Positions 1-64,000 of a DNA stretch of 64,000 nt are shown one piece after another. The stretch covers positions 2,848,001-2,912,000 of the forward strand of contig OY762964.1 of NCBI GenBank assembly GCA_963667035.1. The letters are read 5' to 3'. The position numbers were made by a program, and so were the translations under genes. Each line of letters begins with the position of its first letter. Position 1 is the first letter of the stretch. Source of the DNA: Candidatus Cloacimonadales bacterium. Its GTDB lineage: Bacteria; Cloacimonadota; Cloacimonadia; Cloacimonadales; JAFGVF01. The notes under the pieces were generated by a model that saw only the letters and a program-made list of their open reading frames with translations, searched no databases and was not told the origin of the DNA.

Positions 1-453
1 ATAACTTAACTGCAATAGTATATGCCTTAAATGTTTCTTCAGATTTTAATCCATGAAAAACGGGATAATCAAATTGACCTCCTACATTAAAGTCATCTGT
101 CTCGTATGGCATGGGGAAGTTAAAACTTATTCCATTATATCCTATATGTCCATAAGCTGAATTAAAATGATCATCTTCAATAATTCCCTGAAACCAGTCT
201 TGAGTCATAACACTGTATTGAAATCCTTCATGAAAAGCTCCAACTGCAGGATTGCTCCAACTGCAGGATTGCTCCAACTTAGCAAAGGATTTCTATCCCA
301 AACATTTGCTACACTGTTAACTCTTCCCATTGCCCTTGAAGTTGTTGATGGGTCAATTTCAAGTGTTAATACACCATAGTTTGCTGAATGTAGTTTCGAG
401 ATCTGTAATATGACCATGCAAATGATAAAAGTTATTGCAATAATTTTCCTCAT
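1..453 (-). pseudogene. PorV/PorQ-like (T9SS-associated) outer-membrane beta-barrel gene, frameshifted by a 17-bp tandem duplication; continues past the window start
   Basis: ATG 453 follows SD AAGGGAG. Signal peptide MRKIIAITF..., then LEIDPSTTSRAMG...WSNPA, resembling the PorV N-terminus. Removing one 17-bp copy (237-253 or 254-270) gives an open frame to base 1 (AFHEGFQYSVMTQDWFQGII...). Confidence 0.6.
237..279. repeat. 17-bp tandem duplication GCTCCAACTGCAGGATT x2 plus a 9-bp partial copy
   Basis: Copies at 237-253 and 254-270; partial GCTCCAACT at 271-279. Confidence 0.95.
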
Positions 454-721
454 AGTTTCTCCCTTCATCTTTTTTTTTGTTTGAATATAACTCTAATTTC
501 AAGATTGAGTTCATTTTGTAGTCAAGTTTATAAAAGGCTAATTTTATTTGTCAAATATTTTTCTAACATTTATTTAATCAAGTAAGTAAACCAAACTTCA
601 TATAAGTTTTTATTCAACCGTAAAATTTATGTTAAAGTCTTATAGCTACCCCAATACTTATATAGCAACTAAAACATTCCTCTTTATTCCTGATTGGCGA
701 CTTCCAACTACCGATTCTTCG

Positions 722-875
722 GAAATTTCTCACCCATTTTTCTCTCGTTTCTATCCCGTTGCGAGCAACGGGAGACCAACGGGAGAGCAACGGGAGACTA
801 ACCCGAGATAAACCCCAGGTTGGTGGACGAGTAAAAGGAACCCGGAAGGAACCAAAATAGGAGAGATATAGGAGA
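722..875. repeat. Degenerate 11-bp-period tandem array with a central palindrome
   Basis: CAACGGGAGAC/CAACGGGAGAG/CAACGGGAGAC/TAACCCGAGAT/AAACCCCAGGT (766-820), TAAAAGGAACC/CGGAAGGAACC, AAAATAGGAGA/GATATAGGAGA; palindrome TCCCGTTGC-GA-GCAACGGGA at 754-773. Confidence 0.8.
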
Positions 876-1065
876 GTAGTGATACAAAAAAAGTTATAAT
901 ATGTTGTGTTACTATAAAACCAAAATTACACTTATATGGAGTGGAATATGAAATAACTGTTATCTTATGTTAAAAAGGGTGATACAAAGATGTAAAACAA
1001 TCTATTTGACACAAAGATGGTAGAAATAATACTAATTATTCTTAACTAAACTAATTAATACTGGA

Positions 1066-3522
1066 ATGATAATGAAATATACAAAAGTAAACTATGAATA
1101 TCTACTTCCTAAAGTAGACAAACCATCTCGTTATATCGGGTATGAACTGAATGCCATTAACAAAAAAGTAACTGATAAGACCATTAACTTCTGTCTTGCT
1201 TTTCCCGATGTATATGAAGTGGGTTTATCTCATCTTGGAATCAAAATACTATATACCATATTGAATAATGAAGATAATACCGTATGTGATAGAACCTACG
1301 CTCCTTGGCCGGACTTCACAAAGCTGATGAAGGAAAACGAAATACCTTTATTCAGCCTTGAAAACAAAATTCCCGTAAAAGATTTCGATGTGATAGGATT
1401 TACTCTTCAGTCCGAGCTTAATTTCTCAAATGTACCATATATGTTGGACCTTGCCGGTATAGAATTGGAAGCAAAAGATAGAGGAGAGGATGATCCGATA
1501 ATCTTGGGTGGCGGTCCTGCAATTAGTAATCCTGCACCTTTATCACTGTTCTTTGATGCTATCTTTATCGGTGAAGCGGAAGATGCTATTGTAGAGATAA
1601 AAGACTGTTTATTTAAGTTAAAAGATGCTTCCAGACAAGAAAAGCTTGAAGCTCTTGGAAAAATAGAAGGGGTATATGTACCTCTGATTCATGATGATTC
1701 CGATGAGATTAAAATCAGAAAGTATTCAGGCTTTTCCAGTTATGAAAAGAGTCATGTTAATCAGTTGATTCCTTGGCAACAGACAACTCATGATCGTTAT
1801 ATTGCAGAGATAATGAGAGGATGCTCCAGAGGCTGTCGTTTTTGTCATGCCGGTTTCTTCTATCGACCTGTAAGAGAGAGAAATCCCGATGAAATAATTG
1901 AAAGAATTATCGATGAAGTGGAAAAATACGGTTGGGAAGATGCAGCCCTAACTTCCCTTTCTTCAAGTGATTATTCCCAGATACGCGGATTGTTGTTTAA
2001 TATTTTTAAAAGATTAAATGAACACAGAGCGGATATATCACTACCATCACTAAGGGTTGATACTCTTGATGATAATCTCACTGCTCTACTGAATGTTTTG
2101 GGGCAGAAAGGATTGACTATTGCACCGGAAGCAGGAACTCAAAGACTTAGAGATGTTATAAATAAAAATCTTTCCGAAGAAGAAATCTTGGAAGGTGTTC
2201 GAGTAGCTCTGGCAAACGATTGGAGGTCTATCAAGCTTTACTTTATGATAGGATTACCTTTTGAAACCAGAGAAGATGTGGAAGGAATTGTTGAATTGGT
2301 AGAGAAAATGATCTCTATATCGGGTAAAAAGATACAACTGAATATTACCCTTTCACCGTTTGTACCTAAGCCATTTACTCCATTCCAATGGTCCGGGATG
2401 CTTGATAAGGAAGAACTGTTCCAAAGAGTTTCAATTGTTAAAAATGCCCTGTATAAGTATAAATACATAAAAGTTCGCTATCACGAATTACAAAGCTCAA
2501 TGCTAGAAACAATCCTTGCTAAAGGGGATAAGAGAATAGGCTATGTAATGAAAGAAGCCTTTAAGCTTGGGGCAAAATTCGACGGATGGAGAGAATACTT
2601 TAACTTTGATATTTGGGAACAAGCTTTGGAGACTGTTGGTTTACAACTTGAAGATACTATGAAGGGTTATGCTCTTGATGATAAGCTTCCTTGGGATAAT
2701 ATATCCATTAAAGTAACAAAAGACTTCCTGAAATCCGAATGGCTGAAAGCCAAAGAAGAACAAACAACTCCATCGTGTATAGATCGATGTACAGGTTGTG
2801 GTGTTTGTGATAATGAAACAAAACTCGATTTCTCTACAGTAGAAATGACAGAGGTTATTGAGAATCTTAAAAGAGAAGAACCTGACAATAATATAGAACT
2901 GTTCTGGTATAGAGTATTCTTTAAAAAACAAGGTGGATTGCAGTATGTGGCTCATCTTGACTTCTTGAGAATGATACATAGAATATTGAGAGGAACATCT
3001 CTTAATCTAGCTTATTCTCAAGGTTACAGTCCACATCCTAAAGTAAGATTCGGTCCACCGCTATCTGTTGGTGTTCAGGGTATAAATGAGTTTATGGAAG
3101 TTGCCTTCTACCAGAAATACTCTCCTGAAACCGTTTTAGAGTCTCTAGGGAGACTTATGAAAGGTGACTTGGCAGTGAACAGAGTTATAGCTCTTGATAA
3201 ACGAAACAAAAGTACAATTGAGGAGTCGGGTCAAGAATTGATACAGATTACACCAAACGAAGATTGTAAGGTTGATTTTGAAAAGATTATCGAGAGTTAT
3301 GACAACACAGAGAGCTTTATATTCGAAAAGTTAAGGAAAAAGAAGATAAGAGAAGTGGATTTGAAAAAGATAATCTCAAGAATGGAATGGAACGGAAAAA
3401 GTCTACTGATACAAAAGAAATTGCAAGGAGCAAGTTTGTTTGATATTCTTGAATATCTGTTTAAGATTTCGCGAAACGAAACAAGTAGTTTTATAATAAT
3501 CAGATTGGATTTTATCTTCTAA
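1066..3522 (+). CDS. TIGR03960-type B12-binding radical SAM protein fused to a TIGR03936/DUF2344 radical SAM-linked domain
   Basis: KPSRYIG, FPDVYEVGLSHLG, CSRGCRFC (CxxxCxxC), CxxxCxxCGVC, then YVAHLDFLR...AYSQGYSPHPK...PPLSVG. Confidence 0.9.
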   Translation: MIMKYTKVNYEYLLPKVDKPSRYIGYELNAINKKVTDKTINFCLAFPDVYEVGLSHLGIKILYTILNNEDNTVCDRTYAPWPDFTKLMKENEIPLFSLENKIPVKDFDVIGFTLQSELNFSNVPYMLDLAGIELEAKDRGEDDPIILGGGPAISNPAPLSLFFDAIFIGEAEDAIVEIKDCLFKLKDASRQEKLEALGKIEGVYVPLIHDDSDEIKIRKYSGFSSYEKSHVNQLIPWQQTTHDRYIAEIMRGCSRGCRFCHAGFFYRPVRERNPDEIIERIIDEVEKYGWEDAALTSLSSSDYSQIRGLLFNIFKRLNEHRADISLPSLRVDTLDDNLTALLNVLGQKGLTIAPEAGTQRLRDVINKNLSEEEILEGVRVALANDWRSIKLYFMIGLPFETREDVEGIVELVEKMISISGKKIQLNITLSPFVPKPFTPFQWSGMLDKEELFQRVSIVKNALYKYKYIKVRYHELQSSMLETILAKGDKRIGYVMKEAFKLGAKFDGWREYFNFDIWEQALETVGLQLEDTMKGYALDDKLPWDNISIKVTKDFLKSEWLKAKEEQTTPSCIDRCTGCGVCDNETKLDFSTVEMTEVIENLKREEPDNNIELFWYRVFFKKQGGLQYVAHLDFLRMIHRILRGTSLNLAYSQGYSPHPKVRFGPPLSVGVQGINEFMEVAFYQKYSPETVLESLGRLMKGDLAVNRVIALDKRNKSTIEESGQELIQITPNEDCKVDFEKIIESYDNTESFIFEKLRKKKIREVDLKKIISRMEWNGKSLLIQKKLQGASLFDILEYLFKISRNETSSFIIIRLDFIF

Positions 3523-3527
3523 GTAAT

Positions 3528-3722
3528 ATGACCGGTTTCATTATATCCGAGATATTAATACTAGCTGTGGTTTGCTTTGTCGTAATATTCTTTCTCCGAA
3601 AGAGTCGCAGAGCAAAGAAAGAGCTTATGGAGAGTCGCAGGGAGTTATACGAGATGCAGATAAAGCTTCAAAGCAAAGTACATAATAAGCATATTGAGAC
3701 GGATAAGGACATTGGGCAATGA
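3528..3722 (+). CDS. Small single-pass membrane protein with a coiled-coil tail
   Basis: 64 aa; hydrophobic N-terminus; packed between the radical SAM gene and rmuC (ATGA overlap). Confidence 0.6.
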   Translation: MTGFIISEILILAVVCFVVIFFLRKSRRAKKELMESRRELYEMQIKLQSKVHNKHIETDKDIGQ

Positions 3723-5215
3723 TAATATACATTATATTGGGAATAGTGTTAGGTCTTTTGGTCGTGGTTAGCTTTTTTAGAGAAAAAAGACTTAAGGATG
3801 AACTTGATACCAAAAATGAACTCTTAGACGCTAAAAATGAAAGCATAAGATGTTTGGAAATAGACAAAACCAGACTTGAAACGGAGAATACCGAGTTAAG
3901 ACTGAAGGCTGAAAGAGTTGAAACACTTTCAGAATCAGAGAAAAAATTAAGTATTAATCTACAAGATACTAAAACTCAGCTTGAAAGTAGTCAGAAGAGA
4001 CTTGAGCAAGTTTCGGAAGAACTGAAAGTAAAGAACGATGAGATTAGCTCAATGAAAGACAAGATGACTTCTAAACTGGAAGAATATGCAGTTCTTGAGA
4101 CAACATTAAATAAAGAACGTAAACAAACCGAAGAGAAGTTGAAACTTCTGGAAGAAACAAAAGAAAATCTCAAACTCGAATTCGAGAATTTGGCTAACAA
4201 AATCTTCGAAGCCAAAAGCGAGAAACTTACCATAACCAGCAAAGAAAGCCTAGATAAAGTATTAAATCCATTTAAACAACAAATTACCGACTTCAAGAAG
4301 AGAATCGACGATGTATATGACAAAGAATCCGAAGAACGAGGATTTCTTAAAAAAGAGATTGCTGACCTTAAGAAGTTAAACGAAAGACTTAGTGAAGATG
4401 CTTTGAACCTTACTACAGCTCTTAAAGGGGATAAGAAATATCAAGGGAATTGGGGAGAAGTACAACTTCAAAGATTGCTTGAGTTTGCCGGATTGACTGA
4501 AGGGATAGAATATGAAACACAAGCTACTCATAAAGATGAAGAAGGTGAAACATTCAGGCCTGATGTGATTGTTCATCTTCCTCAAGAGAAAGATATTGTG
4601 ATAGATTCAAAAGTCTCTCTTGTAGCTTATTCCAAATTCTGCTCCGAAGACGATCCTATCTTAAAACAAAAAGCTCTTGATGAGCATGTCAGTGCGATAA
4701 AGAACCACATTAAACTACTTGGAGCAAAGAGCTATCAAAACTTGAAAGGAATCAATACTCTCGACTTCGTTATTATGTTTCTGCCTATTGAAGCGTCTTA
4801 TTTTGTAGCTATCAATGAGAATAGAGAGCTCTTCCAAGAAGCTCTGAATAAGAATATTATCATTGTCTGTCCTTCAACATTACTAATGACTCTTAAGACT
4901 ATCCATAATATCTGGAAATATGAACACCAAAACAGAAATGCAAAGGATATTGCCGATAGAGGTCGCTTGTTGTATAACAAATTTAGAGGTTTCGTTGAAA
5001 CACTGAATGCCCTTGGGAACAAGCTTGAATCTGCTAATAAAGAATACGATAGAGCTATTAATCAGTTATCTGAAGGGAAAGGAAATCTGATTACTCAGGC
5101 AAATGAGCTAATTAAACTGGGAATTCAACCTGATAAGATGTTGGATAAAGCCTTGGTTGAGAAAGCGGAAGCAAATTCAATAGTAGAGGGAGAAATTGAG
5201 AATGGGTCGTATTAA
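3719..5215 (+). CDS. rmuC: DNA recombination protein RmuC
   Basis: N-terminal TM, long coiled coil, QGNWGEVQL, RPDVIVHLP, IDSKVSL, DFVIMFLPIE. Confidence 0.92.
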   Translation: MIIYIILGIVLGLLVVVSFFREKRLKDELDTKNELLDAKNESIRCLEIDKTRLETENTELRLKAERVETLSESEKKLSINLQDTKTQLESSQKRLEQVSEELKVKNDEISSMKDKMTSKLEEYAVLETTLNKERKQTEEKLKLLEETKENLKLEFENLANKIFEAKSEKLTITSKESLDKVLNPFKQQITDFKKRIDDVYDKESEERGFLKKEIADLKKLNERLSEDALNLTTALKGDKKYQGNWGEVQLQRLLEFAGLTEGIEYETQATHKDEEGETFRPDVIVHLPQEKDIVIDSKVSLVAYSKFCSEDDPILKQKALDEHVSAIKNHIKLLGAKSYQNLKGINTLDFVIMFLPIEASYFVAINENRELFQEALNKNIIIVCPSTLLMTLKTIHNIWKYEHQNRNAKDIADRGRLLYNKFRGFVETLNALGNKLESANKEYDRAINQLSEGKGNLITQANELIKLGIQPDKMLDKALVEKAEANSIVEGEIENGSY

Positions 5216-7559
5216 GAAAATATATGTTCTGCACCATAGTCATACCGATATAGGTTATACCGAACAACAGCAACAGATAAGAGCTTGGCATATCGACTTC
5301 ATAAAACAAGCTCTCGAGTATACAAAACAAGACCCTGATTTCAGATGGAATTGTGAAGGCTTTTGGGCTGTTGAAAGGTATTTACAAGCCATTCATAAAG
5401 ATGAACGTGAAGATTTCTTTAATGCAGTTAACAAACATCTGATAGATATTTCTGCCAGCTATTTAAACTTTAATGAATTGATTGATGAATATACTTTAAA
5501 CTCATTAGTGGAAAGAGCAGTTACTACAGCTAAAAAATACGGCTTTGAGCTTGATAGTGCTATGACAGCCGATATTAACGGAGTCGGATGGGGATTTGCA
5601 AAAGTACTTACAGATAACAATGTAAGAAACTATTTTGCTTGTGTACATACTCACCATGGCATGTGGCCTGTGAATAGAAAACAATATCCTTTCAAATGGA
5701 TTGCCCCTAACGGTAAAGAATTACTGGTGTGGAACGGTGAGCATTACCATTTTGGTAATGAATTAGGTTTAGCCCCAAAAGCAGGCTCTAGCTATACGAT
5801 AAAAGATGATTGCGATGCTCATACTATTTATTACGATTATTGGAAAATGGCGGAAACTCGTATTCCAAGGTATTTAAAACTTCTCGAAAATGAACAATAT
5901 GAATTTGACTTTGTTCCTGTAATGGTTTCAGGATTACGAACTGACAACTCACCACCTTCACTTGAGATTTCCCAAATGATAAAGCGTTGGAATAAAGAAC
6001 ATTCCGATATCTGTGAAATAGAAATGACAACTCTTAGTGAGTTCTTTAACAGAGTCAGAATCTCGGAAGTAAGTATACCTGTCTATAAAGGGGATTGGCC
6101 TGATTGGTGGTCGGATGGTTACAATTCAGACCCGGATGGAGTTAAACTTTTCAGAGACGCTCAAAGAACTTTTGAACTGGCAAGAACTATGGGGGAGTGC
6201 CCTCACTCATACTCTGAAGTTGTTCTAAATAATCTGGCATTGTACAGTGAGCATACCTTCAGCCATTGCGATTCAATGAGTCGTCCTTGGTGTAACGAAG
6301 TTAAGAATATAGCTTCAAGAAAGAGATGTTTTGCTGTTACTGCACATGAACATGCTCACATGCTCTTGAGACATAAAATGGAAGATTTGGGTCACACTAA
6401 TTTAACTTACGGGAGACAACCTAATTTTAAGATAGTAAATCCCTTTGATTGCATTACTACTAAACAATACAGACTCTTTATCGGATGGTATGAGTGGAAT
6501 GAGTTAGAGTTAAACAACGGTGCTAAAGTTGTTAATTCATTAACGGGAGAGGCAATTGAATCCCAGATGCAATATGTCCCTTGTGGTGTTGAGTATGTGG
6601 TAAATATGAATCTTAATCACCAAGAGGAACTAGATATAAAGTTGATTCCCGATAATACTATGCCGATTAGATTTTTCGATAGTTTTATCCATAGAGGTAC
6701 AGACCAATCGATTGAAGATATAGAAACCGACGTTAATCAAATTGAGAATGATTATTTTGTTCTGAAATGGGAACAAGATAAGGGGATTACTTCTCTATTC
6801 AGTAAAGAGTATTCCAGAGAATTGATTACCGGAGAATTTGCTGCCTTTACCCCTGTTTATGAAATTACTCCTGTGAATGATAAAAGAGATATATGCTCCG
6901 TTAGAAGTCAAATGGGTAGAAATAGAAAAGGATTCAATGTTAAAAGATCTATAGGGGAACTGGTTAACGTAAAAAGACTAAATGACGGAGTTCTCTGGAA
7001 TGATATTGAATTGAACTATGAATGTAATGGAATGGAGTTTTATAAACTTGAATTGCGTTTGTGGAAATGTATACCTAAAATAGATGTGAAAGCGATATTC
7101 CATAAAAAAAGTGTTTGGGAGCCGGAGAACCTCTATATTGCTCTGCCTTTTACTACAGGGAAGAACGAGCAACTATGGATTGATAAATGTGGTAGCATTC
7201 TGAGACCAATGAAAGATCAGATTCCTGGCACACTTACCGATTTCTATACGGTTCAATCGGGTTTTCGACTACAATCTAAACAATTTGGACTTTCAATTTC
7301 CATGCCCGATACCCCAATTCTTCAACTGGGAATTTTAACATACCAGAGAAGAAAACTTTCAACTGATGAAGCGATACCTCAAAAAGGACATCAACTCTCT
7401 TGGGTAATGAGCAATTACTGGGAAACAAATTTCAATGCATCTTTAGCCGGTTTCTATGAATTCAATTACTCAATAGAACTTAACAACTATAATCCGGAAG
7501 CCTCTTTTAATAAACTTAGAAGAGATTCTTTGGAGTCTATTACATTGAGGTTAAAGTGA
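5202..7559 (+). CDS. Glycoside hydrolase family 38-like (alpha-mannosidase-type fold), cytoplasmic
   Basis: HHSHTDIGYT metal-binding motif, FRWNCE, DINGVGWG, GDWPDWWSDG, MSNYWETNF; no signal peptide. Start at 5202 or 5196. Confidence 0.75.
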   Translation: MGRIKKIYVLHHSHTDIGYTEQQQQIRAWHIDFIKQALEYTKQDPDFRWNCEGFWAVERYLQAIHKDEREDFFNAVNKHLIDISASYLNFNELIDEYTLNSLVERAVTTAKKYGFELDSAMTADINGVGWGFAKVLTDNNVRNYFACVHTHHGMWPVNRKQYPFKWIAPNGKELLVWNGEHYHFGNELGLAPKAGSSYTIKDDCDAHTIYYDYWKMAETRIPRYLKLLENEQYEFDFVPVMVSGLRTDNSPPSLEISQMIKRWNKEHSDICEIEMTTLSEFFNRVRISEVSIPVYKGDWPDWWSDGYNSDPDGVKLFRDAQRTFELARTMGECPHSYSEVVLNNLALYSEHTFSHCDSMSRPWCNEVKNIASRKRCFAVTAHEHAHMLLRHKMEDLGHTNLTYGRQPNFKIVNPFDCITTKQYRLFIGWYEWNELELNNGAKVVNSLTGEAIESQMQYVPCGVEYVVNMNLNHQEELDIKLIPDNTMPIRFFDSFIHRGTDQSIEDIETDVNQIENDYFVLKWEQDKGITSLFSKEYSRELITGEFAAFTPVYEITPVNDKRDICSVRSQMGRNRKGFNVKRSIGELVNVKRLNDGVLWNDIELNYECNGMEFYKLELRLWKCIPKIDVKAIFHKKSVWEPENLYIALPFTTGKNEQLWIDKCGSILRPMKDQIPGTLTDFYTVQSGFRLQSKQFGLSISMPDTPILQLGILTYQRRKLSTDEAIPQKGHQLSWVMSNYWETNFNASLAGFYEFNYSIELNNYNPEASFNKLRRDSLESITLRLK

Positions 7560-7588
7560 GTTACACTTGAACAACATTTTTCTTAATT

Positions 7589-7604
7589 TGGCACTAATAA
7601 TGCA
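7589..7604 (+). promoter_or_regulatory. sigma54-type -24/-12 promoter
   Basis: TGGCACTAATAATGCA: GG-N10-GC, close to the consensus TGGCAC-N5-TTGCW. Confidence 0.7.
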
Positions 7605-7947
7605 TAATAATTAAAATAGTGTTAGGAAGTGAAGCTATTCTTGAGAGTAAGATAGTGAGATCGTTCAATATGAGAGTTTTGGCAGTTAGGGAGCATTCTT
7701 GAGTGGGATGAGGTTATATGCCTGTATTAATGCCAGTTTGGCTCTTAAGAATTAAGGCAAAATTATATGTTAACAGATAATTAGTAATATTATCGGAACA
7801 AAAAATGTAGCTTTTCTCATCTGTAAACTATGTTTACACTTGTGACCTTTGGTGTCAATTTTGAAGTCAACCATAAGACATTGGTTTAAAGGATATTGTA
7901 AAAAAAAACAACAAAAAGTCACACTTTTTATACGCATTGGAGGATTT

Positions 7948-10197
7948 ATGAAGAAGATTATCATACCGGTAATTCTTTTCACACTATTTTTATCTTTATA
8001 CGCACAAGTAGAGGAATATTCCCCTATCGGCAAAATGTCCGATATTGGAAAAACTTTTAGAAACAGCTCTCGCCCTGCATTAAGAACATCAACTTATGAT
8101 TGGGAAATGGGATTTAATCCAATAATAGCAAACGATGCTAGTTATTGGGATTATATGGTTGGTACATATAATAGTACTCCTTTCCATAAACAACCTGATA
8201 ACATAGGTGGTGGTTATTACTATTCATATATGGGTAAATCCAGTTCTACAGCAGTAGGTAGAGCTCATTATGGTTACATGGATAGTGACTATAACATTCA
8301 AAATGATGATACTTTCTCACTATTCAACCGTTTAGAATGGTTTCCAGATAGCGTAATAGACGCAAATGGAAAGATGTTAATCTGCTATCACTCAGATTCT
8401 GATAATGACGGTTCTTACGAGCAACATTATGGATATGACCCTTTCTTTGCTAATATTCCCGGTATTCCATCTTCTGAAATAGATCTTATAGATAATCCTA
8501 TTCAGTTTAACGGTGTAAGTGATAATTATTTTACTTGGGGACAAATCAAAGTTGGAGAATCACCCCTTGGAAGTCCATATCAGAGAGTATATATTTTAAC
8601 TAGAAATAGAGTATCTCATTCAGTAATTGATGAGCAAACAGGTTCTCCAAAACCAAGTGAAAACCCATATATAGCTTATGCAGATTATGTACCGGATGAT
8701 CTTGATTTCGGAAATGCTCTTACTTGGAGCTATACTTCTATTCCTACTCTCAATGCTTGGAACGTTGATGATGTAGAATGGAGAAGACCTCTCATGGCTT
8801 TCTATTTAGGTACAGGAGCTCTTGAAGGTAAACTTTTCTACATGGGCTCTGCTGTTGGTGATTTAGAAGATGGAGAAGATAATTTTTACGTCTTTATTCA
8901 CGATAATTATGGTAATCCGGATACTGAGTGGAGACAGTTAACATTTAACACTGACTATCCTCTTGAGAATCCTCAAGATATTAATAACAATTATTATTTT
9001 GTTGATGAAGATAACAATAATGCACCTTACACTCTCCATTGGGGTATAGTGAATACAAATCACTTCAATATTACTGTAGATCAAGATAACAATTTGCACA
9101 TGCCTGCAACATTCTGTGTTAACTCACAAACTGGTTCATATTTCATCTATTTCCACAATGTAAAGGATATTATTTTCAATACAAGTACAGAAACCTTAGA
9201 TATTGTGGATGTATTCCCTCAGAGTAGTAATCCTAATGCCATGTACAATCCTTGGGATGAAGATGGAGATGGAAGTGTTGACCAGTATTGGGATGATGGG
9301 ACCTATGATGATATTGATGATGGTATTACTCCTGATAGTGAGGACTACGGTAAGATTAGAACAAATACATTATGGCCTTTCTTGTACTGGGATAAAGATA
9401 GTCATGAAGAAGCAATGTTCTTCCATTTAAATCTCCTTAAGATGACTAATGCCAATGAACATGGTGTTATGGCTATGATGTGGCATGATTCCAAAGCTGC
9501 TGTAGATTATAACGAAAGTGATTTATCATATTGGGAGCCTTATGCTGAGCAAAGTGAGTTATATGTAGCTGTTAGTGGAGATAATGGTCATACATGGCAA
9601 CCACCTTATGCTTTAAGTAGTGTAGATGTTGCTGATGATTTCTGGTATACTGATGATGGTCAATACCTTGGTTTTAGTGAAACTCACGAATATGTACCTG
9701 AATGGGAAAATATGAGACCACAGTATGTTACTCCATGTCCTGACATCGAATTCATGGGTACTGAAGACAATAACATTGAAAGACATAGAATGTTAATGTT
9801 CTTCTATGATGATCCTATATGGGGTTCTTCAGAACACGCTGTAGGATTAAGTGAATCAGGTCAGGTAGTTATTAATGCAATAGATTTTCTGTTACCTGAA
9901 AGCGTAGATAATGATGAAGAAATAAATACATTACCTGCAATTACTGAAGTATCAAACTATCCAAATCCGTTCAATCCTGAGACAACAATCAAGTATTCTA
10001 TTAAGAACTCTGGAAATGTTAAGCTTTCAGTTTATAACCTTAAAGGTCAGAAGATTGAAACTCTTGTAAATGAGAATCAAAACCCCGGTGAACATACTAT
10101 TGTTTGGGATGCTGCTAATCATGCAAGTGGTATATATTTCTATAAACTGCAAGCAGGAACTTACACAAGAACTAAGAAAATGATTCTGATGAAATAA
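7948..10197 (+). CDS. Secreted acidic protein with a T9SS type A / FlgD-Ig-like C-terminal sorting domain; possible beta-propeller
   Basis: SD GGAGG then ATG 7948 (MKKIIIPVILF signal peptide); Asp-box SGDNGHTW; DxDxDG motifs; C-terminal NYPNPFNPETTI...SGIYFYKL...KKMILMK. Confidence 0.85.
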   Translation: MKKIIIPVILFTLFLSLYAQVEEYSPIGKMSDIGKTFRNSSRPALRTSTYDWEMGFNPIIANDASYWDYMVGTYNSTPFHKQPDNIGGGYYYSYMGKSSSTAVGRAHYGYMDSDYNIQNDDTFSLFNRLEWFPDSVIDANGKMLICYHSDSDNDGSYEQHYGYDPFFANIPGIPSSEIDLIDNPIQFNGVSDNYFTWGQIKVGESPLGSPYQRVYILTRNRVSHSVIDEQTGSPKPSENPYIAYADYVPDDLDFGNALTWSYTSIPTLNAWNVDDVEWRRPLMAFYLGTGALEGKLFYMGSAVGDLEDGEDNFYVFIHDNYGNPDTEWRQLTFNTDYPLENPQDINNNYYFVDEDNNNAPYTLHWGIVNTNHFNITVDQDNNLHMPATFCVNSQTGSYFIYFHNVKDIIFNTSTETLDIVDVFPQSSNPNAMYNPWDEDGDGSVDQYWDDGTYDDIDDGITPDSEDYGKIRTNTLWPFLYWDKDSHEEAMFFHLNLLKMTNANEHGVMAMMWHDSKAAVDYNESDLSYWEPYAEQSELYVAVSGDNGHTWQPPYALSSVDVADDFWYTDDGQYLGFSETHEYVPEWENMRPQYVTPCPDIEFMGTEDNNIERHRMLMFFYDDPIWGSSEHAVGLSESGQVVINAIDFLLPESVDNDEEINTLPAITEVSNYPNPFNPETTIKYSIKNSGNVKLSVYNLKGQKIETLVNENQNPGEHTIVWDAANHASGIYFYKLQAGTYTRTKKMILMK

Positions 10198-10226
10198 GCG
10201 TCAGATAATAATCTTATATAAAGAAT

Positions 10227-10260
10227 ACAGGCTGTTGGTCTCCAACAGCCTGTGTTTTAT
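10227..10260. terminator. Intrinsic terminator between convergent genes
   Basis: ACAGGCTGTTGG-TCT-CCAACAGCCTGT followed by GTTTTATT. Confidence 0.8.
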
Positions 10261-10289
10261 TTCACTATTACTAAAGTTAATAAACTAAT

Positions 10290-10841
10290 TTATAGTAACA
10301 ATCTTAATGTTTCAAGTGAGTTCTTTGGGTACTTCTCATCAAGGACATAGTGGTTTATTTTAAAATCAGCTTGATTTAGAAGTTTTTCTAATTCCTGTAC
10401 AAATATACCCTTTCCAGGTATTTTAGTTGATTCTTCAAGTAGTTTTGCGTAACCATCGGCACTATTCACACCTTTCCAGTTCTCTCCCTTTGTTACTTTG
10501 GTTAGTCCACAGCTTGGACTTCCCTCTACAAAGATAATCCCTTCGATATGATATCCGTTATCACTATAGTCTTGAATCTGATGCAAAATCGGTTTAAAAA
10601 GCTTTTGGCAATGCTCCCTGAATGCAGGGAAGTCGAACTGATCCCTCACATGAGCCCATCTGCTTATTCCGAAATAGGTCATTTCAGGGCATGGCAGCTG
10701 AATGATTCCATAATCCTTTTCAACCAGTATCTGTAAAAGCTCTTTATGAACTCCGGGGAAGGGATTTATCCCTTCCACTTTAGAGTTAACATTTAAAAGA
10801 CAATGTGATATAAGTATTATCTTACGAGCTCTGTCCGACAT
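10290..10841 (-). CDS. DUF523/CD3072-like (TudS-related) Fe-S protein
   Basis: SHCLLNVNSKV, QLPCPE, GSPSCG motifs. Confidence 0.8.
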   Translation of the reverse strand: MSDRARKIILISHCLLNVNSKVEGINPFPGVHKELLQILVEKDYGIIQLPCPEMTYFGISRWAHVRDQFDFPAFREHCQKLFKPILHQIQDYSDNGYHIEGIIFVEGSPSCGLTKVTKGENWKGVNSADGYAKLLEESTKIPGKGIFVQELEKLLNQADFKINHYVLDEKYPKNSLETLRLLL

Positions 10842-12884
10842 TTACAGTTCTTCTCCATCAAGAGGTTTATTGAATTCTTCGGTTCCGGGAACAACAAATC
10901 TACCGTCTCTGATGATATCCAGTTTCTCTCCTGTTGGTGTAATAGCAGTAATGAATCCCAATTCTTCATAAGGAAGAGTAATATCGGTATGAACTCCTGT
11001 ATATGCTTGTTGAGGGTCTTCTTTACGCTTAGCGGACATTTCATTATCTCTGGCAGTAACTTCTTTCTTATCAATTGGATTATATGTTGGGAAATCTTCT
11101 TCCCAACTGAAACAAGTATCACCAATCGCAAAATGAGGTCCCATTTTCTCAATAATGAGCACCGGAAGCACATCAAGAATGTCAAACTTCTTCGCCATTA
11201 CGTGGGCTAAAGTATTTGTGCCAATAGCAAACTCACCGATAGGGAGAGTTTTATGTGGGAAGAGTAGATTCTCTTCTATATATTTCTTATTCTTAGTTTC
11301 ATCTTCATTATTGGTACAAGTGTAATCCGCAACAAATCCGTCTTTAAAAGTAAGCTTCAGGTTTTCAAACTTTAGTCCGTTAAGGAAGGTTTCTTTTATA
11401 TGCAAGACACCGTCGGTACCTGTAAGTTTAGGGGATGTAAACACTTCACCAACCGGTATATTCACATCTGCACCACAATTCACAAAGTTAGAATGCTTGG
11501 ATGGATCTTCCAAGTTCTGCATCATAACCATAATATCGGTTTCATTCCCGTCAGTACCTTTAACATGAACTTTCTCAGCTAAGTCAAGTCTATCAATAAT
11601 CTTTTGTTGAATGCTTTCCCATTTCTCTGTATCGAGCATATTAACTTCAGCAGTTGCTTCATATATCTCCTCGAATCTGTCACCAATTTCAGGGGTTGGA
11701 AATCCAATAATACAGAAACTGGTTTCTTTACGTGGAATGTATTTCTGCATAATCTGACTTGATTTTACTCTACTTGTTTGGCTAAGCTTGGTTTGTTCCG
11801 GAGTAAACTTGAGACATTCAGGTTTCTGTTCAGGTTTGAAAGGCTTCTCTCCAAAGTTATCAAAGTATACAGGTCCTGCATATAGAGATAAAATTTCTGC
11901 ATTAGCTTCAGATCTTATTGCATAACGCTCAATTGATTTATTAACGAATTCCTCGTTATAGAAGAATGCTGAGCTGAATCTATGATCATAATTGAATTGT
12001 TTATTTGCAGTAGTTGAGGACACTCTTGAGAAGAATGGCTTCAAATCATATTTTTTAAGACATTTTAATACAGCCTTTGCGAGTCTTTCTTGTCCTATGC
12101 TATAAATCAGATTATAGGTTTTCTTCTTGGATAAGTCTTTGTTAGAAAGAGTGAATCCTCGAATAAAACCTTTTGCTGTGCATTCTGCTAGTCTTTGGAG
12201 TTTATCTTCCGGATAACTACGCATAAAATCAGCTATCTTTACTTCATTTTCAGAAATGTAATTACCATACTGATAAAGGTATCTGTTATCGGAGAAATCT
12301 GCGTTGTTAATAATCTTATAATTCTTTCCATATTCAGGAGTCCACATAGCTTTATGGCTTATGATATCAAGTTCTTCATCAAAGATGTCTATTGTTGCAA
12401 CGATATGATTTTTAATACTATCATAATCTTCTTTTCCGCTTCTAATAAGCTCATCAAGTCCAACAAGGTTCTTCATCCATTTAAGGTTAAGGAAGCATTT
12501 ATTAGAGAAGATATAGCTTTTAAAGCCAAAGAAAATGTTGTAGTAGAATGAGAGCATTTGTCCCATTCCATCGCCAAATTCAGAAACTGCATAAGTTGGA
12601 TTCAATATACTGTAGTTATAGTTATCTCCCAATATCTCAGAGAAAATAGTTTCATTGGTTTTTTGAAGTTGTTCAAGAGTATATTTCTTGTAATACTCAT
12701 CATCAAATTTTAACTCAAGTTCCCTTGCAGCTATGGCTTTAACTGCACATTTGTTAACAAACTGGAGGAGCTTATTATCCGTCTTTTCGTTTTTAATAAT
12801 GATGTTTTGTATTTGTTCCCAAGTTTGGGTATACTCGTTTAATGTTTCTTGTCTTTTCTTATCAAAGATTTCCTGTAGTTGCAT
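10842..12884 (-). CDS. M29-family (thermophilic metalloprotease) aminopeptidase
   Basis: NIPVGEVFTSP, IGEFAIGTN, EKMGPHFAIG, HTDI; GGAG SD before ATG 12884. Confidence 0.88.
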   Translation of the reverse strand: MQLQEIFDKKRQETLNEYTQTWEQIQNIIIKNEKTDNKLLQFVNKCAVKAIAARELELKFDDEYYKKYTLEQLQKTNETIFSEILGDNYNYSILNPTYAVSEFGDGMGQMLSFYYNIFFGFKSYIFSNKCFLNLKWMKNLVGLDELIRSGKEDYDSIKNHIVATIDIFDEELDIISHKAMWTPEYGKNYKIINNADFSDNRYLYQYGNYISENEVKIADFMRSYPEDKLQRLAECTAKGFIRGFTLSNKDLSKKKTYNLIYSIGQERLAKAVLKCLKKYDLKPFFSRVSSTTANKQFNYDHRFSSAFFYNEEFVNKSIERYAIRSEANAEILSLYAGPVYFDNFGEKPFKPEQKPECLKFTPEQTKLSQTSRVKSSQIMQKYIPRKETSFCIIGFPTPEIGDRFEEIYEATAEVNMLDTEKWESIQQKIIDRLDLAEKVHVKGTDGNETDIMVMMQNLEDPSKHSNFVNCGADVNIPVGEVFTSPKLTGTDGVLHIKETFLNGLKFENLKLTFKDGFVADYTCTNNEDETKNKKYIEENLLFPHKTLPIGEFAIGTNTLAHVMAKKFDILDVLPVLIIEKMGPHFAIGDTCFSWEEDFPTYNPIDKKEVTARDNEMSAKRKEDPQQAYTGVHTDITLPYEELGFITAITPTGEKLDIIRDGRFVVPGTEEFNKPLDGEEL

Positions 12885-13030
12885 ATAAAACTCCAATTAG
12901 TAGTATTTTTCTACTCCCATTCAATCATATAGTTCTAGCTGTAAAGCTTTTTTATTAATTAGTGCAACATTATGCTACAAAATAACATTCCATTGCTTAT
13001 GATGTGTGTATATTCGTATATTTGATAAAT

Positions 13031-13058
13031 AAAAGGCTGATGATATAATCATCAGCCT
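13031..13058 (-). terminator. Intrinsic terminator of the porX-like gene
   Basis: AGGCTGATGAT-ATA-ATCATCAGCCT with a T-tract on the minus strand. Confidence 0.75.
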
Positions 13059-13077
13059 CCAGTAAACAATTTACACT

Positions 13078-14634
13078 TTAATCTTTTGGAGTCAGAATAG
13101 CAACGGGTAATATCATTTCCTCCATAGAGATTCCTCCATGTTGGAATGTTCCGTTGAATTGATTCTGATAGAAGTGAAAGGAATTAGGATATACAAAGAA
13201 GTAATCATCTTTTGCAAAAGAGAAATTATCCACAATGCTTCTTTCAGGTAAACCAAGATCACTTGGATTCTTTATGAAATAGGCATGTTTAGGATTAGCA
13301 GTTAAATTCTTACCCTCTTTGTACCTTAATGTTACCGAGGTTCTCTTATCTCCATAGATTTGAGTAGCCCTATTAACTTTAATTGAGCCGTGATCTGTAG
13401 TTATAATCACATTGGCTTTTTGCTGACTCATGAGTTTCAAGGCTTCATAGAGGGATGAATGCTGGAACCAGTGTTTTGTAAAGGCCCTCAAAGCTTCTTC
13501 ATCCGGAATAGTCTCTTGAAGGATAGTATCTTTAGACCTGTGATGAGCAACAAGATCCAGAAAATTATACACAAGGACAACCAGTTTTTCTTTATTCCAA
13601 GTGTTTATTTTTCTGAGAACATAATTCCCTTCTTCCATGTTGAATATCTTAACATATTTGGTTGAAGGAGAGACTGAATTCCCCAAATCTTTCAGAAGTT
13701 CATCAAGTAACTGGTGTTCATTTCTATTCCTACTGTTGTCAGATTCATTATCTTCAGCCCAATAATCAGGGAATCTATTAGCAATATCTTCAGGTAGAAG
13801 ACCGCTAAATATAGAGTTTCTTGAGTAAGGGGTAGCAGTGGGCAGTATACTGAAATACTTCTTCTCATCAACATTAAATAATTTTGAAATGTATGGTTCC
13901 ATAACCTTGTATTGATCCAATCTCATACAATCAAGAATAATAAAATAAGTAGGACGATTAGAATCTAAAAACGGAACAACATATTCACTTATAATATCAA
14001 AGGAAAGGTTCGGTCTATCATCAGATTGTAACCATCTTTTATAGTTATATTCAACGAAGTTACAGAATTCGGAGTTGCAATTTCTTTTTTCAAGAAAGTG
14101 TGTTTGCTTAAGAACTTGATCGTTAACGGTATCGAGTTTCATATCCCAATCAACAAATTGGTCATAAATATCATACCATTCTTCATAGGTTGGAGACATA
14201 TTAATTCTACCATTAATCTGAGCTATGAACCTGGCATAGTCTTCCCCAATCTTGTTTTGGCGAATTTCATCAGATTGAAAGATTTTCTTTATTGCCATGA
14301 TAATTTGATTAGGATTGATAGGTTTTATAAGATAATCGGCTATTTGACTTGCAATAGCCTTATCCATTAAGCCTTCTTCTTCACTTTTAGTAACCATTAT
14401 AATCGGTAAATTGGCATTTATATTCTTAATTTCTTTAAGAGTTGTTAAACCATCAAGTCCCGGCATCATTTCATCGAGTATTACCAGATCGAATCTATCT
14501 TTTAAAACTAAGTCAATAGCATCGGAACCGTTTGAAGCGGTTATGGTTTCAAATCCCTTTTTCTCTAAGAAAAGAACAAAAGGTCTTAGGAATTGAACTT
14601 CATCATCTACCCATAGGATTCGCATTTTTCGCAT
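13078..14634 (-). CDS. porX: PorX-like response regulator (REC + PglZ/alkaline-phosphatase domain)
   Basis: ILWVDDE, LDEMMPGLDG, VTKSEEE, DYLIKPINPNQI, SILPTATPYSRNSIFSG, TTDHG, FQHGGISMEEM. Confidence 0.88.
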   Translation of the reverse strand: MRKMRILWVDDEVQFLRPFVLFLEKKGFETITASNGSDAIDLVLKDRFDLVILDEMMPGLDGLTTLKEIKNINANLPIIMVTKSEEEGLMDKAIASQIADYLIKPINPNQIIMAIKKIFQSDEIRQNKIGEDYARFIAQINGRINMSPTYEEWYDIYDQFVDWDMKLDTVNDQVLKQTHFLEKRNCNSEFCNFVEYNYKRWLQSDDRPNLSFDIISEYVVPFLDSNRPTYFIILDCMRLDQYKVMEPYISKLFNVDEKKYFSILPTATPYSRNSIFSGLLPEDIANRFPDYWAEDNESDNSRNRNEHQLLDELLKDLGNSVSPSTKYVKIFNMEEGNYVLRKINTWNKEKLVVLVYNFLDLVAHHRSKDTILQETIPDEEALRAFTKHWFQHSSLYEALKLMSQQKANVIITTDHGSIKVNRATQIYGDKRTSVTLRYKEGKNLTANPKHAYFIKNPSDLGLPERSIVDNFSFAKDDYFFVYPNSFHFYQNQFNGTFQHGGISMEEMILPVAILTPKD

Positions 14635-14752
14635 TTACACCTACCTTTAACATTTAGTAACTATACTTTTCAAGTGAGATAAGACATTTTTTAATGTCTT
14701 TTATAATTAGCACTTGATATTAATAAAGGTAAAATCTTTTTCACAGCTCAAA

Positions 14753-15379
14753 TTATACGGGTTGACCTCCTTCAGAAGCTTCATCTTCAAAACGACGTTG
14801 ACGCTCTTTGACAAGTAGTTTGATCTCATCTAAATCTGCATCCTGGAAATACAGAGCAAGTTTAAAATCCAGTTCTTTTCTTGAGCAATTGAAGAATGTG
14901 ACCATATTCTCAAGATATTGTTCAATCAACAGGTCTTTAAAAGAGCGTTTATTTTCTTTCTCATTTTGTCTAATCTCTTTAATCTTCTCTTTTAAATCGG
15001 CTGTATTCATTGCTTTTGCAGTTTCAATCCATTCTTCCTGCTCAGCATAATTCTCTGCTTTATCAACAAAGGTCTTAACCATGTTCATTCTATCATGTCC
15101 GATTTCTTTAACTGTTTCTTCGTCAATATCAAGCTCTTCCACGAATAACTCGTAATTGTTTATAAGCTTTGTTGCAACAGTTGAGGACATGTTATATTCA
15201 CTCTCAATGAATTCTTTGAAGGTCTTGTAGCCTTTAATTTTAAAACTGCCTTTTCTTTTAACATCGGAGAGAATCTGACCAAGCATCAGATAGTTCTCTT
15301 CCAATGATTTTTTTAGATTATGGATTGAATCGAATTTTTCTTGCGGAGTCATCTCCATTGAAATCTCTTTGTTTTCCAT
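14753..15379 (-). CDS. Hypothetical helical protein with a DUF3102/plasmid-partition-like signature
   Basis: LGQILSDVK...GYKTFKEFIESEY...YELF; translationally coupled to panB. Confidence 0.6.
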   Translation of the reverse strand: MENKEISMEMTPQEKFDSIHNLKKSLEENYLMLGQILSDVKRKGSFKIKGYKTFKEFIESEYNMSSTVATKLINNYELFVEELDIDEETVKEIGHDRMNMVKTFVDKAENYAEQEEWIETAKAMNTADLKEKIKEIRQNEKENKRSFKDLLIEQYLENMVTFFNCSRKELDFKLALYFQDADLDEIKLLVKERQRRFEDEASEGGQPV

Positions 15380-16192
15380 TTAAACCTCTTTATCTACTGG
15401 AAAGTAAACATGCTTTTGTTCCGGGAAACTATTACTCTTTACTTCCTTGTTGTATTCAGTGATTGCCGATTTTATTTCAATGCCTAAATCAGCGTACTTT
15501 TTTAAAAACTTTGGTGTCAAATCTGTCAACCCGAGAATATCATGATACACCAATATTTGTCCGTCAGTGTATCTTCCAGCTCCTATTCCTATAGTGGGAA
15601 TCGTCAGTTTTTCTGTAATTTCTTTACCTAACTTTTCCGGTATTCCTTCAAGGACAAGCATGAAAGCACCTGCTTTCTCAACCTCAATTGCCTGATTAAT
15701 CATTTCATCGTAATCAGCTTGGTTTTTACCTTGAACTTTATATCCGCCGAATTTATTAACCGATTGAGGGGTGAGTCCCAAATGTGCTACAACAGGTATC
15801 TCACAATCGACAATTGCTTTGATTGCTTCAAGGCGTGATTCAGTTCCGCCTTCCAGTTTAACAGCATTAGCACCTGCTTCTATAATCAGTCTAAAGGCAT
15901 TCTCTTTAGTTTTTTGATTGGAAATATGATAGCTTTTATAGGGCATGTCTGCTACTATAAATGTATTTTTTGTGCTTCTTTTTACTGCTTTGGTATGGTG
16001 TAAGATATCCTCAATTGTAACTTGTATGGTTGAGTCATATCCCAAGACTACCATTCCAAGACTATCTCCAACAAGGATAAAATCAACTTCTGCTTCTTCG
16101 GCAAGTTTTGCCGAGGAATAATCATAAGCGGTTAATGATGATATTAACTGCCTTTTTTCTTTCATTTTAGGAAAGTCTTTAACTGTTAACAT
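15380..16192 (-). CDS. panB: 3-methyl-2-oxobutanoate hydroxymethyltransferase
   Basis: LTAYDY, LVGDSLGMV, VKLEGG, HLGLTPQS, PTIGIGAG, DGQILVYHD. Confidence 0.97.
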   Translation of the reverse strand: MLTVKDFPKMKEKRQLISSLTAYDYSSAKLAEEAEVDFILVGDSLGMVVLGYDSTIQVTIEDILHHTKAVKRSTKNTFIVADMPYKSYHISNQKTKENAFRLIIEAGANAVKLEGGTESRLEAIKAIVDCEIPVVAHLGLTPQSVNKFGGYKVQGKNQADYDEMINQAIEVEKAGAFMLVLEGIPEKLGKEITEKLTIPTIGIGAGRYTDGQILVYHDILGLTDLTPKFLKKYADLGIEIKSAITEYNKEVKSNSFPEQKHVYFPVDKEV

Positions 16193-16669
16193 TTATTTAC
16201 CTTTTACCTCATTGTCCGGTTCTGCATCAAGCTCAGCATCTTCAATATCACTTTCTTCACGACTATCATCATTGCTTAATTGAGTGTCGTAATTGAGCTT
16301 GCCATCCTTGAACATTAGGTTATAAATATATACTCCATTCTCATACCATGCTGAGTAATTACCATTAAGCTTACCCAGTTTATAATTTGCAGAAAGCAGT
16401 TTTTCTCCACTTTCATACCATTCAAATGTCGGACCGTTTAACATGCCTTTTTTGTAAGAAACCACAGACTTAAGTTTGTCATTTTTATATCTTTCGTATG
16501 AAATCCCGGTAAATGGATTAGCATTGAGAAAAACTCTTCCATCGATCATATTCAATGTCTCTGTTTTTATTGCTTCATCAGGTAACTCATAAACATCAAT
16601 GGGTAAATCTTCAGCAATAATCTTAACCGTCACTAACAAAACCAGCAATATTAAACAATGTTTTAACAT
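16193..16669 (-). CDS. Exported MORN-variant repeat protein (YwqK-like)
   Basis: Signal peptide; repeats YKKGMLNGPTFEWYESG / YKLGKLNGNYSAWYENG; SD GGGGAGG. Confidence 0.7.
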   Translation of the reverse strand: MLKHCLILLVLLVTVKIIAEDLPIDVYELPDEAIKTETLNMIDGRVFLNANPFTGISYERYKNDKLKSVVSYKKGMLNGPTFEWYESGEKLLSANYKLGKLNGNYSAWYENGVYIYNLMFKDGKLNYDTQLSNDDSREESDIEDAELDAEPDNEVKGK

Positions 16670-16735
16670 GGTTCCTCCCCGATTAATCGAATAATCAAGA
16701 TAAATCCTTATGCTGTAAATAATAATCCGATATAA

Positions 16736-17857
<1,122 letters not shown>

Positions 17858-19195
17858 TTACTCCTTTATCTCCATAGGGGTTACACTCTGACTTGAATCT
17901 GATTTTATGGACATGTTACGTTTAAAAATCTGACTAAAATCACTGTAGAAAGCAAACACCATTAACGATAACAGCAAGATTAATCCCATTTGTTGGAGGA
18001 ACATTTGTACTTTCACTGATAATGGACTTCCTGTCAGACCTTCTATTAAATAGAAAAAGAACTGACCGCCATCAAGTATCGGAATCGGTAAAAGGTTCAT
18101 GACCATTAAAATGAGACTTAATGCAGCCACAAATCCTACCAGACTATCTATTCCCTTACTGGTAGATCTTTGGGCAAGAGAGTACATCATAACAGGACCG
18201 CCTACACTGGATTTAATTGTTTGCGGATTTTTTATCAGATAATACATTCCGGTATAGTTAGCTGCTATGAAATTCACTGTCATATTTCCTGCATTTTTGA
18301 TACATACCAATGGGGTATATCTTTCTTTATACTTTACCGGCATAAACTGAGTTATACCAATCATTTTTTGTCCGTTCGAGAGGGCATTCTCTTCAAGATT
18401 TATTGTTTTCAGAAGTAACACGCTATCTCTTTTTACCTTAAAGTTTAGAAATGATTTGTCACTATTAACAATCGCAAGTCTCATCTCAGCCCAATTGTTA
18501 ACTTTCTTACTATCAACTTCAAGTATCTCGTCTCCGGTTTTTAAACCTGCCCTAAATGCCGGCATACCCGGAGAAACTTCTCCAACTTTAGGAGGTATGG
18601 AAGGACGAAGGAAGGTAACCCATTTTTCCGATGAGATAGGTTCTGTATCAATATTTAGTTTTTTACCGTTTCTCTCTAAAGTAAAATGGTTAGGCTTATC
18701 ATCATTAAGAAACTCCAAAACCTGGTTAAATCCATTAATACTATGATTGTTAACCGAAATGATTTCATCACCGTTCTTGAAGTATGATGAATAGAGGGAA
18801 TCAGCTTCTGATATAACGGGATAGTGGTCCTCATAATACTTACCCATACCAAACATTAAGACAAATAGTAAAAATCCAAAGATAAGGTTAAAAAAGGGAC
18901 CGCCTAAGGTAATTAAAGCTCTTTTCCACCAAGCTTTTTCAGAGAAAGAATCTTGATCTGCTTTTTTCTCGTCAGCATTCTCTCCTTTCATTTTTACATA
19001 TCCACCCAAGGGTAAAAGAGAGATTCTGTATTCAGTTGTTTTAGTCTTATAAGCAAATATTTTAGGCCCGAAGCCTATGGAGAACTTTTCAACATATACC
19101 CCAAACAGTTTTGCAACTATTAAATGACCGAATTCATGTACTGTTACCAATACTCCTAATGATATTCCGAAAATAAGTAAGTTTATGATAGTCAA
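17858..19195 (-). CDS. rseP: RIP metalloprotease RseP (M50, PDZ)
   Basis: HEFGH, FSIGFGP, GGYVKM, NLLPIPILDGG. Confidence 0.95.
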   Translation of the reverse strand: MTIINLLIFGISLGVLVTVHEFGHLIVAKLFGVYVEKFSIGFGPKIFAYKTKTTEYRISLLPLGGYVKMKGENADEKKADQDSFSEKAWWKRALITLGGPFFNLIFGFLLFVLMFGMGKYYEDHYPVISEADSLYSSYFKNGDEIISVNNHSINGFNQVLEFLNDDKPNHFTLERNGKKLNIDTEPISSEKWVTFLRPSIPPKVGEVSPGMPAFRAGLKTGDEILEVDSKKVNNWAEMRLAIVNSDKSFLNFKVKRDSVLLLKTINLEENALSNGQKMIGITQFMPVKYKERYTPLVCIKNAGNMTVNFIAANYTGMYYLIKNPQTIKSSVGGPVMMYSLAQRSTSKGIDSLVGFVAALSLILMVMNLLPIPILDGGQFFFYLIEGLTGSPLSVKVQMFLQQMGLILLLSLMVFAFYSDFSQIFKRNMSIKSDSSQSVTPMEIKE

Positions 19196-19652
19196 TTATT
19201 CACCTTTTGATTTATTATTCTTTCACTAATTTAAAAACTTATGAGTGGGTCAATCAAAAAAGATTATGATACCCTGTTTTAAATATGACACATTATGGGA
19301 TAGAGTCCTTCACTCGAAAATATAATTACAGGATAATTGATAGTTACCTAACATATCGCTTCGCATTTCTAATTTTTTATGATATAACATCTATTGGATT
19401 AGTCTTTTGCTCTAAGATTTAGGTTAGGTCAACCCTTAATAATACAATGCAAAATATCTCAATAGTAATAATCTGTATATTTAAATCTTCAATTGCACTT
19501 ATTGTGTTCCTTTTTAATACTCATGAAACTGGCGGGATAATTTAGACAAAAAGGAAGTAAACAATCTTCGGTAGTTTCCAGAACGAATCCATAGCAATTC
19601 ATGTGAGTTGTAAGTTGAAAATGAGAGATAGTCCCTTATAATTGTAAATTGA

Positions 19653-22367
19653 TTAAATTTTAGGAAGATTAATCGTAAAAGTTGAGCCTTCCCCCACTGT
19701 GCTTTTAAGACTTATTGTACCACCATTCTTCTCAATAAAATCGTGAGATAATATCAATCCTAAACCTGAGTTTGAGTTATCTTTGGAACTTGATTTTATA
19801 GTGTCCTTTAACTGAAAAATTGATGATAATCGCGATTTGGGAATTCCGATACCTGAATCAGTGATAACAATACAAACATTATCATTGTGATAATAAGCAG
19901 ATACAATTATTGAGCCTTTAGAAGGTGTGAACTTTATGGCATTATTCAATAGATTTCTCAAAACCGTTTCTATTGAATGATAATCAAAGTAACCTATGAG
20001 ATTAGGTTCAATATTTGTTGCAATTTCGATTGATTTCCTTTGAGCAATACTGTAATATACTTTGAGAGTGTTTGCGATAAGCTTTTTAATCTCTACTTTA
20101 GTAGGATTGATAATGATACCGTCTCTCTGACTCCTAGACCACAATAACAGGTTTTCAAGAAGATTGAAAGTCTCACTGGCTTCCAAATGGAGTTCTCTGA
20201 TAAAATCAGATTTCTCTTCTTCCGTGAGAGAGTCCTCATTGTTGCTTATGAATTCCAGTACTGACTTAATGTTGCCTAGCGGAGCTCTCAAATCATGAGC
20301 AATTATTGAGAAGAATTGATCCTTTGTTCTATTTGCTAGTTTCAATTCTGTCTCCGATCTCTCCAACATTCTCTGAGTATTCATCTTATCTGTTACATCT
20401 ACAGTATAAATTGTAATCCCCTCAACTTGATTGCTATCACCGTAAATGGGACAATAGAAGTATTCTAATATCTCATGTCTTGACTCGAAATTATATTCTC
20501 TAATCCCTTTATGTATCTCACCTTTTAAAGCATTTTCTAAAATCTTTCTGTGAACATCTTTATCTTCTGCATCCGTATAGTTATCTAGGTAATAGCGTCC
20601 GGTCTTAATCTCTATACCCCGATGTCTTAGAACTGCCTGATAATAGTTTTTATTAAAAGAGGTATATCTAAAGTTTCTATCTAGTGAAGCAATATATATT
20701 TTATAAGGACTGTTCATTACTGATTTCAATAAACTGTTTAGTTGAGAGATAGAGTCCTCGTATTGTTTTGCTTCAGTGATATCAGAGAATACGCAGATAA
20801 AGCTATCCGGATTATTGAACTCATCGTGAAGCATGGAAATTGAGATATCTCCCCAAACAACTTTGTTTTGCTTGGAAATCATCCTATATACCTTTCTTAT
20901 GTATCTGGCATCAGTCTTAGTTAGCTCTGCAAAAATCTCATCAAGAACAACTCGTGACTTTCTGTTTGAGAAAACTTTTTGTTTAAATTTCTTGAGGTCA
21001 TGAAGTTCAAAACCTAATAACTCCTTAAGATATGTGTTGATAAACAACGGTTCCCATTTCACAGAAAAGACTGCTATACCTACAGCTGCATGATGGAAAA
21101 CAGCTGATAGCTGTTCTTCGGATTTGTGTAGAGATTTAATGAGCTCCTTCTTCTCTGTAAGGTCAATAAATGAACCTAGTATGCCTGCAATTTCCCCGTT
21201 GTTATCAAAGAATACATTTTTAAAGAACATTACATTAATAATCTTTCCTTCGTGATTATACAAGGAAGTTTCATATACTTGTAAAGTTCTCTCTTTAAGT
21301 AATTTTTTATCCATTTCCAGATACAGTTCTGTCTGACTCATAGAAGAGGATACTCCAACTTTTTTACCAATAAAATCTTCCCTAGTTCTCCCAAAAGTCT
21401 TTGCAAAGGCATCATTACATTCAAGATAAATTTCGTCATTGTTTATAACAAAGAAAGGAATTGGGATTGTATAAATAATCGTATTCAAGAAAGTATTCTT
21501 ATCCTCCAGGGAAGTTTGAAGCTCCATCAAGTGTTGGTTCTTAATTTCCAATTCATGTTTTTGTTTCTTAAGAATTTCCAATTCTTGCTTCTTGAGGAAA
21601 AACTCAGACTGAAAATCTCCCATTATCCGTTTTTGTTGCTCTTTGAAATCACTAAACTTAATATAGTATTCCAATGCTTTCTGAAAATCACCTTTCAAGC
21701 GATAGTAGTTATATGTATTTCTATAATGCAATTTCAACATATTAAGGTCGGCACATCTGTTGATATTCTCTTTATTATCTTCAATCCAGATATTAGCCTC
21801 TTTGAGCATTCCTGTCATAATGAAGCTATCCGCTAAATTAACCTTCATCAGACATATCATCATTCTATCTTGTTTGTTCAAAGTTGAATTTAAAACTTTC
21901 TCATAGATTCTGATTGCCTTGTCATGTCTTCCGATGTTTCTATATATCTCACAGATATTATTGTATATTACTAACTGACCTTGCCTGTTCCCAATAGTTT
22001 CCTGTATCTCTAATACTTTCTCAAGTTGTTCAATTGCTTTGTAGCTTTCTCCCCTACTATTGTAATATAGAGAAATATTGTTTAGGATATTGCATTGCTC
22101 ATTAAGATCTCCAACTTTAGTGAAATTATTCAAAGCCTTTGTAAAATATTTATAAGCTTTATCATATTGCTTAATTGAGAAGAAAATAATTCCTCTGAAT
22201 TTATCAATATAGGCTTTTGCAAGGAGATCTTCGTTGAATCCTTCCAAATTTATAATATCTTGAATTAGATTAAGTGCCTCAGCAGGAGACTTTTGGACAA
22301 TTCTTCCTAATTTATGAATCGCCTCTTCCAGTTGAGGAGTCGAAATCTTAAAACAATTTTGTTGCAT
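19653..22367 (-). CDS. Cytoplasmic TPR + multi-PAS sensor histidine kinase
   Basis: N-terminal TPRs, three PAS-like segments, H-box IIAHDLRAPL, NLLNNAIKFT, DSGIGI, GLGL, GEGSTF. Confidence 0.9.
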   Translation of the reverse strand: MQQNCFKISTPQLEEAIHKLGRIVQKSPAEALNLIQDIINLEGFNEDLLAKAYIDKFRGIIFFSIKQYDKAYKYFTKALNNFTKVGDLNEQCNILNNISLYYNSRGESYKAIEQLEKVLEIQETIGNRQGQLVIYNNICEIYRNIGRHDKAIRIYEKVLNSTLNKQDRMMICLMKVNLADSFIMTGMLKEANIWIEDNKENINRCADLNMLKLHYRNTYNYYRLKGDFQKALEYYIKFSDFKEQQKRIMGDFQSEFFLKKQELEILKKQKHELEIKNQHLMELQTSLEDKNTFLNTIIYTIPIPFFVINNDEIYLECNDAFAKTFGRTREDFIGKKVGVSSSMSQTELYLEMDKKLLKERTLQVYETSLYNHEGKIINVMFFKNVFFDNNGEIAGILGSFIDLTEKKELIKSLHKSEEQLSAVFHHAAVGIAVFSVKWEPLFINTYLKELLGFELHDLKKFKQKVFSNRKSRVVLDEIFAELTKTDARYIRKVYRMISKQNKVVWGDISISMLHDEFNNPDSFICVFSDITEAKQYEDSISQLNSLLKSVMNSPYKIYIASLDRNFRYTSFNKNYYQAVLRHRGIEIKTGRYYLDNYTDAEDKDVHRKILENALKGEIHKGIREYNFESRHEILEYFYCPIYGDSNQVEGITIYTVDVTDKMNTQRMLERSETELKLANRTKDQFFSIIAHDLRAPLGNIKSVLEFISNNEDSLTEEEKSDFIRELHLEASETFNLLENLLLWSRSQRDGIIINPTKVEIKKLIANTLKVYYSIAQRKSIEIATNIEPNLIGYFDYHSIETVLRNLLNNAIKFTPSKGSIIVSAYYHNDNVCIVITDSGIGIPKSRLSSIFQLKDTIKSSSKDNSNSGLGLILSHDFIEKNGGTISLKSTVGEGSTFTINLPKI

Positions 22368-22495
22368 GTTACAATATCCTAATAATGGTTTAATAGTAGG
22401 TTATCAAATAACTCAGCTGTTATGTCAATATAAAAATGCACTTGACAACAGCTACCACATATATATAAAAAACTAAATATTCATCAGGGGGAATT

Positions 22496-24100
22496 GTGGC
22501 TCATATACCAAGATTACTTATTGTGGATGATGATAAAATAATTGTTAAAACCTTAAAATTCTACCTACTGAAAAATGATTATATCATAGATAGTTGTCAT
22601 AGTGGAATGGATGCTATGAAACTGGTAGAGAAAAATGATTATGATCTAGTACTTCTTGATGTCGTTATGCCTATTATGAACGGCTATCAAACTTGCTTAA
22701 AAATACACGAAATTAATAAAGAGCTTCCTGTAATTCTCATTACTGCAAATACTGAAGATGAGTCCTTAAAAGAGGGATTTGAAGTTGGTGCTATTGACTA
22801 TTTAAGAAAACCGGTGAATAAGGTCGAACTTCAAGCTAGAGTAAAGAATATTCTCAGAATAAGGGCAGCAGAAAAAGAGAAAGAAGATATCTATCAGAAG
22901 CTTCATAAAGAAGTTAGACTAGCAGCAAGAATTCAGGAGAATATGCTCCCGAAGTGGGTTTACTTAGATGACCAGATAATATTCTCTTCCCATTATGTTC
23001 CATCAGGTGACGTAGGTGGTGACCTCTTCGATTGGATTAAACTGGATAAAGATAGATATGTAGTTTATGTTGCTGATATATCGGGACATGGTGTGCAAGC
23101 AGCTTTACTAATGACTGCCATTAGAAGTATAATCAAGATGTTCGTCGAGAACATGCGTAAAGATATGCATATTCCTACTCTGTTAAATCAACTTAATCAG
23201 CGATTATCGGATGAACTATTTGAGACAAATTACATGACACTTATTCTAGGTATCATCGATGTTAATCAAAAACAGTTTAAATTTCTTAATGCCGGTCATC
23301 CACCTCTAATTGAATATAATACGGCAACAAAGAAAACTTTTATTTATGATAAGAAGGGCTCCGTTCCTATGGGATGGGATACTCAGATTAAATATACCGA
23401 TAATGATATTGATGTTATACAATTACGAGAAGATTCCGTATTCCTTCTCTACACAGACGGTCTAAACGAGTCTGTTGATGAGGACGGTAATGAATTCGGA
23501 ATAGAAGGACTCAGAAGAATAATTGAAGAAGAGATAGTGGTTGATAGTTGCATAACTTTCCCCTTCCGCTTAAAAGATTACATGAGTAAGAATAACTTCA
23601 ATATTCGACAGGATGATTTCACTCTCTTCAGCTTTCAATTACAAGACAATATTAACAATGTTGAAGTGGATGGTGTCTTGAAAAAGAAGATTCTGTTCAA
23701 AGTTCGCTCCATGTTAAAAGATGTTGGATATACAGCAGGAACTTGTGAAAAGAAAGTATTGGAGTGGACCGGAGATGCTAGACTGGCTTCAGAAATAGAA
23801 CTTGTAATTGATGAATTTCTTAATAATATTATCATACATGGCTATAATTATAAACATGATGCAATCATTGTGATTGAGTTTTCTTTCAGAAAGGATAGAA
23901 TCTCGGTAAGATTCTGGGATAAAGGTATTGAATGGGTGCCTGCCAGTATCAATTACTCCCGAGATAATCCTTACAGCTTTGAAGACGAAGTATTCATGGA
24001 AAGTGGCAAAGGTATTCATCTTGTACTTTCAATGGTAAACTGTTTCAGTAGAATGAGATTTGAAGATATTAATGAAACCGTAATGGAAATAGATTTATAG
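22496..24100 (+). CDS. REC-PP2C(SpoIIE)-HATPase_c fusion (HsbR-like partner-switch regulator)
   Basis: LIVDDD...LLDVVMP...KP; VGGDLF, ADISGHG, NAGHPP, YTDGL, DDFT; EFLNNIIIHG, WDKG, ESGKGIHLV. Confidence 0.88.
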   Translation: MAHIPRLLIVDDDKIIVKTLKFYLLKNDYIIDSCHSGMDAMKLVEKNDYDLVLLDVVMPIMNGYQTCLKIHEINKELPVILITANTEDESLKEGFEVGAIDYLRKPVNKVELQARVKNILRIRAAEKEKEDIYQKLHKEVRLAARIQENMLPKWVYLDDQIIFSSHYVPSGDVGGDLFDWIKLDKDRYVVYVADISGHGVQAALLMTAIRSIIKMFVENMRKDMHIPTLLNQLNQRLSDELFETNYMTLILGIIDVNQKQFKFLNAGHPPLIEYNTATKKTFIYDKKGSVPMGWDTQIKYTDNDIDVIQLREDSVFLLYTDGLNESVDEDGNEFGIEGLRRIIEEEIVVDSCITFPFRLKDYMSKNNFNIRQDDFTLFSFQLQDNINNVEVDGVLKKKILFKVRSMLKDVGYTAGTCEKKVLEWTGDARLASEIELVIDEFLNNIIIHGYNYKHDAIIVIEFSFRKDRISVRFWDKGIEWVPASINYSRDNPYSFEDEVFMESGKGIHLVLSMVNCFSRMRFEDINETVMEIDL

Positions 24101-24112
24101 AGAGGAATTAAT

Positions 24113-24964
24113 ATGAAAGTAAGTATCATAATGCGTTCAAAGAATGAAATGCCTTATATTAAATATAGTTTAATGATGCTTACAAAACAAACTGTTAGAG
24201 ATTTTGAACTGCTGGTGGTTGATTCAGGTTCTACGGATGGAAGCTGGGAAACAGCTTTAGAGTACCATCCTCAAATAGCCTATCAAATAAAACCGGAAGA
24301 GTATATACCGGGAAAGGTCATGAATGCAGCTGCTAAGAAATGCAGTGGAGACATTCTTGTTTATAACAATGCTGACTGTATCCCGCAGAATGAGTATTGG
24401 CTGCAAAACTTGATTAAACCTTTTGAAGATCCGGAAGTAGTTGCAGTATTCGGTAATCAGATTACTCGCCCAAACGCAATCCCGATTATTAGAAAAGATT
24501 ACGAAAGAGCTTTTGGAGATGGAGCTATTCACTCTAAATGGAAACATTTCTTCTCTATGGCTACAAGTGCAGTAAGACGTTCCGTATGGGAAGAGTATCC
24601 CTTCTACGAAAATATCCAGTATTCTGAAGATATTGAATGGTCTTGGCGAATGAAGCAAATGGGTAAGAGAATTGTATATGTCCCCGATGCTATTGTTGAA
24701 CACTCACACAACTATACTCTAAAACAAACAGTTAAGAGATTTAAAGGTGAAGGAAAAGCCGAAGGATACATATACAAAGAGAAACCCCGTAATATAGTTT
24801 CCGAGATTGTGCTTCCGGCAACTATGGAGAGTCTGAGAGATTTTGCATATCTAATCAAAACAGGTGAAATTGCTTGGATTCCTAAAGCTCCACTTTATAG
24901 ATTCTTTCAAAGATATGGCGTCTGGAAAGGTAAAAAGGAATATTTTGAAAACAAAACAATATAA
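24113..24964 (+). CDS. Glycosyltransferase family 2 (rhamnosyltransferase-like)
   Basis: VSIIMR, VVDSGSTDG, NAD, SEDIEWS, VEHSH. Confidence 0.88.
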   Translation: MKVSIIMRSKNEMPYIKYSLMMLTKQTVRDFELLVVDSGSTDGSWETALEYHPQIAYQIKPEEYIPGKVMNAAAKKCSGDILVYNNADCIPQNEYWLQNLIKPFEDPEVVAVFGNQITRPNAIPIIRKDYERAFGDGAIHSKWKHFFSMATSAVRRSVWEEYPFYENIQYSEDIEWSWRMKQMGKRIVYVPDAIVEHSHNYTLKQTVKRFKGEGKAEGYIYKEKPRNIVSEIVLPATMESLRDFAYLIKTGEIAWIPKAPLYRFFQRYGVWKGKKEYFENKTI

Positions 24965-26081
24965 CATCTTTGTATCGGGATTAGCTTACGATGCCGGGAA
25001 ATCAGGAATTGCAGATTATACCAACAATGTAGTTAGAGAGCTTTCTAAAAACCACAAAGTAAGTATCTTACTCTTACCTGAGGATGTTAAGATTTTCCCG
25101 ATAAAGAATGCAAACATATCTTTTGTTATTGCACCTGCTTACCTTAGAAAAGCATTTAAATCAATGTTCTGGCATTTATTCTTTCTTCCTTTCAGGATTA
25201 TGAAATCTGACTATGACTGTATATTTCTTCCTGCAGGGAACAGACGTCTACTAAGTTTTTATCCTAAACCAACTGTAGTTACTTTTCATGATTTATCTCA
25301 GTTCCATATAAATAATAAGTATGACGATTTCAGAATGTTTTACATAAAGAAAGTGATACCTTTCTTCTTAAAGAAAGCACCTATCGTTATGGCTATCAGC
25401 AAGAATACTATTAAAGACATGAATATTCACTACAAGATGAATCCGGCACAAATAGTACTTAATTATAATGGTTATGATAAGAACAGATTTTTTTCAGGAC
25501 AAGATCCTACTGATGTCAGGAATGAGTACGGACTTAAAAAGGATTACTTCCTCTATATTGCCAGAATAGAGCATCCCGGTAAAAACCATATCAATTTGAT
25601 TAAGGCATACAGCTCATTACCTGAGGATATAAAAAACAAATATGACCTTGTATTTGCTGGTAGTGATTGGAATGGTGCCGAACAAGTACACTCTTTTGCG
25701 AAGCAATCAAATGTTACTGAGAACATTAAATTCTTGGGATTTGTACCTGACGCAGATATTCCTAAATTGTACTGCGGAGCTTCTTTATACGTGTTTCCTT
25801 CTTTTTATGAAGGATTTGGAATTCCATTAGTTGAAGCAATGGCTTCATTGGTTCCGGTAGTCTGTTCAGATACATCCTCACTCCCTGAAATTGGTGGAGA
25901 AGCTGTAGTTACTTTTGACCCTAGCGATCCTACAAACATAGCATTAACTATACAGAGAGTTGTCTCAGATAACTATTTAAGGTCAGATATGATAACAAAG
26001 GGATTGGATGAGATAAAGAAATACTCTTGGAAGAAGCATGCTGAAACTATCATTGATTTGTTTAATAACTATGAAAAATAA
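24945..26081 (+). CDS. Glycosyltransferase family 4 (GT-B)
   Basis: TFHDL, KNHINLIKA, FPSFYEGFGIPLVEAMA, SSLPEIGG; TTG 24945 follows AAGGA. Confidence 0.9.
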   Translation: MKTKQYNIFVSGLAYDAGKSGIADYTNNVVRELSKNHKVSILLLPEDVKIFPIKNANISFVIAPAYLRKAFKSMFWHLFFLPFRIMKSDYDCIFLPAGNRRLLSFYPKPTVVTFHDLSQFHINNKYDDFRMFYIKKVIPFFLKKAPIVMAISKNTIKDMNIHYKMNPAQIVLNYNGYDKNRFFSGQDPTDVRNEYGLKKDYFLYIARIEHPGKNHINLIKAYSSLPEDIKNKYDLVFAGSDWNGAEQVHSFAKQSNVTENIKFLGFVPDADIPKLYCGASLYVFPSFYEGFGIPLVEAMASLVPVVCSDTSSLPEIGGEAVVTFDPSDPTNIALTIQRVVSDNYLRSDMITKGLDEIKKYSWKKHAETIIDLFNNYEK

Positions 26082-26092
26082 AAGAGGTTTTT

Positions 26093-27121
26093 ATGGAAAA
26101 TTATGTAAATTATGCTGTTGACATGATAAAGCAACTTTGCCTTACCCCTAGTCCATCGGGCTTTACGGTAAAGATAATAAATGATGTAAGTAATGAATTG
26201 TCTCAAATGGGATACCAACCGACCCTAACAAAGAAAGGTGCATTGTTATGCGACCTTGGTGGTGAAGGCAACCCCATTTTGTTTGCCGCTCACGTTGATA
26301 CTTTGGGTGCAATGGTAAGAAGTATTAAAGGCAATGGTAGAATTCGTTATACAAGTATTGGTGGGTATGCTGCCAATAACATAGAGAATGAGAATATAGT
26401 GGTTCACACCAGAGAAGGTAAAACATATCATGGAACCGCTTATTTAACTAATCCTGCCGCTCATGTTTATAGAGATGTAAATTCACTCACTAGATCTGAC
26501 CAAACAATCGAAATCATTCTTGATGAAGAAGTAAGTAATGCAGAAGATGTACAGAAACTAGGTATTAGAGTTGGAGACTTCATTTCTCTTGACCCACGCA
26601 CAATAGTCACCGAATCAGGCTTCATTAAAAGCCGCCACTTGGATGACAAAGCCAGCTCAGGAATTCTCATTGCTCTGGCAAAGCTCATTGCAGAAAAAGC
26701 TATTACACCTAATCGTAAAGTTTATATTATGTTTACTACATACGAAGAAGTAGGTCACGGAGGTTCTTCCGGTATTCCTGAGGATGTAGTAGAAATGATA
26801 TCAGTAGATATGGGAGCCGTTGGTGATGATTTGACCACAGACGAGTTCAAAGTCTCTATTTGTGCTAAAGATTCAGGCGGTCCTTATGATTATGATATCA
26901 CTACCAAGCTTATTAAATTAGCTGAATCAAATGAGCTTGAGCATGCAGTTGACATTTATCCTTATTATGGCTCTGATGTTGAAGCAACTCTCAGAGCAGG
27001 ATATGACATTAAACATGGATTAATAGGACCGGGTGTCTTTGCTTCTCACGGCTATGAAAGAACCCATAGACGAGGAGTAGAGAATACTCTCAAATTGATA
27101 AACGCTTATATAACAAATTAA
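26093..27121 (+). CDS. M42-family metallopeptidase
   Basis: AAHVDTLG, SRHLDDK, YEEVGHG, VDMG, SHGYER. Confidence 0.92.
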   Translation: MENYVNYAVDMIKQLCLTPSPSGFTVKIINDVSNELSQMGYQPTLTKKGALLCDLGGEGNPILFAAHVDTLGAMVRSIKGNGRIRYTSIGGYAANNIENENIVVHTREGKTYHGTAYLTNPAAHVYRDVNSLTRSDQTIEIILDEEVSNAEDVQKLGIRVGDFISLDPRTIVTESGFIKSRHLDDKASSGILIALAKLIAEKAITPNRKVYIMFTTYEEVGHGGSSGIPEDVVEMISVDMGAVGDDLTTDEFKVSICAKDSGGPYDYDITTKLIKLAESNELEHAVDIYPYYGSDVEATLRAGYDIKHGLIGPGVFASHGYERTHRRGVENTLKLINAYITN

Positions 27122-27133
27122 CAGGAGGACTAA

Positions 27134-27382
27134 ATGGTTTATAAGATAATGGTAATCAAAATCGATCAGAGAAGTAAGTATGCTGTTGAAGCACAGAAGA
27201 TTCTCACAGAATACGGTTGTTACATTAAAGTTCGTTTAGGATTGCATGAAGCTACTGTTGATGTTTGTTCAACCGACGGACTGATAATTCTTGAAGTACG
27301 CGGTGAGAATGAGATTCTTGATGAGATGAGAACAAAGCTCAATAATCTTGATAATGTAACAGCTAAGATAATGGAAATCTAA
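27134..27382 (+). CDS. Small ACT-like protein resembling the TM1266 'iron-only hydrogenase system regulator' family
   Basis: QKILTEYGCYIKVRLGLHE; SD AGGAGG. Confidence 0.7.
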   Translation: MVYKIMVIKIDQRSKYAVEAQKILTEYGCYIKVRLGLHEATVDVCSTDGLIILEVRGENEILDEMRTKLNNLDNVTAKIMEI

Positions 27383-27406
27383 TTACTGGAGTTTTAATAA
27401 TCAATA

Positions 27407-27437
27407 AAAACAGGCTACCTCAAAGGTAGCCTGTTTT
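27407..27437. terminator. Bidirectional intrinsic terminator
   Basis: AAAACAGGCTACC-TCAAA-GGTAGCCTGTTTT between convergent genes. Confidence 0.88.
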
Positions 27438-27453
27438 ATTTAATACTATTTTA

Positions 27454-29445
27454 TTACGGTCTTGTATAAATCTTTTCCCAGTTTCTATTTCCCGGAGAGT
27501 CCTCATACCAGTCCTGATTTACAGTTCCATAACTCTCTGCCCAAGCTTTAAACTTGAGATAACCCTTAGTTATATCTGTCTTTTCGTACATTGGATCCCA
27601 TTCTGTAGCTATGTTAAGAGCCCAAGGTAGATTAGTAGTGTTACGATAGTATCTGTTAGTAACAAAATCACTATCATCATCACCGATATTGAAAAGACTA
27701 TTATCAACGAGCGATGTTGGAGGATAATCAGCTAAATGCACTTCTTGTCCTCTTTCTCCATTAACAAATATAAAAGGATTGTATGGTGGTTGCCATGACC
27801 AGTTTTCAGCATGGAAATCTGCTGTAACAAGCTTGATATCCAAAGCTATCTCACTCGGTTGAATATATGGTTCTCCATTCTCTGTGTTTACAAAATGGTC
27901 TTCAGGCTGATTTATAAGTGTGTTAGTATCACTAAACAGCACTATTACACCTTCATTACCACTTTCAAGATACGGATTAAAATTAGGATGAGAAATTATA
28001 TTAGAGTAAGTCAATGGGTCTGAACCGTCAACTACCGTGATGCTTTCAATAAGGTTGGAATCAAACGGTAATTGAATAGCAAAACCGTTATTGAAGCTTG
28101 CACCAACAGCTTTCAGTTTGAACTCAGCAACTATATGTCTTATAACATTTCCTGGAGCTGTATGGTAAAAGAAGTTGTAATCAAGTACCATATCGTTGAA
28201 GTCATAATCACCTGTATCAGGCCATAAGTCTTCATAAGCAAGAGTAGAGAAAGAGTGGTCATTTGTTTCAAATGCTCTATCAGGGTCTTGTGGGAAATCA
28301 TCGAATATATTGGATATTCCGTCTCCATCGTCATCGTCAACAACATCGATAGGTGGAACATTTGAAGTATCAATTGTGCCTAAAGGGTCACCGGTCAGAT
28401 AGAAGATTGTATCGTTGTAATCATTGTCACCGGTAGGAACTTCAATATCTTCGAAACCAAACAGAAGCTTATCATATTCATCGTCCCAAACCTGAATGCT
28501 TTGTTGACGATTGTTATGATTGAAGTGGTAATTAGAATACCAAGTATTAACTCTGTCCTGAACCATGTTGTTATGCCATCCGTTTGCAATTAAAACCCAA
28601 CTTAGAACCGTTCCGGCTTGGAAATGTCCTAAATATACTCTGTCTCCGGTTACAAGTCCGCCACCGCTTCCTTGATATGATACATTAGGGAATATTACTT
28701 TAAGGGTATCTATATCATCAGAGGTTGCGGGAGCATTTCCAACAGGATAGCTGTAATAAGCAAGTGTGTTATTGTATCCGGCTCCTTCGTGTACGAAGGT
28801 GATCCAGATATCTGTTTCTTGATTTATAATTACGGCATTAAGCTCAACACTAGGTGAGAGATAATCAGGATGATAGTTAAATAAAGACTTCTTTTCCGGT
28901 AAAGTAGCATTAATTTTTGACATGAAACCTGCCGGAATAGTATCTCTAGTCATTCCTATCGGGGTTCCATCGGCATCATAAGGTAACACATATTCCATTG
29001 ATGTCTTAGGAGTTTTAACTGCTTTTCCTACAGGTTTGATTCTCTCTGTTGTACCGAGTGTTAACTCCACTTTGTTGTTAACTACAGGTACTTCTGTCTC
29101 AGACATAAATCCTGACACGACAACTTTATCAAGATAGTTTGGTAATGGCACTATTGCTTTAAAATTACCCTCGGAATCAGTTGCACCTCTATAGATGATT
29201 TCTCCTCCCTCTGCAGGGAAGTCATCATATATATCAAATACAACATCTGGTAGGTTTTGATTTACGGTAATATCAATCTCTACATTGTTTATTGTATTGA
29301 AAGAAAAGTCATCAGCAATATTGAGTTGTGAAAAGTTATTATTTTCCGGTTCCGTAACATTATTATTATCATTATCATCAGAGCATGCTACAATAATTAA
29401 TGAGATAATAATAACAATTATAGAAAGCCATTTCTTTTTAATCAT
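27454..29445 (-). CDS. LruC/DUF4842-domain surface lipoprotein (with DUF4114-like and TSP3-like acidic segments)
   Basis: GGAGG then ATG 29445; lipobox IIVAC; FVHEGAGYNN, GFEDI..DNDYND, DDDGDG..DDFPQDP, AYEDLWPDTGDYDFNDMV, EVHL..YPPT, LPWAL. Confidence 0.85.
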   Translation of the reverse strand: MIKKKWLSIIVIIISLIIVACSDDNDNNNVTEPENNNFSQLNIADDFSFNTINNVEIDITVNQNLPDVVFDIYDDFPAEGGEIIYRGATDSEGNFKAIVPLPNYLDKVVVSGFMSETEVPVVNNKVELTLGTTERIKPVGKAVKTPKTSMEYVLPYDADGTPIGMTRDTIPAGFMSKINATLPEKKSLFNYHPDYLSPSVELNAVIINQETDIWITFVHEGAGYNNTLAYYSYPVGNAPATSDDIDTLKVIFPNVSYQGSGGGLVTGDRVYLGHFQAGTVLSWVLIANGWHNNMVQDRVNTWYSNYHFNHNNRQQSIQVWDDEYDKLLFGFEDIEVPTGDNDYNDTIFYLTGDPLGTIDTSNVPPIDVVDDDDGDGISNIFDDFPQDPDRAFETNDHSFSTLAYEDLWPDTGDYDFNDMVLDYNFFYHTAPGNVIRHIVAEFKLKAVGASFNNGFAIQLPFDSNLIESITVVDGSDPLTYSNIISHPNFNPYLESGNEGVIVLFSDTNTLINQPEDHFVNTENGEPYIQPSEIALDIKLVTADFHAENWSWQPPYNPFIFVNGERGQEVHLADYPPTSLVDNSLFNIGDDDSDFVTNRYYRNTTNLPWALNIATEWDPMYEKTDITKGYLKFKAWAESYGTVNQDWYEDSPGNRNWEKIYTRP

Positions 29446-29662
29446 ACTTCTTCCTCCATAGCGAAGAATAATATTTATAATTCTTCTAGATAGCAATAAT
29501 TTATATTCGCTGTAAAATGGCAAACTTTTTTTATTTATTCTCGCAATCTATTAACAAAAATAACATTTATCTAACACTTATTCCATAACTATTAGCGTAC
29601 AAACAAATTATAACTACTCATAGAAAGCTTGATTACATAATCATTTTATGTAATGCACACAC

Positions 29663-29692
29663 AAAAGACCCGACATTTCTGTGGGGTCTTTT
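29663..29692 (-). terminator. Intrinsic terminator of the isc operon
   Basis: AAAAGACCC...GGGTCTTTT inverted repeat just past the iscU stop. Confidence 0.75.
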
Positions 29693-29710
29693 AAAAGTTA
29701 AACCTATATT

Positions 29711-30331
29711 CTAATAATTTACAATAATATCCTTAACTTGTGGATATTTTTCCAAATGTTCTTTTATCTCTTCTACAACATTATCGCGATATGTATCAAA
29801 TTTAGGTACATCCAAATCGACTGTTGCTATTCCATCTTCAAGTCCGATATATTTTACCATCTTGAGGCTGACTATGTCTTCTCCTACCTGTGGATAAATT
29901 ACTTTTTTAAGTTCATCGACAATTGTCTCCTTTGTAAACTCGGGAGCTTCGATTAAGCCTTTAGCTATTTCATAATTCTGGATGGCAGATCTCAAAGTAT
30001 CTACTGCTAATACAGAACAATGCATTTTTACCGGAGGCAGACCGTCTAAAGCTGATGCCGCTTCTTTCCAAGTTATATCCTTTGCATCTTCAATCGTCTT
30101 ACCCATAGCTAAATCAGTAATTATGGAACCGGTTGCAATATTGGAAGCACAACCATAGGACTGGAATTTTATATCTTCTATCACTTTGGTATCTTCATTG
30201 ACTTTCAAGTAAACCGTAACCTGATCTCCACAAGCAGGGCTACCCTCAGTTGCGACAGCATCCGGGTGTTCCATCTTCCCAACATTATGGGGATTCATGA
30301 AGTGATCAATCACCTTTTGTGAATATTGCAT
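29711..30331 (-). CDS. iscU: IscU/NifU-type Fe-S scaffold fused to a C-terminal DUF59-like domain
   Basis: YSQKVIDHF, PACGD, YGCAS, KMHCS; C-terminal LKKVIYPQVGEDIVSL. Confidence 0.9.
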   Translation of the reverse strand: MQYSQKVIDHFMNPHNVGKMEHPDAVATEGSPACGDQVTVYLKVNEDTKVIEDIKFQSYGCASNIATGSIITDLAMGKTIEDAKDITWKEAASALDGLPPVKMHCSVLAVDTLRSAIQNYEIAKGLIEAPEFTKETIVDELKKVIYPQVGEDIVSLKMVKYIGLEDGIATVDLDVPKFDTYRDNVVEEIKEHLEKYPQVKDIIVNY

Positions 30332-30344
30332 TTTTACCTCTATA

Positions 30345-31529
30345 TTATTTATTTTCTTTCAAGTATAAGGGACTGCGAGAACGTAGTGTCTCGACTATAT
30401 TCTTTAATTTATCTACCATGTAGTCGATTTCTTCTATAGTATTGTAACGGCTGACCGTGAACTTTATAGAACCATGAGATTGGACATGAGTCTTCCCCAT
30501 TGCCATAAGAACATAGTTAGCTTGAAGACCTTGAGAAGCACAAGCACTACCTGTAGCAACAGTGATTCCGTTTATATCAAGCATCATGGTTATTGCTTCG
30601 CCTTCGATGAAGTCAAATGAGATATTCATATTATGGGGAGCTCTTCTTTCACCCATTGCTCCATTCACGGATGTATACTTAATCTCGGCTTGGACTTTCT
30701 TAAGTATATAATCTGAAAGCTTTCTCAGATAGTTCGCATTCTCGTCAAACTTACTGAAATTCATCTCAATAGCTTTAATAAATCCGGCTATCCCGGCAAT
30801 ATTGATACCACCCGTATTTAAGCCGTCAATACGCTTTACTCCGTGTATTGTTGAAGATAAGGGAGTTCCTTTTCTCACATACAATGCACCGACACCTTGC
30901 GGTCCATGAATCTTATGAGCTGATATTGCCATAGTATCAATTGCAAGTTCGTTCATATCCAGTTTCACTTTTCCATAAGCCTGGCAAGCATCCGCATGAA
31001 AGAATATCTTATGATCAGCTTCTTTCAGAACTTTTGAGTAATCCTCAATCGGTTGTAATGTACCGACAACATGGTTTGCTACTGAAGTCAGGAACATGAT
31101 AGTATCCGGTCTAATTGCTTGTTTAAGCTTTTCAGCACTTACAAACCCTTCTTTGTCAGTTTCCAGATAAGTGACTTCAAATCCTGTGTTTTCAAAGAAG
31201 GCAAGGTTTGTCAGTATATCCGGATAGTCCACATTTGAGGCAATAATATGTGTTCCCCTGGATGAGTTAGCCATTAATACGCCTTTAATGGCAATGTTGT
31301 TGGCTAAGGTTCCACCGGAAGTAAAATGTATTTCATTTTCTTTAGCACCAATAGTGTCTGCTAATGTATTGGCAAAAGATTTTAAAGCTGAAGCAATCTC
31401 CTCGGATGTACTGAAGAAATTACCGGGAAACCAATATTTTTCTTCCCAATAGACTTTCATTGCATCCAGAACTTCCGGAGCAGGTTTAGTCGTTACGCAA
31501 TTGTCCAAGTATATTCTTTCCAAATCCAT
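30345..31529 (-). CDS. iscS: Group I cysteine desulfurase-like protein (IscS/NifS) with atypical active-site residues
   Basis: YLDN..TT, FTSGGT, SAHKIHGPQG, GSAC; lies between the Rrf2 regulator and iscU. Confidence 0.85.
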   Translation of the reverse strand: MDLERIYLDNCVTTKPAPEVLDAMKVYWEEKYWFPGNFFSTSEEIASALKSFANTLADTIGAKENEIHFTSGGTLANNIAIKGVLMANSSRGTHIIASNVDYPDILTNLAFFENTGFEVTYLETDKEGFVSAEKLKQAIRPDTIMFLTSVANHVVGTLQPIEDYSKVLKEADHKIFFHADACQAYGKVKLDMNELAIDTMAISAHKIHGPQGVGALYVRKGTPLSSTIHGVKRIDGLNTGGINIAGIAGFIKAIEMNFSKFDENANYLRKLSDYILKKVQAEIKYTSVNGAMGERRAPHNMNISFDFIEGEAITMMLDINGITVATGSACASQGLQANYVLMAMGKTHVQSHGSIKFTVSRYNTIEEIDYMVDKLKNIVETLRSRSPLYLKENK

Positions 31530-31947
31530 CTTTATCTCCTGATATTCTATCTATCACATCGCTGAGTTTAATAGAATCCATATAACTTCTTATGTTTTTG
31601 TATATATCTGTCCACAGAGCTTCAATCACACATGGATGACCTATACAGAATTCATGTTCTTTGCTTTTCCTCTGACAATAAACCATGTACGGTGCATCTT
31701 CAACGGCAGTGATTAACTCATGCAAAGTAATTTCGGAGGCATCTCTTGCAAGCCTATATCCACCTTTGGAACCGGGAGAACTGGTCACTATACCATTCTT
31801 CTTCATCTCTCGGAATAGGTGCTCAAGATATTTTGCCGGTAACTTCTGGTTATCACTAATGGAGCGAATCGATAATGGTTCTCCGTTATTCCTCGCAATC
31901 TCTATCAGTGCTCTTAATGAATACTCTGTTTTAGATGTTATCTGCAT
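31486..31947 (-). CDS. Rrf2-family (IscR-like) transcriptional regulator
   Basis: MQITSKTEYSLRAL, YLEHLF, GSKGGYRLAR, three C-terminal Cys; SD GGGAGG before ATG 31947. Confidence 0.9.
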   Translation of the reverse strand: MQITSKTEYSLRALIEIARNNGEPLSIRSISDNQKLPAKYLEHLFREMKKNGIVTSSPGSKGGYRLARDASEITLHELITAVEDAPYMVYCQRKSKEHEFCIGHPCVIEALWTDIYKNIRSYMDSIKLSDVIDRISGDKDGFGKNILGQLRND

Positions 31948-31961
31948 ACTTCCTCCCGTAA

Positions 31962-31986
31962 ATAACATAGTACTAAACTAGGATAT
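31962..31986. promoter_or_regulatory. Putative Rrf2 autoregulatory operator
   Basis: 25-bp dyad ATA-aca-TAGT-actaa-ACTA-gga-TAT, 15 bp upstream of the Rrf2 start; same geometry as IscR type-1 sites. Confidence 0.6.
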
Positions 31987-32136
31987 TGCAAATAATGACA
32001 AGCTTTTTTTTCGATTTCTATTAAATTAGGGTATTTCTAGAGGGGAGTAGCACACATTATTACAACCGGAATCTTTGAATGTTCCCCTATCATATTAAGT
32101 TTGATGTCTTCTTTACTGCTCCTTCATCTCTCAGCA

Positions 32137-32235
32137 TCAATTCTTGGGAAACACCTGTGAAACACCTGTGAAACACTTGGGCAATCCTTGGGTTAATTAC
32201 CAACAATTTAGCAATATATGACCAACCAATTGCTA
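32137..32235. repeat. Degenerate 11-bp-period tandem array
   Basis: TCAATTCTTGG/GAAACACCTGT/GAAACACCTGT/GAAACACTTGG/GCAATCCTTGG/GTTAATTACCA/ACAATTTAGCA/ATATATGACCA/ACCAATTGCTA. Confidence 0.75.
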
Positions 32236-32610
32236 GGCTCAAACCGGTTGTTAATCGTGGGGATAGAGGGGGAGCAGATAGTTCATAAAGATATTCCCCA
32301 CAATAAAGAATTGAGCTAAACTGTCAAATTTCTGTTCCTTACTCATTATTAGCTCCCCGTTAGAAACTCGTTATGGGAATCGGGAATTGGATTTGGTTTT
32401 AATGAGGAGATAATCTAAACTCAACTTGTTATAAGATACCGAAAAGGAAGAACATAGCTCTAAGGGCTATATGCAAGTGGGGTACTCGCACTACAGCTTG
32501 TAATTTATAATTTAGGTATTATTTTTACTGAATAGTGCATCGTCACAAAATGTTTAATTGACTAAAAGAATAATTACTCGATGTATGGTAGTATATAATA
32601 AGTGTTTGGT

Positions 32611-32734
32611 ACACTGGGTACGCCAGCATCTTGCTGGCACATACCGGGTACGCGAACATCCCTGTTCGCTATCTTCCCTATAAGATGCCGGTGGGAACTA
32701 GCGTGTGCGAGCTAGAAGCTCGCGTACCCAGTGT
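32611..32734. repeat. REP/REPIN-like palindromic element, 124 bp
   Basis: Perfect 13-bp terminal inverted repeat ACACTGGGTACGC...GCGTACCCAGTGT; three GGGTACGC-hairpin units; GC-rich in an AT-rich context. Confidence 0.8.
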
Positions 32735-32735
32735 G

Positions 32736-32882
32736 AATTATGAAGAGATATTAGATGCAATTAGGGATGAATCACTCCAGAAGCTTGGATATTTCCTCAA
32801 ACCTGAAAAGCTGTTCTCAGTAATAGCTGCTAAAGGTAACTCTGATAAAGCGGATGAAGATAACTATATCTTCCTGTATTGA
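32736..32882 (+). pseudogene. Short remnant resembling the N-terminal region of type I R-M HsdM
   Basis: EEILDAIRDESLQKLGYFLKPEKLFSVIAAKGN..DNYI resembles the HsdM LGYFLKPSELF segment; no native start, early stop. Confidence 0.6.
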
Positions 32883-32967
32883 GTAGACTAAACTCTTAAC
32901 TTATTTGTTTATTGACATACTGCCCAGATGTTTAATATTACCTTGAGTGAAGTTTTTAAGGAGTAAA

Positions 32968-34107
32968 ATGATTTACTTAGATAATGCGGCAACCTCATTT
33001 CCTAAAGCTCCCGGAGTTAAAGAAGCCATATTGGATTCTCTTAACCAAGCTTGTGGCAATGCCAACAGATCTTCTCATATAGCTGCTCAGAGAACTGCAA
33101 TGATTTTGTACGAATGCAGAGAATCCATTGCAAAACTATTGGGTATTCAATCAGAGGAAAGAATTGCTTTCACAATGAATGGTACAATGTCACTAAATAT
33201 GGCAATTCTAGGAAGTGTACAAAAAGGTATGAGAGTATTAACTTCCACAATTGAACATAACTCCGTTATGAGACCATTAAGACAACTAGAGACTCAAGGT
33301 GTTATAGAGCTAAATCAATTTATCTTAGACAAATCACTTCAACCTGAATGGAATTCTTTTGATAAAGCCTTATCCATGAAACCTGATATTTTAGTTGTTA
33401 CTGCCGGCTCAAACGTGATTGGCAATATAATGCCTTTGAAAGAAATTACCGATAAAGCTAAAAAGGTAGGATGCAAAGTTATTGTGGATGGAGCTCAGGC
33501 TATTGGACACATACCGCTAGACTTTAGTGAGATTAAAGCTGACATTGTATGTTTCCCCGGACACAAAGGATTGTTAGGTCCATCAGGGACAGGAGTAATT
33601 TATGTGTCCCCCGATACTAATATTAGACCGGTTTTATCGGGAGGTACGGGAAGTTTATCAGAAGACGAAATGCAACCCGACTTTTATCCCGATATGCTCG
33701 AAAGCGGAACTCATAATATATTAGGAATCTCCGGTCTTAATGCTTCTGTTAAATATATTCTCAAAGAAGGAATTGATAATATTGAGAATAAGAAGAGAAA
33801 ACTGATTAATCTATTATATAATGGATTGACTGATATAAGTGGCATTAATATTGTATCATCAAAACCGGATAGGAATTTGGGAATTGTTTCCATTCTCCCT
33901 GAAAAAGGGTCTATATCGGACTTAACGGCTTATCTGGATAGAAATAATATTGCTGTAAGAATGGGTTTACACTGTGCTCCTTCCGCTCATAAATTACTTG
34001 GTACCTTTGATGAGGGCGGCACGGTAAGATTGAGTCCCGGAGTATTTACTATAGAATCCGAGATTATCAGAACAATAGAAACTATAGAAAAATATACAAG
34101 AGGTTAA
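32968..34107 (+). CDS. Cysteine desulfurase/selenocysteine lyase-family protein (class V aminotransferase, SelD-associated)
   Basis: YLDNAATSFPK, EHNSV, DGAQ, GHKGLLGP, ESGT, RMGLHCAP; SD AAGGAG. Confidence 0.9.
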   Translation: MIYLDNAATSFPKAPGVKEAILDSLNQACGNANRSSHIAAQRTAMILYECRESIAKLLGIQSEERIAFTMNGTMSLNMAILGSVQKGMRVLTSTIEHNSVMRPLRQLETQGVIELNQFILDKSLQPEWNSFDKALSMKPDILVVTAGSNVIGNIMPLKEITDKAKKVGCKVIVDGAQAIGHIPLDFSEIKADIVCFPGHKGLLGPSGTGVIYVSPDTNIRPVLSGGTGSLSEDEMQPDFYPDMLESGTHNILGISGLNASVKYILKEGIDNIENKKRKLINLLYNGLTDISGINIVSSKPDRNLGIVSILPEKGSISDLTAYLDRNNIAVRMGLHCAPSAHKLLGTFDEGGTVRLSPGVFTIESEIIRTIETIEKYTRG

Positions 34108-34108
34108 T

Positions 34109-35143
34109 TTGGATAAGATACATTTAACCAGACATACAACGGCTGCAGGCTGAGGAGCTAAGCTGGGACCGGGGGTCCTAAGCAAAGCTCTTTGCGGTTT
34201 GAAACAACCTGAATACAAAAATATGCTTGTTGATTATAAGCATTCTGACGACGCAGGAGTCTATAAAATAAGTGATGATATAGCTTTGGTTCAGACTGTT
34301 GATTTCTTTCCACCGATTGTTGATGATCCATACACATTCGGTCAGATAGCTGCAGCAAATGCACTTTCTGATATCTATGCAATGGGTGGTACTCCAATAA
34401 CAGCTCTGAGCATAGTAGCTTTTCCTGATAAAACTCTGGATATAGAAGTGCTTAGACAGATAAATGCCGGAGGATTATCAAAATTGGTGGAAGCCGGTGT
34501 GGCATTAGTTGGCGGTCATAGTATCTCCGATGAAGAACTAAAGTATGGTCTATCAGTAACCGGAACAGTACATCCTGACAAGATTAAACTCAACAACTCG
34601 TTGGAGGCAGGCGATGTTTTAATCCTAACAAAACCATTAGGAAACGGCATAATCAACACTGCAATGAAAGTTGATATGGTTTCGCAGGAAACCGTTAAAC
34701 TCTCGGAACACTACATGTGTCAGCTAAACAAAGTTGCCTCTGAAGTAGCTTCTGAATTTGAAATTCATGCTTGTACGGATATAACCGGATTCGGACTTGC
34801 AGGACATCTTTGTGAGATGCTGGATGAAAGTAATCTTGGTGTAGAGATTGATTTTAAATCTCTTCAGCTTCTTCCTGAAACACTGGAAATGGCTGAAATG
34901 GTTATGGTACCCGGTGGAACATATAGAAACAAGACTTACAGAAAAGAAATGATTGTAGATTTTGATTCAATTAAACCCGAGTATCTGGATATAGTCTTTG
35001 ATCCCCAAACTTCCGGAGGTTTGATATTCTCACTTGAAGCAAACAATGCCGAGTTATTATTAAAAGCCCTGAAAGCTAATGAAATTGATGCTTTCTATGT
35101 AGGTAAATGTGTAGATAACTTTAGAGGAATAAAGATTATTTGA
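34109..35143 (+). CDS. selD: Selenophosphate synthetase SelD, selenocysteine-containing (in-frame UGA at codon 15)
   Basis: TTG 34109 after GAGG; reads MDKIHLTRHTTAAG-U-GAKLGP with TGA at 34151-34153; DDAGVY, QTVDFFPPIVDDP, DIYAMGG, TDITGFGL, DPQTSGGL. Confidence 0.95.
34161..34183 (+). promoter_or_regulatory. Bacterial SECIS-like hairpin
   Basis: GGGACC-GGG-GGTCCT stem-loop with a G-rich loop, starting 11 nt after the UGA. Confidence 0.75.
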
Positions 35144-35397
35144 TGGATATTGTTATAACCTTTAAATCAACCCATGAAGCAATGAAAGCAAAGAAACATG
35201 TCATAGTCCAACCATTAGAAGGTGAGATTATACCAACACCAAGAGAGATAAGTAAAGAATGTGGCTTTGCAATATTAGTAAAAAACTCTTCTGCCGATAA
35301 GGTAATGAAGTTTTTTGAAGACAACAGGCTTATCTATAGTCATATATATGAAGTAATAAATGAAGGAGGTAAGAAACGTTATGAAGAAAACAATTGA
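35143..35397 (+). CDS. DUF3343 family protein (selenium-metabolism associated)
   Basis: ITFKSTHEAMKA, IIPTPREISKECG; TGATG overlap with selD. Confidence 0.85.
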   Translation: MDIVITFKSTHEAMKAKKHVIVQPLEGEIIPTPREISKECGFAILVKNSSADKVMKFFEDNRLIYSHIYEVINEGGKKRYEENN

Positions 35398-35986
35398 TAC
35401 ATCGGGACTTGAATGCCCTAAACCTGTATTGAAAACTAAGGAAGCTTTATCCGATGGAATCGAAGAGCTGATTGTGATTGTTGATAATCCCGCAGCAAAA
35501 GAGAATGTGAGTCGATTTGTTGAGAAACAAGGTTATAGCATTCAAGATGTAAAATCTATTGGAAGTAAATTTGAGATTCACGTTAAAGGTCATGGGGATT
35601 CAAATGCCGAAGCTTTTAATGAAGATGATTACCAGTGTGCTATACCAATATCAAACGGTAAAGCTGTATTTATAAATAGTAACTGTGTAGGACGTGGTGA
35701 TGATGAGCTCGGTAAAAATCTTATGAAAGCCTTTATCTTCTCATTAAACGAAGTGGATAATATACCTGAGTCGATTCTCTTTATGAATTCAGGAGTCAAA
35801 CTATGTGTTGAAGGAGCCGAGACCTTAGAGAATCTCCAAAACCTTGAAAGCAAGGGAATTGAAATACTGGTATGTGGAACATGTTTGAACTTCTTTGGTA
35901 TAGCAGAGAAACTGAAAGTCGGGAAAGTTTCCAATATGTATGACATTGCCTCAGTTCTGACATCAAAGGCCACTCTTACCATATAA
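35381..35986 (+). CDS. yedF: Selenium metabolism protein YedF (TusA/SirA + DsrE-like)
   Basis: IDTSGLECPKPVLKTK, VDNPAAKENVSRF, GDDELG..LM..F, NSGV, CGTCL, VSNMYDI. Confidence 0.9.
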   Translation: MKKTIDTSGLECPKPVLKTKEALSDGIEELIVIVDNPAAKENVSRFVEKQGYSIQDVKSIGSKFEIHVKGHGDSNAEAFNEDDYQCAIPISNGKAVFINSNCVGRGDDELGKNLMKAFIFSLNEVDNIPESILFMNSGVKLCVEGAETLENLQNLESKGIEILVCGTCLNFFGIAEKLKVGKVSNMYDIASVLTSKATLTI

Positions 35987-36693
35987 TGAGATTCAGATTC
36001 AATGAAGCGGCAATTATAATAGTTGCTTTCATATTTATAATACCATTGCTGTTAGGAAAATCAAGCATAGTTTTTATCGCTATGCTTATCATTTCGCAGT
36101 TGTTTCTTTTACTTCACGGAAAACCTAACTCCGGTCTTTTTTTGAAGCTTTTCCTGTTGCTGATGATTCCAACAATATCAGTGTTTATCACAGCTATAGT
36201 AAATACTGCAGATAAAGAGCAATCAGAAGTAGTCTACAGGATTGCTAATTATCCTATCTACAAGTTAGCTTTTGATAATGCTATTCACCTGACATTAAGA
36301 AGTTTCTGCATGTCAATCATCTCACTAACATATGTAACATCAATTAAGTACAACAAGCTTGTGCTTTCTTTAATGCAAAACTTCAAAATGCACACAAATA
36401 TAGGATACTCTTTACTTGCTGCTTTCAACGCTTTTTACCACCTGAAATCAGAATTTTATAGAATTAAGCTTATAAATAAATTCCGTTCCGGTAAAAACGT
36501 AAACTCAATTAAGATGCTGTTTCCACTCTTAGTGAGTGCAGGAAGATATTCTTCTCAAGCAGGACTAAGTCTAGCTTCCAGAGGATTAAATAAAGATAAA
36601 ACCTTTCTAATTGAAGTAAAATGGAGAATTACAGACACTTTATTGATAAGCATTGCAATATTATCTACAATTGCAATACTGTTATTGTTTTAA
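35986..36693 (+). CDS. ECF transporter T-component-like membrane protein (CbiQ/EcfT)
   Basis: Multiple TMs; SLMQNFK..IGYS; PLLVSA; C-terminal LASRG motif. Confidence 0.7.
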   Translation: MRFRFNEAAIIIVAFIFIIPLLLGKSSIVFIAMLIISQLFLLLHGKPNSGLFLKLFLLLMIPTISVFITAIVNTADKEQSEVVYRIANYPIYKLAFDNAIHLTLRSFCMSIISLTYVTSIKYNKLVLSLMQNFKMHTNIGYSLLAAFNAFYHLKSEFYRIKLINKFRSGKNVNSIKMLFPLLVSAGRYSSQAGLSLASRGLNKDKTFLIEVKWRITDTLLISIAILSTIAILLLF

Positions 36694-36703
36694 GAGGTGA
36701 ATA

Positions 36704-37258
36704 ATGAAAATTTTAGCTATAAACGGAAGCCCAAGAAAAGACGGAAACACCGCATCCATACTCAAATCAATACTAAATGTAGCTTCAGACAATGGGAATG
36801 AAGTAGAAATAGTTAACATATATGATTTGGATTTAAAAGGTTGTCTTGGATGCAACAAGTGTAAAAATGAAAAGAAAAGATTCTGCGTTATAGATGATGG
36901 ATTACAATCTGTATATCCTAAGATAGTCGAATCAGATGTATTAGTTTTCGGATCACCGATATATATTGGACACGTAACCGGGCCAATGAAGATATTCATT
37001 GATAGATTATATACCTTTGGGAAAGTAGATTACACAATGACACATCTGCCGGGTAAAAAGTTCGTTACGGTTCTGACGTCTGGAGCACCAAAAGACACTT
37101 ATAAAGCAGTTGAAGAGTATCTGCAGTCCTGGTTTATAAAGTTTTTCAAAATGGAAGATGCAGGATCAATTATTGCCGGTTCGATGATAAATCAAAGTGA
37201 TGCAAAGAATAATAAAGAGCTTCTTTTAAAGGCAAAGGAGATTGCTGAAAAATTATAG
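36704..37258 (+). CDS. Iron-sulfur flavoprotein / flavodoxin-like (FMN_red)
   Basis: INGSPRKDGNT, CLGCNKC....CVIDD, GSPIY, KIFIDR. Confidence 0.9.
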   Translation: MKILAINGSPRKDGNTASILKSILNVASDNGNEVEIVNIYDLDLKGCLGCNKCKNEKKRFCVIDDGLQSVYPKIVESDVLVFGSPIYIGHVTGPMKIFIDRLYTFGKVDYTMTHLPGKKFVTVLTSGAPKDTYKAVEEYLQSWFIKFFKMEDAGSIIAGSMINQSDAKNNKELLLKAKEIAEKL

Positions 37259-37296
37259 AATTGTAACTGATTGTAGTTGTTAAAGTTATTATTTTT

Positions 37297-38764
37297 CAAG
37301 CATCCCCCCGAAATTTAGAATAATGGTCATAATAAGTGACTGAAAAAGTGGTAATTTAAGTATAAAAATAGTCAAGAAAAAGCTTGAAAAGAGTGAGTCC
37401 CTATTTATTGTTGTTACGCTTAAAATAAAACAAAAGGAACTCACTATATGGAACTATCAATAATAAAAAAGCATAATCTGCAAGCTAAATTTTCAAAATT
37501 CATCAACAAAGTCACACATAGCTGTACTATCAAAGAGAAGAAATTTGTAAAAGAGCTTGTCAGTGGCATTTTGAAATCCGGTAGTTGTATAATCAGAAGG
37601 ATTGCAATGAGCCATGAAGTGAATATCTCATTAGAAAAGCTCTGCGAACGATATCGTCGTCATTTATCAAAACCTGAGTTGTACAAAAATCTATCAAATA
37701 TTCATCTGATTTGTGAAAGCAAGAAGATAGCATCTTATGACCTGATAGTCATTGATCCCAGCGACATAATGAAAAGCCATTCAAAGAAGATGGAAGGATT
37801 AACCAGAGTTAGAGACGGCAGTACAGGCGAGTGGTGTAACGGTTATGAAGTATTAGATATAATCAGAGTATCAAAAGAAGGTCATTCGCTTGAGATACGT
37901 CCTCTTGTGTCTGAATTGCATACTAACGACGAAGATCCGGGCATACTGAAACAGTCTGTGTTTGATCGGATCAATGATATTCAGGTGTATTCAGGAAATA
38001 AAGGGATATATGTAATGGATAGAGGTTATGATGATAAGGTAGTAATCAACTATTTAACAGAGAATGAGGCTTCATATATCATTCGCGTCAAAGGTAATCG
38101 TAACCTTTATGTAAATGGTAAGGAAATATCATTTAAGAAAGCTACTAAACATGTGAAATTGAAGTATAGAATCCAATCCGGTAATGCAACTCTTATCGCC
38201 GGAGTAATCAGAGTTGGAGTGCCAGTTGATGCTCATCACAAGAAAAAGGCAACACTTGTTTATTCTAACCTTGTCGTTGCCCGTTATATTAAGAAAGACG
38301 AATCAGGAAAAGATTGCCTCAAAGGTTTTTTCTATTTGAACTGTGATTTTCCAAATCGAGACCTTAGTGATTTGGAGTTGATAACAACTGCAATAAGAGG
38401 GTATCGTCTCCGCTGGAAAGTAGAAGAAGTACACCGTCATGTGAAGCAGGAGTATTCGTGGGAAGATATGCAGGTTATGACATTGGACAGGTTAAGAAAT
38501 CTGAACTGCATGTTATTATTGGCAGTCAGTTATCTTTATTCTTTGGATAAGTATCGATACGACTTTGCGGAAATGTATCAACACATTATGCTTAGTAAAA
38601 AGAGTAATCTAAAGGAATTATGTAAGTTTATCTACTACAGACTATCGGTTGTTGTTAAAAATCTATTCAGAGATTGGAAGCATTACTTTGTTCCAAAGTA
38701 TCAAGGTTGTCATGCAGAATGGGAGCAGATGACATGCTTATGATAAAAAACGGGGGGATGCCAG
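37297..38764 (+). mobile_element. Complete insertion sequence, IS4 superfamily, 1468 bp
   Basis: TIRs CAAGCATCCCCCCGAAATTTA and (rc) CTGGCATCCCCCCGTTTTTTA; 10-bp direct repeat TATTATTTTT at 37287-37296 and 38765-38774. Confidence 0.92.
37448..38743 (+). CDS. DDE transposase (IS4-type YREK motif)
   Basis: VIDPSD, VMDRGYD, YRLRWKVEEVHRHVK; intact 431 aa. Confidence 0.92.
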   Translation: MELSIIKKHNLQAKFSKFINKVTHSCTIKEKKFVKELVSGILKSGSCIIRRIAMSHEVNISLEKLCERYRRHLSKPELYKNLSNIHLICESKKIASYDLIVIDPSDIMKSHSKKMEGLTRVRDGSTGEWCNGYEVLDIIRVSKEGHSLEIRPLVSELHTNDEDPGILKQSVFDRINDIQVYSGNKGIYVMDRGYDDKVVINYLTENEASYIIRVKGNRNLYVNGKEISFKKATKHVKLKYRIQSGNATLIAGVIRVGVPVDAHHKKKATLVYSNLVVARYIKKDESGKDCLKGFFYLNCDFPNRDLSDLELITTAIRGYRLRWKVEEVHRHVKQEYSWEDMQVMTLDRLRNLNCMLLLAVSYLYSLDKYRYDFAEMYQHIMLSKKSNLKELCKFIYYRLSVVVKNLFRDWKHYFVPKYQGCHAEWEQMTCL

Positions 38765-38847
38765 TATTATTTTTTACTTGACACCCGTCCTTGATAACGG
38801 AATTTGTACAATCTCTATAAAACATGATTATTTTAAGGAGTATATAA

Positions 38848-38982
38848 ATGAAGAGAACATATCAACCACACAACAGAAAAAGAAAAAACAAACACGGTTT
38901 CCGTGAAAGAATGAGTACAGCTGCCGGTCGCAAAGTCTTAAGTAGAAGACGTGCTAAAGGTAGAAAAAGTCTTACTGTATAA
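38848..38982 (+). CDS. rpmH: 50S ribosomal protein L34 (not in the ORF track)
   Basis: [52 protein letters not shown]. Confidence 0.98.
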
Positions 38983-38990
38983 TTTTATTA

Positions 38991-39320
38991 ATGCATTTTT
39001 TAAAGAAGAGGAGCGAATATCTTCTATTCCATAATTGTGATAAGACTATTCGTTCCCAATTCTTTATTTTAGCAATTTTAGAAAATCGAGAGCAAGCTGA
39101 TTTTTCACTCGGTATAACCGTAAGTAAAAAAGTAGGAAATGCAGTCACAAGGAACCTGGTTAAAAGAAGAGTAAAAGCTTGGTTGCGTGAGACAAAGAAA
39201 ACCTTTCCGGTAAATACAGCAGTAAACATTATAGCTCTCAACAAAGTCAGTAGTGCTTGTTGGAATAATCTATATGATGATTTGGAAAAGCTTTTTAAAC
39301 GTTTAAGTCCAGGTGTATGA
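38991..39320 (+). CDS. rnpA: Ribonuclease P protein component
   Basis: LGITVSKKVGNAVTRNLVKRR; synteny. Confidence 0.93.
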   Translation: MHFLKKRSEYLLFHNCDKTIRSQFFILAILENREQADFSLGITVSKKVGNAVTRNLVKRRVKAWLRETKKTFPVNTAVNIIALNKVSSACWNNLYDDLEKLFKRLSPGV

Positions 39321-39539
39321 ATGAGAATCATTAATAACCTGTTCATCTTTTTTATAATTATATATAAACGTTTTTTCTCCCCTATATTACCACCTTCATG
39401 CAGATTTACACCAACATGTAGCACCTATTCCTTACAAGCTTTCAGGAAATACAACTTTTTTAAAGCGTTATACTTATCAATAAGACGCATTCTTAAATGT
39501 CACCCATTTCATCCGGGCGGTTTTGACCCGTTACCCTAA
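39321..39539 (+). CDS. yidD: Membrane protein insertion efficiency factor YidD
   Basis: [10 protein letters not shown]...[15 protein letters not shown]. Confidence 0.95.
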
Positions 39540-39559
39540 TTTTATGCAGGAGTATTATT

Positions 39560-41167
39560 TTGGAAAAACGAACTTTATTAGCCATTCTTATAATGGTAGT
39601 ACTATATTATGTAAGCACTCAATTCATTTGGAAGAATAAAGCACAGCCGATAACTCAGAATTCGGCTATAGAAACCGAGGTAATCACGGAGAAAGCAGAA
39701 ACTCCGGTCGTGCCTACCAACACTGAAGAGATTACAATACAAACAGACCAAGGAATTGAGATTTCCAATGATATTTTTATTGAAAATAATAAAATGAAAG
39801 TCTATTTCTCCAACCAAGGAGCAACAATACAGAAAGTATATCTAAATGATTTCCATTTAAGTGACGATACTCCGGTGCAATTGATACCGGAAAATTCAGA
39901 GCTATCCGGAATCACATTGATCACCGATAAAGGTGTTACTTCTTTATCTGACCTAGTGTTTAAGCATAGCATTGCAGATAGAAGTAATTCAGTGACCTTC
40001 TATTTGGAGAATGAGAATACACGTATCTTTGAAAAAACCTATACAATTATGGATAACTACTCTATAGGCATGTCTATCAATATGAATAGTATGGCCTCTG
40101 TTCAAGGTTATGATATTGATATGGGAAGTGGAATAAAAGATACAGAGAATTATGTAAAAAACAAGCGCATGGACTACAAATTCATAGCTCAGATTAACAA
40201 TGCTATGGAATCTCTAACCTTAAGCAGAATCAAAGCTATCAAGGAATATTCCGGTAAAACTGATTGGGCAGTAACGAGATCTAAGTATTTCTTGTATGGA
40301 ATCATTCCCGATAAGGCAATCCAGTCAAATCAGGTTACTGCTTTTAAAGAGAATGAAAGTCCCGCCTTTGTTTTAAAGATCCGAAATGTTGATTACAGTA
40401 GAAGTTTAGCAGATGATTACAGACTCTATTTTGGACCCTCAGATATTGATGAATTGAAAAAGTTTAATGTTGGTATTGATGCAGTTGTTGAAAGGGGTTA
40501 CAAGTGGTTAAAGCCACTGGCAGGTGTATTTGCTACATTCTTGAAATGGTTGCATAAATATATACCAAACTATGGTATAGTGTTAATCATATTAGCTATT
40601 CTACTTAAAGTTGTACTCTATCCTCTAACTCATAAGAGTTTTGAATCAGGACAGAAAATGCAGAAAGTTCAACCACTAATCAAAGACGTTCAAGCTCGTT
40701 ATAAAAATGACCCTAAGAGATTACAGGAAGAGCTCCAAAAGGTCTATAAAGAGAATGGCGTGTCTCCATTCGGTGGTTGTCTACCCTTAATTTTACAAAT
40801 GCCAATTTTCATCGCCCTTTATAATGTACTTCGCTATTCCCTTGATATGCGTCAGGCCGGCTTCGTAGGTTATATAACCGATCTTTCCGAACCTGACAAA
40901 TTCTACATCCTGCCAATAATAATGGCAGTAATGATGTTCCTTCAACAGAAAATGATGACCCCTCAGCCAATACAGAACGAAAAAGGTGAGGTGGACGAAA
41001 AGCAGGCAGCTATGATGCAGTCTCAGAAAATGATGTTATACGTTATGCCTATCATGATGTTTGTTGTTTTCCGTAACATGCCTGCAGGTCTAGTATTATA
41101 TTGGACCACTATGAACATTCTTTCAATTGTTCAGCAATTCTACATTAAAAAACGATTACAGGGATAG
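39560..41167 (+). CDS. yidC: Membrane protein insertase YidC
   Basis: NYGIVLI..KVVLYPL, GGCLPLILQMPIF, DLSEPD, PAGLVLYW. Confidence 0.95.
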   Translation: MEKRTLLAILIMVVLYYVSTQFIWKNKAQPITQNSAIETEVITEKAETPVVPTNTEEITIQTDQGIEISNDIFIENNKMKVYFSNQGATIQKVYLNDFHLSDDTPVQLIPENSELSGITLITDKGVTSLSDLVFKHSIADRSNSVTFYLENENTRIFEKTYTIMDNYSIGMSINMNSMASVQGYDIDMGSGIKDTENYVKNKRMDYKFIAQINNAMESLTLSRIKAIKEYSGKTDWAVTRSKYFLYGIIPDKAIQSNQVTAFKENESPAFVLKIRNVDYSRSLADDYRLYFGPSDIDELKKFNVGIDAVVERGYKWLKPLAGVFATFLKWLHKYIPNYGIVLIILAILLKVVLYPLTHKSFESGQKMQKVQPLIKDVQARYKNDPKRLQEELQKVYKENGVSPFGGCLPLILQMPIFIALYNVLRYSLDMRQAGFVGYITDLSEPDKFYILPIIMAVMMFLQQKMMTPQPIQNEKGEVDEKQAAMMQSQKMMLYVMPIMMFVVFRNMPAGLVLYWTTMNILSIVQQFYIKKRLQG

Positions 41168-41173
41168 CACTAT

Positions 41174-42040
41174 ATGAAAAATATTACGATGAAAGGTAAC
41201 TCCGCAGAGGAAGTTATCAATGATTTTATGAAAGAGAATAATCTTTCAAAACGCGATTTTAATTATGAAATAATTCAAGAATCAGCGAAGGGATTTTTAG
41301 GTATATTTGGAAACAAACAGGCAGTTGTTAAATTTACGATTCAAGCCCCTGACGAATTAGTTGAAAGTTTTTTGATTGAACTATTTGAAAAGATGCAGAT
41401 TGAAAAACCGGGTATCGAGATGTCTATGGAAGACAAGGCTTTCTATGTCCGTATATTCCCTCGATCCGATGTGGGTTTACTTGTAGGAAAAGACGGACGC
41501 TTTATCGACCAATTGCAATATCTTCTTAACAGAGTTTTTGAAGAGCATAAGAGTGTAGGAAAGATTCTTTTAGATGTAGATAACTACAGAGAAAGGCAAA
41601 AAGAACAGTTTAGACAACGTATTTCCAAGCAAATTGCTAATTTCCAAGCAATGGAAAAGAAATATATCACTATTTTTAATCTGGATGCAGGAAGCAGAAG
41701 AATTGTTCATAGAGAAGTTGAGAAGATTTCTGGTCTTTCAACACTAACAATAGGTGATGGTAAACTAAAAAATGTTGTCGTTTTCAATAAGGAACAAGCC
41801 TCTGAAGATGACTTCAAGCACATGACTTACAGAGAGAAAAGAAAACCTCGTAGAAAACCTATTGATGGTCAGAAACCTGAAAACAATCATCGCAGAAGAG
41901 ACAATAGTGAGAGAAGTACTTCTCCTCGTAGTGAAAAAAGAGATAGTAGATCACGTAATGATAATACAAGAAAACGCTCAAACTATCGTCCTAGAAGAAG
42001 TAATGTAAATAGGAAACCACATACAGGTGAACAAGAATAG
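41174..42040 (+). CDS. jag: Jag/EloR (KhpB) RNA-binding protein
   Basis: Jag_N (KGFLGIFG), KH GKDG, R3H RRIVH, Arg-rich disordered tail. Confidence 0.88.
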   Translation: MKNITMKGNSAEEVINDFMKENNLSKRDFNYEIIQESAKGFLGIFGNKQAVVKFTIQAPDELVESFLIELFEKMQIEKPGIEMSMEDKAFYVRIFPRSDVGLLVGKDGRFIDQLQYLLNRVFEEHKSVGKILLDVDNYRERQKEQFRQRISKQIANFQAMEKKYITIFNLDAGSRRIVHREVEKISGLSTLTIGDGKLKNVVVFNKEQASEDDFKHMTYREKRKPRRKPIDGQKPENNHRRRDNSERSTSPRSEKRDSRSRNDNTRKRSNYRPRRSNVNRKPHTGEQE

Positions 42041-42797
42041 TCTAATCCCAATCTGTGCAGGCTTTTATTCTACTGATGCAGGAGCATCAATGGGTGTAAT
42101 GCCTAGAGCTCTTTGGGAAAAGACGATTGAGATTGATAGATTACACCGTCAGAGAATCCGAATCAATCTTCTTTTGATTAAGCATAATGAACGCCTGATT
42201 CTTATTGATTCAGGGATAGGTAATAAACTACCTGATAAATTAAAAAAGATATATAATTACTCAGATTTCATTCTTCCTGAATCGTTGGAATCTGAGGGTT
42301 ATATACCTGAAGATATTACTGACGTTATTCTAACTCACTTGCACTTTGATCATGCAGGAGGTCTAATCTCTATTGATAATGAAGAGAAAAGATTGACATT
42401 TCCTAATGCAGTACATTGGATTCAAAAAGATGAGTGGAATATTGCAAAAAATCCCGATGCTTTAAATAAAGCTGCATATAATTATGAAAGAGATCTTTCA
42501 CTCCTAGAGGATGAAGGTACCATTAATCTTGTTAATGGAGATTTAGAATTGTATAAAGGGATTGAAGTAAAAAAGGTTGGTGGTCATACAGAAGGATTTC
42601 AGATTATTGAAATTGAAACGGCTACTCATAGAGCGATTTATGCAGGAGATATAATTCCGACTCAACATCATATAGATCTACCGGTTATTTCTGCTTATGA
42701 CATATCAAGAAAAGATTCATACAAAGCAAAAGAATATATTTTAAATTCAAATTCTACTGTATATTTTAGCCATGATCCTGAAATCTGGTTTATATAA
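42027..42797 (+). CDS. MBL-fold metallo-hydrolase (YtnP-like)
   Basis: THLHFDHAGG, GGHT, AGD, HDP. Confidence 0.88.
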   Translation: MNKNSLIPICAGFYSTDAGASMGVMPRALWEKTIEIDRLHRQRIRINLLLIKHNERLILIDSGIGNKLPDKLKKIYNYSDFILPESLESEGYIPEDITDVILTHLHFDHAGGLISIDNEEKRLTFPNAVHWIQKDEWNIAKNPDALNKAAYNYERDLSLLEDEGTINLVNGDLELYKGIEVKKVGGHTEGFQIIEIETATHRAIYAGDIIPTQHHIDLPVISAYDISRKDSYKAKEYILNSNSTVYFSHDPEIWFI

Positions 42798-42802
42798 GTG
42801 AG

Positions 42803-43255
42803 GTGTCTATGAAAGATTTGATTATGTATCCATTTGTCCAAGGTTTATTAATTGGAATTATTGCTGTTGTAATAGTGCTATTGAATACTGCTTTCAAAAT
42901 TGGCAACTACAAACGCGAGTTAAAAAAACTGAAAGATTTTTTAAACACTCAAATGGAAATCAATGCAAAAGGGAATGAATCTATTACTAAAGAACTTAAT
43001 CATCTAAAAGAAGTAAATCTAAACTTGAAAACGACAGTAAAAACATGGCAAACAAAACCATCTAAATCAGAGCTAAGATCTTTAATGGTTTATAACAGAG
43101 CTTTAGAAATACTATTTGAAAGAGAAAGAGGATTTACTACCTATTGGCAGCAAGCTGTTAAAGAAGCTGAATCTGAAATTGATAAGGCAGATAAAGGTGT
43201 AATTCCTTTAGTGAAAAAAATGATTACGGGACAGAAGTATACTCCTGACAGCTAG
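42803..43255 (+). CDS. Hypothetical membrane-anchored coiled-coil protein
   Basis: N-terminal TM; last gene of the operon; ATG 42809 is an alternative start. Confidence 0.7.
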   Translation: MSMKDLIMYPFVQGLLIGIIAVVIVLLNTAFKIGNYKRELKKLKDFLNTQMEINAKGNESITKELNHLKEVNLNLKTTVKTWQTKPSKSELRSLMVYNRALEILFERERGFTTYWQQAVKEAESEIDKADKGVIPLVKKMITGQKYTPDS

Positions 43256-43505
43256 AAGTTTTAAACTACTATAAAAGCAGAGCTTATGGCTCTATTTTTT
43301 ATTGTATCGTAGTCAGAGTATTTGTATAAGCTCGATTTGCATTCTAAAAAGAATAGGATATTTGTATAAATTGAAGTATCATATCATTAACTAAGTAGAT
43401 ATTCATCTCATCATCATTGTTGCTATTGTTTTGTGAAAAGTATTATTATTGACATAAAAGCTGAGGCAATCTGCTTGACCGAAAATGATATTATAGGTGG
43501 AGTTA

Positions 43506-44645
43506 ATGAAGAAATCTAAGTTTTTACAGAAACGACGATATGAAGCATTTGTATTCTTACTTATCTCTGGAGGTATACTCTGGTATTTAGGTAGTAAGAT
43601 GTCAGCAAGTAATCTATTATCCTCAATAATGAATACTGCCCACGACTTACTATTGAACACAGTTTTCTATATTATGGCAATAACTGTTCTAGCAGGAGCA
43701 TTTGGTAAACTGATGATTGAATTCGGAGTTGTAAGGTTACTGGAAGTAATTTTAGCCCCATTGATGAGACCTTTGTTCAACCTTCCAGGAGTTGCATCAA
43801 TAGGAGCATTGATGACATTCTTTTCGGATAATCCGGCAATTATAAGTTTGGCTAAAGATAAGAATTTCAGAGCTTATTTCAAAAAATATGAACTTATATC
43901 CTTAACAAACTTCGGAACCGCTTTCGGCATGGGACTAATCGTGATAAGTTTCATGATTGGAAAAGGTTTTTTTACAAGTGCTATTATTGGACTTGCCGGA
44001 AGTATTGTTGGTTCTATTAGTTCTACTAGAATTATGCAAAATCTGATTAAGAAACAATTTCATGAGATACCTCTCAATAATGATATAAACAAAGAAGATG
44101 ATATCTCATTTAGTACTGAAGGCTCTGTTTTTCAACGCTTCTTAAATGCAATATTGGATGGTGGAAAATCGGGAGTTGACTTAGGATTAGCGATTATACC
44201 GGGTGTTCTTACTATTAGTACTTTCATCATGTTGATAACTTTTGGTCCTAAGGACTCTTTAGTTGGTTATCAAGGATTAGCTTACGAGGGAGTTCCGCTA
44301 TTACCTAAAATTGCCGGTATCCTAGCAATTCCCTTCAAATACCTGTTTGGTTTTGAGAATCCTGGAGCAATTGCTTTTCCGATTACTGCTCTTGGTGCTG
44401 TAGGTGCTGCACTATCTTTAATTCCTCGCTATCTTGAGACAGGAATAGCCGGAGCAAATGAAATAGCGGTCTTCACTGCAATGGGAATGTGTTGGAGTGG
44501 CTATTTAAGTACACATACCGCCATGCTTGATGCTTTAGGTTATCGAAAGCTTACTTCAAAAGCACTGATTTCTCATACAATCGGTGGTTTGGTTGCAGGA
44601 ATCTGTGCCCACTATCTGTTTTTATTAGTGAAACTATTTCAGTAA
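43506..44645 (+). CDS. CD0519/CD1768-like multi-pass membrane protein (nucleoside-recognition gate-like)
   Basis: LLLNTVFYIMAI, PLMRPLFNLPG, FSDNPAI, TNFGTAFGMG, MCWSGYLSTH. Confidence 0.75.
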   Translation: MKKSKFLQKRRYEAFVFLLISGGILWYLGSKMSASNLLSSIMNTAHDLLLNTVFYIMAITVLAGAFGKLMIEFGVVRLLEVILAPLMRPLFNLPGVASIGALMTFFSDNPAIISLAKDKNFRAYFKKYELISLTNFGTAFGMGLIVISFMIGKGFFTSAIIGLAGSIVGSISSTRIMQNLIKKQFHEIPLNNDINKEDDISFSTEGSVFQRFLNAILDGGKSGVDLGLAIIPGVLTISTFIMLITFGPKDSLVGYQGLAYEGVPLLPKIAGILAIPFKYLFGFENPGAIAFPITALGAVGAALSLIPRYLETGIAGANEIAVFTAMGMCWSGYLSTHTAMLDALGYRKLTSKALISHTIGGLVAGICAHYLFLLVKLFQ

Positions 44646-44663
44646 ATGAATCAAATTCTTACA

Positions 44664-44693
44664 GTCACCTCAATAACTAACTATTGAGGTGAC
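44664..44693 (+). terminator. Strong hairpin after the membrane-protein gene (no clear U-tract)
   Basis: GTCACCTCAATA-ACTAAC-TATTGAGGTGAC. Confidence 0.55.
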
Positions 44694-44829
44694 CGTGAGC
44701 TTAACAAAGTTATACATTAACCTCCTAAATGCCAATTAAGTAATTATATCCTGACAATCAAATAAGTAAACATTGACAATTCATTTTCTAATGCCTTTTC
44801 TGACATAAAAATATCAAGGAAGGAATAAA

Positions 44830-45447
44830 ATGGGAGTTACAAAACTATCTGTTCAGGAAAAAAAGTTAAAGAAAAGAGATGCAATCATTAAATCAGCAAT
44901 AGAGATATTTGGTCAAAAGGGCTTCTATAATGCCAAGATAGGAGATATAGCAAAAAAATCCAAAGTTGCTGACGGTACTGTTTATCTGTACTTTAAAAAC
45001 AAAGATGATTTGATGATTCAAGCCATGAAAGAATTACTTCATGAAAAATTGGATAGAATGAAAAGAAATCTCTCGGTCGAAAAGAGAGGTGTTAAAAAAC
45101 TTTATAAATTCTATAAGATGCATGCTGAAATGCTTACTAATGATATTGATGTAGCAAGATTTATAACTGTTGAGTTAAGACAATGTAAAGAGTTTTACGA
45201 GAAGTATCCCGAGTTTACTCCTATCAACGAATACATTGATTTTGTTGAGGATATCATTAAACAAGCAATTGAAGAGGGTGACATAGTGCGTAGTATTGAT
45301 CCAAGGATTTATGCTATGATGTTCCTTGGTACACTAGATTTTGTTGTAACTCAATGGGTTTTGGATAAAAATGAAATCAGCTTAGATGATGTAGTAGAAC
45401 AAATTGCCCATCTCTTTAGGTTGAACATTGAAGACCTTCAGTTATAA
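44830..45447 (+). CDS. TetR/AcrR-family regulator
   Basis: IIKSAIEIFGQKGF...IAKKSKVADGTVYLYFKNKDDL. Confidence 0.92.
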   Translation: MGVTKLSVQEKKLKKRDAIIKSAIEIFGQKGFYNAKIGDIAKKSKVADGTVYLYFKNKDDLMIQAMKELLHEKLDRMKRNLSVEKRGVKKLYKFYKMHAEMLTNDIDVARFITVELRQCKEFYEKYPEFTPINEYIDFVEDIIKQAIEEGDIVRSIDPRIYAMMFLGTLDFVVTQWVLDKNEISLDDVVEQIAHLFRLNIEDLQL

Positions 45448-45536
45448 TCTCAATTGTTATAGACAGATAATTGAATATATTATAAGTTGTATATCTAGAT
45501 TTATTAATATAATACGTGCACACATTTCTTCAACTT

Positions 45537-45552
45537 AGGAATTGTAATTGCA
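45537..45552 (+). promoter_or_regulatory. sigma54-type -24/-12 promoter
   Basis: AGGAATTGTAATTGCA (GG-N10-GC), about 57 nt upstream of the Rgp-like ATG. Confidence 0.65.
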
Positions 45553-45608
45553 TAAAAATATTTATTAAGATTTGTAATAGTAAAAAGTGATATAAACATG
45601 GAGGAAGA

Positions 45609-48600
45609 ATGAAAAAATTGAGCCTAGCTATAATGTTAGTTTTGCTAACAGGGCTACTTTTAGGTGAAACTGTGAAGATTTCATCGGGAATGAATTCAGT
45701 TCGTTTAATATCGTCTGATCGAAATACTACTGTACTCTCCCTAACAATAAACGAGTTTGAGAAAAGCAGTATAAGAATTGCTGGAGAAGATTATAGTGTT
45801 ATCAGCTTAGATAAAGAGCCACTTAGTCAAGTTAAGGGAGCTCCTATGCTACCCGAAGTTAATAGAAGTATAGTTATCCCTGCATTCACAAATTCTGAAA
45901 TTAGAGTATTGGAAAGTAGCTATAAAGATTATGATATGAATATTGCACCATCTAAAGGTCCGATTACAAGAGATATTAATCCTGAAGACGTTGCCTATAC
46001 TTTTGGTCCTGCATATAGCATAAATTCATTTTATCCCGCTGATATAACCGAGTTAAGTGAACCATATATTCTGAGAGACATGAGAGGTATTGTAGTTAAG
46101 TTTAAGCCTTTTATCTATAATCCTGTTACAAAGACATTGAGAGTTTATACTAATTTACTGGTTGAAGTTGAAAATAGCGGTATTAACATGGAGAATTCAC
46201 TTTCTAGGGAAACAAATTCCTACAGCAAAGAGTTTATTTCTTTATATGAAAACCATTTTATGAATTTCTCAACTCAGAGATATACTCCTGTTGAAGAAAC
46301 AGGCTCACTTTTAGCAATTGCTCCAACCCAATATATGGATTTAATGCAAGAATATGTAGATTGGAAGAATCAAAAAGGTATCCCCTCCGAACTTGTTGAG
46401 CTTTCAACCATTGGAACAACTGCAACAGAGATTCAGTCCTACATTCAAAACTATTATGACAACAATCCTAATCTAACATTTGTTCAATTGGCTGGAGATG
46501 CACCTCAATTACCTGCATTAAGTCATGTATATCAATATCAAACAGGTGGGGCCGATCCTATCTTAGCTTTGGTAAATGGTACTGATTCTTATCCGGATTT
46601 GTTCGTAGGAAGATTTTCTGCGGAAACAGTCGATCAATTAGAAACACAAATTGATAGAGTAATCTGGTATGAAAGAGATATAGATGAAACTGCAGAATGG
46701 TTGAATAATGCTATGGGTATTGCTTCAGATGAAGGTGGTACAAATGGTAATGGCGATATGGGCGAATCTGATATCATTCATATGAATAATATTAGAACAG
46801 ACCTTAATGACTACGGCTATCAGACAATTGATCAAGTATATGATCCAAGTGCTAGTTCATCTTCAGTTGCAAATAATGTCAATCAAGGTAGAGGTTTTAT
46901 AAATTATGTGGGGCATGGCTCAACAACTGCTTGGTATACAACAGGTTTTAGTGTAAGCAATTGTAATCAATTAACTAATAACTATAAACTTCCTTTCATT
47001 GTTAGCGTTGCGTGTATAAATGGTAACTTTGTTTCGAATACATGCTTTGCTGAAGCCTGGACTAGAGCTACTAACGGTGATGCTCCTACAGGTGCTATTG
47101 CTTTCTATGGATCCTCAGTTAATCAGGATTGGAATTCACCAATGAGGGGACAAGACGAAATAGTCGACTTACTTATTGCTGAAGAGAAAACCTCGGTAGG
47201 TGGATTATTCTATAATGGTTCTTGCGAAATGATGGATAACTATGGCTCTGTTGGACAAAGTATGTATAAAACATGGAATATTTTCGGAGATGCATCTCTG
47301 ATGGTTAGAACTAAACAACCTAGTGAAATGACTGTATCACATATGCCGACTTTCTTCTTAGGTGCAACTTCATTCAATGTTTCTGTCTCAAATCTCGACA
47401 ACAATAATCAAGCTTTAGTTAGTATCTCTGAAAATGGTGTGATGCTTGGATCAGGATATACCGATAACACTGGCATTGCAGAGGTTGAACTTGATTCAAC
47501 ACCTTCCGAACCTACAACCCTTACTATAACAGTAACTGCTTTTAATAAAATTACTTATACTGCTGATTTGTTAGTTACATCAGCCCAAGGTCCTTACATT
47601 GTAGTGAATGACTTAGCTTTCACAAATCCTGATGATGCTCAATTCGGTAGAACAGGTATCTTGAATATATCTCTTGAGAATGTAGGTATAGATGATTCTA
47701 GTGAATTAAATATTAGCATTGCTTCAGATGATTCAAATATTGTTATCTCACAATCAGAAGCTACATCAAATGCAATTGCTACTAATAATGTTACTACTAT
47801 AGATAATGCTTTCACTGTTCAGATTAGTGACTCAATTACTGATCAATACATTATTCCGATAACTGTCACAATTACCGATAATGCAGATAACTCATGGATT
47901 ACAGAAAAGCAACTTCTAGTTAATGCCCCATCGTTAACTGTAGAATCAGTTAATTGGACAGAAATAAGTGGAAATGGTAATACACTAATTGATCAAGGAG
48001 AGATTTGGAATTTACAGTTTATTGCTGTTAATAATGGACATGCAACAACAAGAAATGGTTATACTACTCTTACATTTGAAAATGATATGGTTAGCTACAT
48101 ACCTTCAGAAATCCCATACTTCACAAGACTAGGTATAGGAGCTAGTGTAATTGGTAATTATAATGTTGCCTTTAGCAGTCAAATTGCTACCCCTGAAACC
48201 ATAGGCTTTGAATATGGTATAGTTGCAGGAAATTATGTTTATGAATCATCTGATTCCATTATTCTTGGACTAACTATGGAAACATTCGATAATAGTTTCT
48301 ATAACTACGAGTATACATTTAGTGGTGGTGATTGGACTATCGATTCCAATGGAAGCCATGACGGTGCTGCAGCAAAATCACCAGATATTGGTAATAGTTC
48401 AGTGACTTCTATGCAAGTCACTATGAATGTTGTGCAAGCAGGTCAAATATCATTCTGGAAAAGAGTATCCTCTGAATTGAGTTATGATTGTTTAAAATTC
48501 TATATTGATAACCAAGCCCAAGATGAGTGGTCGGGTACTGTGAATTGGTCACAGAATACTTATGATGTTACTGCAGGCAATCATACATTTAAATGGGAAT

Positions 48601-49319
48601 ACTCAAAAGACTGGATGTCATCAAGTGGAGATGATTGCGTTTGGGTTGACGATATTATTTATCCTTTCGTCCCTGCATCTCAAGGAGCTCCTGATTTTTC
48701 AATAGACACTTTAAATATTGATTTTGGTGAAGTTTCTGTAGGACAAGAGAATTCGCAGAGCATCACGATATCTAACTCTGGCGATGGTATAATGATAGGC
48801 CGAATAAATTCTATAAGCCCAGATTTCACTATAAGGAAAAATGAAGTCAATTATGATGAGCTTTCTTATTACATGGAATCAGGTCAGTCATTTGAATTTG
48901 AGATTGCTTTTACTCCAACAGAACTCGGTAATCTATCTGAGCAGATTATTGTATTTAGCGATGATCCAAATAATTTGGAAACTGGTATTCTAGTATACGG
49001 TGTCGGAAGACCAACTGATAATAATGACAATGTAGCCGTTTATTCAACATCGCTTAAAGGTAATTATCCTAATCCGTTTAATCCTGAAACAAATATTTCT
49101 TTCTCTCTGAAAGATAACAGTAACGTAAAAATAGAAATCTATAATATACTTGGTAAAAAGATTAACACTATCATGAATGCTGAGATGACTAAAGGTAATC
49201 ATACAGTCGTCTGGAAAGGAATTGATACTAATGGTAAGCAGGTATCTAGCGGTATATATTTTTATAGAATGACTGCTGGTAAATATAAAGAAACTAATAA
49301 GATGATACTAATGAAGTAA
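45609..49319 (+). CDS. Gingipain-family (C25) cysteine protease, Rgp-like, with propeptide, Ig/adhesin-like domains and T9SS-type CTD
   Basis: Signal peptide; APSKG...EPYILRDMRG propeptide; GRFS, GESDIIH, NYVGHGS, SVACINGNF, CFAEAW, SPMRGQDE, FGDASL; NYPNPFNPET...KMILMK. Confidence 0.92.
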   Translation: MKKLSLAIMLVLLTGLLLGETVKISSGMNSVRLISSDRNTTVLSLTINEFEKSSIRIAGEDYSVISLDKEPLSQVKGAPMLPEVNRSIVIPAFTNSEIRVLESSYKDYDMNIAPSKGPITRDINPEDVAYTFGPAYSINSFYPADITELSEPYILRDMRGIVVKFKPFIYNPVTKTLRVYTNLLVEVENSGINMENSLSRETNSYSKEFISLYENHFMNFSTQRYTPVEETGSLLAIAPTQYMDLMQEYVDWKNQKGIPSELVELSTIGTTATEIQSYIQNYYDNNPNLTFVQLAGDAPQLPALSHVYQYQTGGADPILALVNGTDSYPDLFVGRFSAETVDQLETQIDRVIWYERDIDETAEWLNNAMGIASDEGGTNGNGDMGESDIIHMNNIRTDLNDYGYQTIDQVYDPSASSSSVANNVNQGRGFINYVGHGSTTAWYTTGFSVSNCNQLTNNYKLPFIVSVACINGNFVSNTCFAEAWTRATNGDAPTGAIAFYGSSVNQDWNSPMRGQDEIVDLLIAEEKTSVGGLFYNGSCEMMDNYGSVGQSMYKTWNIFGDASLMVRTKQPSEMTVSHMPTFFLGATSFNVSVSNLDNNNQALVSISENGVMLGSGYTDNTGIAEVELDSTPSEPTTLTITVTAFNKITYTADLLVTSAQGPYIVVNDLAFTNPDDAQFGRTGILNISLENVGIDDSSELNISIASDDSNIVISQSEATSNAIATNNVTTIDNAFTVQISDSITDQYIIPITVTITDNADNSWITEKQLLVNAPSLTVESVNWTEISGNGNTLIDQGEIWNLQFIAVNNGHATTRNGYTTLTFENDMVSYIPSEIPYFTRLGIGASVIGNYNVAFSSQIATPETIGFEYGIVAGNYVYESSDSIILGLTMETFDNSFYNYEYTFSGGDWTIDSNGSHDGAAAKSPDIGNSSVTSMQVTMNVVQAGQISFWKRVSSELSYDCLKFYIDNQAQDEWSGTVNWSQNTYDVTAGNHTFKWEYSKDWMSSSGDDCVWVDDIIYPFVPASQGAPDFSIDTLNIDFGEVSVGQENSQSITISNSGDGIMIGRINSISPDFTIRKNEVNYDELSYYMESGQSFEFEIAFTPTELGNLSEQIIVFSDDPNNLETGILVYGVGRPTDNNDNVAVYSTSLKGNYPNPFNPETNISFSLKDNSNVKIEIYNILGKKINTIMNAEMTKGNHTVVWKGIDTNGKQVSSGIYFYRMTAGKYKETNKMILMK

Positions 49320-49344
49320 AAATAGTAATAACTCACACAGAAAT

Positions 49345-49375
49345 AAGGCTGTTAAGAAAACAGCCTTTTCTTTTT
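49345..49375 (+). terminator. Intrinsic terminator
   Basis: AAGGCTGTT-AAGAA-AACAGCCTT followed by TTCTTTTT. Confidence 0.8.
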
Positions 49376-49494
49376 ACCCTCATAATTCACTTCATGTTAA
49401 ATCTATAATTAGACAACTATAATATAAATTGATTGACAATATGCTAATGTTAAATTTAACTCTGCAGTATTAATATATAATGCTTTGTTAAAAA

Positions 49495-49740
49495 CTCGCA
49501 AGAATGCGAATAAGGTCAACCTCGTCAAGCATATAGACGAGGTCAGTTAGTAGCGGATGTCATTAAGTATCAAGAGTATGGTAAAAGTATTTTGCATGGA
49601 ATGGAATAATTATAGCATGGGAAGACCATTCTGTGTAGTGGCAAATTTTACCTGCTCATTACTCCCCTTGGTACTAGGACATAATTATTGTTACTACTGA
49701 AATAGTGCAGTAGGGGTAGGTCTTTTCTCCCTACCCCTAA
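49495..49740 (+). ncRNA. Candidate structured non-coding RNA of unknown family
   Basis: Two 5' hairpins, a ~155-nt irregular rod (49544-49699) with many G.U pairs that only form on the + strand, and a GC-rich 3' hairpin TAGGGGTAGG/CCTACCCCTA; TTGACA upstream at about 49433. Confidence 0.5.
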
Positions 49741-49876
49741 TTACTAGTAATATGATTTTATGCCTCTAATAGTTTATTATTGAAACTCAATATAATATGC
49801 TCCTCTGATTAACAGCCATTACTTATAGCGACAATTAACTTGACCCTAATACTTACTATTTTAATGATGATTAGTT

Positions 49877-50479
49877 ATGGATAATAAAGAATTAACAACT
49901 TATGAGTTCTACGAAAAGAATTGGAAGGACTACGGTAATAAAACTGTCAATATTATACCGTATAGCTTTATAAAAAGCTTTTTAAGATTAATTCCTGATA
50001 AAAAAGATCTTATACTGGAATTAGGGAGCGGTTCTGGCAATTGTTTAAAACACATTCAGGAAGAAGGTTTTAATATCTGTGGAAGCGATTATATTATTGA
50101 TATAGTGCTAAATCTAAAACAGAAAGTTGATTGCTGTTCTTATGTTATTGATTTCTCTGATATTGAGTTCTTAAACTCTTTTATTGGGAACACGACAGTA
50201 AAACATGTTTTTGCTAACGCAGCTTTGCAACATCTTGATGTTTCAAGTTTGTTAAATTTATTAAGGAATATCAATATTGAAGGTTTTCTGGGATTTAACC
50301 TAAAGGAAGGTTCTGGAGAAATCTTACTTGAAGATGGAAGAAAAGAAATGCGTTATCAAAAAAGACAGATTGAACGAATTCTTAATGAGAAATATGATAT
50401 TGTTTATTTTGAGAAAACTGATGATTTGATGGGAAGAAATTTTAGCTGGTTGAACTGGATTACTCAAATCAAAAAGTGA
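49877..50479 (+). CDS. Class I SAM-dependent methyltransferase
   Basis: ILELGSGSG motif I, GSD, FANAALQH, LKEG. Confidence 0.8.
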   Translation: MDNKELTTYEFYEKNWKDYGNKTVNIIPYSFIKSFLRLIPDKKDLILELGSGSGNCLKHIQEEGFNICGSDYIIDIVLNLKQKVDCCSYVIDFSDIEFLNSFIGNTTVKHVFANAALQHLDVSSLLNLLRNINIEGFLGFNLKEGSGEILLEDGRKEMRYQKRQIERILNEKYDIVYFEKTDDLMGRNFSWLNWITQIKK

Positions 50480-50483
50480 ATTT

Positions 50484-50499
50484 AGGAACTAATTTTGCA
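50484..50499 (+). promoter_or_regulatory. sigma54-type -24/-12 promoter
   Basis: AGGAACTAATTTTGCA (GG-N10-GC), about 50 nt upstream of the Kgp-like ATG. Confidence 0.7.
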
Positions 50500-50548
50500 C
50501 GTGGAAATATAAACACTAGATTTTTATATAGATATATAAGGAGATTAA

Positions 50549-53500
50549 ATGAAGAAGGTATTATTAATTATTACGGCAATGTTTATTATACTTTCAATAA
50601 TTGCTAATCCGCAGAGTATTCAACTTGATTCGTCGAGAACAGAATCAAATCTGCTGAGTTCAAGCAATAAAGGTATTGACATTGAGTTTAATGTTTCAAG
50701 TTTAAATTGGTTTGAAGTTGAAACATCAAAGGGTCTTTTCACTGAAATTAACATCGATTCATACACTCATACTAATAAGGTTGGTTTCCCAAAACTTCCT
50801 ATGGAAAGAAAAATTATTGAGGTGCCTTTAGGTGCCAAGGTAGTACCTGAAATTAAAGTTATCAATAGTAGGACTTTCAATCTTTCTGAGTATGGTATAA
50901 ACAGCAGAATTATTCCGGATCAACCCTCAATAGCAAAGAGTGTAGATCCTACTTCAATAGAATTTGTTATCAATGAAAATGCTTATACTGTCTACAATCG
51001 TAATCAGGAATTAGTTCAAGTTAAAGAGCTGGGAATATTGAGAAATGCTCGCTTGTTTACTGTAGACTATTATCCGGTGGATTATAATCCAGTAAATGGA
51101 GATGTAACAGTTATCACAGAATCTGAAGTACATATTGAGTTCGTTAACAGCGATATGAATAGAACTAATGCTCTAAAAGCTAGAACAGCTTCCTATCAGT
51201 TTGAAAATCTAATAAAGAACTTTGCTTTTTCCACCCTCGAGACAAGCAATAGAAACACACTTAATAGATATCCTTTAGGATATATCATAGTAACCCCTGC
51301 AAACTTTGTTTCTACTCTCCAACCATTTATTGACTGGAAAACTGAGCAAGGCTTCCAGGTTACGGTTGCTACTACTGATGTTATTGGAACAACAACTTCA
51401 GCAATTAGCAACTACATAAGTGGAATATGGAATGCTTCAACTACCGAGCATCCTGCCCCAACATATCTCTTGATTGTTGGAGATGTTGCACAAGTTCCTG
51501 CTTTTAACGGTCAGACTGAAAGTCACATTACCGATTTGAACTATGTAAAACTTCAGGGTAATGATTACTTACCTGAGATGTATTTTGGTAGATTCTCAGC
51601 TCAGAATGTTAGCCAATTACAACCTCAAGTAGATAAAACTCTTATGTATGAAAAATATTTAATGCCTGATCCAAGTTACCTTGATAATGTTGTACTTATA
51701 GCAGGTATGGATGACAACTACGGTCCATCTCATGGTAATGGTGCAATCAATTATGGTTCTCAAAACTACTTCAATGCATCACATGGTTTAAATGCAACAA
51801 CATACTTTTATCCTTCATCTGGAAACTCTGCATCATCAATCATTTCAAATGTATCTAATGGTGTAGGATATATAAATTATACAGCTCACGGAGATACTCA
51901 AGAATGGTATAGTCCTAATTTCGATAATAGTGATATTAATGGACTTCAAAACTCAGGAAAATATACTTTTGCCGTCGGTAATTGCTGTCTGACTAACCAC
52001 TTTCAAACAGATACTTGTTTTGGAGAAGCTTGGTTAAGAGCAAATGATAAAGGTGCAATCGTTTATATAAGTGGCACTAACTCAACTTATTGGGATGAAG
52101 ATTATTGGTGGGCTGTTGGTAATAAACCAATAACCGGTAGTGGAACTCCATGGATTGCAAATCATATTGGTGTTTACGACGGCATGTTTCATGAGCATGA
52201 CGAAGCATATGATAATTGGGTAACAACTGCCGGATCTATGACTTTTATGGGGAATATGGCAGTTGTTCAAGGTAATGGTTCTTCAAACTATTATTGGGAG
52301 ATATATTCAATAATGGGAGATCCATCATTGAGTCCATACATAGGCCAGGCTGAAACACAGACAACTTCAGTTCCTTCACAAGTCTTTATAGGACAAACTA
52401 ATATGTTGCTTAATGTTGCACCACACGCCTACATCGCCCTTACTAATGAAGGTCAAATTATTGCAACAGATGTAGCAGATGGTACAGGTTATGTAAGTTT
52501 TGATTTCCCTGCAATTACAACTGCAGGTAATGTAAAGCTTGTTTCAACATCTTTTGGGTATCAACCTTACGAAACAACCATCCAGGTAATTCCTAATGAT
52601 GGTCCTTATTTAAACATTTCTAGCTTCAACATTGACGAAGCTACTTCTATAAATGCCGGTTCTGAAGTAAGGATTGATTTCACAGTAGCCAATATTGGTA
52701 ATGCAGGGGTATCAAATATTACAGCTGTCCTATCATCTGAAGATCAATATGTTACAATTACTAATAATATCATTGATATTCCTATAGTATCAGCAAATGA
52801 TGAGTTTTCAATTGAAGATGCTTTTACAGTAAGAGTCAGTTCCAACATCCCTGATGGACATAATATTCGTTTCTCTGTTTCAATGGGAGATCACAATAAC
52901 TCATGGATTTCAAATGTTACTCTTCAAGGTATAGCCCCTAAATTTGAACTAAGCAACTTCTCATTCACAGAAAGTAATGGTGATGGTGCTTTAGATCCTG
53001 GTGAAAATGCAACTATAAATATAACTGTTTCTAATACTGGTCACATGGTTGCTGAAAATGCTAGGGTTGACTTTATAGTTAGTAATCCGCTAGTAACTGT
53101 TCCAGTTACAAGTAATTCAATTGGGAGTTTAGCAGTTGGAGGTGACAACACAACTTCATTTGCTATCCAACTTGACGATTCATTCGACTCTGCCGGTATA
53201 GTATTCGGTATATCCGTATCAGCTGATTGTGGCGACTATATAGAAAACTACCTCATTCCTGTAGGACTGAGTGGAGATAGCTTTGAATCAGGTGATTTCT
53301 CGACTTTAAATTGGACAATGAATGGCAACTCTGATTGGCAAATTAATACTCAAGAGATACATGACGGAAACTATAGTGCAAAATCAGGAACTATTAGTAA
53401 TAACGGTTCAACATCTATGAGTGCTACTGTTGATATCGTTGTTGCCGGGGATATTAGCTTCTGGTATAAAGTGTCTTCTGAAAGTAATTATGATTGGTTA

Positions 53501-54307
53501 GAGTTTTATGATGGAACAACTAGAGTCCAAAGGTGGTCGGGAGAAGCTGGTTGGAGTCAGTTTATCCATCCAGTATCAGCTGGTACTCATACTTTTACTT
53601 GGAAATATGACAAAGACTGGTCTGATAGTGATGGTACCGATTGTGCTTGGATTGATGATATCATTATGCCTGGTAGTGCAACTGGCGGTACAAGCATGCC
53701 AATCTTGTATTGCACTCAGAACACTATTGAGTTTACGGACATTCCCGCTAATGAAGAATCAAGTCGAGAATTTGTTATACAGAATGCTGGTAATGAAGTA
53801 TTAAATGGCTCAGTAATTTTACCTCAAGGATTCGACCTTGAAGGAGAGCAAAACTATACTATAGAAAGTGGAGAATCAAAGGTGTTCTCAATAAGTCATA
53901 CTCCTGTTGCAGGTGAAGAATTGACTGACACTATCACAATAACTTCAAATGATCCTAATAACAACTCGATGACTATCACCGTAACCGTTTCAAATGTGAC
54001 TGGTATTGATGGAGAGGAATCTTTACCATTACAAACTGCTTTGAATGGAAATTTTCCAAATCCTTTCAATCCTACAACAAATATATCCTTTGCATTGAAG
54101 AAAAGTAGCAATATTTCAATTGATATTTATAACATCTTGGGACAGAAAGTTACAACTCTGATTAACGAGTATAAACTTGCCGGGAACTATTCAATTACTT
54201 GGGAAGGAACTGACAGTAATAACCACAAAGTTGCCTCTGGTGTATATTTCTATAGAATGAAAACAGATAACTATACAAACACAAAGAAGATGCTTCTTAT
54301 GAAATAA
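50549..54307 (+). CDS. Gingipain-family (C25) cysteine protease, Kgp-like, with propeptide, Ig/adhesin-like domains and T9SS-type CTD
   Basis: Signal peptide; LLIVGD, PEMYFGRFSA, KTLMYEK, NYTAHG, AVGNCCLT, CFGEAW, TYWDEDYWWAVG, YYWEIY..MGDPS; NFPNPFNPTT...KKMLLMK. Confidence 0.92.
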   Translation: MKKVLLIITAMFIILSIIANPQSIQLDSSRTESNLLSSSNKGIDIEFNVSSLNWFEVETSKGLFTEINIDSYTHTNKVGFPKLPMERKIIEVPLGAKVVPEIKVINSRTFNLSEYGINSRIIPDQPSIAKSVDPTSIEFVINENAYTVYNRNQELVQVKELGILRNARLFTVDYYPVDYNPVNGDVTVITESEVHIEFVNSDMNRTNALKARTASYQFENLIKNFAFSTLETSNRNTLNRYPLGYIIVTPANFVSTLQPFIDWKTEQGFQVTVATTDVIGTTTSAISNYISGIWNASTTEHPAPTYLLIVGDVAQVPAFNGQTESHITDLNYVKLQGNDYLPEMYFGRFSAQNVSQLQPQVDKTLMYEKYLMPDPSYLDNVVLIAGMDDNYGPSHGNGAINYGSQNYFNASHGLNATTYFYPSSGNSASSIISNVSNGVGYINYTAHGDTQEWYSPNFDNSDINGLQNSGKYTFAVGNCCLTNHFQTDTCFGEAWLRANDKGAIVYISGTNSTYWDEDYWWAVGNKPITGSGTPWIANHIGVYDGMFHEHDEAYDNWVTTAGSMTFMGNMAVVQGNGSSNYYWEIYSIMGDPSLSPYIGQAETQTTSVPSQVFIGQTNMLLNVAPHAYIALTNEGQIIATDVADGTGYVSFDFPAITTAGNVKLVSTSFGYQPYETTIQVIPNDGPYLNISSFNIDEATSINAGSEVRIDFTVANIGNAGVSNITAVLSSEDQYVTITNNIIDIPIVSANDEFSIEDAFTVRVSSNIPDGHNIRFSVSMGDHNNSWISNVTLQGIAPKFELSNFSFTESNGDGALDPGENATINITVSNTGHMVAENARVDFIVSNPLVTVPVTSNSIGSLAVGGDNTTSFAIQLDDSFDSAGIVFGISVSADCGDYIENYLIPVGLSGDSFESGDFSTLNWTMNGNSDWQINTQEIHDGNYSAKSGTISNNGSTSMSATVDIVVAGDISFWYKVSSESNYDWLEFYDGTTRVQRWSGEAGWSQFIHPVSAGTHTFTWKYDKDWSDSDGTDCAWIDDIIMPGSATGGTSMPILYCTQNTIEFTDIPANEESSREFVIQNAGNEVLNGSVILPQGFDLEGEQNYTIESGESKVFSISHTPVAGEELTDTITITSNDPNNNSMTITVTVSNVTGIDGEESLPLQTALNGNFPNPFNPTTNISFALKKSSNISIDIYNILGQKVTTLINEYKLAGNYSITWEGTDSNNHKVASGVYFYRMKTDNYTNTKKMLLMK

Positions 54308-54323
54308 GGATTGATAATTAGTT

Positions 54324-54352
54324 AAAGCCTATCGATAATCGATAGGCTTTTT
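54324..54352. terminator. Bidirectional intrinsic terminator
   Basis: AAAGCCTATCGA-TAA-TCGATAGGCTTTTT between convergent genes. Confidence 0.85.
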
Positions 54353-54473
54353 AAAAATTGTTTATAATAGCTATAACAATCGCTGTATCATTTACTAGTA
54401 GCAGTTTAACTTCAGCTAATGCATGTGAAACTATAATAAAGCCTTTAATAATTTTAAACTCAAATCAAAGTAG

Positions 54474-55274
54474 TTATGTAACTGAATCTAAGTCCCTTTG
54501 CATTACTTCTTCTATTTCTACCCTATTATCATCATCTTCTTCATTGAAGATGTTCTTTCTTACTCTCCAATCAGAGAGAAAAAATATTAAAGAAAAACCA
54601 ACAAGAAATATAGTCCATCCTATTCTATTCCAATGGAATCTATTACGAGAAAGTATCCAGCAAATGCAACTTACGGAAGTTATCACAATCGAATTAACAA
54701 AAAGATAGAAATTTCTATGCTTTATATTTGTTAATAGTAGATATAAAGTGATAATCATAAAATAAATTGCAATAATAATCGGAAAGTATAGCACTGCATA
54801 TATTAAATGAGTTGTATTACCTGCCAAAATAATGCCAAGAGAGGTAAAAGTCAGAATATAGGGAACTAAATCAGTTATTAATCTTCTAAATCTAAGCAAA
54901 TAGCCAAAAAACTCTGTCCAAAGTATGACAGCCATTGACATTGTAAAGAGATGAAATTTAAGTCGACTTATAATGTCAAAAACACCAACCATTGTATAAA
55001 ATACATAGATACCTATCAAGATGCTTAGCTCTCCTGCAATTCTAACCTTGAATTGAAGATAAATAATAAAGAGAATTAATCCCAAGCAAAACAGAAAGCC
55101 TGAATGGAAGGCAACTGAAGGAGAGAACTCAATCTCAGGTTCGTTAGCTAAAACTATATTGCTGACTGGATAAGTATAATCTTCAACCAGATAAATATTA
55201 TGCATTATCAAAGTCGCTCCAATTGTACCTAAAATGAAAAGTATGAATACCACAAAACCTTTAACACTAATCAT
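54474..55274 (-). CDS. Hypothetical multi-pass membrane protein
   Basis: About 7-8 hydrophobic segments; overlaps the MerR gene stop. Confidence 0.7.
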   Translation of the reverse strand: MISVKGFVVFILFILGTIGATLIMHNIYLVEDYTYPVSNIVLANEPEIEFSPSVAFHSGFLFCLGLILFIIYLQFKVRIAGELSILIGIYVFYTMVGVFDIISRLKFHLFTMSMAVILWTEFFGYLLRFRRLITDLVPYILTFTSLGIILAGNTTHLIYAVLYFPIIIAIYFMIITLYLLLTNIKHRNFYLFVNSIVITSVSCICWILSRNRFHWNRIGWTIFLVGFSLIFFLSDWRVRKNIFNEEDDDNRVEIEEVMQRDLDSVT

Positions 55275-55653
55275 GATTTATTTCTTCTATAGCTTTAGAT
55301 AACAATGCATTAAGTCTTTCTGATAGATTTTTAAGATTTTCAACTTTTTCTCTTATTAACTCACGCTTTGTCAATGGATTGTCACCATAATTGAATTCAG
55401 GTTGTTCGCTTTTTTGTGCTTTTCTATGAGAAGAAAGGACCTTCTTAGCTCCTTCTATGGTGTATTTCTGAATATAAAGCATCTCTTTTATGGTTCTCAA
55501 AAGTTGAATATCATCTTGAGTATATCTACGGTTATGACCTTGTTTCTTATTGGGTTTTAGTTGCGGAAAGACAGTTTCCCAATACCTTATCACATGAGTT
55601 TTTAACTCAAGTAGATTTCCAACTTCTCCGATTGTATAATAATATTTACTCAT
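55267..55653 (-). CDS. MerR-family HTH regulator
   Basis: YYTIGEV...HVIRYWET.FPQLKP...RRYTQDDI...YTIEGAKK. Confidence 0.92.
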   Translation of the reverse strand: MSKYYYTIGEVGNLLELKTHVIRYWETVFPQLKPNKKQGHNRRYTQDDIQLLRTIKEMLYIQKYTIEGAKKVLSSHRKAQKSEQPEFNYGDNPLTKRELIREKVENLKNLSERLNALLSKAIEEINHD

Positions 55654-57143
55654 AAAATTCCCTCTTTTTCCTCCTTTTCACTCTTCACCAAAGAAACAGC
55701 AAACAGTATCAGTGAAAAGATTGGGAGAATATAAATGAATTTATAAAATCTAGTATAGTAATATGAAATAGCTTCAGTAGTTTTTAACTGCTTAACAATT
55801 CCTGTAACATCAAACAAATCAGTCTTTGCCACTATTCTTCCGATAGGATCTACAACTAATGATATACCTGTGTTTGCAGCTCTATATATCTGTTTTCTAG
55901 CTTCTACAGCTCTAAATCGTGTTAACATTGCATGCTGATAGGTACCTGCTGAATGACCGAACCATGCATCATTGGTGATATTGACAATAAAATCTGGATT
56001 CTTTTTATATGCTCTATACATATGCTCGGGGAAAGCAACTTCAAAACAAATCTGTGGAACAAAAGTAAAACCCATAAAATGAAATGAATTAATCTCTTTC
56101 CCATACTCCCAATTAGCTTGCCCGAAATCAAGTTTTCTTAATGAGGGTATGAAATCTAATAGTATCATTCTCTCACCAAATGGAACTAGATAATTCTTGT
56201 AATACGGTTTATCTACATTTCCATCCGGATGGATTAAGGAAGCAGCATTATAATGCTGCTCACCTTCCTTCGAAGATGTGACTCTATCTGGAAAACCGGC
56301 AAATATTGCCATATTAGTGTTCATAGCAATTGTGGTAACCATACTTTTGTAATAAACATTTCTTATTATTGGTACCGGCACACATGATTCAGGCCATATA
56401 ACCATTGAAGTAAGACTGTCTGCAACACTATAAGTAATATCTTTATATTTCTGGAAATTATCTTTTAAATACTTGAAATCCCATTTCCGGTCTTGATGGA
56501 TACTTGGCTGAACAATTGCTATTGATAAAGGCTCTTGCTTCAATTTTATGCTACCTATACGTATCAATCCATATCCAAACCATAAGAAGAAAACTGCCAC
56601 TATTAAAATAATTTGTTCAGACTTTCTTTCTGCAATGAATCTATATAAAAGATAGTTTATCATCAGGATAATGGCAGAGATTAAGTATATTCCGCCAACA
56701 TCCGCAATTTGAATTAAAGGCAAATAATCTGCAATGGCATAACCAATATCATTCCAAGGGAACCTTAGTTCGGAGTAGTTCTGCAATAGCTCAAGAGAAA
56801 GCCAAACTGATACTAAGCTTATCAGCTTAAGTTTTGGAAATCTTTTCCACAATCGTATTATTAAATAGAATGTAATAGAAAAGTATATTGTGAATAGGGG
56901 GATAATCCCTAAAAAACCTGCAACTGTAACCAGAGATATCCAATGAAGACCAGTAAAACAATAAACTATAGAGAAAAGGAATGCCGCTATTATCGTATTG
57001 GTTATTTTAGTTTTATGGCTATCAAAGTAATAGAGTAAAGGTATTAATCCAGCAAATGCTACAAATCCAGTGTGTAGAGGTAATCTTGATAATCCTATCA
57101 AGAATGCTGATAGCATTACAAGTAATAATTTTTTATCTTTCAT
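55650..57143 (-). CDS. lnt: Apolipoprotein N-acyltransferase
   Basis: FPW..GY, WPES, K..LVPFGE, ICFE, TNDAWFG, RAVE, AANTGIS; ATG 57143. Confidence 0.93.
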   Translation of the reverse strand: MKDKKLLLVMLSAFLIGLSRLPLHTGFVAFAGLIPLLYYFDSHKTKITNTIIAAFLFSIVYCFTGLHWISLVTVAGFLGIIPLFTIYFSITFYLIIRLWKRFPKLKLISLVSVWLSLELLQNYSELRFPWNDIGYAIADYLPLIQIADVGGIYLISAIILMINYLLYRFIAERKSEQIILIVAVFFLWFGYGLIRIGSIKLKQEPLSIAIVQPSIHQDRKWDFKYLKDNFQKYKDITYSVADSLTSMVIWPESCVPVPIIRNVYYKSMVTTIAMNTNMAIFAGFPDRVTSSKEGEQHYNAASLIHPDGNVDKPYYKNYLVPFGERMILLDFIPSLRKLDFGQANWEYGKEINSFHFMGFTFVPQICFEVAFPEHMYRAYKKNPDFIVNITNDAWFGHSAGTYQHAMLTRFRAVEARKQIYRAANTGISLVVDPIGRIVAKTDLFDVTGIVKQLKTTEAISYYYTRFYKFIYILPIFSLILFAVSLVKSEKEEKEGIL

Positions 57144-57954
57144 AATTATCTGAATAATGAATTTCAACAACAATGAATCCGTTAGTTTGGGAACAATAAA
57201 CAATTTTGTTAGTAGTTCTTAATGATAAGTATTTATCAACTGACAAGCAGTACTTCTCTTCTAAATTATCCGTTTCTAACCAATTAGGCATCATTTTAAT
57301 ATGATTGCCGTACTTATCAAAAGTAAACTCTCCAGTTAAACTACCTATTCGCTTGCCAATTGTATTATAAACATAAGTTTTCTCAGTTTGCTTGTCCCTA
57401 ATTAACAACTGACTATCTACCAAATCCAGACTAGAGATATTGGAGAAAGTAAATCTTCCGAAATCAAAGTCAACCGTATTGCTTAATGCATTATAAAGAG
57501 ATATAGTACTTCCAAAAAAATCGAATATATAGAAATTATTCTCATTATCTGCTACAAATCGTTCAGGGCGTTTAAAGCTTTCAAGCTTCCATTCCGAAAC
57601 AAATCTCCCATCTCTGTCATACTTCTTAACAAGTTTTGTAGCACTATCCAATGCAAAAACACCTCCATCAGTTGCGAGTGTTATATCTGACAGTCTTTGA
57701 AATCTTGTTTTGGATGAACCGATTCCACCGATAAAGTTTACAAAAATCCCATCTCTGTAAATGTGTATTCTATTCTGATTTCTTTCCAGAATATAGTCTG
57801 TTTTATAGATATCATCAATACAGACTCTATCCGGAGTAAATCCCAGAGAGACAACCCTCTTAATACACATTGTCGAGATACTCTTTCTGTTTTGCATTTT
57901 ATTAGTCGAGCAAGCAGATACTATAACAACAAAGAGAATAAGTAGTTTTCTCAT
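57133..57954 (-). CDS. Lipoprotein with NHL/beta-propeller repeats
   Basis: Lipobox IVSAC; GGIGS..RFQRLSDI, VKKYDRDGRFV, RPERFVAD. Confidence 0.7.
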   Translation of the reverse strand: MRKLLILFVVIVSACSTNKMQNRKSISTMCIKRVVSLGFTPDRVCIDDIYKTDYILERNQNRIHIYRDGIFVNFIGGIGSSKTRFQRLSDITLATDGGVFALDSATKLVKKYDRDGRFVSEWKLESFKRPERFVADNENNFYIFDFFGSTISLYNALSNTVDFDFGRFTFSNISSLDLVDSQLLIRDKQTEKTYVYNTIGKRIGSLTGEFTFDKYGNHIKMMPNWLETDNLEEKYCLSVDKYLSLRTTNKIVYCSQTNGFIVVEIHYSDNYER

Positions 57955-59670
57955 TTATCTAACTCTTAGATCCTTCAATTTGCCTTGAATTGTTTTTTTA
58001 CCAAAGAAGTTATTAATCTCAAGAGTATAAACTATATCAACAACACTATTCTTTCTCAGTTTAACTAGCATATGTCCAAGATTATATCCAATAATATCAA
58101 GAGTTACTCCATCCTTGATAACTTTCATCTTTAGATGATTACGTCCTACAGTATATGGATAACTACTAATTGTGACTTCTCTGGTAGAAAAAACAGGTCT
58201 CATATTCTCTGGACCAAAAGGTGCAAACTTCTCTATCCAATCTAACAAACCAAGATTGATCTCATAGAGCTCAATTGTTCTGTCTATAGTAACACATTGA
58301 ACAAGATTATTTAAATCGAGATGATCCTTAACATATTTATCAAGCTCTACCTCAAATTTATCAATTGATTCTTGTCCTATTGTTAATCCAACAGCATACT
58401 TGTGCCCTCCAAAACTATATAGATTGTGTTCAACATTAGTAATTGCCTCAAACAAGTCAAAACTTGCTATTGATCTTCCTGAACCACTTCCGAGTCCATC
58501 TTTAAACGATATCATAATCACAGGTCTATAATATCTCTCTACTAGTTTTGAGGCAACAACCCCAATAACACCTGGATGCCAACCATCTGATGAAACAACA
58601 ATACAGTAAGTACTATCAAGATTCTTATATTTAGCCTTTATTATATCGCAAGCTTCCTGATATGTTTTCTGGTCAGCTTGCTGACGAAGAGAGTTTTGTT
58701 GCTCAATAATCTCGGCAAGCTCATAACTTCTCTTCTCCTCATTGGAAATAAGCAATTCTACTGAGATTGCTGCTGAGCCCATTCTACCTGCCGCATTAAT
58801 TCTAGGAGCAAGTACAAAAACAATATTGGAAGTGTTAATGGTTTTATCATTCAGGTTCGCAATATCTATGAGAGCATTTAAACCATAGTTCTTCTTTTCT
58901 GCTAAATGTTTTAGACCTAAAGATGCAAAAACCCTATTCTCACCTTTAAGCGGAACAATATCAGCTATTGTTCCCAATGCAACTAAATCCAAGTATTTGT
59001 TTACATTCTCTTTGGTTGCAATACCTAACTTTTTATATATTGCCATCAATAGTTTATAAGCAACTCCTACACCGGCTAACTGCTTGAACGGATAGCCACA
59101 ATTCTCAACTTTTGGATTAATTATAGCATATCCATTAGGCAAAGTTTCTTTGGGATTATGATGATCGGTGATTATAACTTCCATCCCCATATCATTTATC
59201 ATATCCACTTCTTCTAAAGCATTTATGCCACAATCAACTGTAATTATTAGCTTTGTTCCATCTTCACTAATTTGTTGAAGACCTGCTTTTGAGAGTCCAT
59301 AGCCATCAATCATACGATGAGGAATATAGAATTCAACTATAGCATCTAGTCTCTTAAGCCCTAGATAAAGCAAAGATGTTGCAGTAGTACCATCAACATC
59401 ATAATCTCCGTAGATTGTTATTCTTTCACGATTATCGATTGCAGTAAGTATCCTTTCTACAGCTTTCCTCATATCATTAAACATGAAAGGATCAATTATC
59501 TCGTCTGCAGTCGGTTCAAAAAACTCAGCAATCTCTTCTGCATTGTAGAGACCTTTACGGACAAGAAGATCAGCAACTAATCGAGGGCATTTAAGCTTAT
59601 CTCTGATAAGTTTACGTTTAGCCTTCAATTCAGGAGCTAATTTTTCTTCAAACTCCCATTTTTTCTCCAT
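57955..59670 (-). CDS. recJ: Single-stranded-DNA exonuclease RecJ
   Basis: YGDYDVDG, TVDCG, TDHH, GTIADIVPL, PRINAAGR, GGHKYAVG, PFGPEN. Confidence 0.97.
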   Translation of the reverse strand: MEKKWEFEEKLAPELKAKRKLIRDKLKCPRLVADLLVRKGLYNAEEIAEFFEPTADEIIDPFMFNDMRKAVERILTAIDNRERITIYGDYDVDGTTATSLLYLGLKRLDAIVEFYIPHRMIDGYGLSKAGLQQISEDGTKLIITVDCGINALEEVDMINDMGMEVIITDHHNPKETLPNGYAIINPKVENCGYPFKQLAGVGVAYKLLMAIYKKLGIATKENVNKYLDLVALGTIADIVPLKGENRVFASLGLKHLAEKKNYGLNALIDIANLNDKTINTSNIVFVLAPRINAAGRMGSAAISVELLISNEEKRSYELAEIIEQQNSLRQQADQKTYQEACDIIKAKYKNLDSTYCIVVSSDGWHPGVIGVVASKLVERYYRPVIMISFKDGLGSGSGRSIASFDLFEAITNVEHNLYSFGGHKYAVGLTIGQESIDKFEVELDKYVKDHLDLNNLVQCVTIDRTIELYEINLGLLDWIEKFAPFGPENMRPVFSTREVTISSYPYTVGRNHLKMKVIKDGVTLDIIGYNLGHMLVKLRKNSVVDIVYTLEINNFFGKKTIQGKLKDLRVR

Positions 59671-60057
59671 TTGATTTCCTTTATTTATTAATATTCATAT
59701 AATCAGCATTAGAATCGCATAGCATCTATCCCCCTCTATTCTATTAATTTAGCAATACACTATGCAACTAAATTCTAATATCACTTTAAATTGTATGATG
59801 TAAAGGATTTATTTTTATAAATATGCTAATGTGATTTAGTTTAATGTAAAAAGGTAAGCCTGCTTCATTACAGACTCACCTTCCAATTGATATATCATAT
59901 ACTACTTTATCATTATAGTTTACATATTGTTATTCATGTGTATGAACATATTTCATATAATAGTTGATTGAGTTTACGACATAAAAGTATGAACTAAATA
60001 AATATTGACTTTTTACCATACATAATATCTTCTATAAAAAAATCAATATGAGGATAA

Positions 60058-61182
60058 ATGAAGCAATTTTACGTTACAGACAGTATTGAGAAGAGAAGTG
60101 AATGTTACCTGGAAAATCAATTTGAAGTTATTTCTCGGTCAGGTTTAAACCAATCGGAAAAAAATATTATTGATCAGCTAGTATTTCTAAAAGATCCTAA
60201 GAGATTGCTCTTTGCTGAAAATAGAACTGGTGCTGCAGCTATGATAGCAAGAGAATTGTATCCCGAGGCTGAGATATATGTGCATAATATAGACATGTAT
60301 TATAGTGAAAAGATTAAGCATAATCTGAGTCTAAATAATGTTAGCTCTATAGAAGTACTTTGCACTCCCGATTTTCCTGAAGTAAAATTGGATGCAGTCT
60401 TTCTTCAGTGCTCTAAAACTAACATTATGAAAGAGTTGTTTATGGAATGGGTTGATGAATCATATCTTAATCTGAAGAAGAAAGGTAAGCTTGTTGTTGG
60501 TTTGGAAACTAGATTTAAATGGCTAGAGGAGCATATTAAACTTCACTTCGAAAGCATGACCTTTAAAGATTACAAACTAAAAGGACTTTGTTTAATTTCC
60601 AGAAAATCTATTGTTAAAGATATTTCTTTAACCAAACGAGATGTTTTTGACTGTGAAATTAATGAAGGTTTCGCTATTCCATTAAGCTCTCGTGCCGGAG
60701 TATTTGCACACCATCGTTTGGATGACGGAGCTTATGCATTGCTTAAGAGCGTAGAAATAAAAGAAGGACAATCTCTTTTCGATATGGGAGCGGGTATAGG
60801 TAGTGTTGGCGTCGCTCTTGGATTACAAGAGAAATTAGAGAAAATCACTTTTTGCGATTCCAATGCAAGAGCAATTGATTCCTGTAAATTCAACTGCGAA
60901 ATGAATGAACTGGAGAATGTAGAGTTTCTTTTAAAAGCAGACGGTGTAAGTGATAAAACTAATCAATACAATGTTTTTGTAGCAAATCCTCCCTATTTTT
61001 CCAACTATAAAATTGCAGAACTATTCGTAATGACAGGATTAGCTGTTCTGAAAAGTGGTGGAGAAGCTTGGTTTGTAGCAAAGAATCCTGAGATACTAAA
61101 AACTATCATGATGGAAAATTTCGGAAATGCTAGAAGCTTTCGCAAGTTTGGCTATGAAATAATTGTTTCAAAGAAAAAGTGA
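60058..61182 (+). CDS. RsmC/RlmG-like two-domain methyltransferase (MTS)
   Basis: GVFAHHRLDDG, DMGAGIG, ANPPY. Confidence 0.8.
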   Translation: MKQFYVTDSIEKRSECYLENQFEVISRSGLNQSEKNIIDQLVFLKDPKRLLFAENRTGAAAMIARELYPEAEIYVHNIDMYYSEKIKHNLSLNNVSSIEVLCTPDFPEVKLDAVFLQCSKTNIMKELFMEWVDESYLNLKKKGKLVVGLETRFKWLEEHIKLHFESMTFKDYKLKGLCLISRKSIVKDISLTKRDVFDCEINEGFAIPLSSRAGVFAHHRLDDGAYALLKSVEIKEGQSLFDMGAGIGSVGVALGLQEKLEKITFCDSNARAIDSCKFNCEMNELENVEFLLKADGVSDKTNQYNVFVANPPYFSNYKIAELFVMTGLAVLKSGGEAWFVAKNPEILKTIMMENFGNARSFRKFGYEIIVSKKK

Positions 61183-61190
61183 GGTTCTAA

Positions 61191-62993
61191 ATGCAATTTA
61201 CGCTTACTAAGCTAAAAGATCTGATTAAAGTCTTTAGTAATTTTGAACGATCTAAAATACTTAGTATAGCAGTTCATAATATTGCTGAACTTTTAGATTC
61301 TAAAGGTTGCTCTATATTCCTTTATGACGATATTAGTGATCGTATTACATTAGCTGAGACAACAGGTTTGTTAAACACCAATGGTAAATCAGTATTCTAT
61401 GAGAAAGGTGAAGGATTAACAGGTTGGGTTTTTAAACATAGACGTCCTCTTCTTCTCACAAACTTATTGGAGCTAGATCAAACTAAGCTAAAAGAGAAAT
61501 ACGGTAATGATATCTACTTAAAGAACAAATACACAGAAGGGAGAACTTCCGAGATTTGTTCATGGATGGGAGTTCCGATAATCTCTGATTCAGAAAGATT
61601 TTATGGTGTATTGAGAACATCATCTATGGAAGATGATTTTACTACTGACCAATTGGAATTACTATTTGATATTGGTAACTACCTTGGAATTGCTCTTGAG
61701 AATAGTGATCGCTACCTTCAGCAACAAAAAAAAGCGGACTACTTTAGAATGCTAACTGAAGTAGGAATGCTTCTTCATACATATTATAAACAAGATGAAC
61801 TCTTGAATTATGTTTCAAAAGCACTGGTAAAAACATTTTCGTCCGAATCTTGTGAAATCTATTTAAGAGAGGACGATAACTCAAATAATCTAATCCTAAA
61901 ATCAGGATATGGAGTTCCTGAAGAGCTTATTAATAATGCTTCTCATAAGATTGGTGAAGGTCTTACCGGGACTCTTGTAAAAGAAAACAAGATTATAAGG
62001 TTAAAAAATGTACTTACATTCAGTAAATACAAAGGTAAGTACAGGAATAAAATGAAAGAGAATTTAAAGTATGGAGACAGACTAGCATTTCTAGGTATTC
62101 CAATTGCAGTTAAAACTCGAGTTATAGGTTGCATTAAGTTATATAATAAAATTCCTAAGTATCCGGGAGAACAAAACTGGTTTACTGAAGATGACGAAAG
62201 ATATTTAGCTGTTCTTGGATACATGCTCTCAGTTGCTCTTGAGAATATACAATACATCGATAGTATGGAAAACTCCGCCCGACAAATAGTCAAAACTCAA
62301 CGTTTAACTGCATTAGGAACAATGGCTATCCGATTACCTAATGAAATTACAAACTCACTCACAACAGCACAACTCAATATTAAGAATATCCTCAATAGAA
62401 TTGAATCTGACCAGTTAACAGATGAAAAACTTCTGAAACTTCTTAGAAGTACGGAAACTAATCTTCGTGAAGTTGCTTCGGGAGTACAGAATCTCCATGA
62501 GTTCTCAACAAAAGCCGGATTTACTAAAATAGTGAAGAATTGGCAAGAGTTACTGGATGAGAGCTTGCTTTTCTTAAGCGAACATATTCTTCAAAAAAAG
62601 ATAAACCTTGTACGTAACAAAATAAAGGACAATAACATTCAGATTCATGTAGAGCCGAATGAGATTACCGAAGTACTTATAAATCTTATGATGTATGCCA
62701 TAGCTCATATTAAGCATTTTGACAGTAAGCTGTTTATTACGGTTCAACACAACCAAGCAAATAGAGTAATATTAACTACAATTGAGTCCACAGATAGTAC
62801 TGGAAAACCGGAATTCGATAAAACAGAAGTAGGAGTAGAATATGAAAGTGATATTGTTACTCCCCAAAGGTTTATGCTTGATGTAGCAATGGACATTGTG
62901 AAAAACAACTATAATGGTAAAGTGATGTTGGAGCAAAAAAATAACGGGGTAGTCATTCAATTACTCATTCCTCAAGGAGAGACAGGAGTATAA
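61191..62993 (+). CDS. Tandem-GAF sensor with a degenerate (pseudo) histidine-kinase module
   Basis: Two GAF domains (GEGLTGW, GEGLTGT); H-box reads LPNEITNSL; N and G boxes degenerate. Confidence 0.75.
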   Translation: MQFTLTKLKDLIKVFSNFERSKILSIAVHNIAELLDSKGCSIFLYDDISDRITLAETTGLLNTNGKSVFYEKGEGLTGWVFKHRRPLLLTNLLELDQTKLKEKYGNDIYLKNKYTEGRTSEICSWMGVPIISDSERFYGVLRTSSMEDDFTTDQLELLFDIGNYLGIALENSDRYLQQQKKADYFRMLTEVGMLLHTYYKQDELLNYVSKALVKTFSSESCEIYLREDDNSNNLILKSGYGVPEELINNASHKIGEGLTGTLVKENKIIRLKNVLTFSKYKGKYRNKMKENLKYGDRLAFLGIPIAVKTRVIGCIKLYNKIPKYPGEQNWFTEDDERYLAVLGYMLSVALENIQYIDSMENSARQIVKTQRLTALGTMAIRLPNEITNSLTTAQLNIKNILNRIESDQLTDEKLLKLLRSTETNLREVASGVQNLHEFSTKAGFTKIVKNWQELLDESLLFLSEHILQKKINLVRNKIKDNNIQIHVEPNEITEVLINLMMYAIAHIKHFDSKLFITVQHNQANRVILTTIESTDSTGKPEFDKTEVGVEYESDIVTPQRFMLDVAMDIVKNNYNGKVMLEQKNNGVVIQLLIPQGETGV

Positions 62994-62995
62994 GC

Positions 62996-64000
62996 ATGTT
63001 TAAAAAAGACATTTTAATCATAGATGATAGTCTTTCTTTCTCGGAAAGTATTTGTGATTTACTTGAATTCGAAGAACCTGATTGGTCAATAACTAGAATT
63101 CATTCCGGAAATGAAGGTGTTGAGGAACTAATTAACAGCGAATATAAAGTCATACTTCTTGATTTGAAAATGCCTGGAATGAGTGGTTTGGAAGTGTTGG
63201 AAAGTTTAAACAAAACAGAAGTGATTAAACGAAACTATATAATCATTCTTACAGGAGAAATTACTATTGAAAATGCTGTCAACACTCTTAAATACGGAGC
63301 AAGAGACTTTATTCAAAAAAATACGGTTGTTGATTATACTGAATCATTTCTGACAAGTATTAAAAAGGGTTTCGAATGGCAAAAAGAACGACTCCATAAT
63401 GAAGAACTTGTAAGAGAAAAAGAAAAAGCTATTGAGGAATCAAGATTGTTAGTTAAAAGTGTCGGACATGATATGTCCGGTTCTTACTATGCATCTTTGA
63501 TGCTAAAACTTCAAATGCTAAAAAAGAAAATGCAGGGTATTATAAATGTTTATCATAATCAGATTTTGCCTGAAACTGAAAAATGCGAAATCAGCAACGA
63601 ACTAAAAGCTAGTTTCGAAACAATGGAGAAAGCTATAATTGATGCTCAGGATAGAAGTGAAAGTGTTATACTTCTACTTTCCTTTTTCAAAGAACTTGGC
63701 GAAAATCTGAAACAATTAGGGGATGCAATTGGCATACCACACCGTCCAAGAAAGAAAGTTAATCTTAACGCAATAATTCATACGGCACTCCATTCCTACT
63801 CCGAATCCAGAATTATAGAGAAACCTCAGATTCAAGTTTTTGAATATTATTCCGAAACTCCTGTTGAATTGGTAGCTTCCGAGGAAGATTTAACAAGAGT
63901 GGTTATGAACTTAATTGAGAATGCTTTCAAGGCAATGCCTGAGAAAGGAGAGTTAAAACTTAGAACATGGTCTGATAAACAATATGTCTATGCTTCAATT
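62996..64000 (+). CDS. Hybrid response regulator-histidine kinase, 3'-truncated by the window edge (not in the ORF track)
   Basis: ATG 62996: MFKKDILIIDDS...LLDLKMPGMSG...GARDFIQK; H-box-like VGHDMSG; N-box NLIENAFKAM. Confidence 0.88.
   Translation, partial: MFKKDILIIDDSLSFSESICDLLEFEEPDWSITRIHSGNEGVEELINSEYKVILLDLKMPGMSGLEVLESLNKTEVIKRNYIIILTGEITIENAVNTLKYGARDFIQKNTVVDYTESFLTSIKKGFEWQKERLHNEELVREKEKAIEESRLLVKSVGHDMSGSYYASLMLKLQMLKKKMQGIINVYHNQILPETEKCEISNELKASFETMEKAIIDAQDRSESVILLLSFFKELGENLKQLGDAIGIPHRPRKKVNLNAIIHTALHSYSESRIIEKPQIQVFEYYSETPVELVASEEDLTRVVMNLIENAFKAMPEKGELKLRTWSDKQYVYASI

Follow-up and report, generated by a model that had tools for sequence, protein, structure and literature searches.

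Conserved sigma-54-type promoter motifs before two gingipain-like peptidase genes of a Cloacimonadales bacterium suggest activator-dependent expression

What controls the transcription of the secreted proteases of Cloacimonadota? Members of this phylum are abundant degraders and fermenters of protein and amino acids in anaerobic digesters, and to our knowledge none has been cultured. The 64,000-nt stretch of Candidatus Cloacimonadales DNA analysed here (contig OY762964.1; hereafter the window) bears on this question. Three of its genes encode proteins with a type IX secretion system (T9SS) sorting domain at the C-terminus (CTD), and a sequence-only reading had placed a GG-N10-GC motif before each and proposed a sigma-54 regulon for T9SS cargo. 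The features concerned are as follows.

7589-7604, + strand: sigma-54-like site TGGCACTAATAATGCA (1 mismatch to TGGCAC-N5-TTGCW; PWM 16.5)
7948-10197, + strand: secreted protein (749 aa) ending in a T9SS type A sorting domain (Pfam, TIGR04183)
13078-14634, − strand: PorX-type T9SS response regulator with receiver and PglZ domains (Pfam; NF052313 equivalog)
45537-45552, + strand: sigma-54-type −24/−12 motif AGGAATTGTAATTGCA (GG-N10-GC with TTGCA)
45609-49319, + strand: C25 (gingipain-like) cysteine peptidase A, ending in a sorting domain of T9SS type A (Pfam, TIGR04183)
49345-49367, no strand assigned: bidirectional terminator-like hairpin 3′ of C25 peptidase A
49840-49868, + strand: sigma-70-type promoter TTGACC-17-AATGAT of the methyltransferase gene 49877-50479 (kept in the relative L014)
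50484-50499, + strand: sigma-54-type −24/−12 motif AGGAACTAATTTTGCA (motif in 6/6 orthologues)
50549-54307, + strand: C25 (gingipain-like) cysteine peptidase B (PF01364, PF08126, PF18962; TIGR04183)

The sorting domains attributed to the three proteins held up: each gave a Por_Secre_tail (PF18962) match in a Pfam scan and a TIGR04183 match at its extreme C-terminus (51.2, 40.5 and 37.9 bits; cut-off 23), and our own CTD HMM found CTD proteins in the window in these three only. The 7948 protein has a signal peptide-like N-terminus and no other recognised domains. Peptidases A and B are paralogues, 29% identical, and B comprises a propeptide, Ig-like domains and the C-terminal T9SS type A sorting domain. 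The accessible text of PMC11285876 describes a T9SS as possibly present in Cloacimonadota. Within the window the PorX homologue that had been named was confirmed at 682 bits against an NF052313 cut-off of 300 (NCBIfam) and was the only T9SS component found; the PorV-like gene also claimed was found neither among 45 ORFs by Pfam scan nor among 18 window ORFs by NCBIfam scan.

We confirmed the three GG-N10-GC motifs at exactly 7589, 45537 and 50484, each on the strand of its downstream gene and each with GG (−24) and GC (−12) exactly 10 nt apart in the sense orientation. The GG lies 71 nt 5′ of the ATG of peptidase A and 64 nt 5′ of that of peptidase B. Compared with the textbook sigma-54 consensus, TGGCAC-N5-TTGCW, the 7589, 45537 and 50484 sites carry 1, 3 (AGGAAT) and 2 mismatches, respectively. 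One rival is chance: GG-N10-GC is a loose pattern and would have been found because it was looked for before three chosen genes. There are 159 bare matches on both strands of the window, sites within 3 mismatches of TGGCAC-N5-TTGCW number 213 against 191 +/- 13 in shuffles, and the 45537 site is only a 3-mismatch site. GG-N8-TTGCW has 22 matches in the window, of which, by ORF coordinates, only those at 45538 and 50485 are intergenic. Of the window's genes, 24 have an upstream region to themselves (gap of at least 40 nt, at most 400 nt scanned). Among these, sites scoring at least 9.5 with an approximate sigma-54 PWM of our own, not drawn from a database, lay upstream of 3/3 CTD genes versus 1/21 others (Fisher p = 0.002). 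The other 20 non-CTD genes scored at most 7.9, and the single exception, a site at 49602 before the methyltransferase gene 49877, is not conserved in L014, the closest relative. The promoter at 49840-49868 provides a conserved housekeeping-type contrast amid the two C25 genes. A search for activator-binding sites turned up no 9-mer or inverted repeat common to the sequences 5′ of the three window sites and of the orthologous L014 site. The string ACAGATAATT occurs at both 7773 and 45463, which is not significant.

The enrichment before CTD genes that a sigma-54 regulon would predict was borne out in relatives. Across the window and 36 loci from Cloacimonadota (603,405 nt in all, with 209 genes that have an upstream region to themselves), a sample biased by having been gathered through C25/CTD similarity and read with home-made gene calls, some with wrong starts, GG-N8-TTGC occurred upstream of 15/46 CTD genes versus 5/163 others (p = 1.2e-7), although these hits are not independent because many are orthologues. 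The reverse strand, used as a control, gave 1/46 and 6/163, and shuffled upstream regions gave 2.8 +/- 1.6 matches versus 18 observed. When the distance from GG to TTGC was varied from N4 to N12, the numbers of CTD genes matched were 0, 2, 0, 1, 15, 2, 0, 1 and 0; only the sigma-54 spacing stands out, because N8 gives 15 and every other spacing 0-2. One of the five non-CTD matches lies inside a tRNA-Val gene. By reading of the sequence, another of these sits in a hairpin and another behind a mis-called start. Chance is contradicted by the relatives independent of the window (13/43 CTD genes versus 4/137 others, p = 1.9e-6), by the restriction to one strand and one spacing, and by motif positions that are kept while spacers vary; we regard it as highly improbable.

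Alignment of 18 sites shows GG, GC and the T preceding GC to be invariant; A follows in 15/18, and the spacer is free. The resulting lineage consensus is tTGGaAy-N5-TTGCwt, with GGAA favoured over GGCA. For 15 of these 18 CTD-associated sites the distance to the start codon is 44-96 nt. The expected conservation in relatives was upheld fully for the 50484 site and in part for the 45537 site. For gene 50549, the motif is present in 6/6 orthologues (35-73% identity), 55-96 nt before the ATG, and L014 keeps the GTTTAGGAACT..TTTTGCAC block of the 50484 site with a changed spacer. For gene 45609, it is present in 3/7 orthologues with their own upstream region: sites like that at 45537 precede L012|9950 and L038|10001, and not the orthologues in L002, L008, L004 and L001. 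The enrichment before CTD genes, the strand and spacing specificity, and the retention of GG and TTGC over a varying spacer together support the view that these motifs act as genuine −24/−12 promoters and are not chance occurrences. As in known sigma-54 promoters, GG and GC are 10 nt apart, a T precedes GG, the −12 element is TTGCW, the sites stand 44-96 nt before starts, and relatives have genes for GAFTGA activators close by; the predicted promoters of the lineage differ in favouring GGAAC/T over the textbook GGCAC.

Could the TTGGAAC...TTGCAT element be read by something other than sigma-54, such as an ECF-type sigma factor, a Bacteroidota-type primary sigma factor or a dedicated transcription factor? 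Some ECF-type sigma factors recognise a GGAAC −35 box, which the GGAAC here resembles. The accessible text of PMC9723704 gives TAnnTTTG as the −7 box of the Bacteroidota-type primary sigma factor, and positions 50490-50497 (TAATTTTG) count in favour of that reading. For a reader other than sigma-54 in general, it also counts that rpoN itself was not directly seen in the window or 74 loci, where an RpoN-box search gave no match. However, GG and GC always stand 10 nt apart, and, by reading, no conserved CGT-type −10 box stands 16-17 nt downstream in the aligned sites. TAnnTTTG occurs in just 1/15 sites and is not over-represented in the 209 Cloacimonadota upstream regions (16 versus 14.5 expected), in which TTGAC[AT] is over-represented about 4-fold (63 versus 14.8 expected). 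The element is also not palindromic, and one such site lies directly after an NtrC-type activator gene. We therefore consider another reader of the element unlikely, and return to sigma-54.

Enhancer-binding proteins, which sigma-54 control would call for, are encoded in relatives and very probably in this genome. Two such proteins with GAFTGA and PF00158 occur in the Cloacimonadota loci, and P0123, a 780-aa TPR-AAA+-HTH protein with PF00158, GAFTGA and a Walker A motif, is an orthologue of one of them (59% identity, full length) whose gene seems to lie elsewhere on the window's own contig. A Pfam scan of 45 ORFs found no enhancer-binding protein within the window itself. In one relative, a relaxed-pattern site (GG-N9-TGC) at L022|6478 heads a CTD-gene operon and comes immediately after the genes of a TPR histidine kinase and an NtrC-type activator.

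How much of the cargo is wired in this way? The motif is carried by 9/12 C25 peptidase genes and 6/34 other CTD genes, and 7/26 CTD families have at least one motif-bearing member. On a broad view, suggested by the sequence-only reading, sigma-54 would coordinate the whole class of T9SS cargo and respond to nitrogen. All three CTD genes of the window carry the motif, and CTD genes other than C25 are still enriched for it (6/34 versus 5/163, p = 0.004). Yet the motif is absent from 31/46 CTD genes, and to speak of all T9SS cargo is an overstatement because many of these genes have TTGACA promoters. Nor was any NtrB/NtrC, GlnK or nitrogen-assimilation gene found linked to any site; the input domains of the candidate activators are TPR or receiver domains, with no identified NtrBC pair. 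The broad view is improbable; the signal lies mainly with C25 peptidase genes.

Conserved sigma-54-type motifs before two C25 genes indicate that a dedicated activator probably switches these proteases on. What the analysis shows is the motifs, their enrichment, their strand and spacing specificity, their conservation, and the presence of activators; sigma-54 dependence, the acting activator and the signal are inferred. The explanation that we favour, and judge likely as a whole, is that the sites at 45537-45552 and 50484-50499 are sigma-54 (RpoN)-dependent promoters from which C25 genes 45609 and 50549, both specifying T9SS type A cargo, are expressed as part of a conserved wiring with P0123 as candidate activator. 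Sigma-54 RNA polymerase would bind GG/TTGC to form a closed complex and would start about 12 nt past GC only upon ATP hydrolysis by the AAA+ enhancer-binding protein; for peptidase B, the predicted start is about 12 nt past the GC of the 50484 motif. This wiring would be conserved phylum-wide for C25 peptidases and would extend to other CTD cargo genes or operons in a minority of cases, the remaining cargo being mostly on ordinary TTGACA promoters.

In Porphyromonas gingivalis, PorXY-SigP acts by way of an ECF sigma factor to control the genes of the T9SS machinery. The PorX equivalog of the window is a likeness to that system, which differs in pairing machinery genes with an ECF factor, whereas here cargo genes are paired with a sigma-54 architecture. 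A wider proposal, to which we give slightly less than even chances, is that extracellular gingipain-like proteolysis in Cloacimonadota is gated phylum-wide by sigma-54 and a TPR-domain enhancer-binding protein, a cargo-level T9SS layer apart from PorXY-ECF machinery control and sometimes using long leaders (7589, L015). The closest precedent is Flavobacterium psychrophilum, in which, according to the accessible text of PMC9723704, the sigma-54 motif SM4 drives the remFG-sprCDBF operon, encoding the T9SS-secreted adhesin SprB, as well as exported proteins; the same text mentions an ECF link to T9SS genes. Like our case, this is an FCB-group T9SS bacterium with a sigma-54 promoter for a T9SS-secreted surface protein beside other promoter types. 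It belongs to another phylum, its target is the SprB adhesin rather than C25 gingipain-like peptidases, it has TAnnTTTG-type housekeeping promoters, which are not seen here, and the work on it has transcription-start and reporter evidence where ours is a sequence argument. That sigma-54 should act on secreted and surface proteins also fits the general theme of sigma-54 as controller of the bacterial exterior, with GAFTGA marking true activators, in Francke et al. 2011 (PMC3162934), whose main text contains none of Cloacimonas/Cloacamonas, Bacteroidetes or Porphyromonas. In the literature outside subscription journals, we found nothing linking Cloacimonetes with rpoN, the relevant precedent for type IX secretion with sigma-54 was Flavobacterium only, and "gingipain" was absent from the best 12 of 1,160 matches for gingipain with sigma-54/rpoN; in one phylum-wide genomic paper among the matches for Cloacimonas with sigma, "sigma" occurs only in a supplier name. 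If true, a sigma-54 switch on the main secreted peptidases would offer a testable handle on the timing of extracellular proteolysis, extend sigma-54 control of T9SS cargo past the single Flavobacterium case, and supply a sequence rule by which co-regulated cargo could be predicted from metagenome-assembled genomes.

The 7589 site begins 30 nt after the stop of a GH38-like gene and ends 344 nt, with its GG 358 nt, before the ATG at 7948. Sigma-54 probably does bind there, but it is uncertain whether gene 7948 is transcribed from the site, which would imply a leader of about 330 nt. The interval between site and gene contains no ORF, no Rfam hit and no unusual fold. That gene 7948 is served by another, proximal promoter is nearly as probable as the converse; 7589 would then be a sigma-70-type promoter, an orphan or intergenic sigma-54 binding site, or the promoter of an unannotated transcript. 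The region can be read as sigma-70-like as well (TTGGCA-18-TAAAAT, score 10/12), its distance from the ATG compares with 44-96 nt for 15/18 aligned sites, and full-length 7948 homologues in L074 and L052, which lie within ExbBD/TonB-like operons (N-terminal sequences read by eye), lack such a site, as does L013|2591. Binding of sigma-54 at many non-promoter sites in E. coli, described in the accessible text of PMC4591121, is a precedent for an orphan site. Against this, 7589 is the strongest canonical match in the window and its sole site with a PWM score of at least 14, and such strength is rare: sites scoring at least 16 number 10 on both strands of 603 kb, 8 of them genic by our own gene calls and 7 in plausible genes, and from that rate about 0.003 would be expected in the 388-nt gap that holds 7589. 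In L015, too, a site of equal strength precedes another CTD gene by 313 nt. By reading of the sequence, this L015 site follows ftsZ and a terminator-like hairpin.

The window encodes exactly three proteins with a T9SS type A C-terminal sorting domain (CTD; PF18962 in a Pfam scan of 45 ORFs), as a sequence-only reading had proposed, and all three exceed the TIGR04183 cut-off:

7948–10197: CTD protein (PF18962, TIGR04183) without other recognised domain
45609–49319: C25 gingipain-like peptidase with CTD (Pfam, TIGR04183)
50549–54307: second C25 peptidase with CTD (Pfam, TIGR04183), 29% identical to the 45609–49319 protein

The closest named relatives of the C25 proteins are from Candidatus Cloacimonadota/Cloacimonas, the G+C content of the window is 34.9%, and by the same Pfam scan its genes are otherwise ordinary housekeeping genes. 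The predicted PorX homologue was borne out, the receiver-PglZ protein at 13078–14634 matching the PorX equivalog model with 682 bits against a cut-off of 300. The predicted PorV-like gene was not found among the window ORFs scanned with domain and family models, nor did these scans reveal a sigma-54 factor or, by domain, a PF00158 activator. No Rfam family and no tRNA was detected in the window.

We confirmed a GG-N10-GC string upstream of each CTD gene, at 7589, 45537 and 50484. The bare pattern is common, with 159 matches in the window; the stricter GG-N8-TTGCW has 22, which by ORF coordinates are intergenic only at 45538 and 50485. Scored with an approximate sigma-54 position weight matrix (PWM) that has no database source, the three sites reached 16.5, 10.5 and 12.5, respectively. 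Among the 24 window genes with their own upstream region, a score of at least 9.5 was found before 3/3 CTD genes versus 1/21 others (p=0.002), the other 20 having a best upstream score of 7.9 or less. The sole non-CTD site, at 49602 before a methyltransferase gene, was rejected because it is not conserved in the closest relative, L014, while the TTGACC-17-AATGAT promoter of the same gene is conserved there.

From an alignment of C25 homologues we fetched 74 loci from species-representative genomes, 36 of them assigned to Cloacimonadota (one, L003, on similarity). Genes were called with a simple self-made ORF caller, and CTD genes (134 over all sources) were marked with an HMM built from the C-termini of the window proteins and their homologues. 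After exclusion of genes with no upstream neighbour or an upstream gap below 40 nt, the Cloacimonadota set, window included, comprised 209 genes. GG-N8-TTGC lay within 300 nt upstream of 15/46 CTD genes versus 5/163 others (p=1.2e-7), in a sample that was drawn by C25/CTD similarity and whose orthologues are not independent. The enrichment persisted with the window left out (13/43 versus 4/137, p=1.9e-6) and was absent on the opposite strand (1/46 versus 6/163). When spacer length was changed stepwise from 4 through 12 nt, the CTD-gene counts were 0, 2, 0, 1, 15, 2, 0, 1 and 0, and the final 150 nt upstream held 18 matches, versus 2.8 ± 1.6 in shuffled regions. Alignment of 18 CTD-associated sites gave the consensus tTGGaAy-N5-TTGCwt, in which GG, the T preceding GC, and GC are invariant, an A follows GG+1 in 15/18 and the spacer is free; the GG stands 44–96 nt from the ATG in 15 sites, and the remaining three, at 110, 284 and 293 nt, are doubtful. 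The five non-CTD matches look weak: one is within a tRNA-Val gene, a second has a start codon at a distance of 24 nt and, as read from sequence, a third falls within a hairpin and a fourth sits behind a wrongly called start, leaving only that before a PAP2 protein gene (L014|19664) as plausible. Enrichment was weak in the 38 loci of other phyla, including Zixibacteria, Ignavibacteriota and Calditrichota (6/38 versus 9/211, p=0.015).

With the CTD itself removed, the 46 CTD genes clustered into 26 families. In the C25 family the motif precedes 9 of 12 genes, and a tenth, in L038, has TTATGC. Six non-C25 families each have one motif-bearing member (6/34 genes; p=0.004 versus non-CTD genes), of which the one in L047 is doubtful; this cargo includes:

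an M14 carboxypeptidase
a CarboxypepD_reg/Cleaved_Adhesin protein
a beta-helix protein

All six orthologues of 50549 found by tblastn carry the motif (window, L014, L002, L008, L012 and L010); in L014, at 73% identity, the block GTTTAGGAACT..TTTTGCAC is kept and the spacer changed. Seven 45609-type genes have an upstream region of their own; three of them carry the motif (window, L012, L038), and it is absent before those of L002, L008, L004 and L001. The closest orthologue of the 45609 protein is the database protein P0002 (68% identity), encoded on a 986-kb contig. The proposal that sigma-54 controls T9SS-like cargo is therefore supported in part: the enrichment before CTD genes stands, but most of these genes lack the motif, which is centred on the C25 family. 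TTGACA-type boxes, noted earlier for other genes of the window, are indeed seen at many other CTD genes, and TTGAC[AT] is about 4-fold over-represented in the 209 upstream regions (63 versus 14.8 expected). A Bacteroidota-type promoter reading of the sites was rejected, as TAnnTTTG occurs 16 times versus 14.5 expected in the same regions. L001 also encodes (10001–16297, + strand) a 2098-aa protein in which a C25 peptidase is joined to a peptidyl-arginine deiminase domain of the Porphyromonas type (PF04371).

The site at 7589 is the sole window site with a PWM score of at least 14, and the only one-mismatch consensus match among the matches listed (200 of 213). Over the two strands of the 603 kb, 10 sites score at least 16, and because eight are genic by our own gene calls, a chance site in the 388-nt gap holding 7589 is unlikely. 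Its GG stands 358 nt from the ATG of 7948, and the site reads equally well as TTGGCA-18-TAAAAT; we give roughly even odds to its being a sigma-54 promoter of this gene. The leader (7605–7947) has no Rfam match at E≤1, no + strand ORF above 27 aa and a fold z-score of −0.48. Among the fetched loci, the 7948 protein has paralogues in different gene contexts but no orthologue. A proximal look-alike at 7850, TGGTGTCAATTTTGAA, was rejected for having GA in place of the required GC. One of the eight "genic" strong sites, TGGCACACATCGTGCA in L015 (5578–5593, + strand), lies 313 nt upstream of a CTD gene (5891–10309, 1472 aa), following what reads as ftsZ and a terminator-like hairpin; the 112-aa ORF overlapping it on the opposite strand is doubtful and looks spurious. 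This putative second distal sigma-54-type site parallels 7589. Its leader (fold z=−1.39) shows no similarity beyond the promoter.

The best reading of these sites is that sigma-54 holoenzyme would bind at GG/TTGC and be activated by an AAA+ enhancer-binding protein, which would place the C25 peptidases and part of the other cargo under tight on/off control. Transcription would then be predicted to begin near 45564, 50511 and perhaps 7616. A six-frame search of the Cloacimonadota loci for GAFTGA, reported as the element contacting sigma-54 (PMC3162934), gave two proteins, both activators:

L022, 4827–6254: NtrC-type activator (receiver, PF00158, HTH_8)
L029, 3548–5893: TPR-PF00158-HTH_8 activator, divergent from a CTD gene

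In L022, from a Cloacimonadota MAG, a cluster on the + strand (3344–14308) runs from a TPR histidine kinase through the NtrC-type activator, a sigma-54-type site and a single-domain receiver to CTD genes. The site, TTTGGCACACTATGTGCT, is in the 220 nt between the activator and receiver genes; the CTD genes follow at gaps of 13 and 28 nt, and several downstream products are CarboxypepD_reg proteins with a CTD. Full-length orthologues of the L029 activator include P0123 (59% identity), which has Walker A and GAFTGA, matches sigma-54 activator models and appears to be encoded elsewhere on the window's 3,102,113-nt contig, and P0124, which the closest relative encodes on its 986,041-nt contig. We infer that rpoN is present in this genome from activators with the sigma-54-contacting element, rather than from the gene itself. 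The suggested nitrogen response found no support: no nitrogen regulator was linked to the sites, and the activators seen have TPR or receiver inputs.

Upstream of the window sites we found no shared activator sites or inverted repeats. Exact copies of ACAGATAATT occur in the window only at 7773–7782 and 45463–45472 (+ strand), both upstream of CTD genes and 75–78 nt before a GG-N8-TTG element; it was rejected as a shared element, its count at up to one mismatch being no higher than in shuffles. In L002, direct repeats (ATAACGG units, AATCTGTGTGAGACC) at about 5800–6000 (+ strand), some 60–200 nt upstream of the C25 gene's sigma-54-type site, could be activator binding sites; such repeats were unseen in the other loci.

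Sigma-54 control of a T9SS-secreted protein has already been reported in Flavobacterium psychrophilum, where the −24/−12 motif precedes remFG-sprCDBF and exported proteins, whereas T9SS machinery genes have an ECF-type motif upstream (PMC9723704). In Cloacimonadota, a T9SS may be present (PMC11285876) and C25 peptidases have been noted (PMC8542988); on the phylum's sigma factors the literature searched yielded nothing, and the matches listed included no gingipain-family genes under sigma-54. Because of that precedent, and of the lack of such reports, what is new here would be the predicted, phylum-conserved target set, the promoters themselves appearing to be of ordinary sigma-54 type.

Elsewhere in the window, the frame of a SelD-like AIRS gene (34106–35143, + strand) extends 5′ of its apparent TTG start across an in-frame TGA (…TTAAGUGAKLGPGVL…), and its product is probably a selenocysteine-containing selenophosphate synthetase. 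Its neighbours are a class-V aminotransferase gene (32947–34107) and one for a TusA/DsrE protein (35360–35986). The 978 nt at 31969–32946, which separate an Rrf2 regulator gene from the aminotransferase gene divergent to it, hold short ORFs only, with none of at least 100 aa and no Rfam match. A DDE transposase gene (PF01609; 37448–38743, + strand) has the sulfur/selenium gene group on one side and yidC on the other. Finally, a receiver-SpoIIE phosphatase-HATPase_c_2 fusion (22496–24100, + strand) and a TPR-PAS histidine kinase (19653–22367, − strand) are encoded divergently, which suggests a partner-switching type signalling module.
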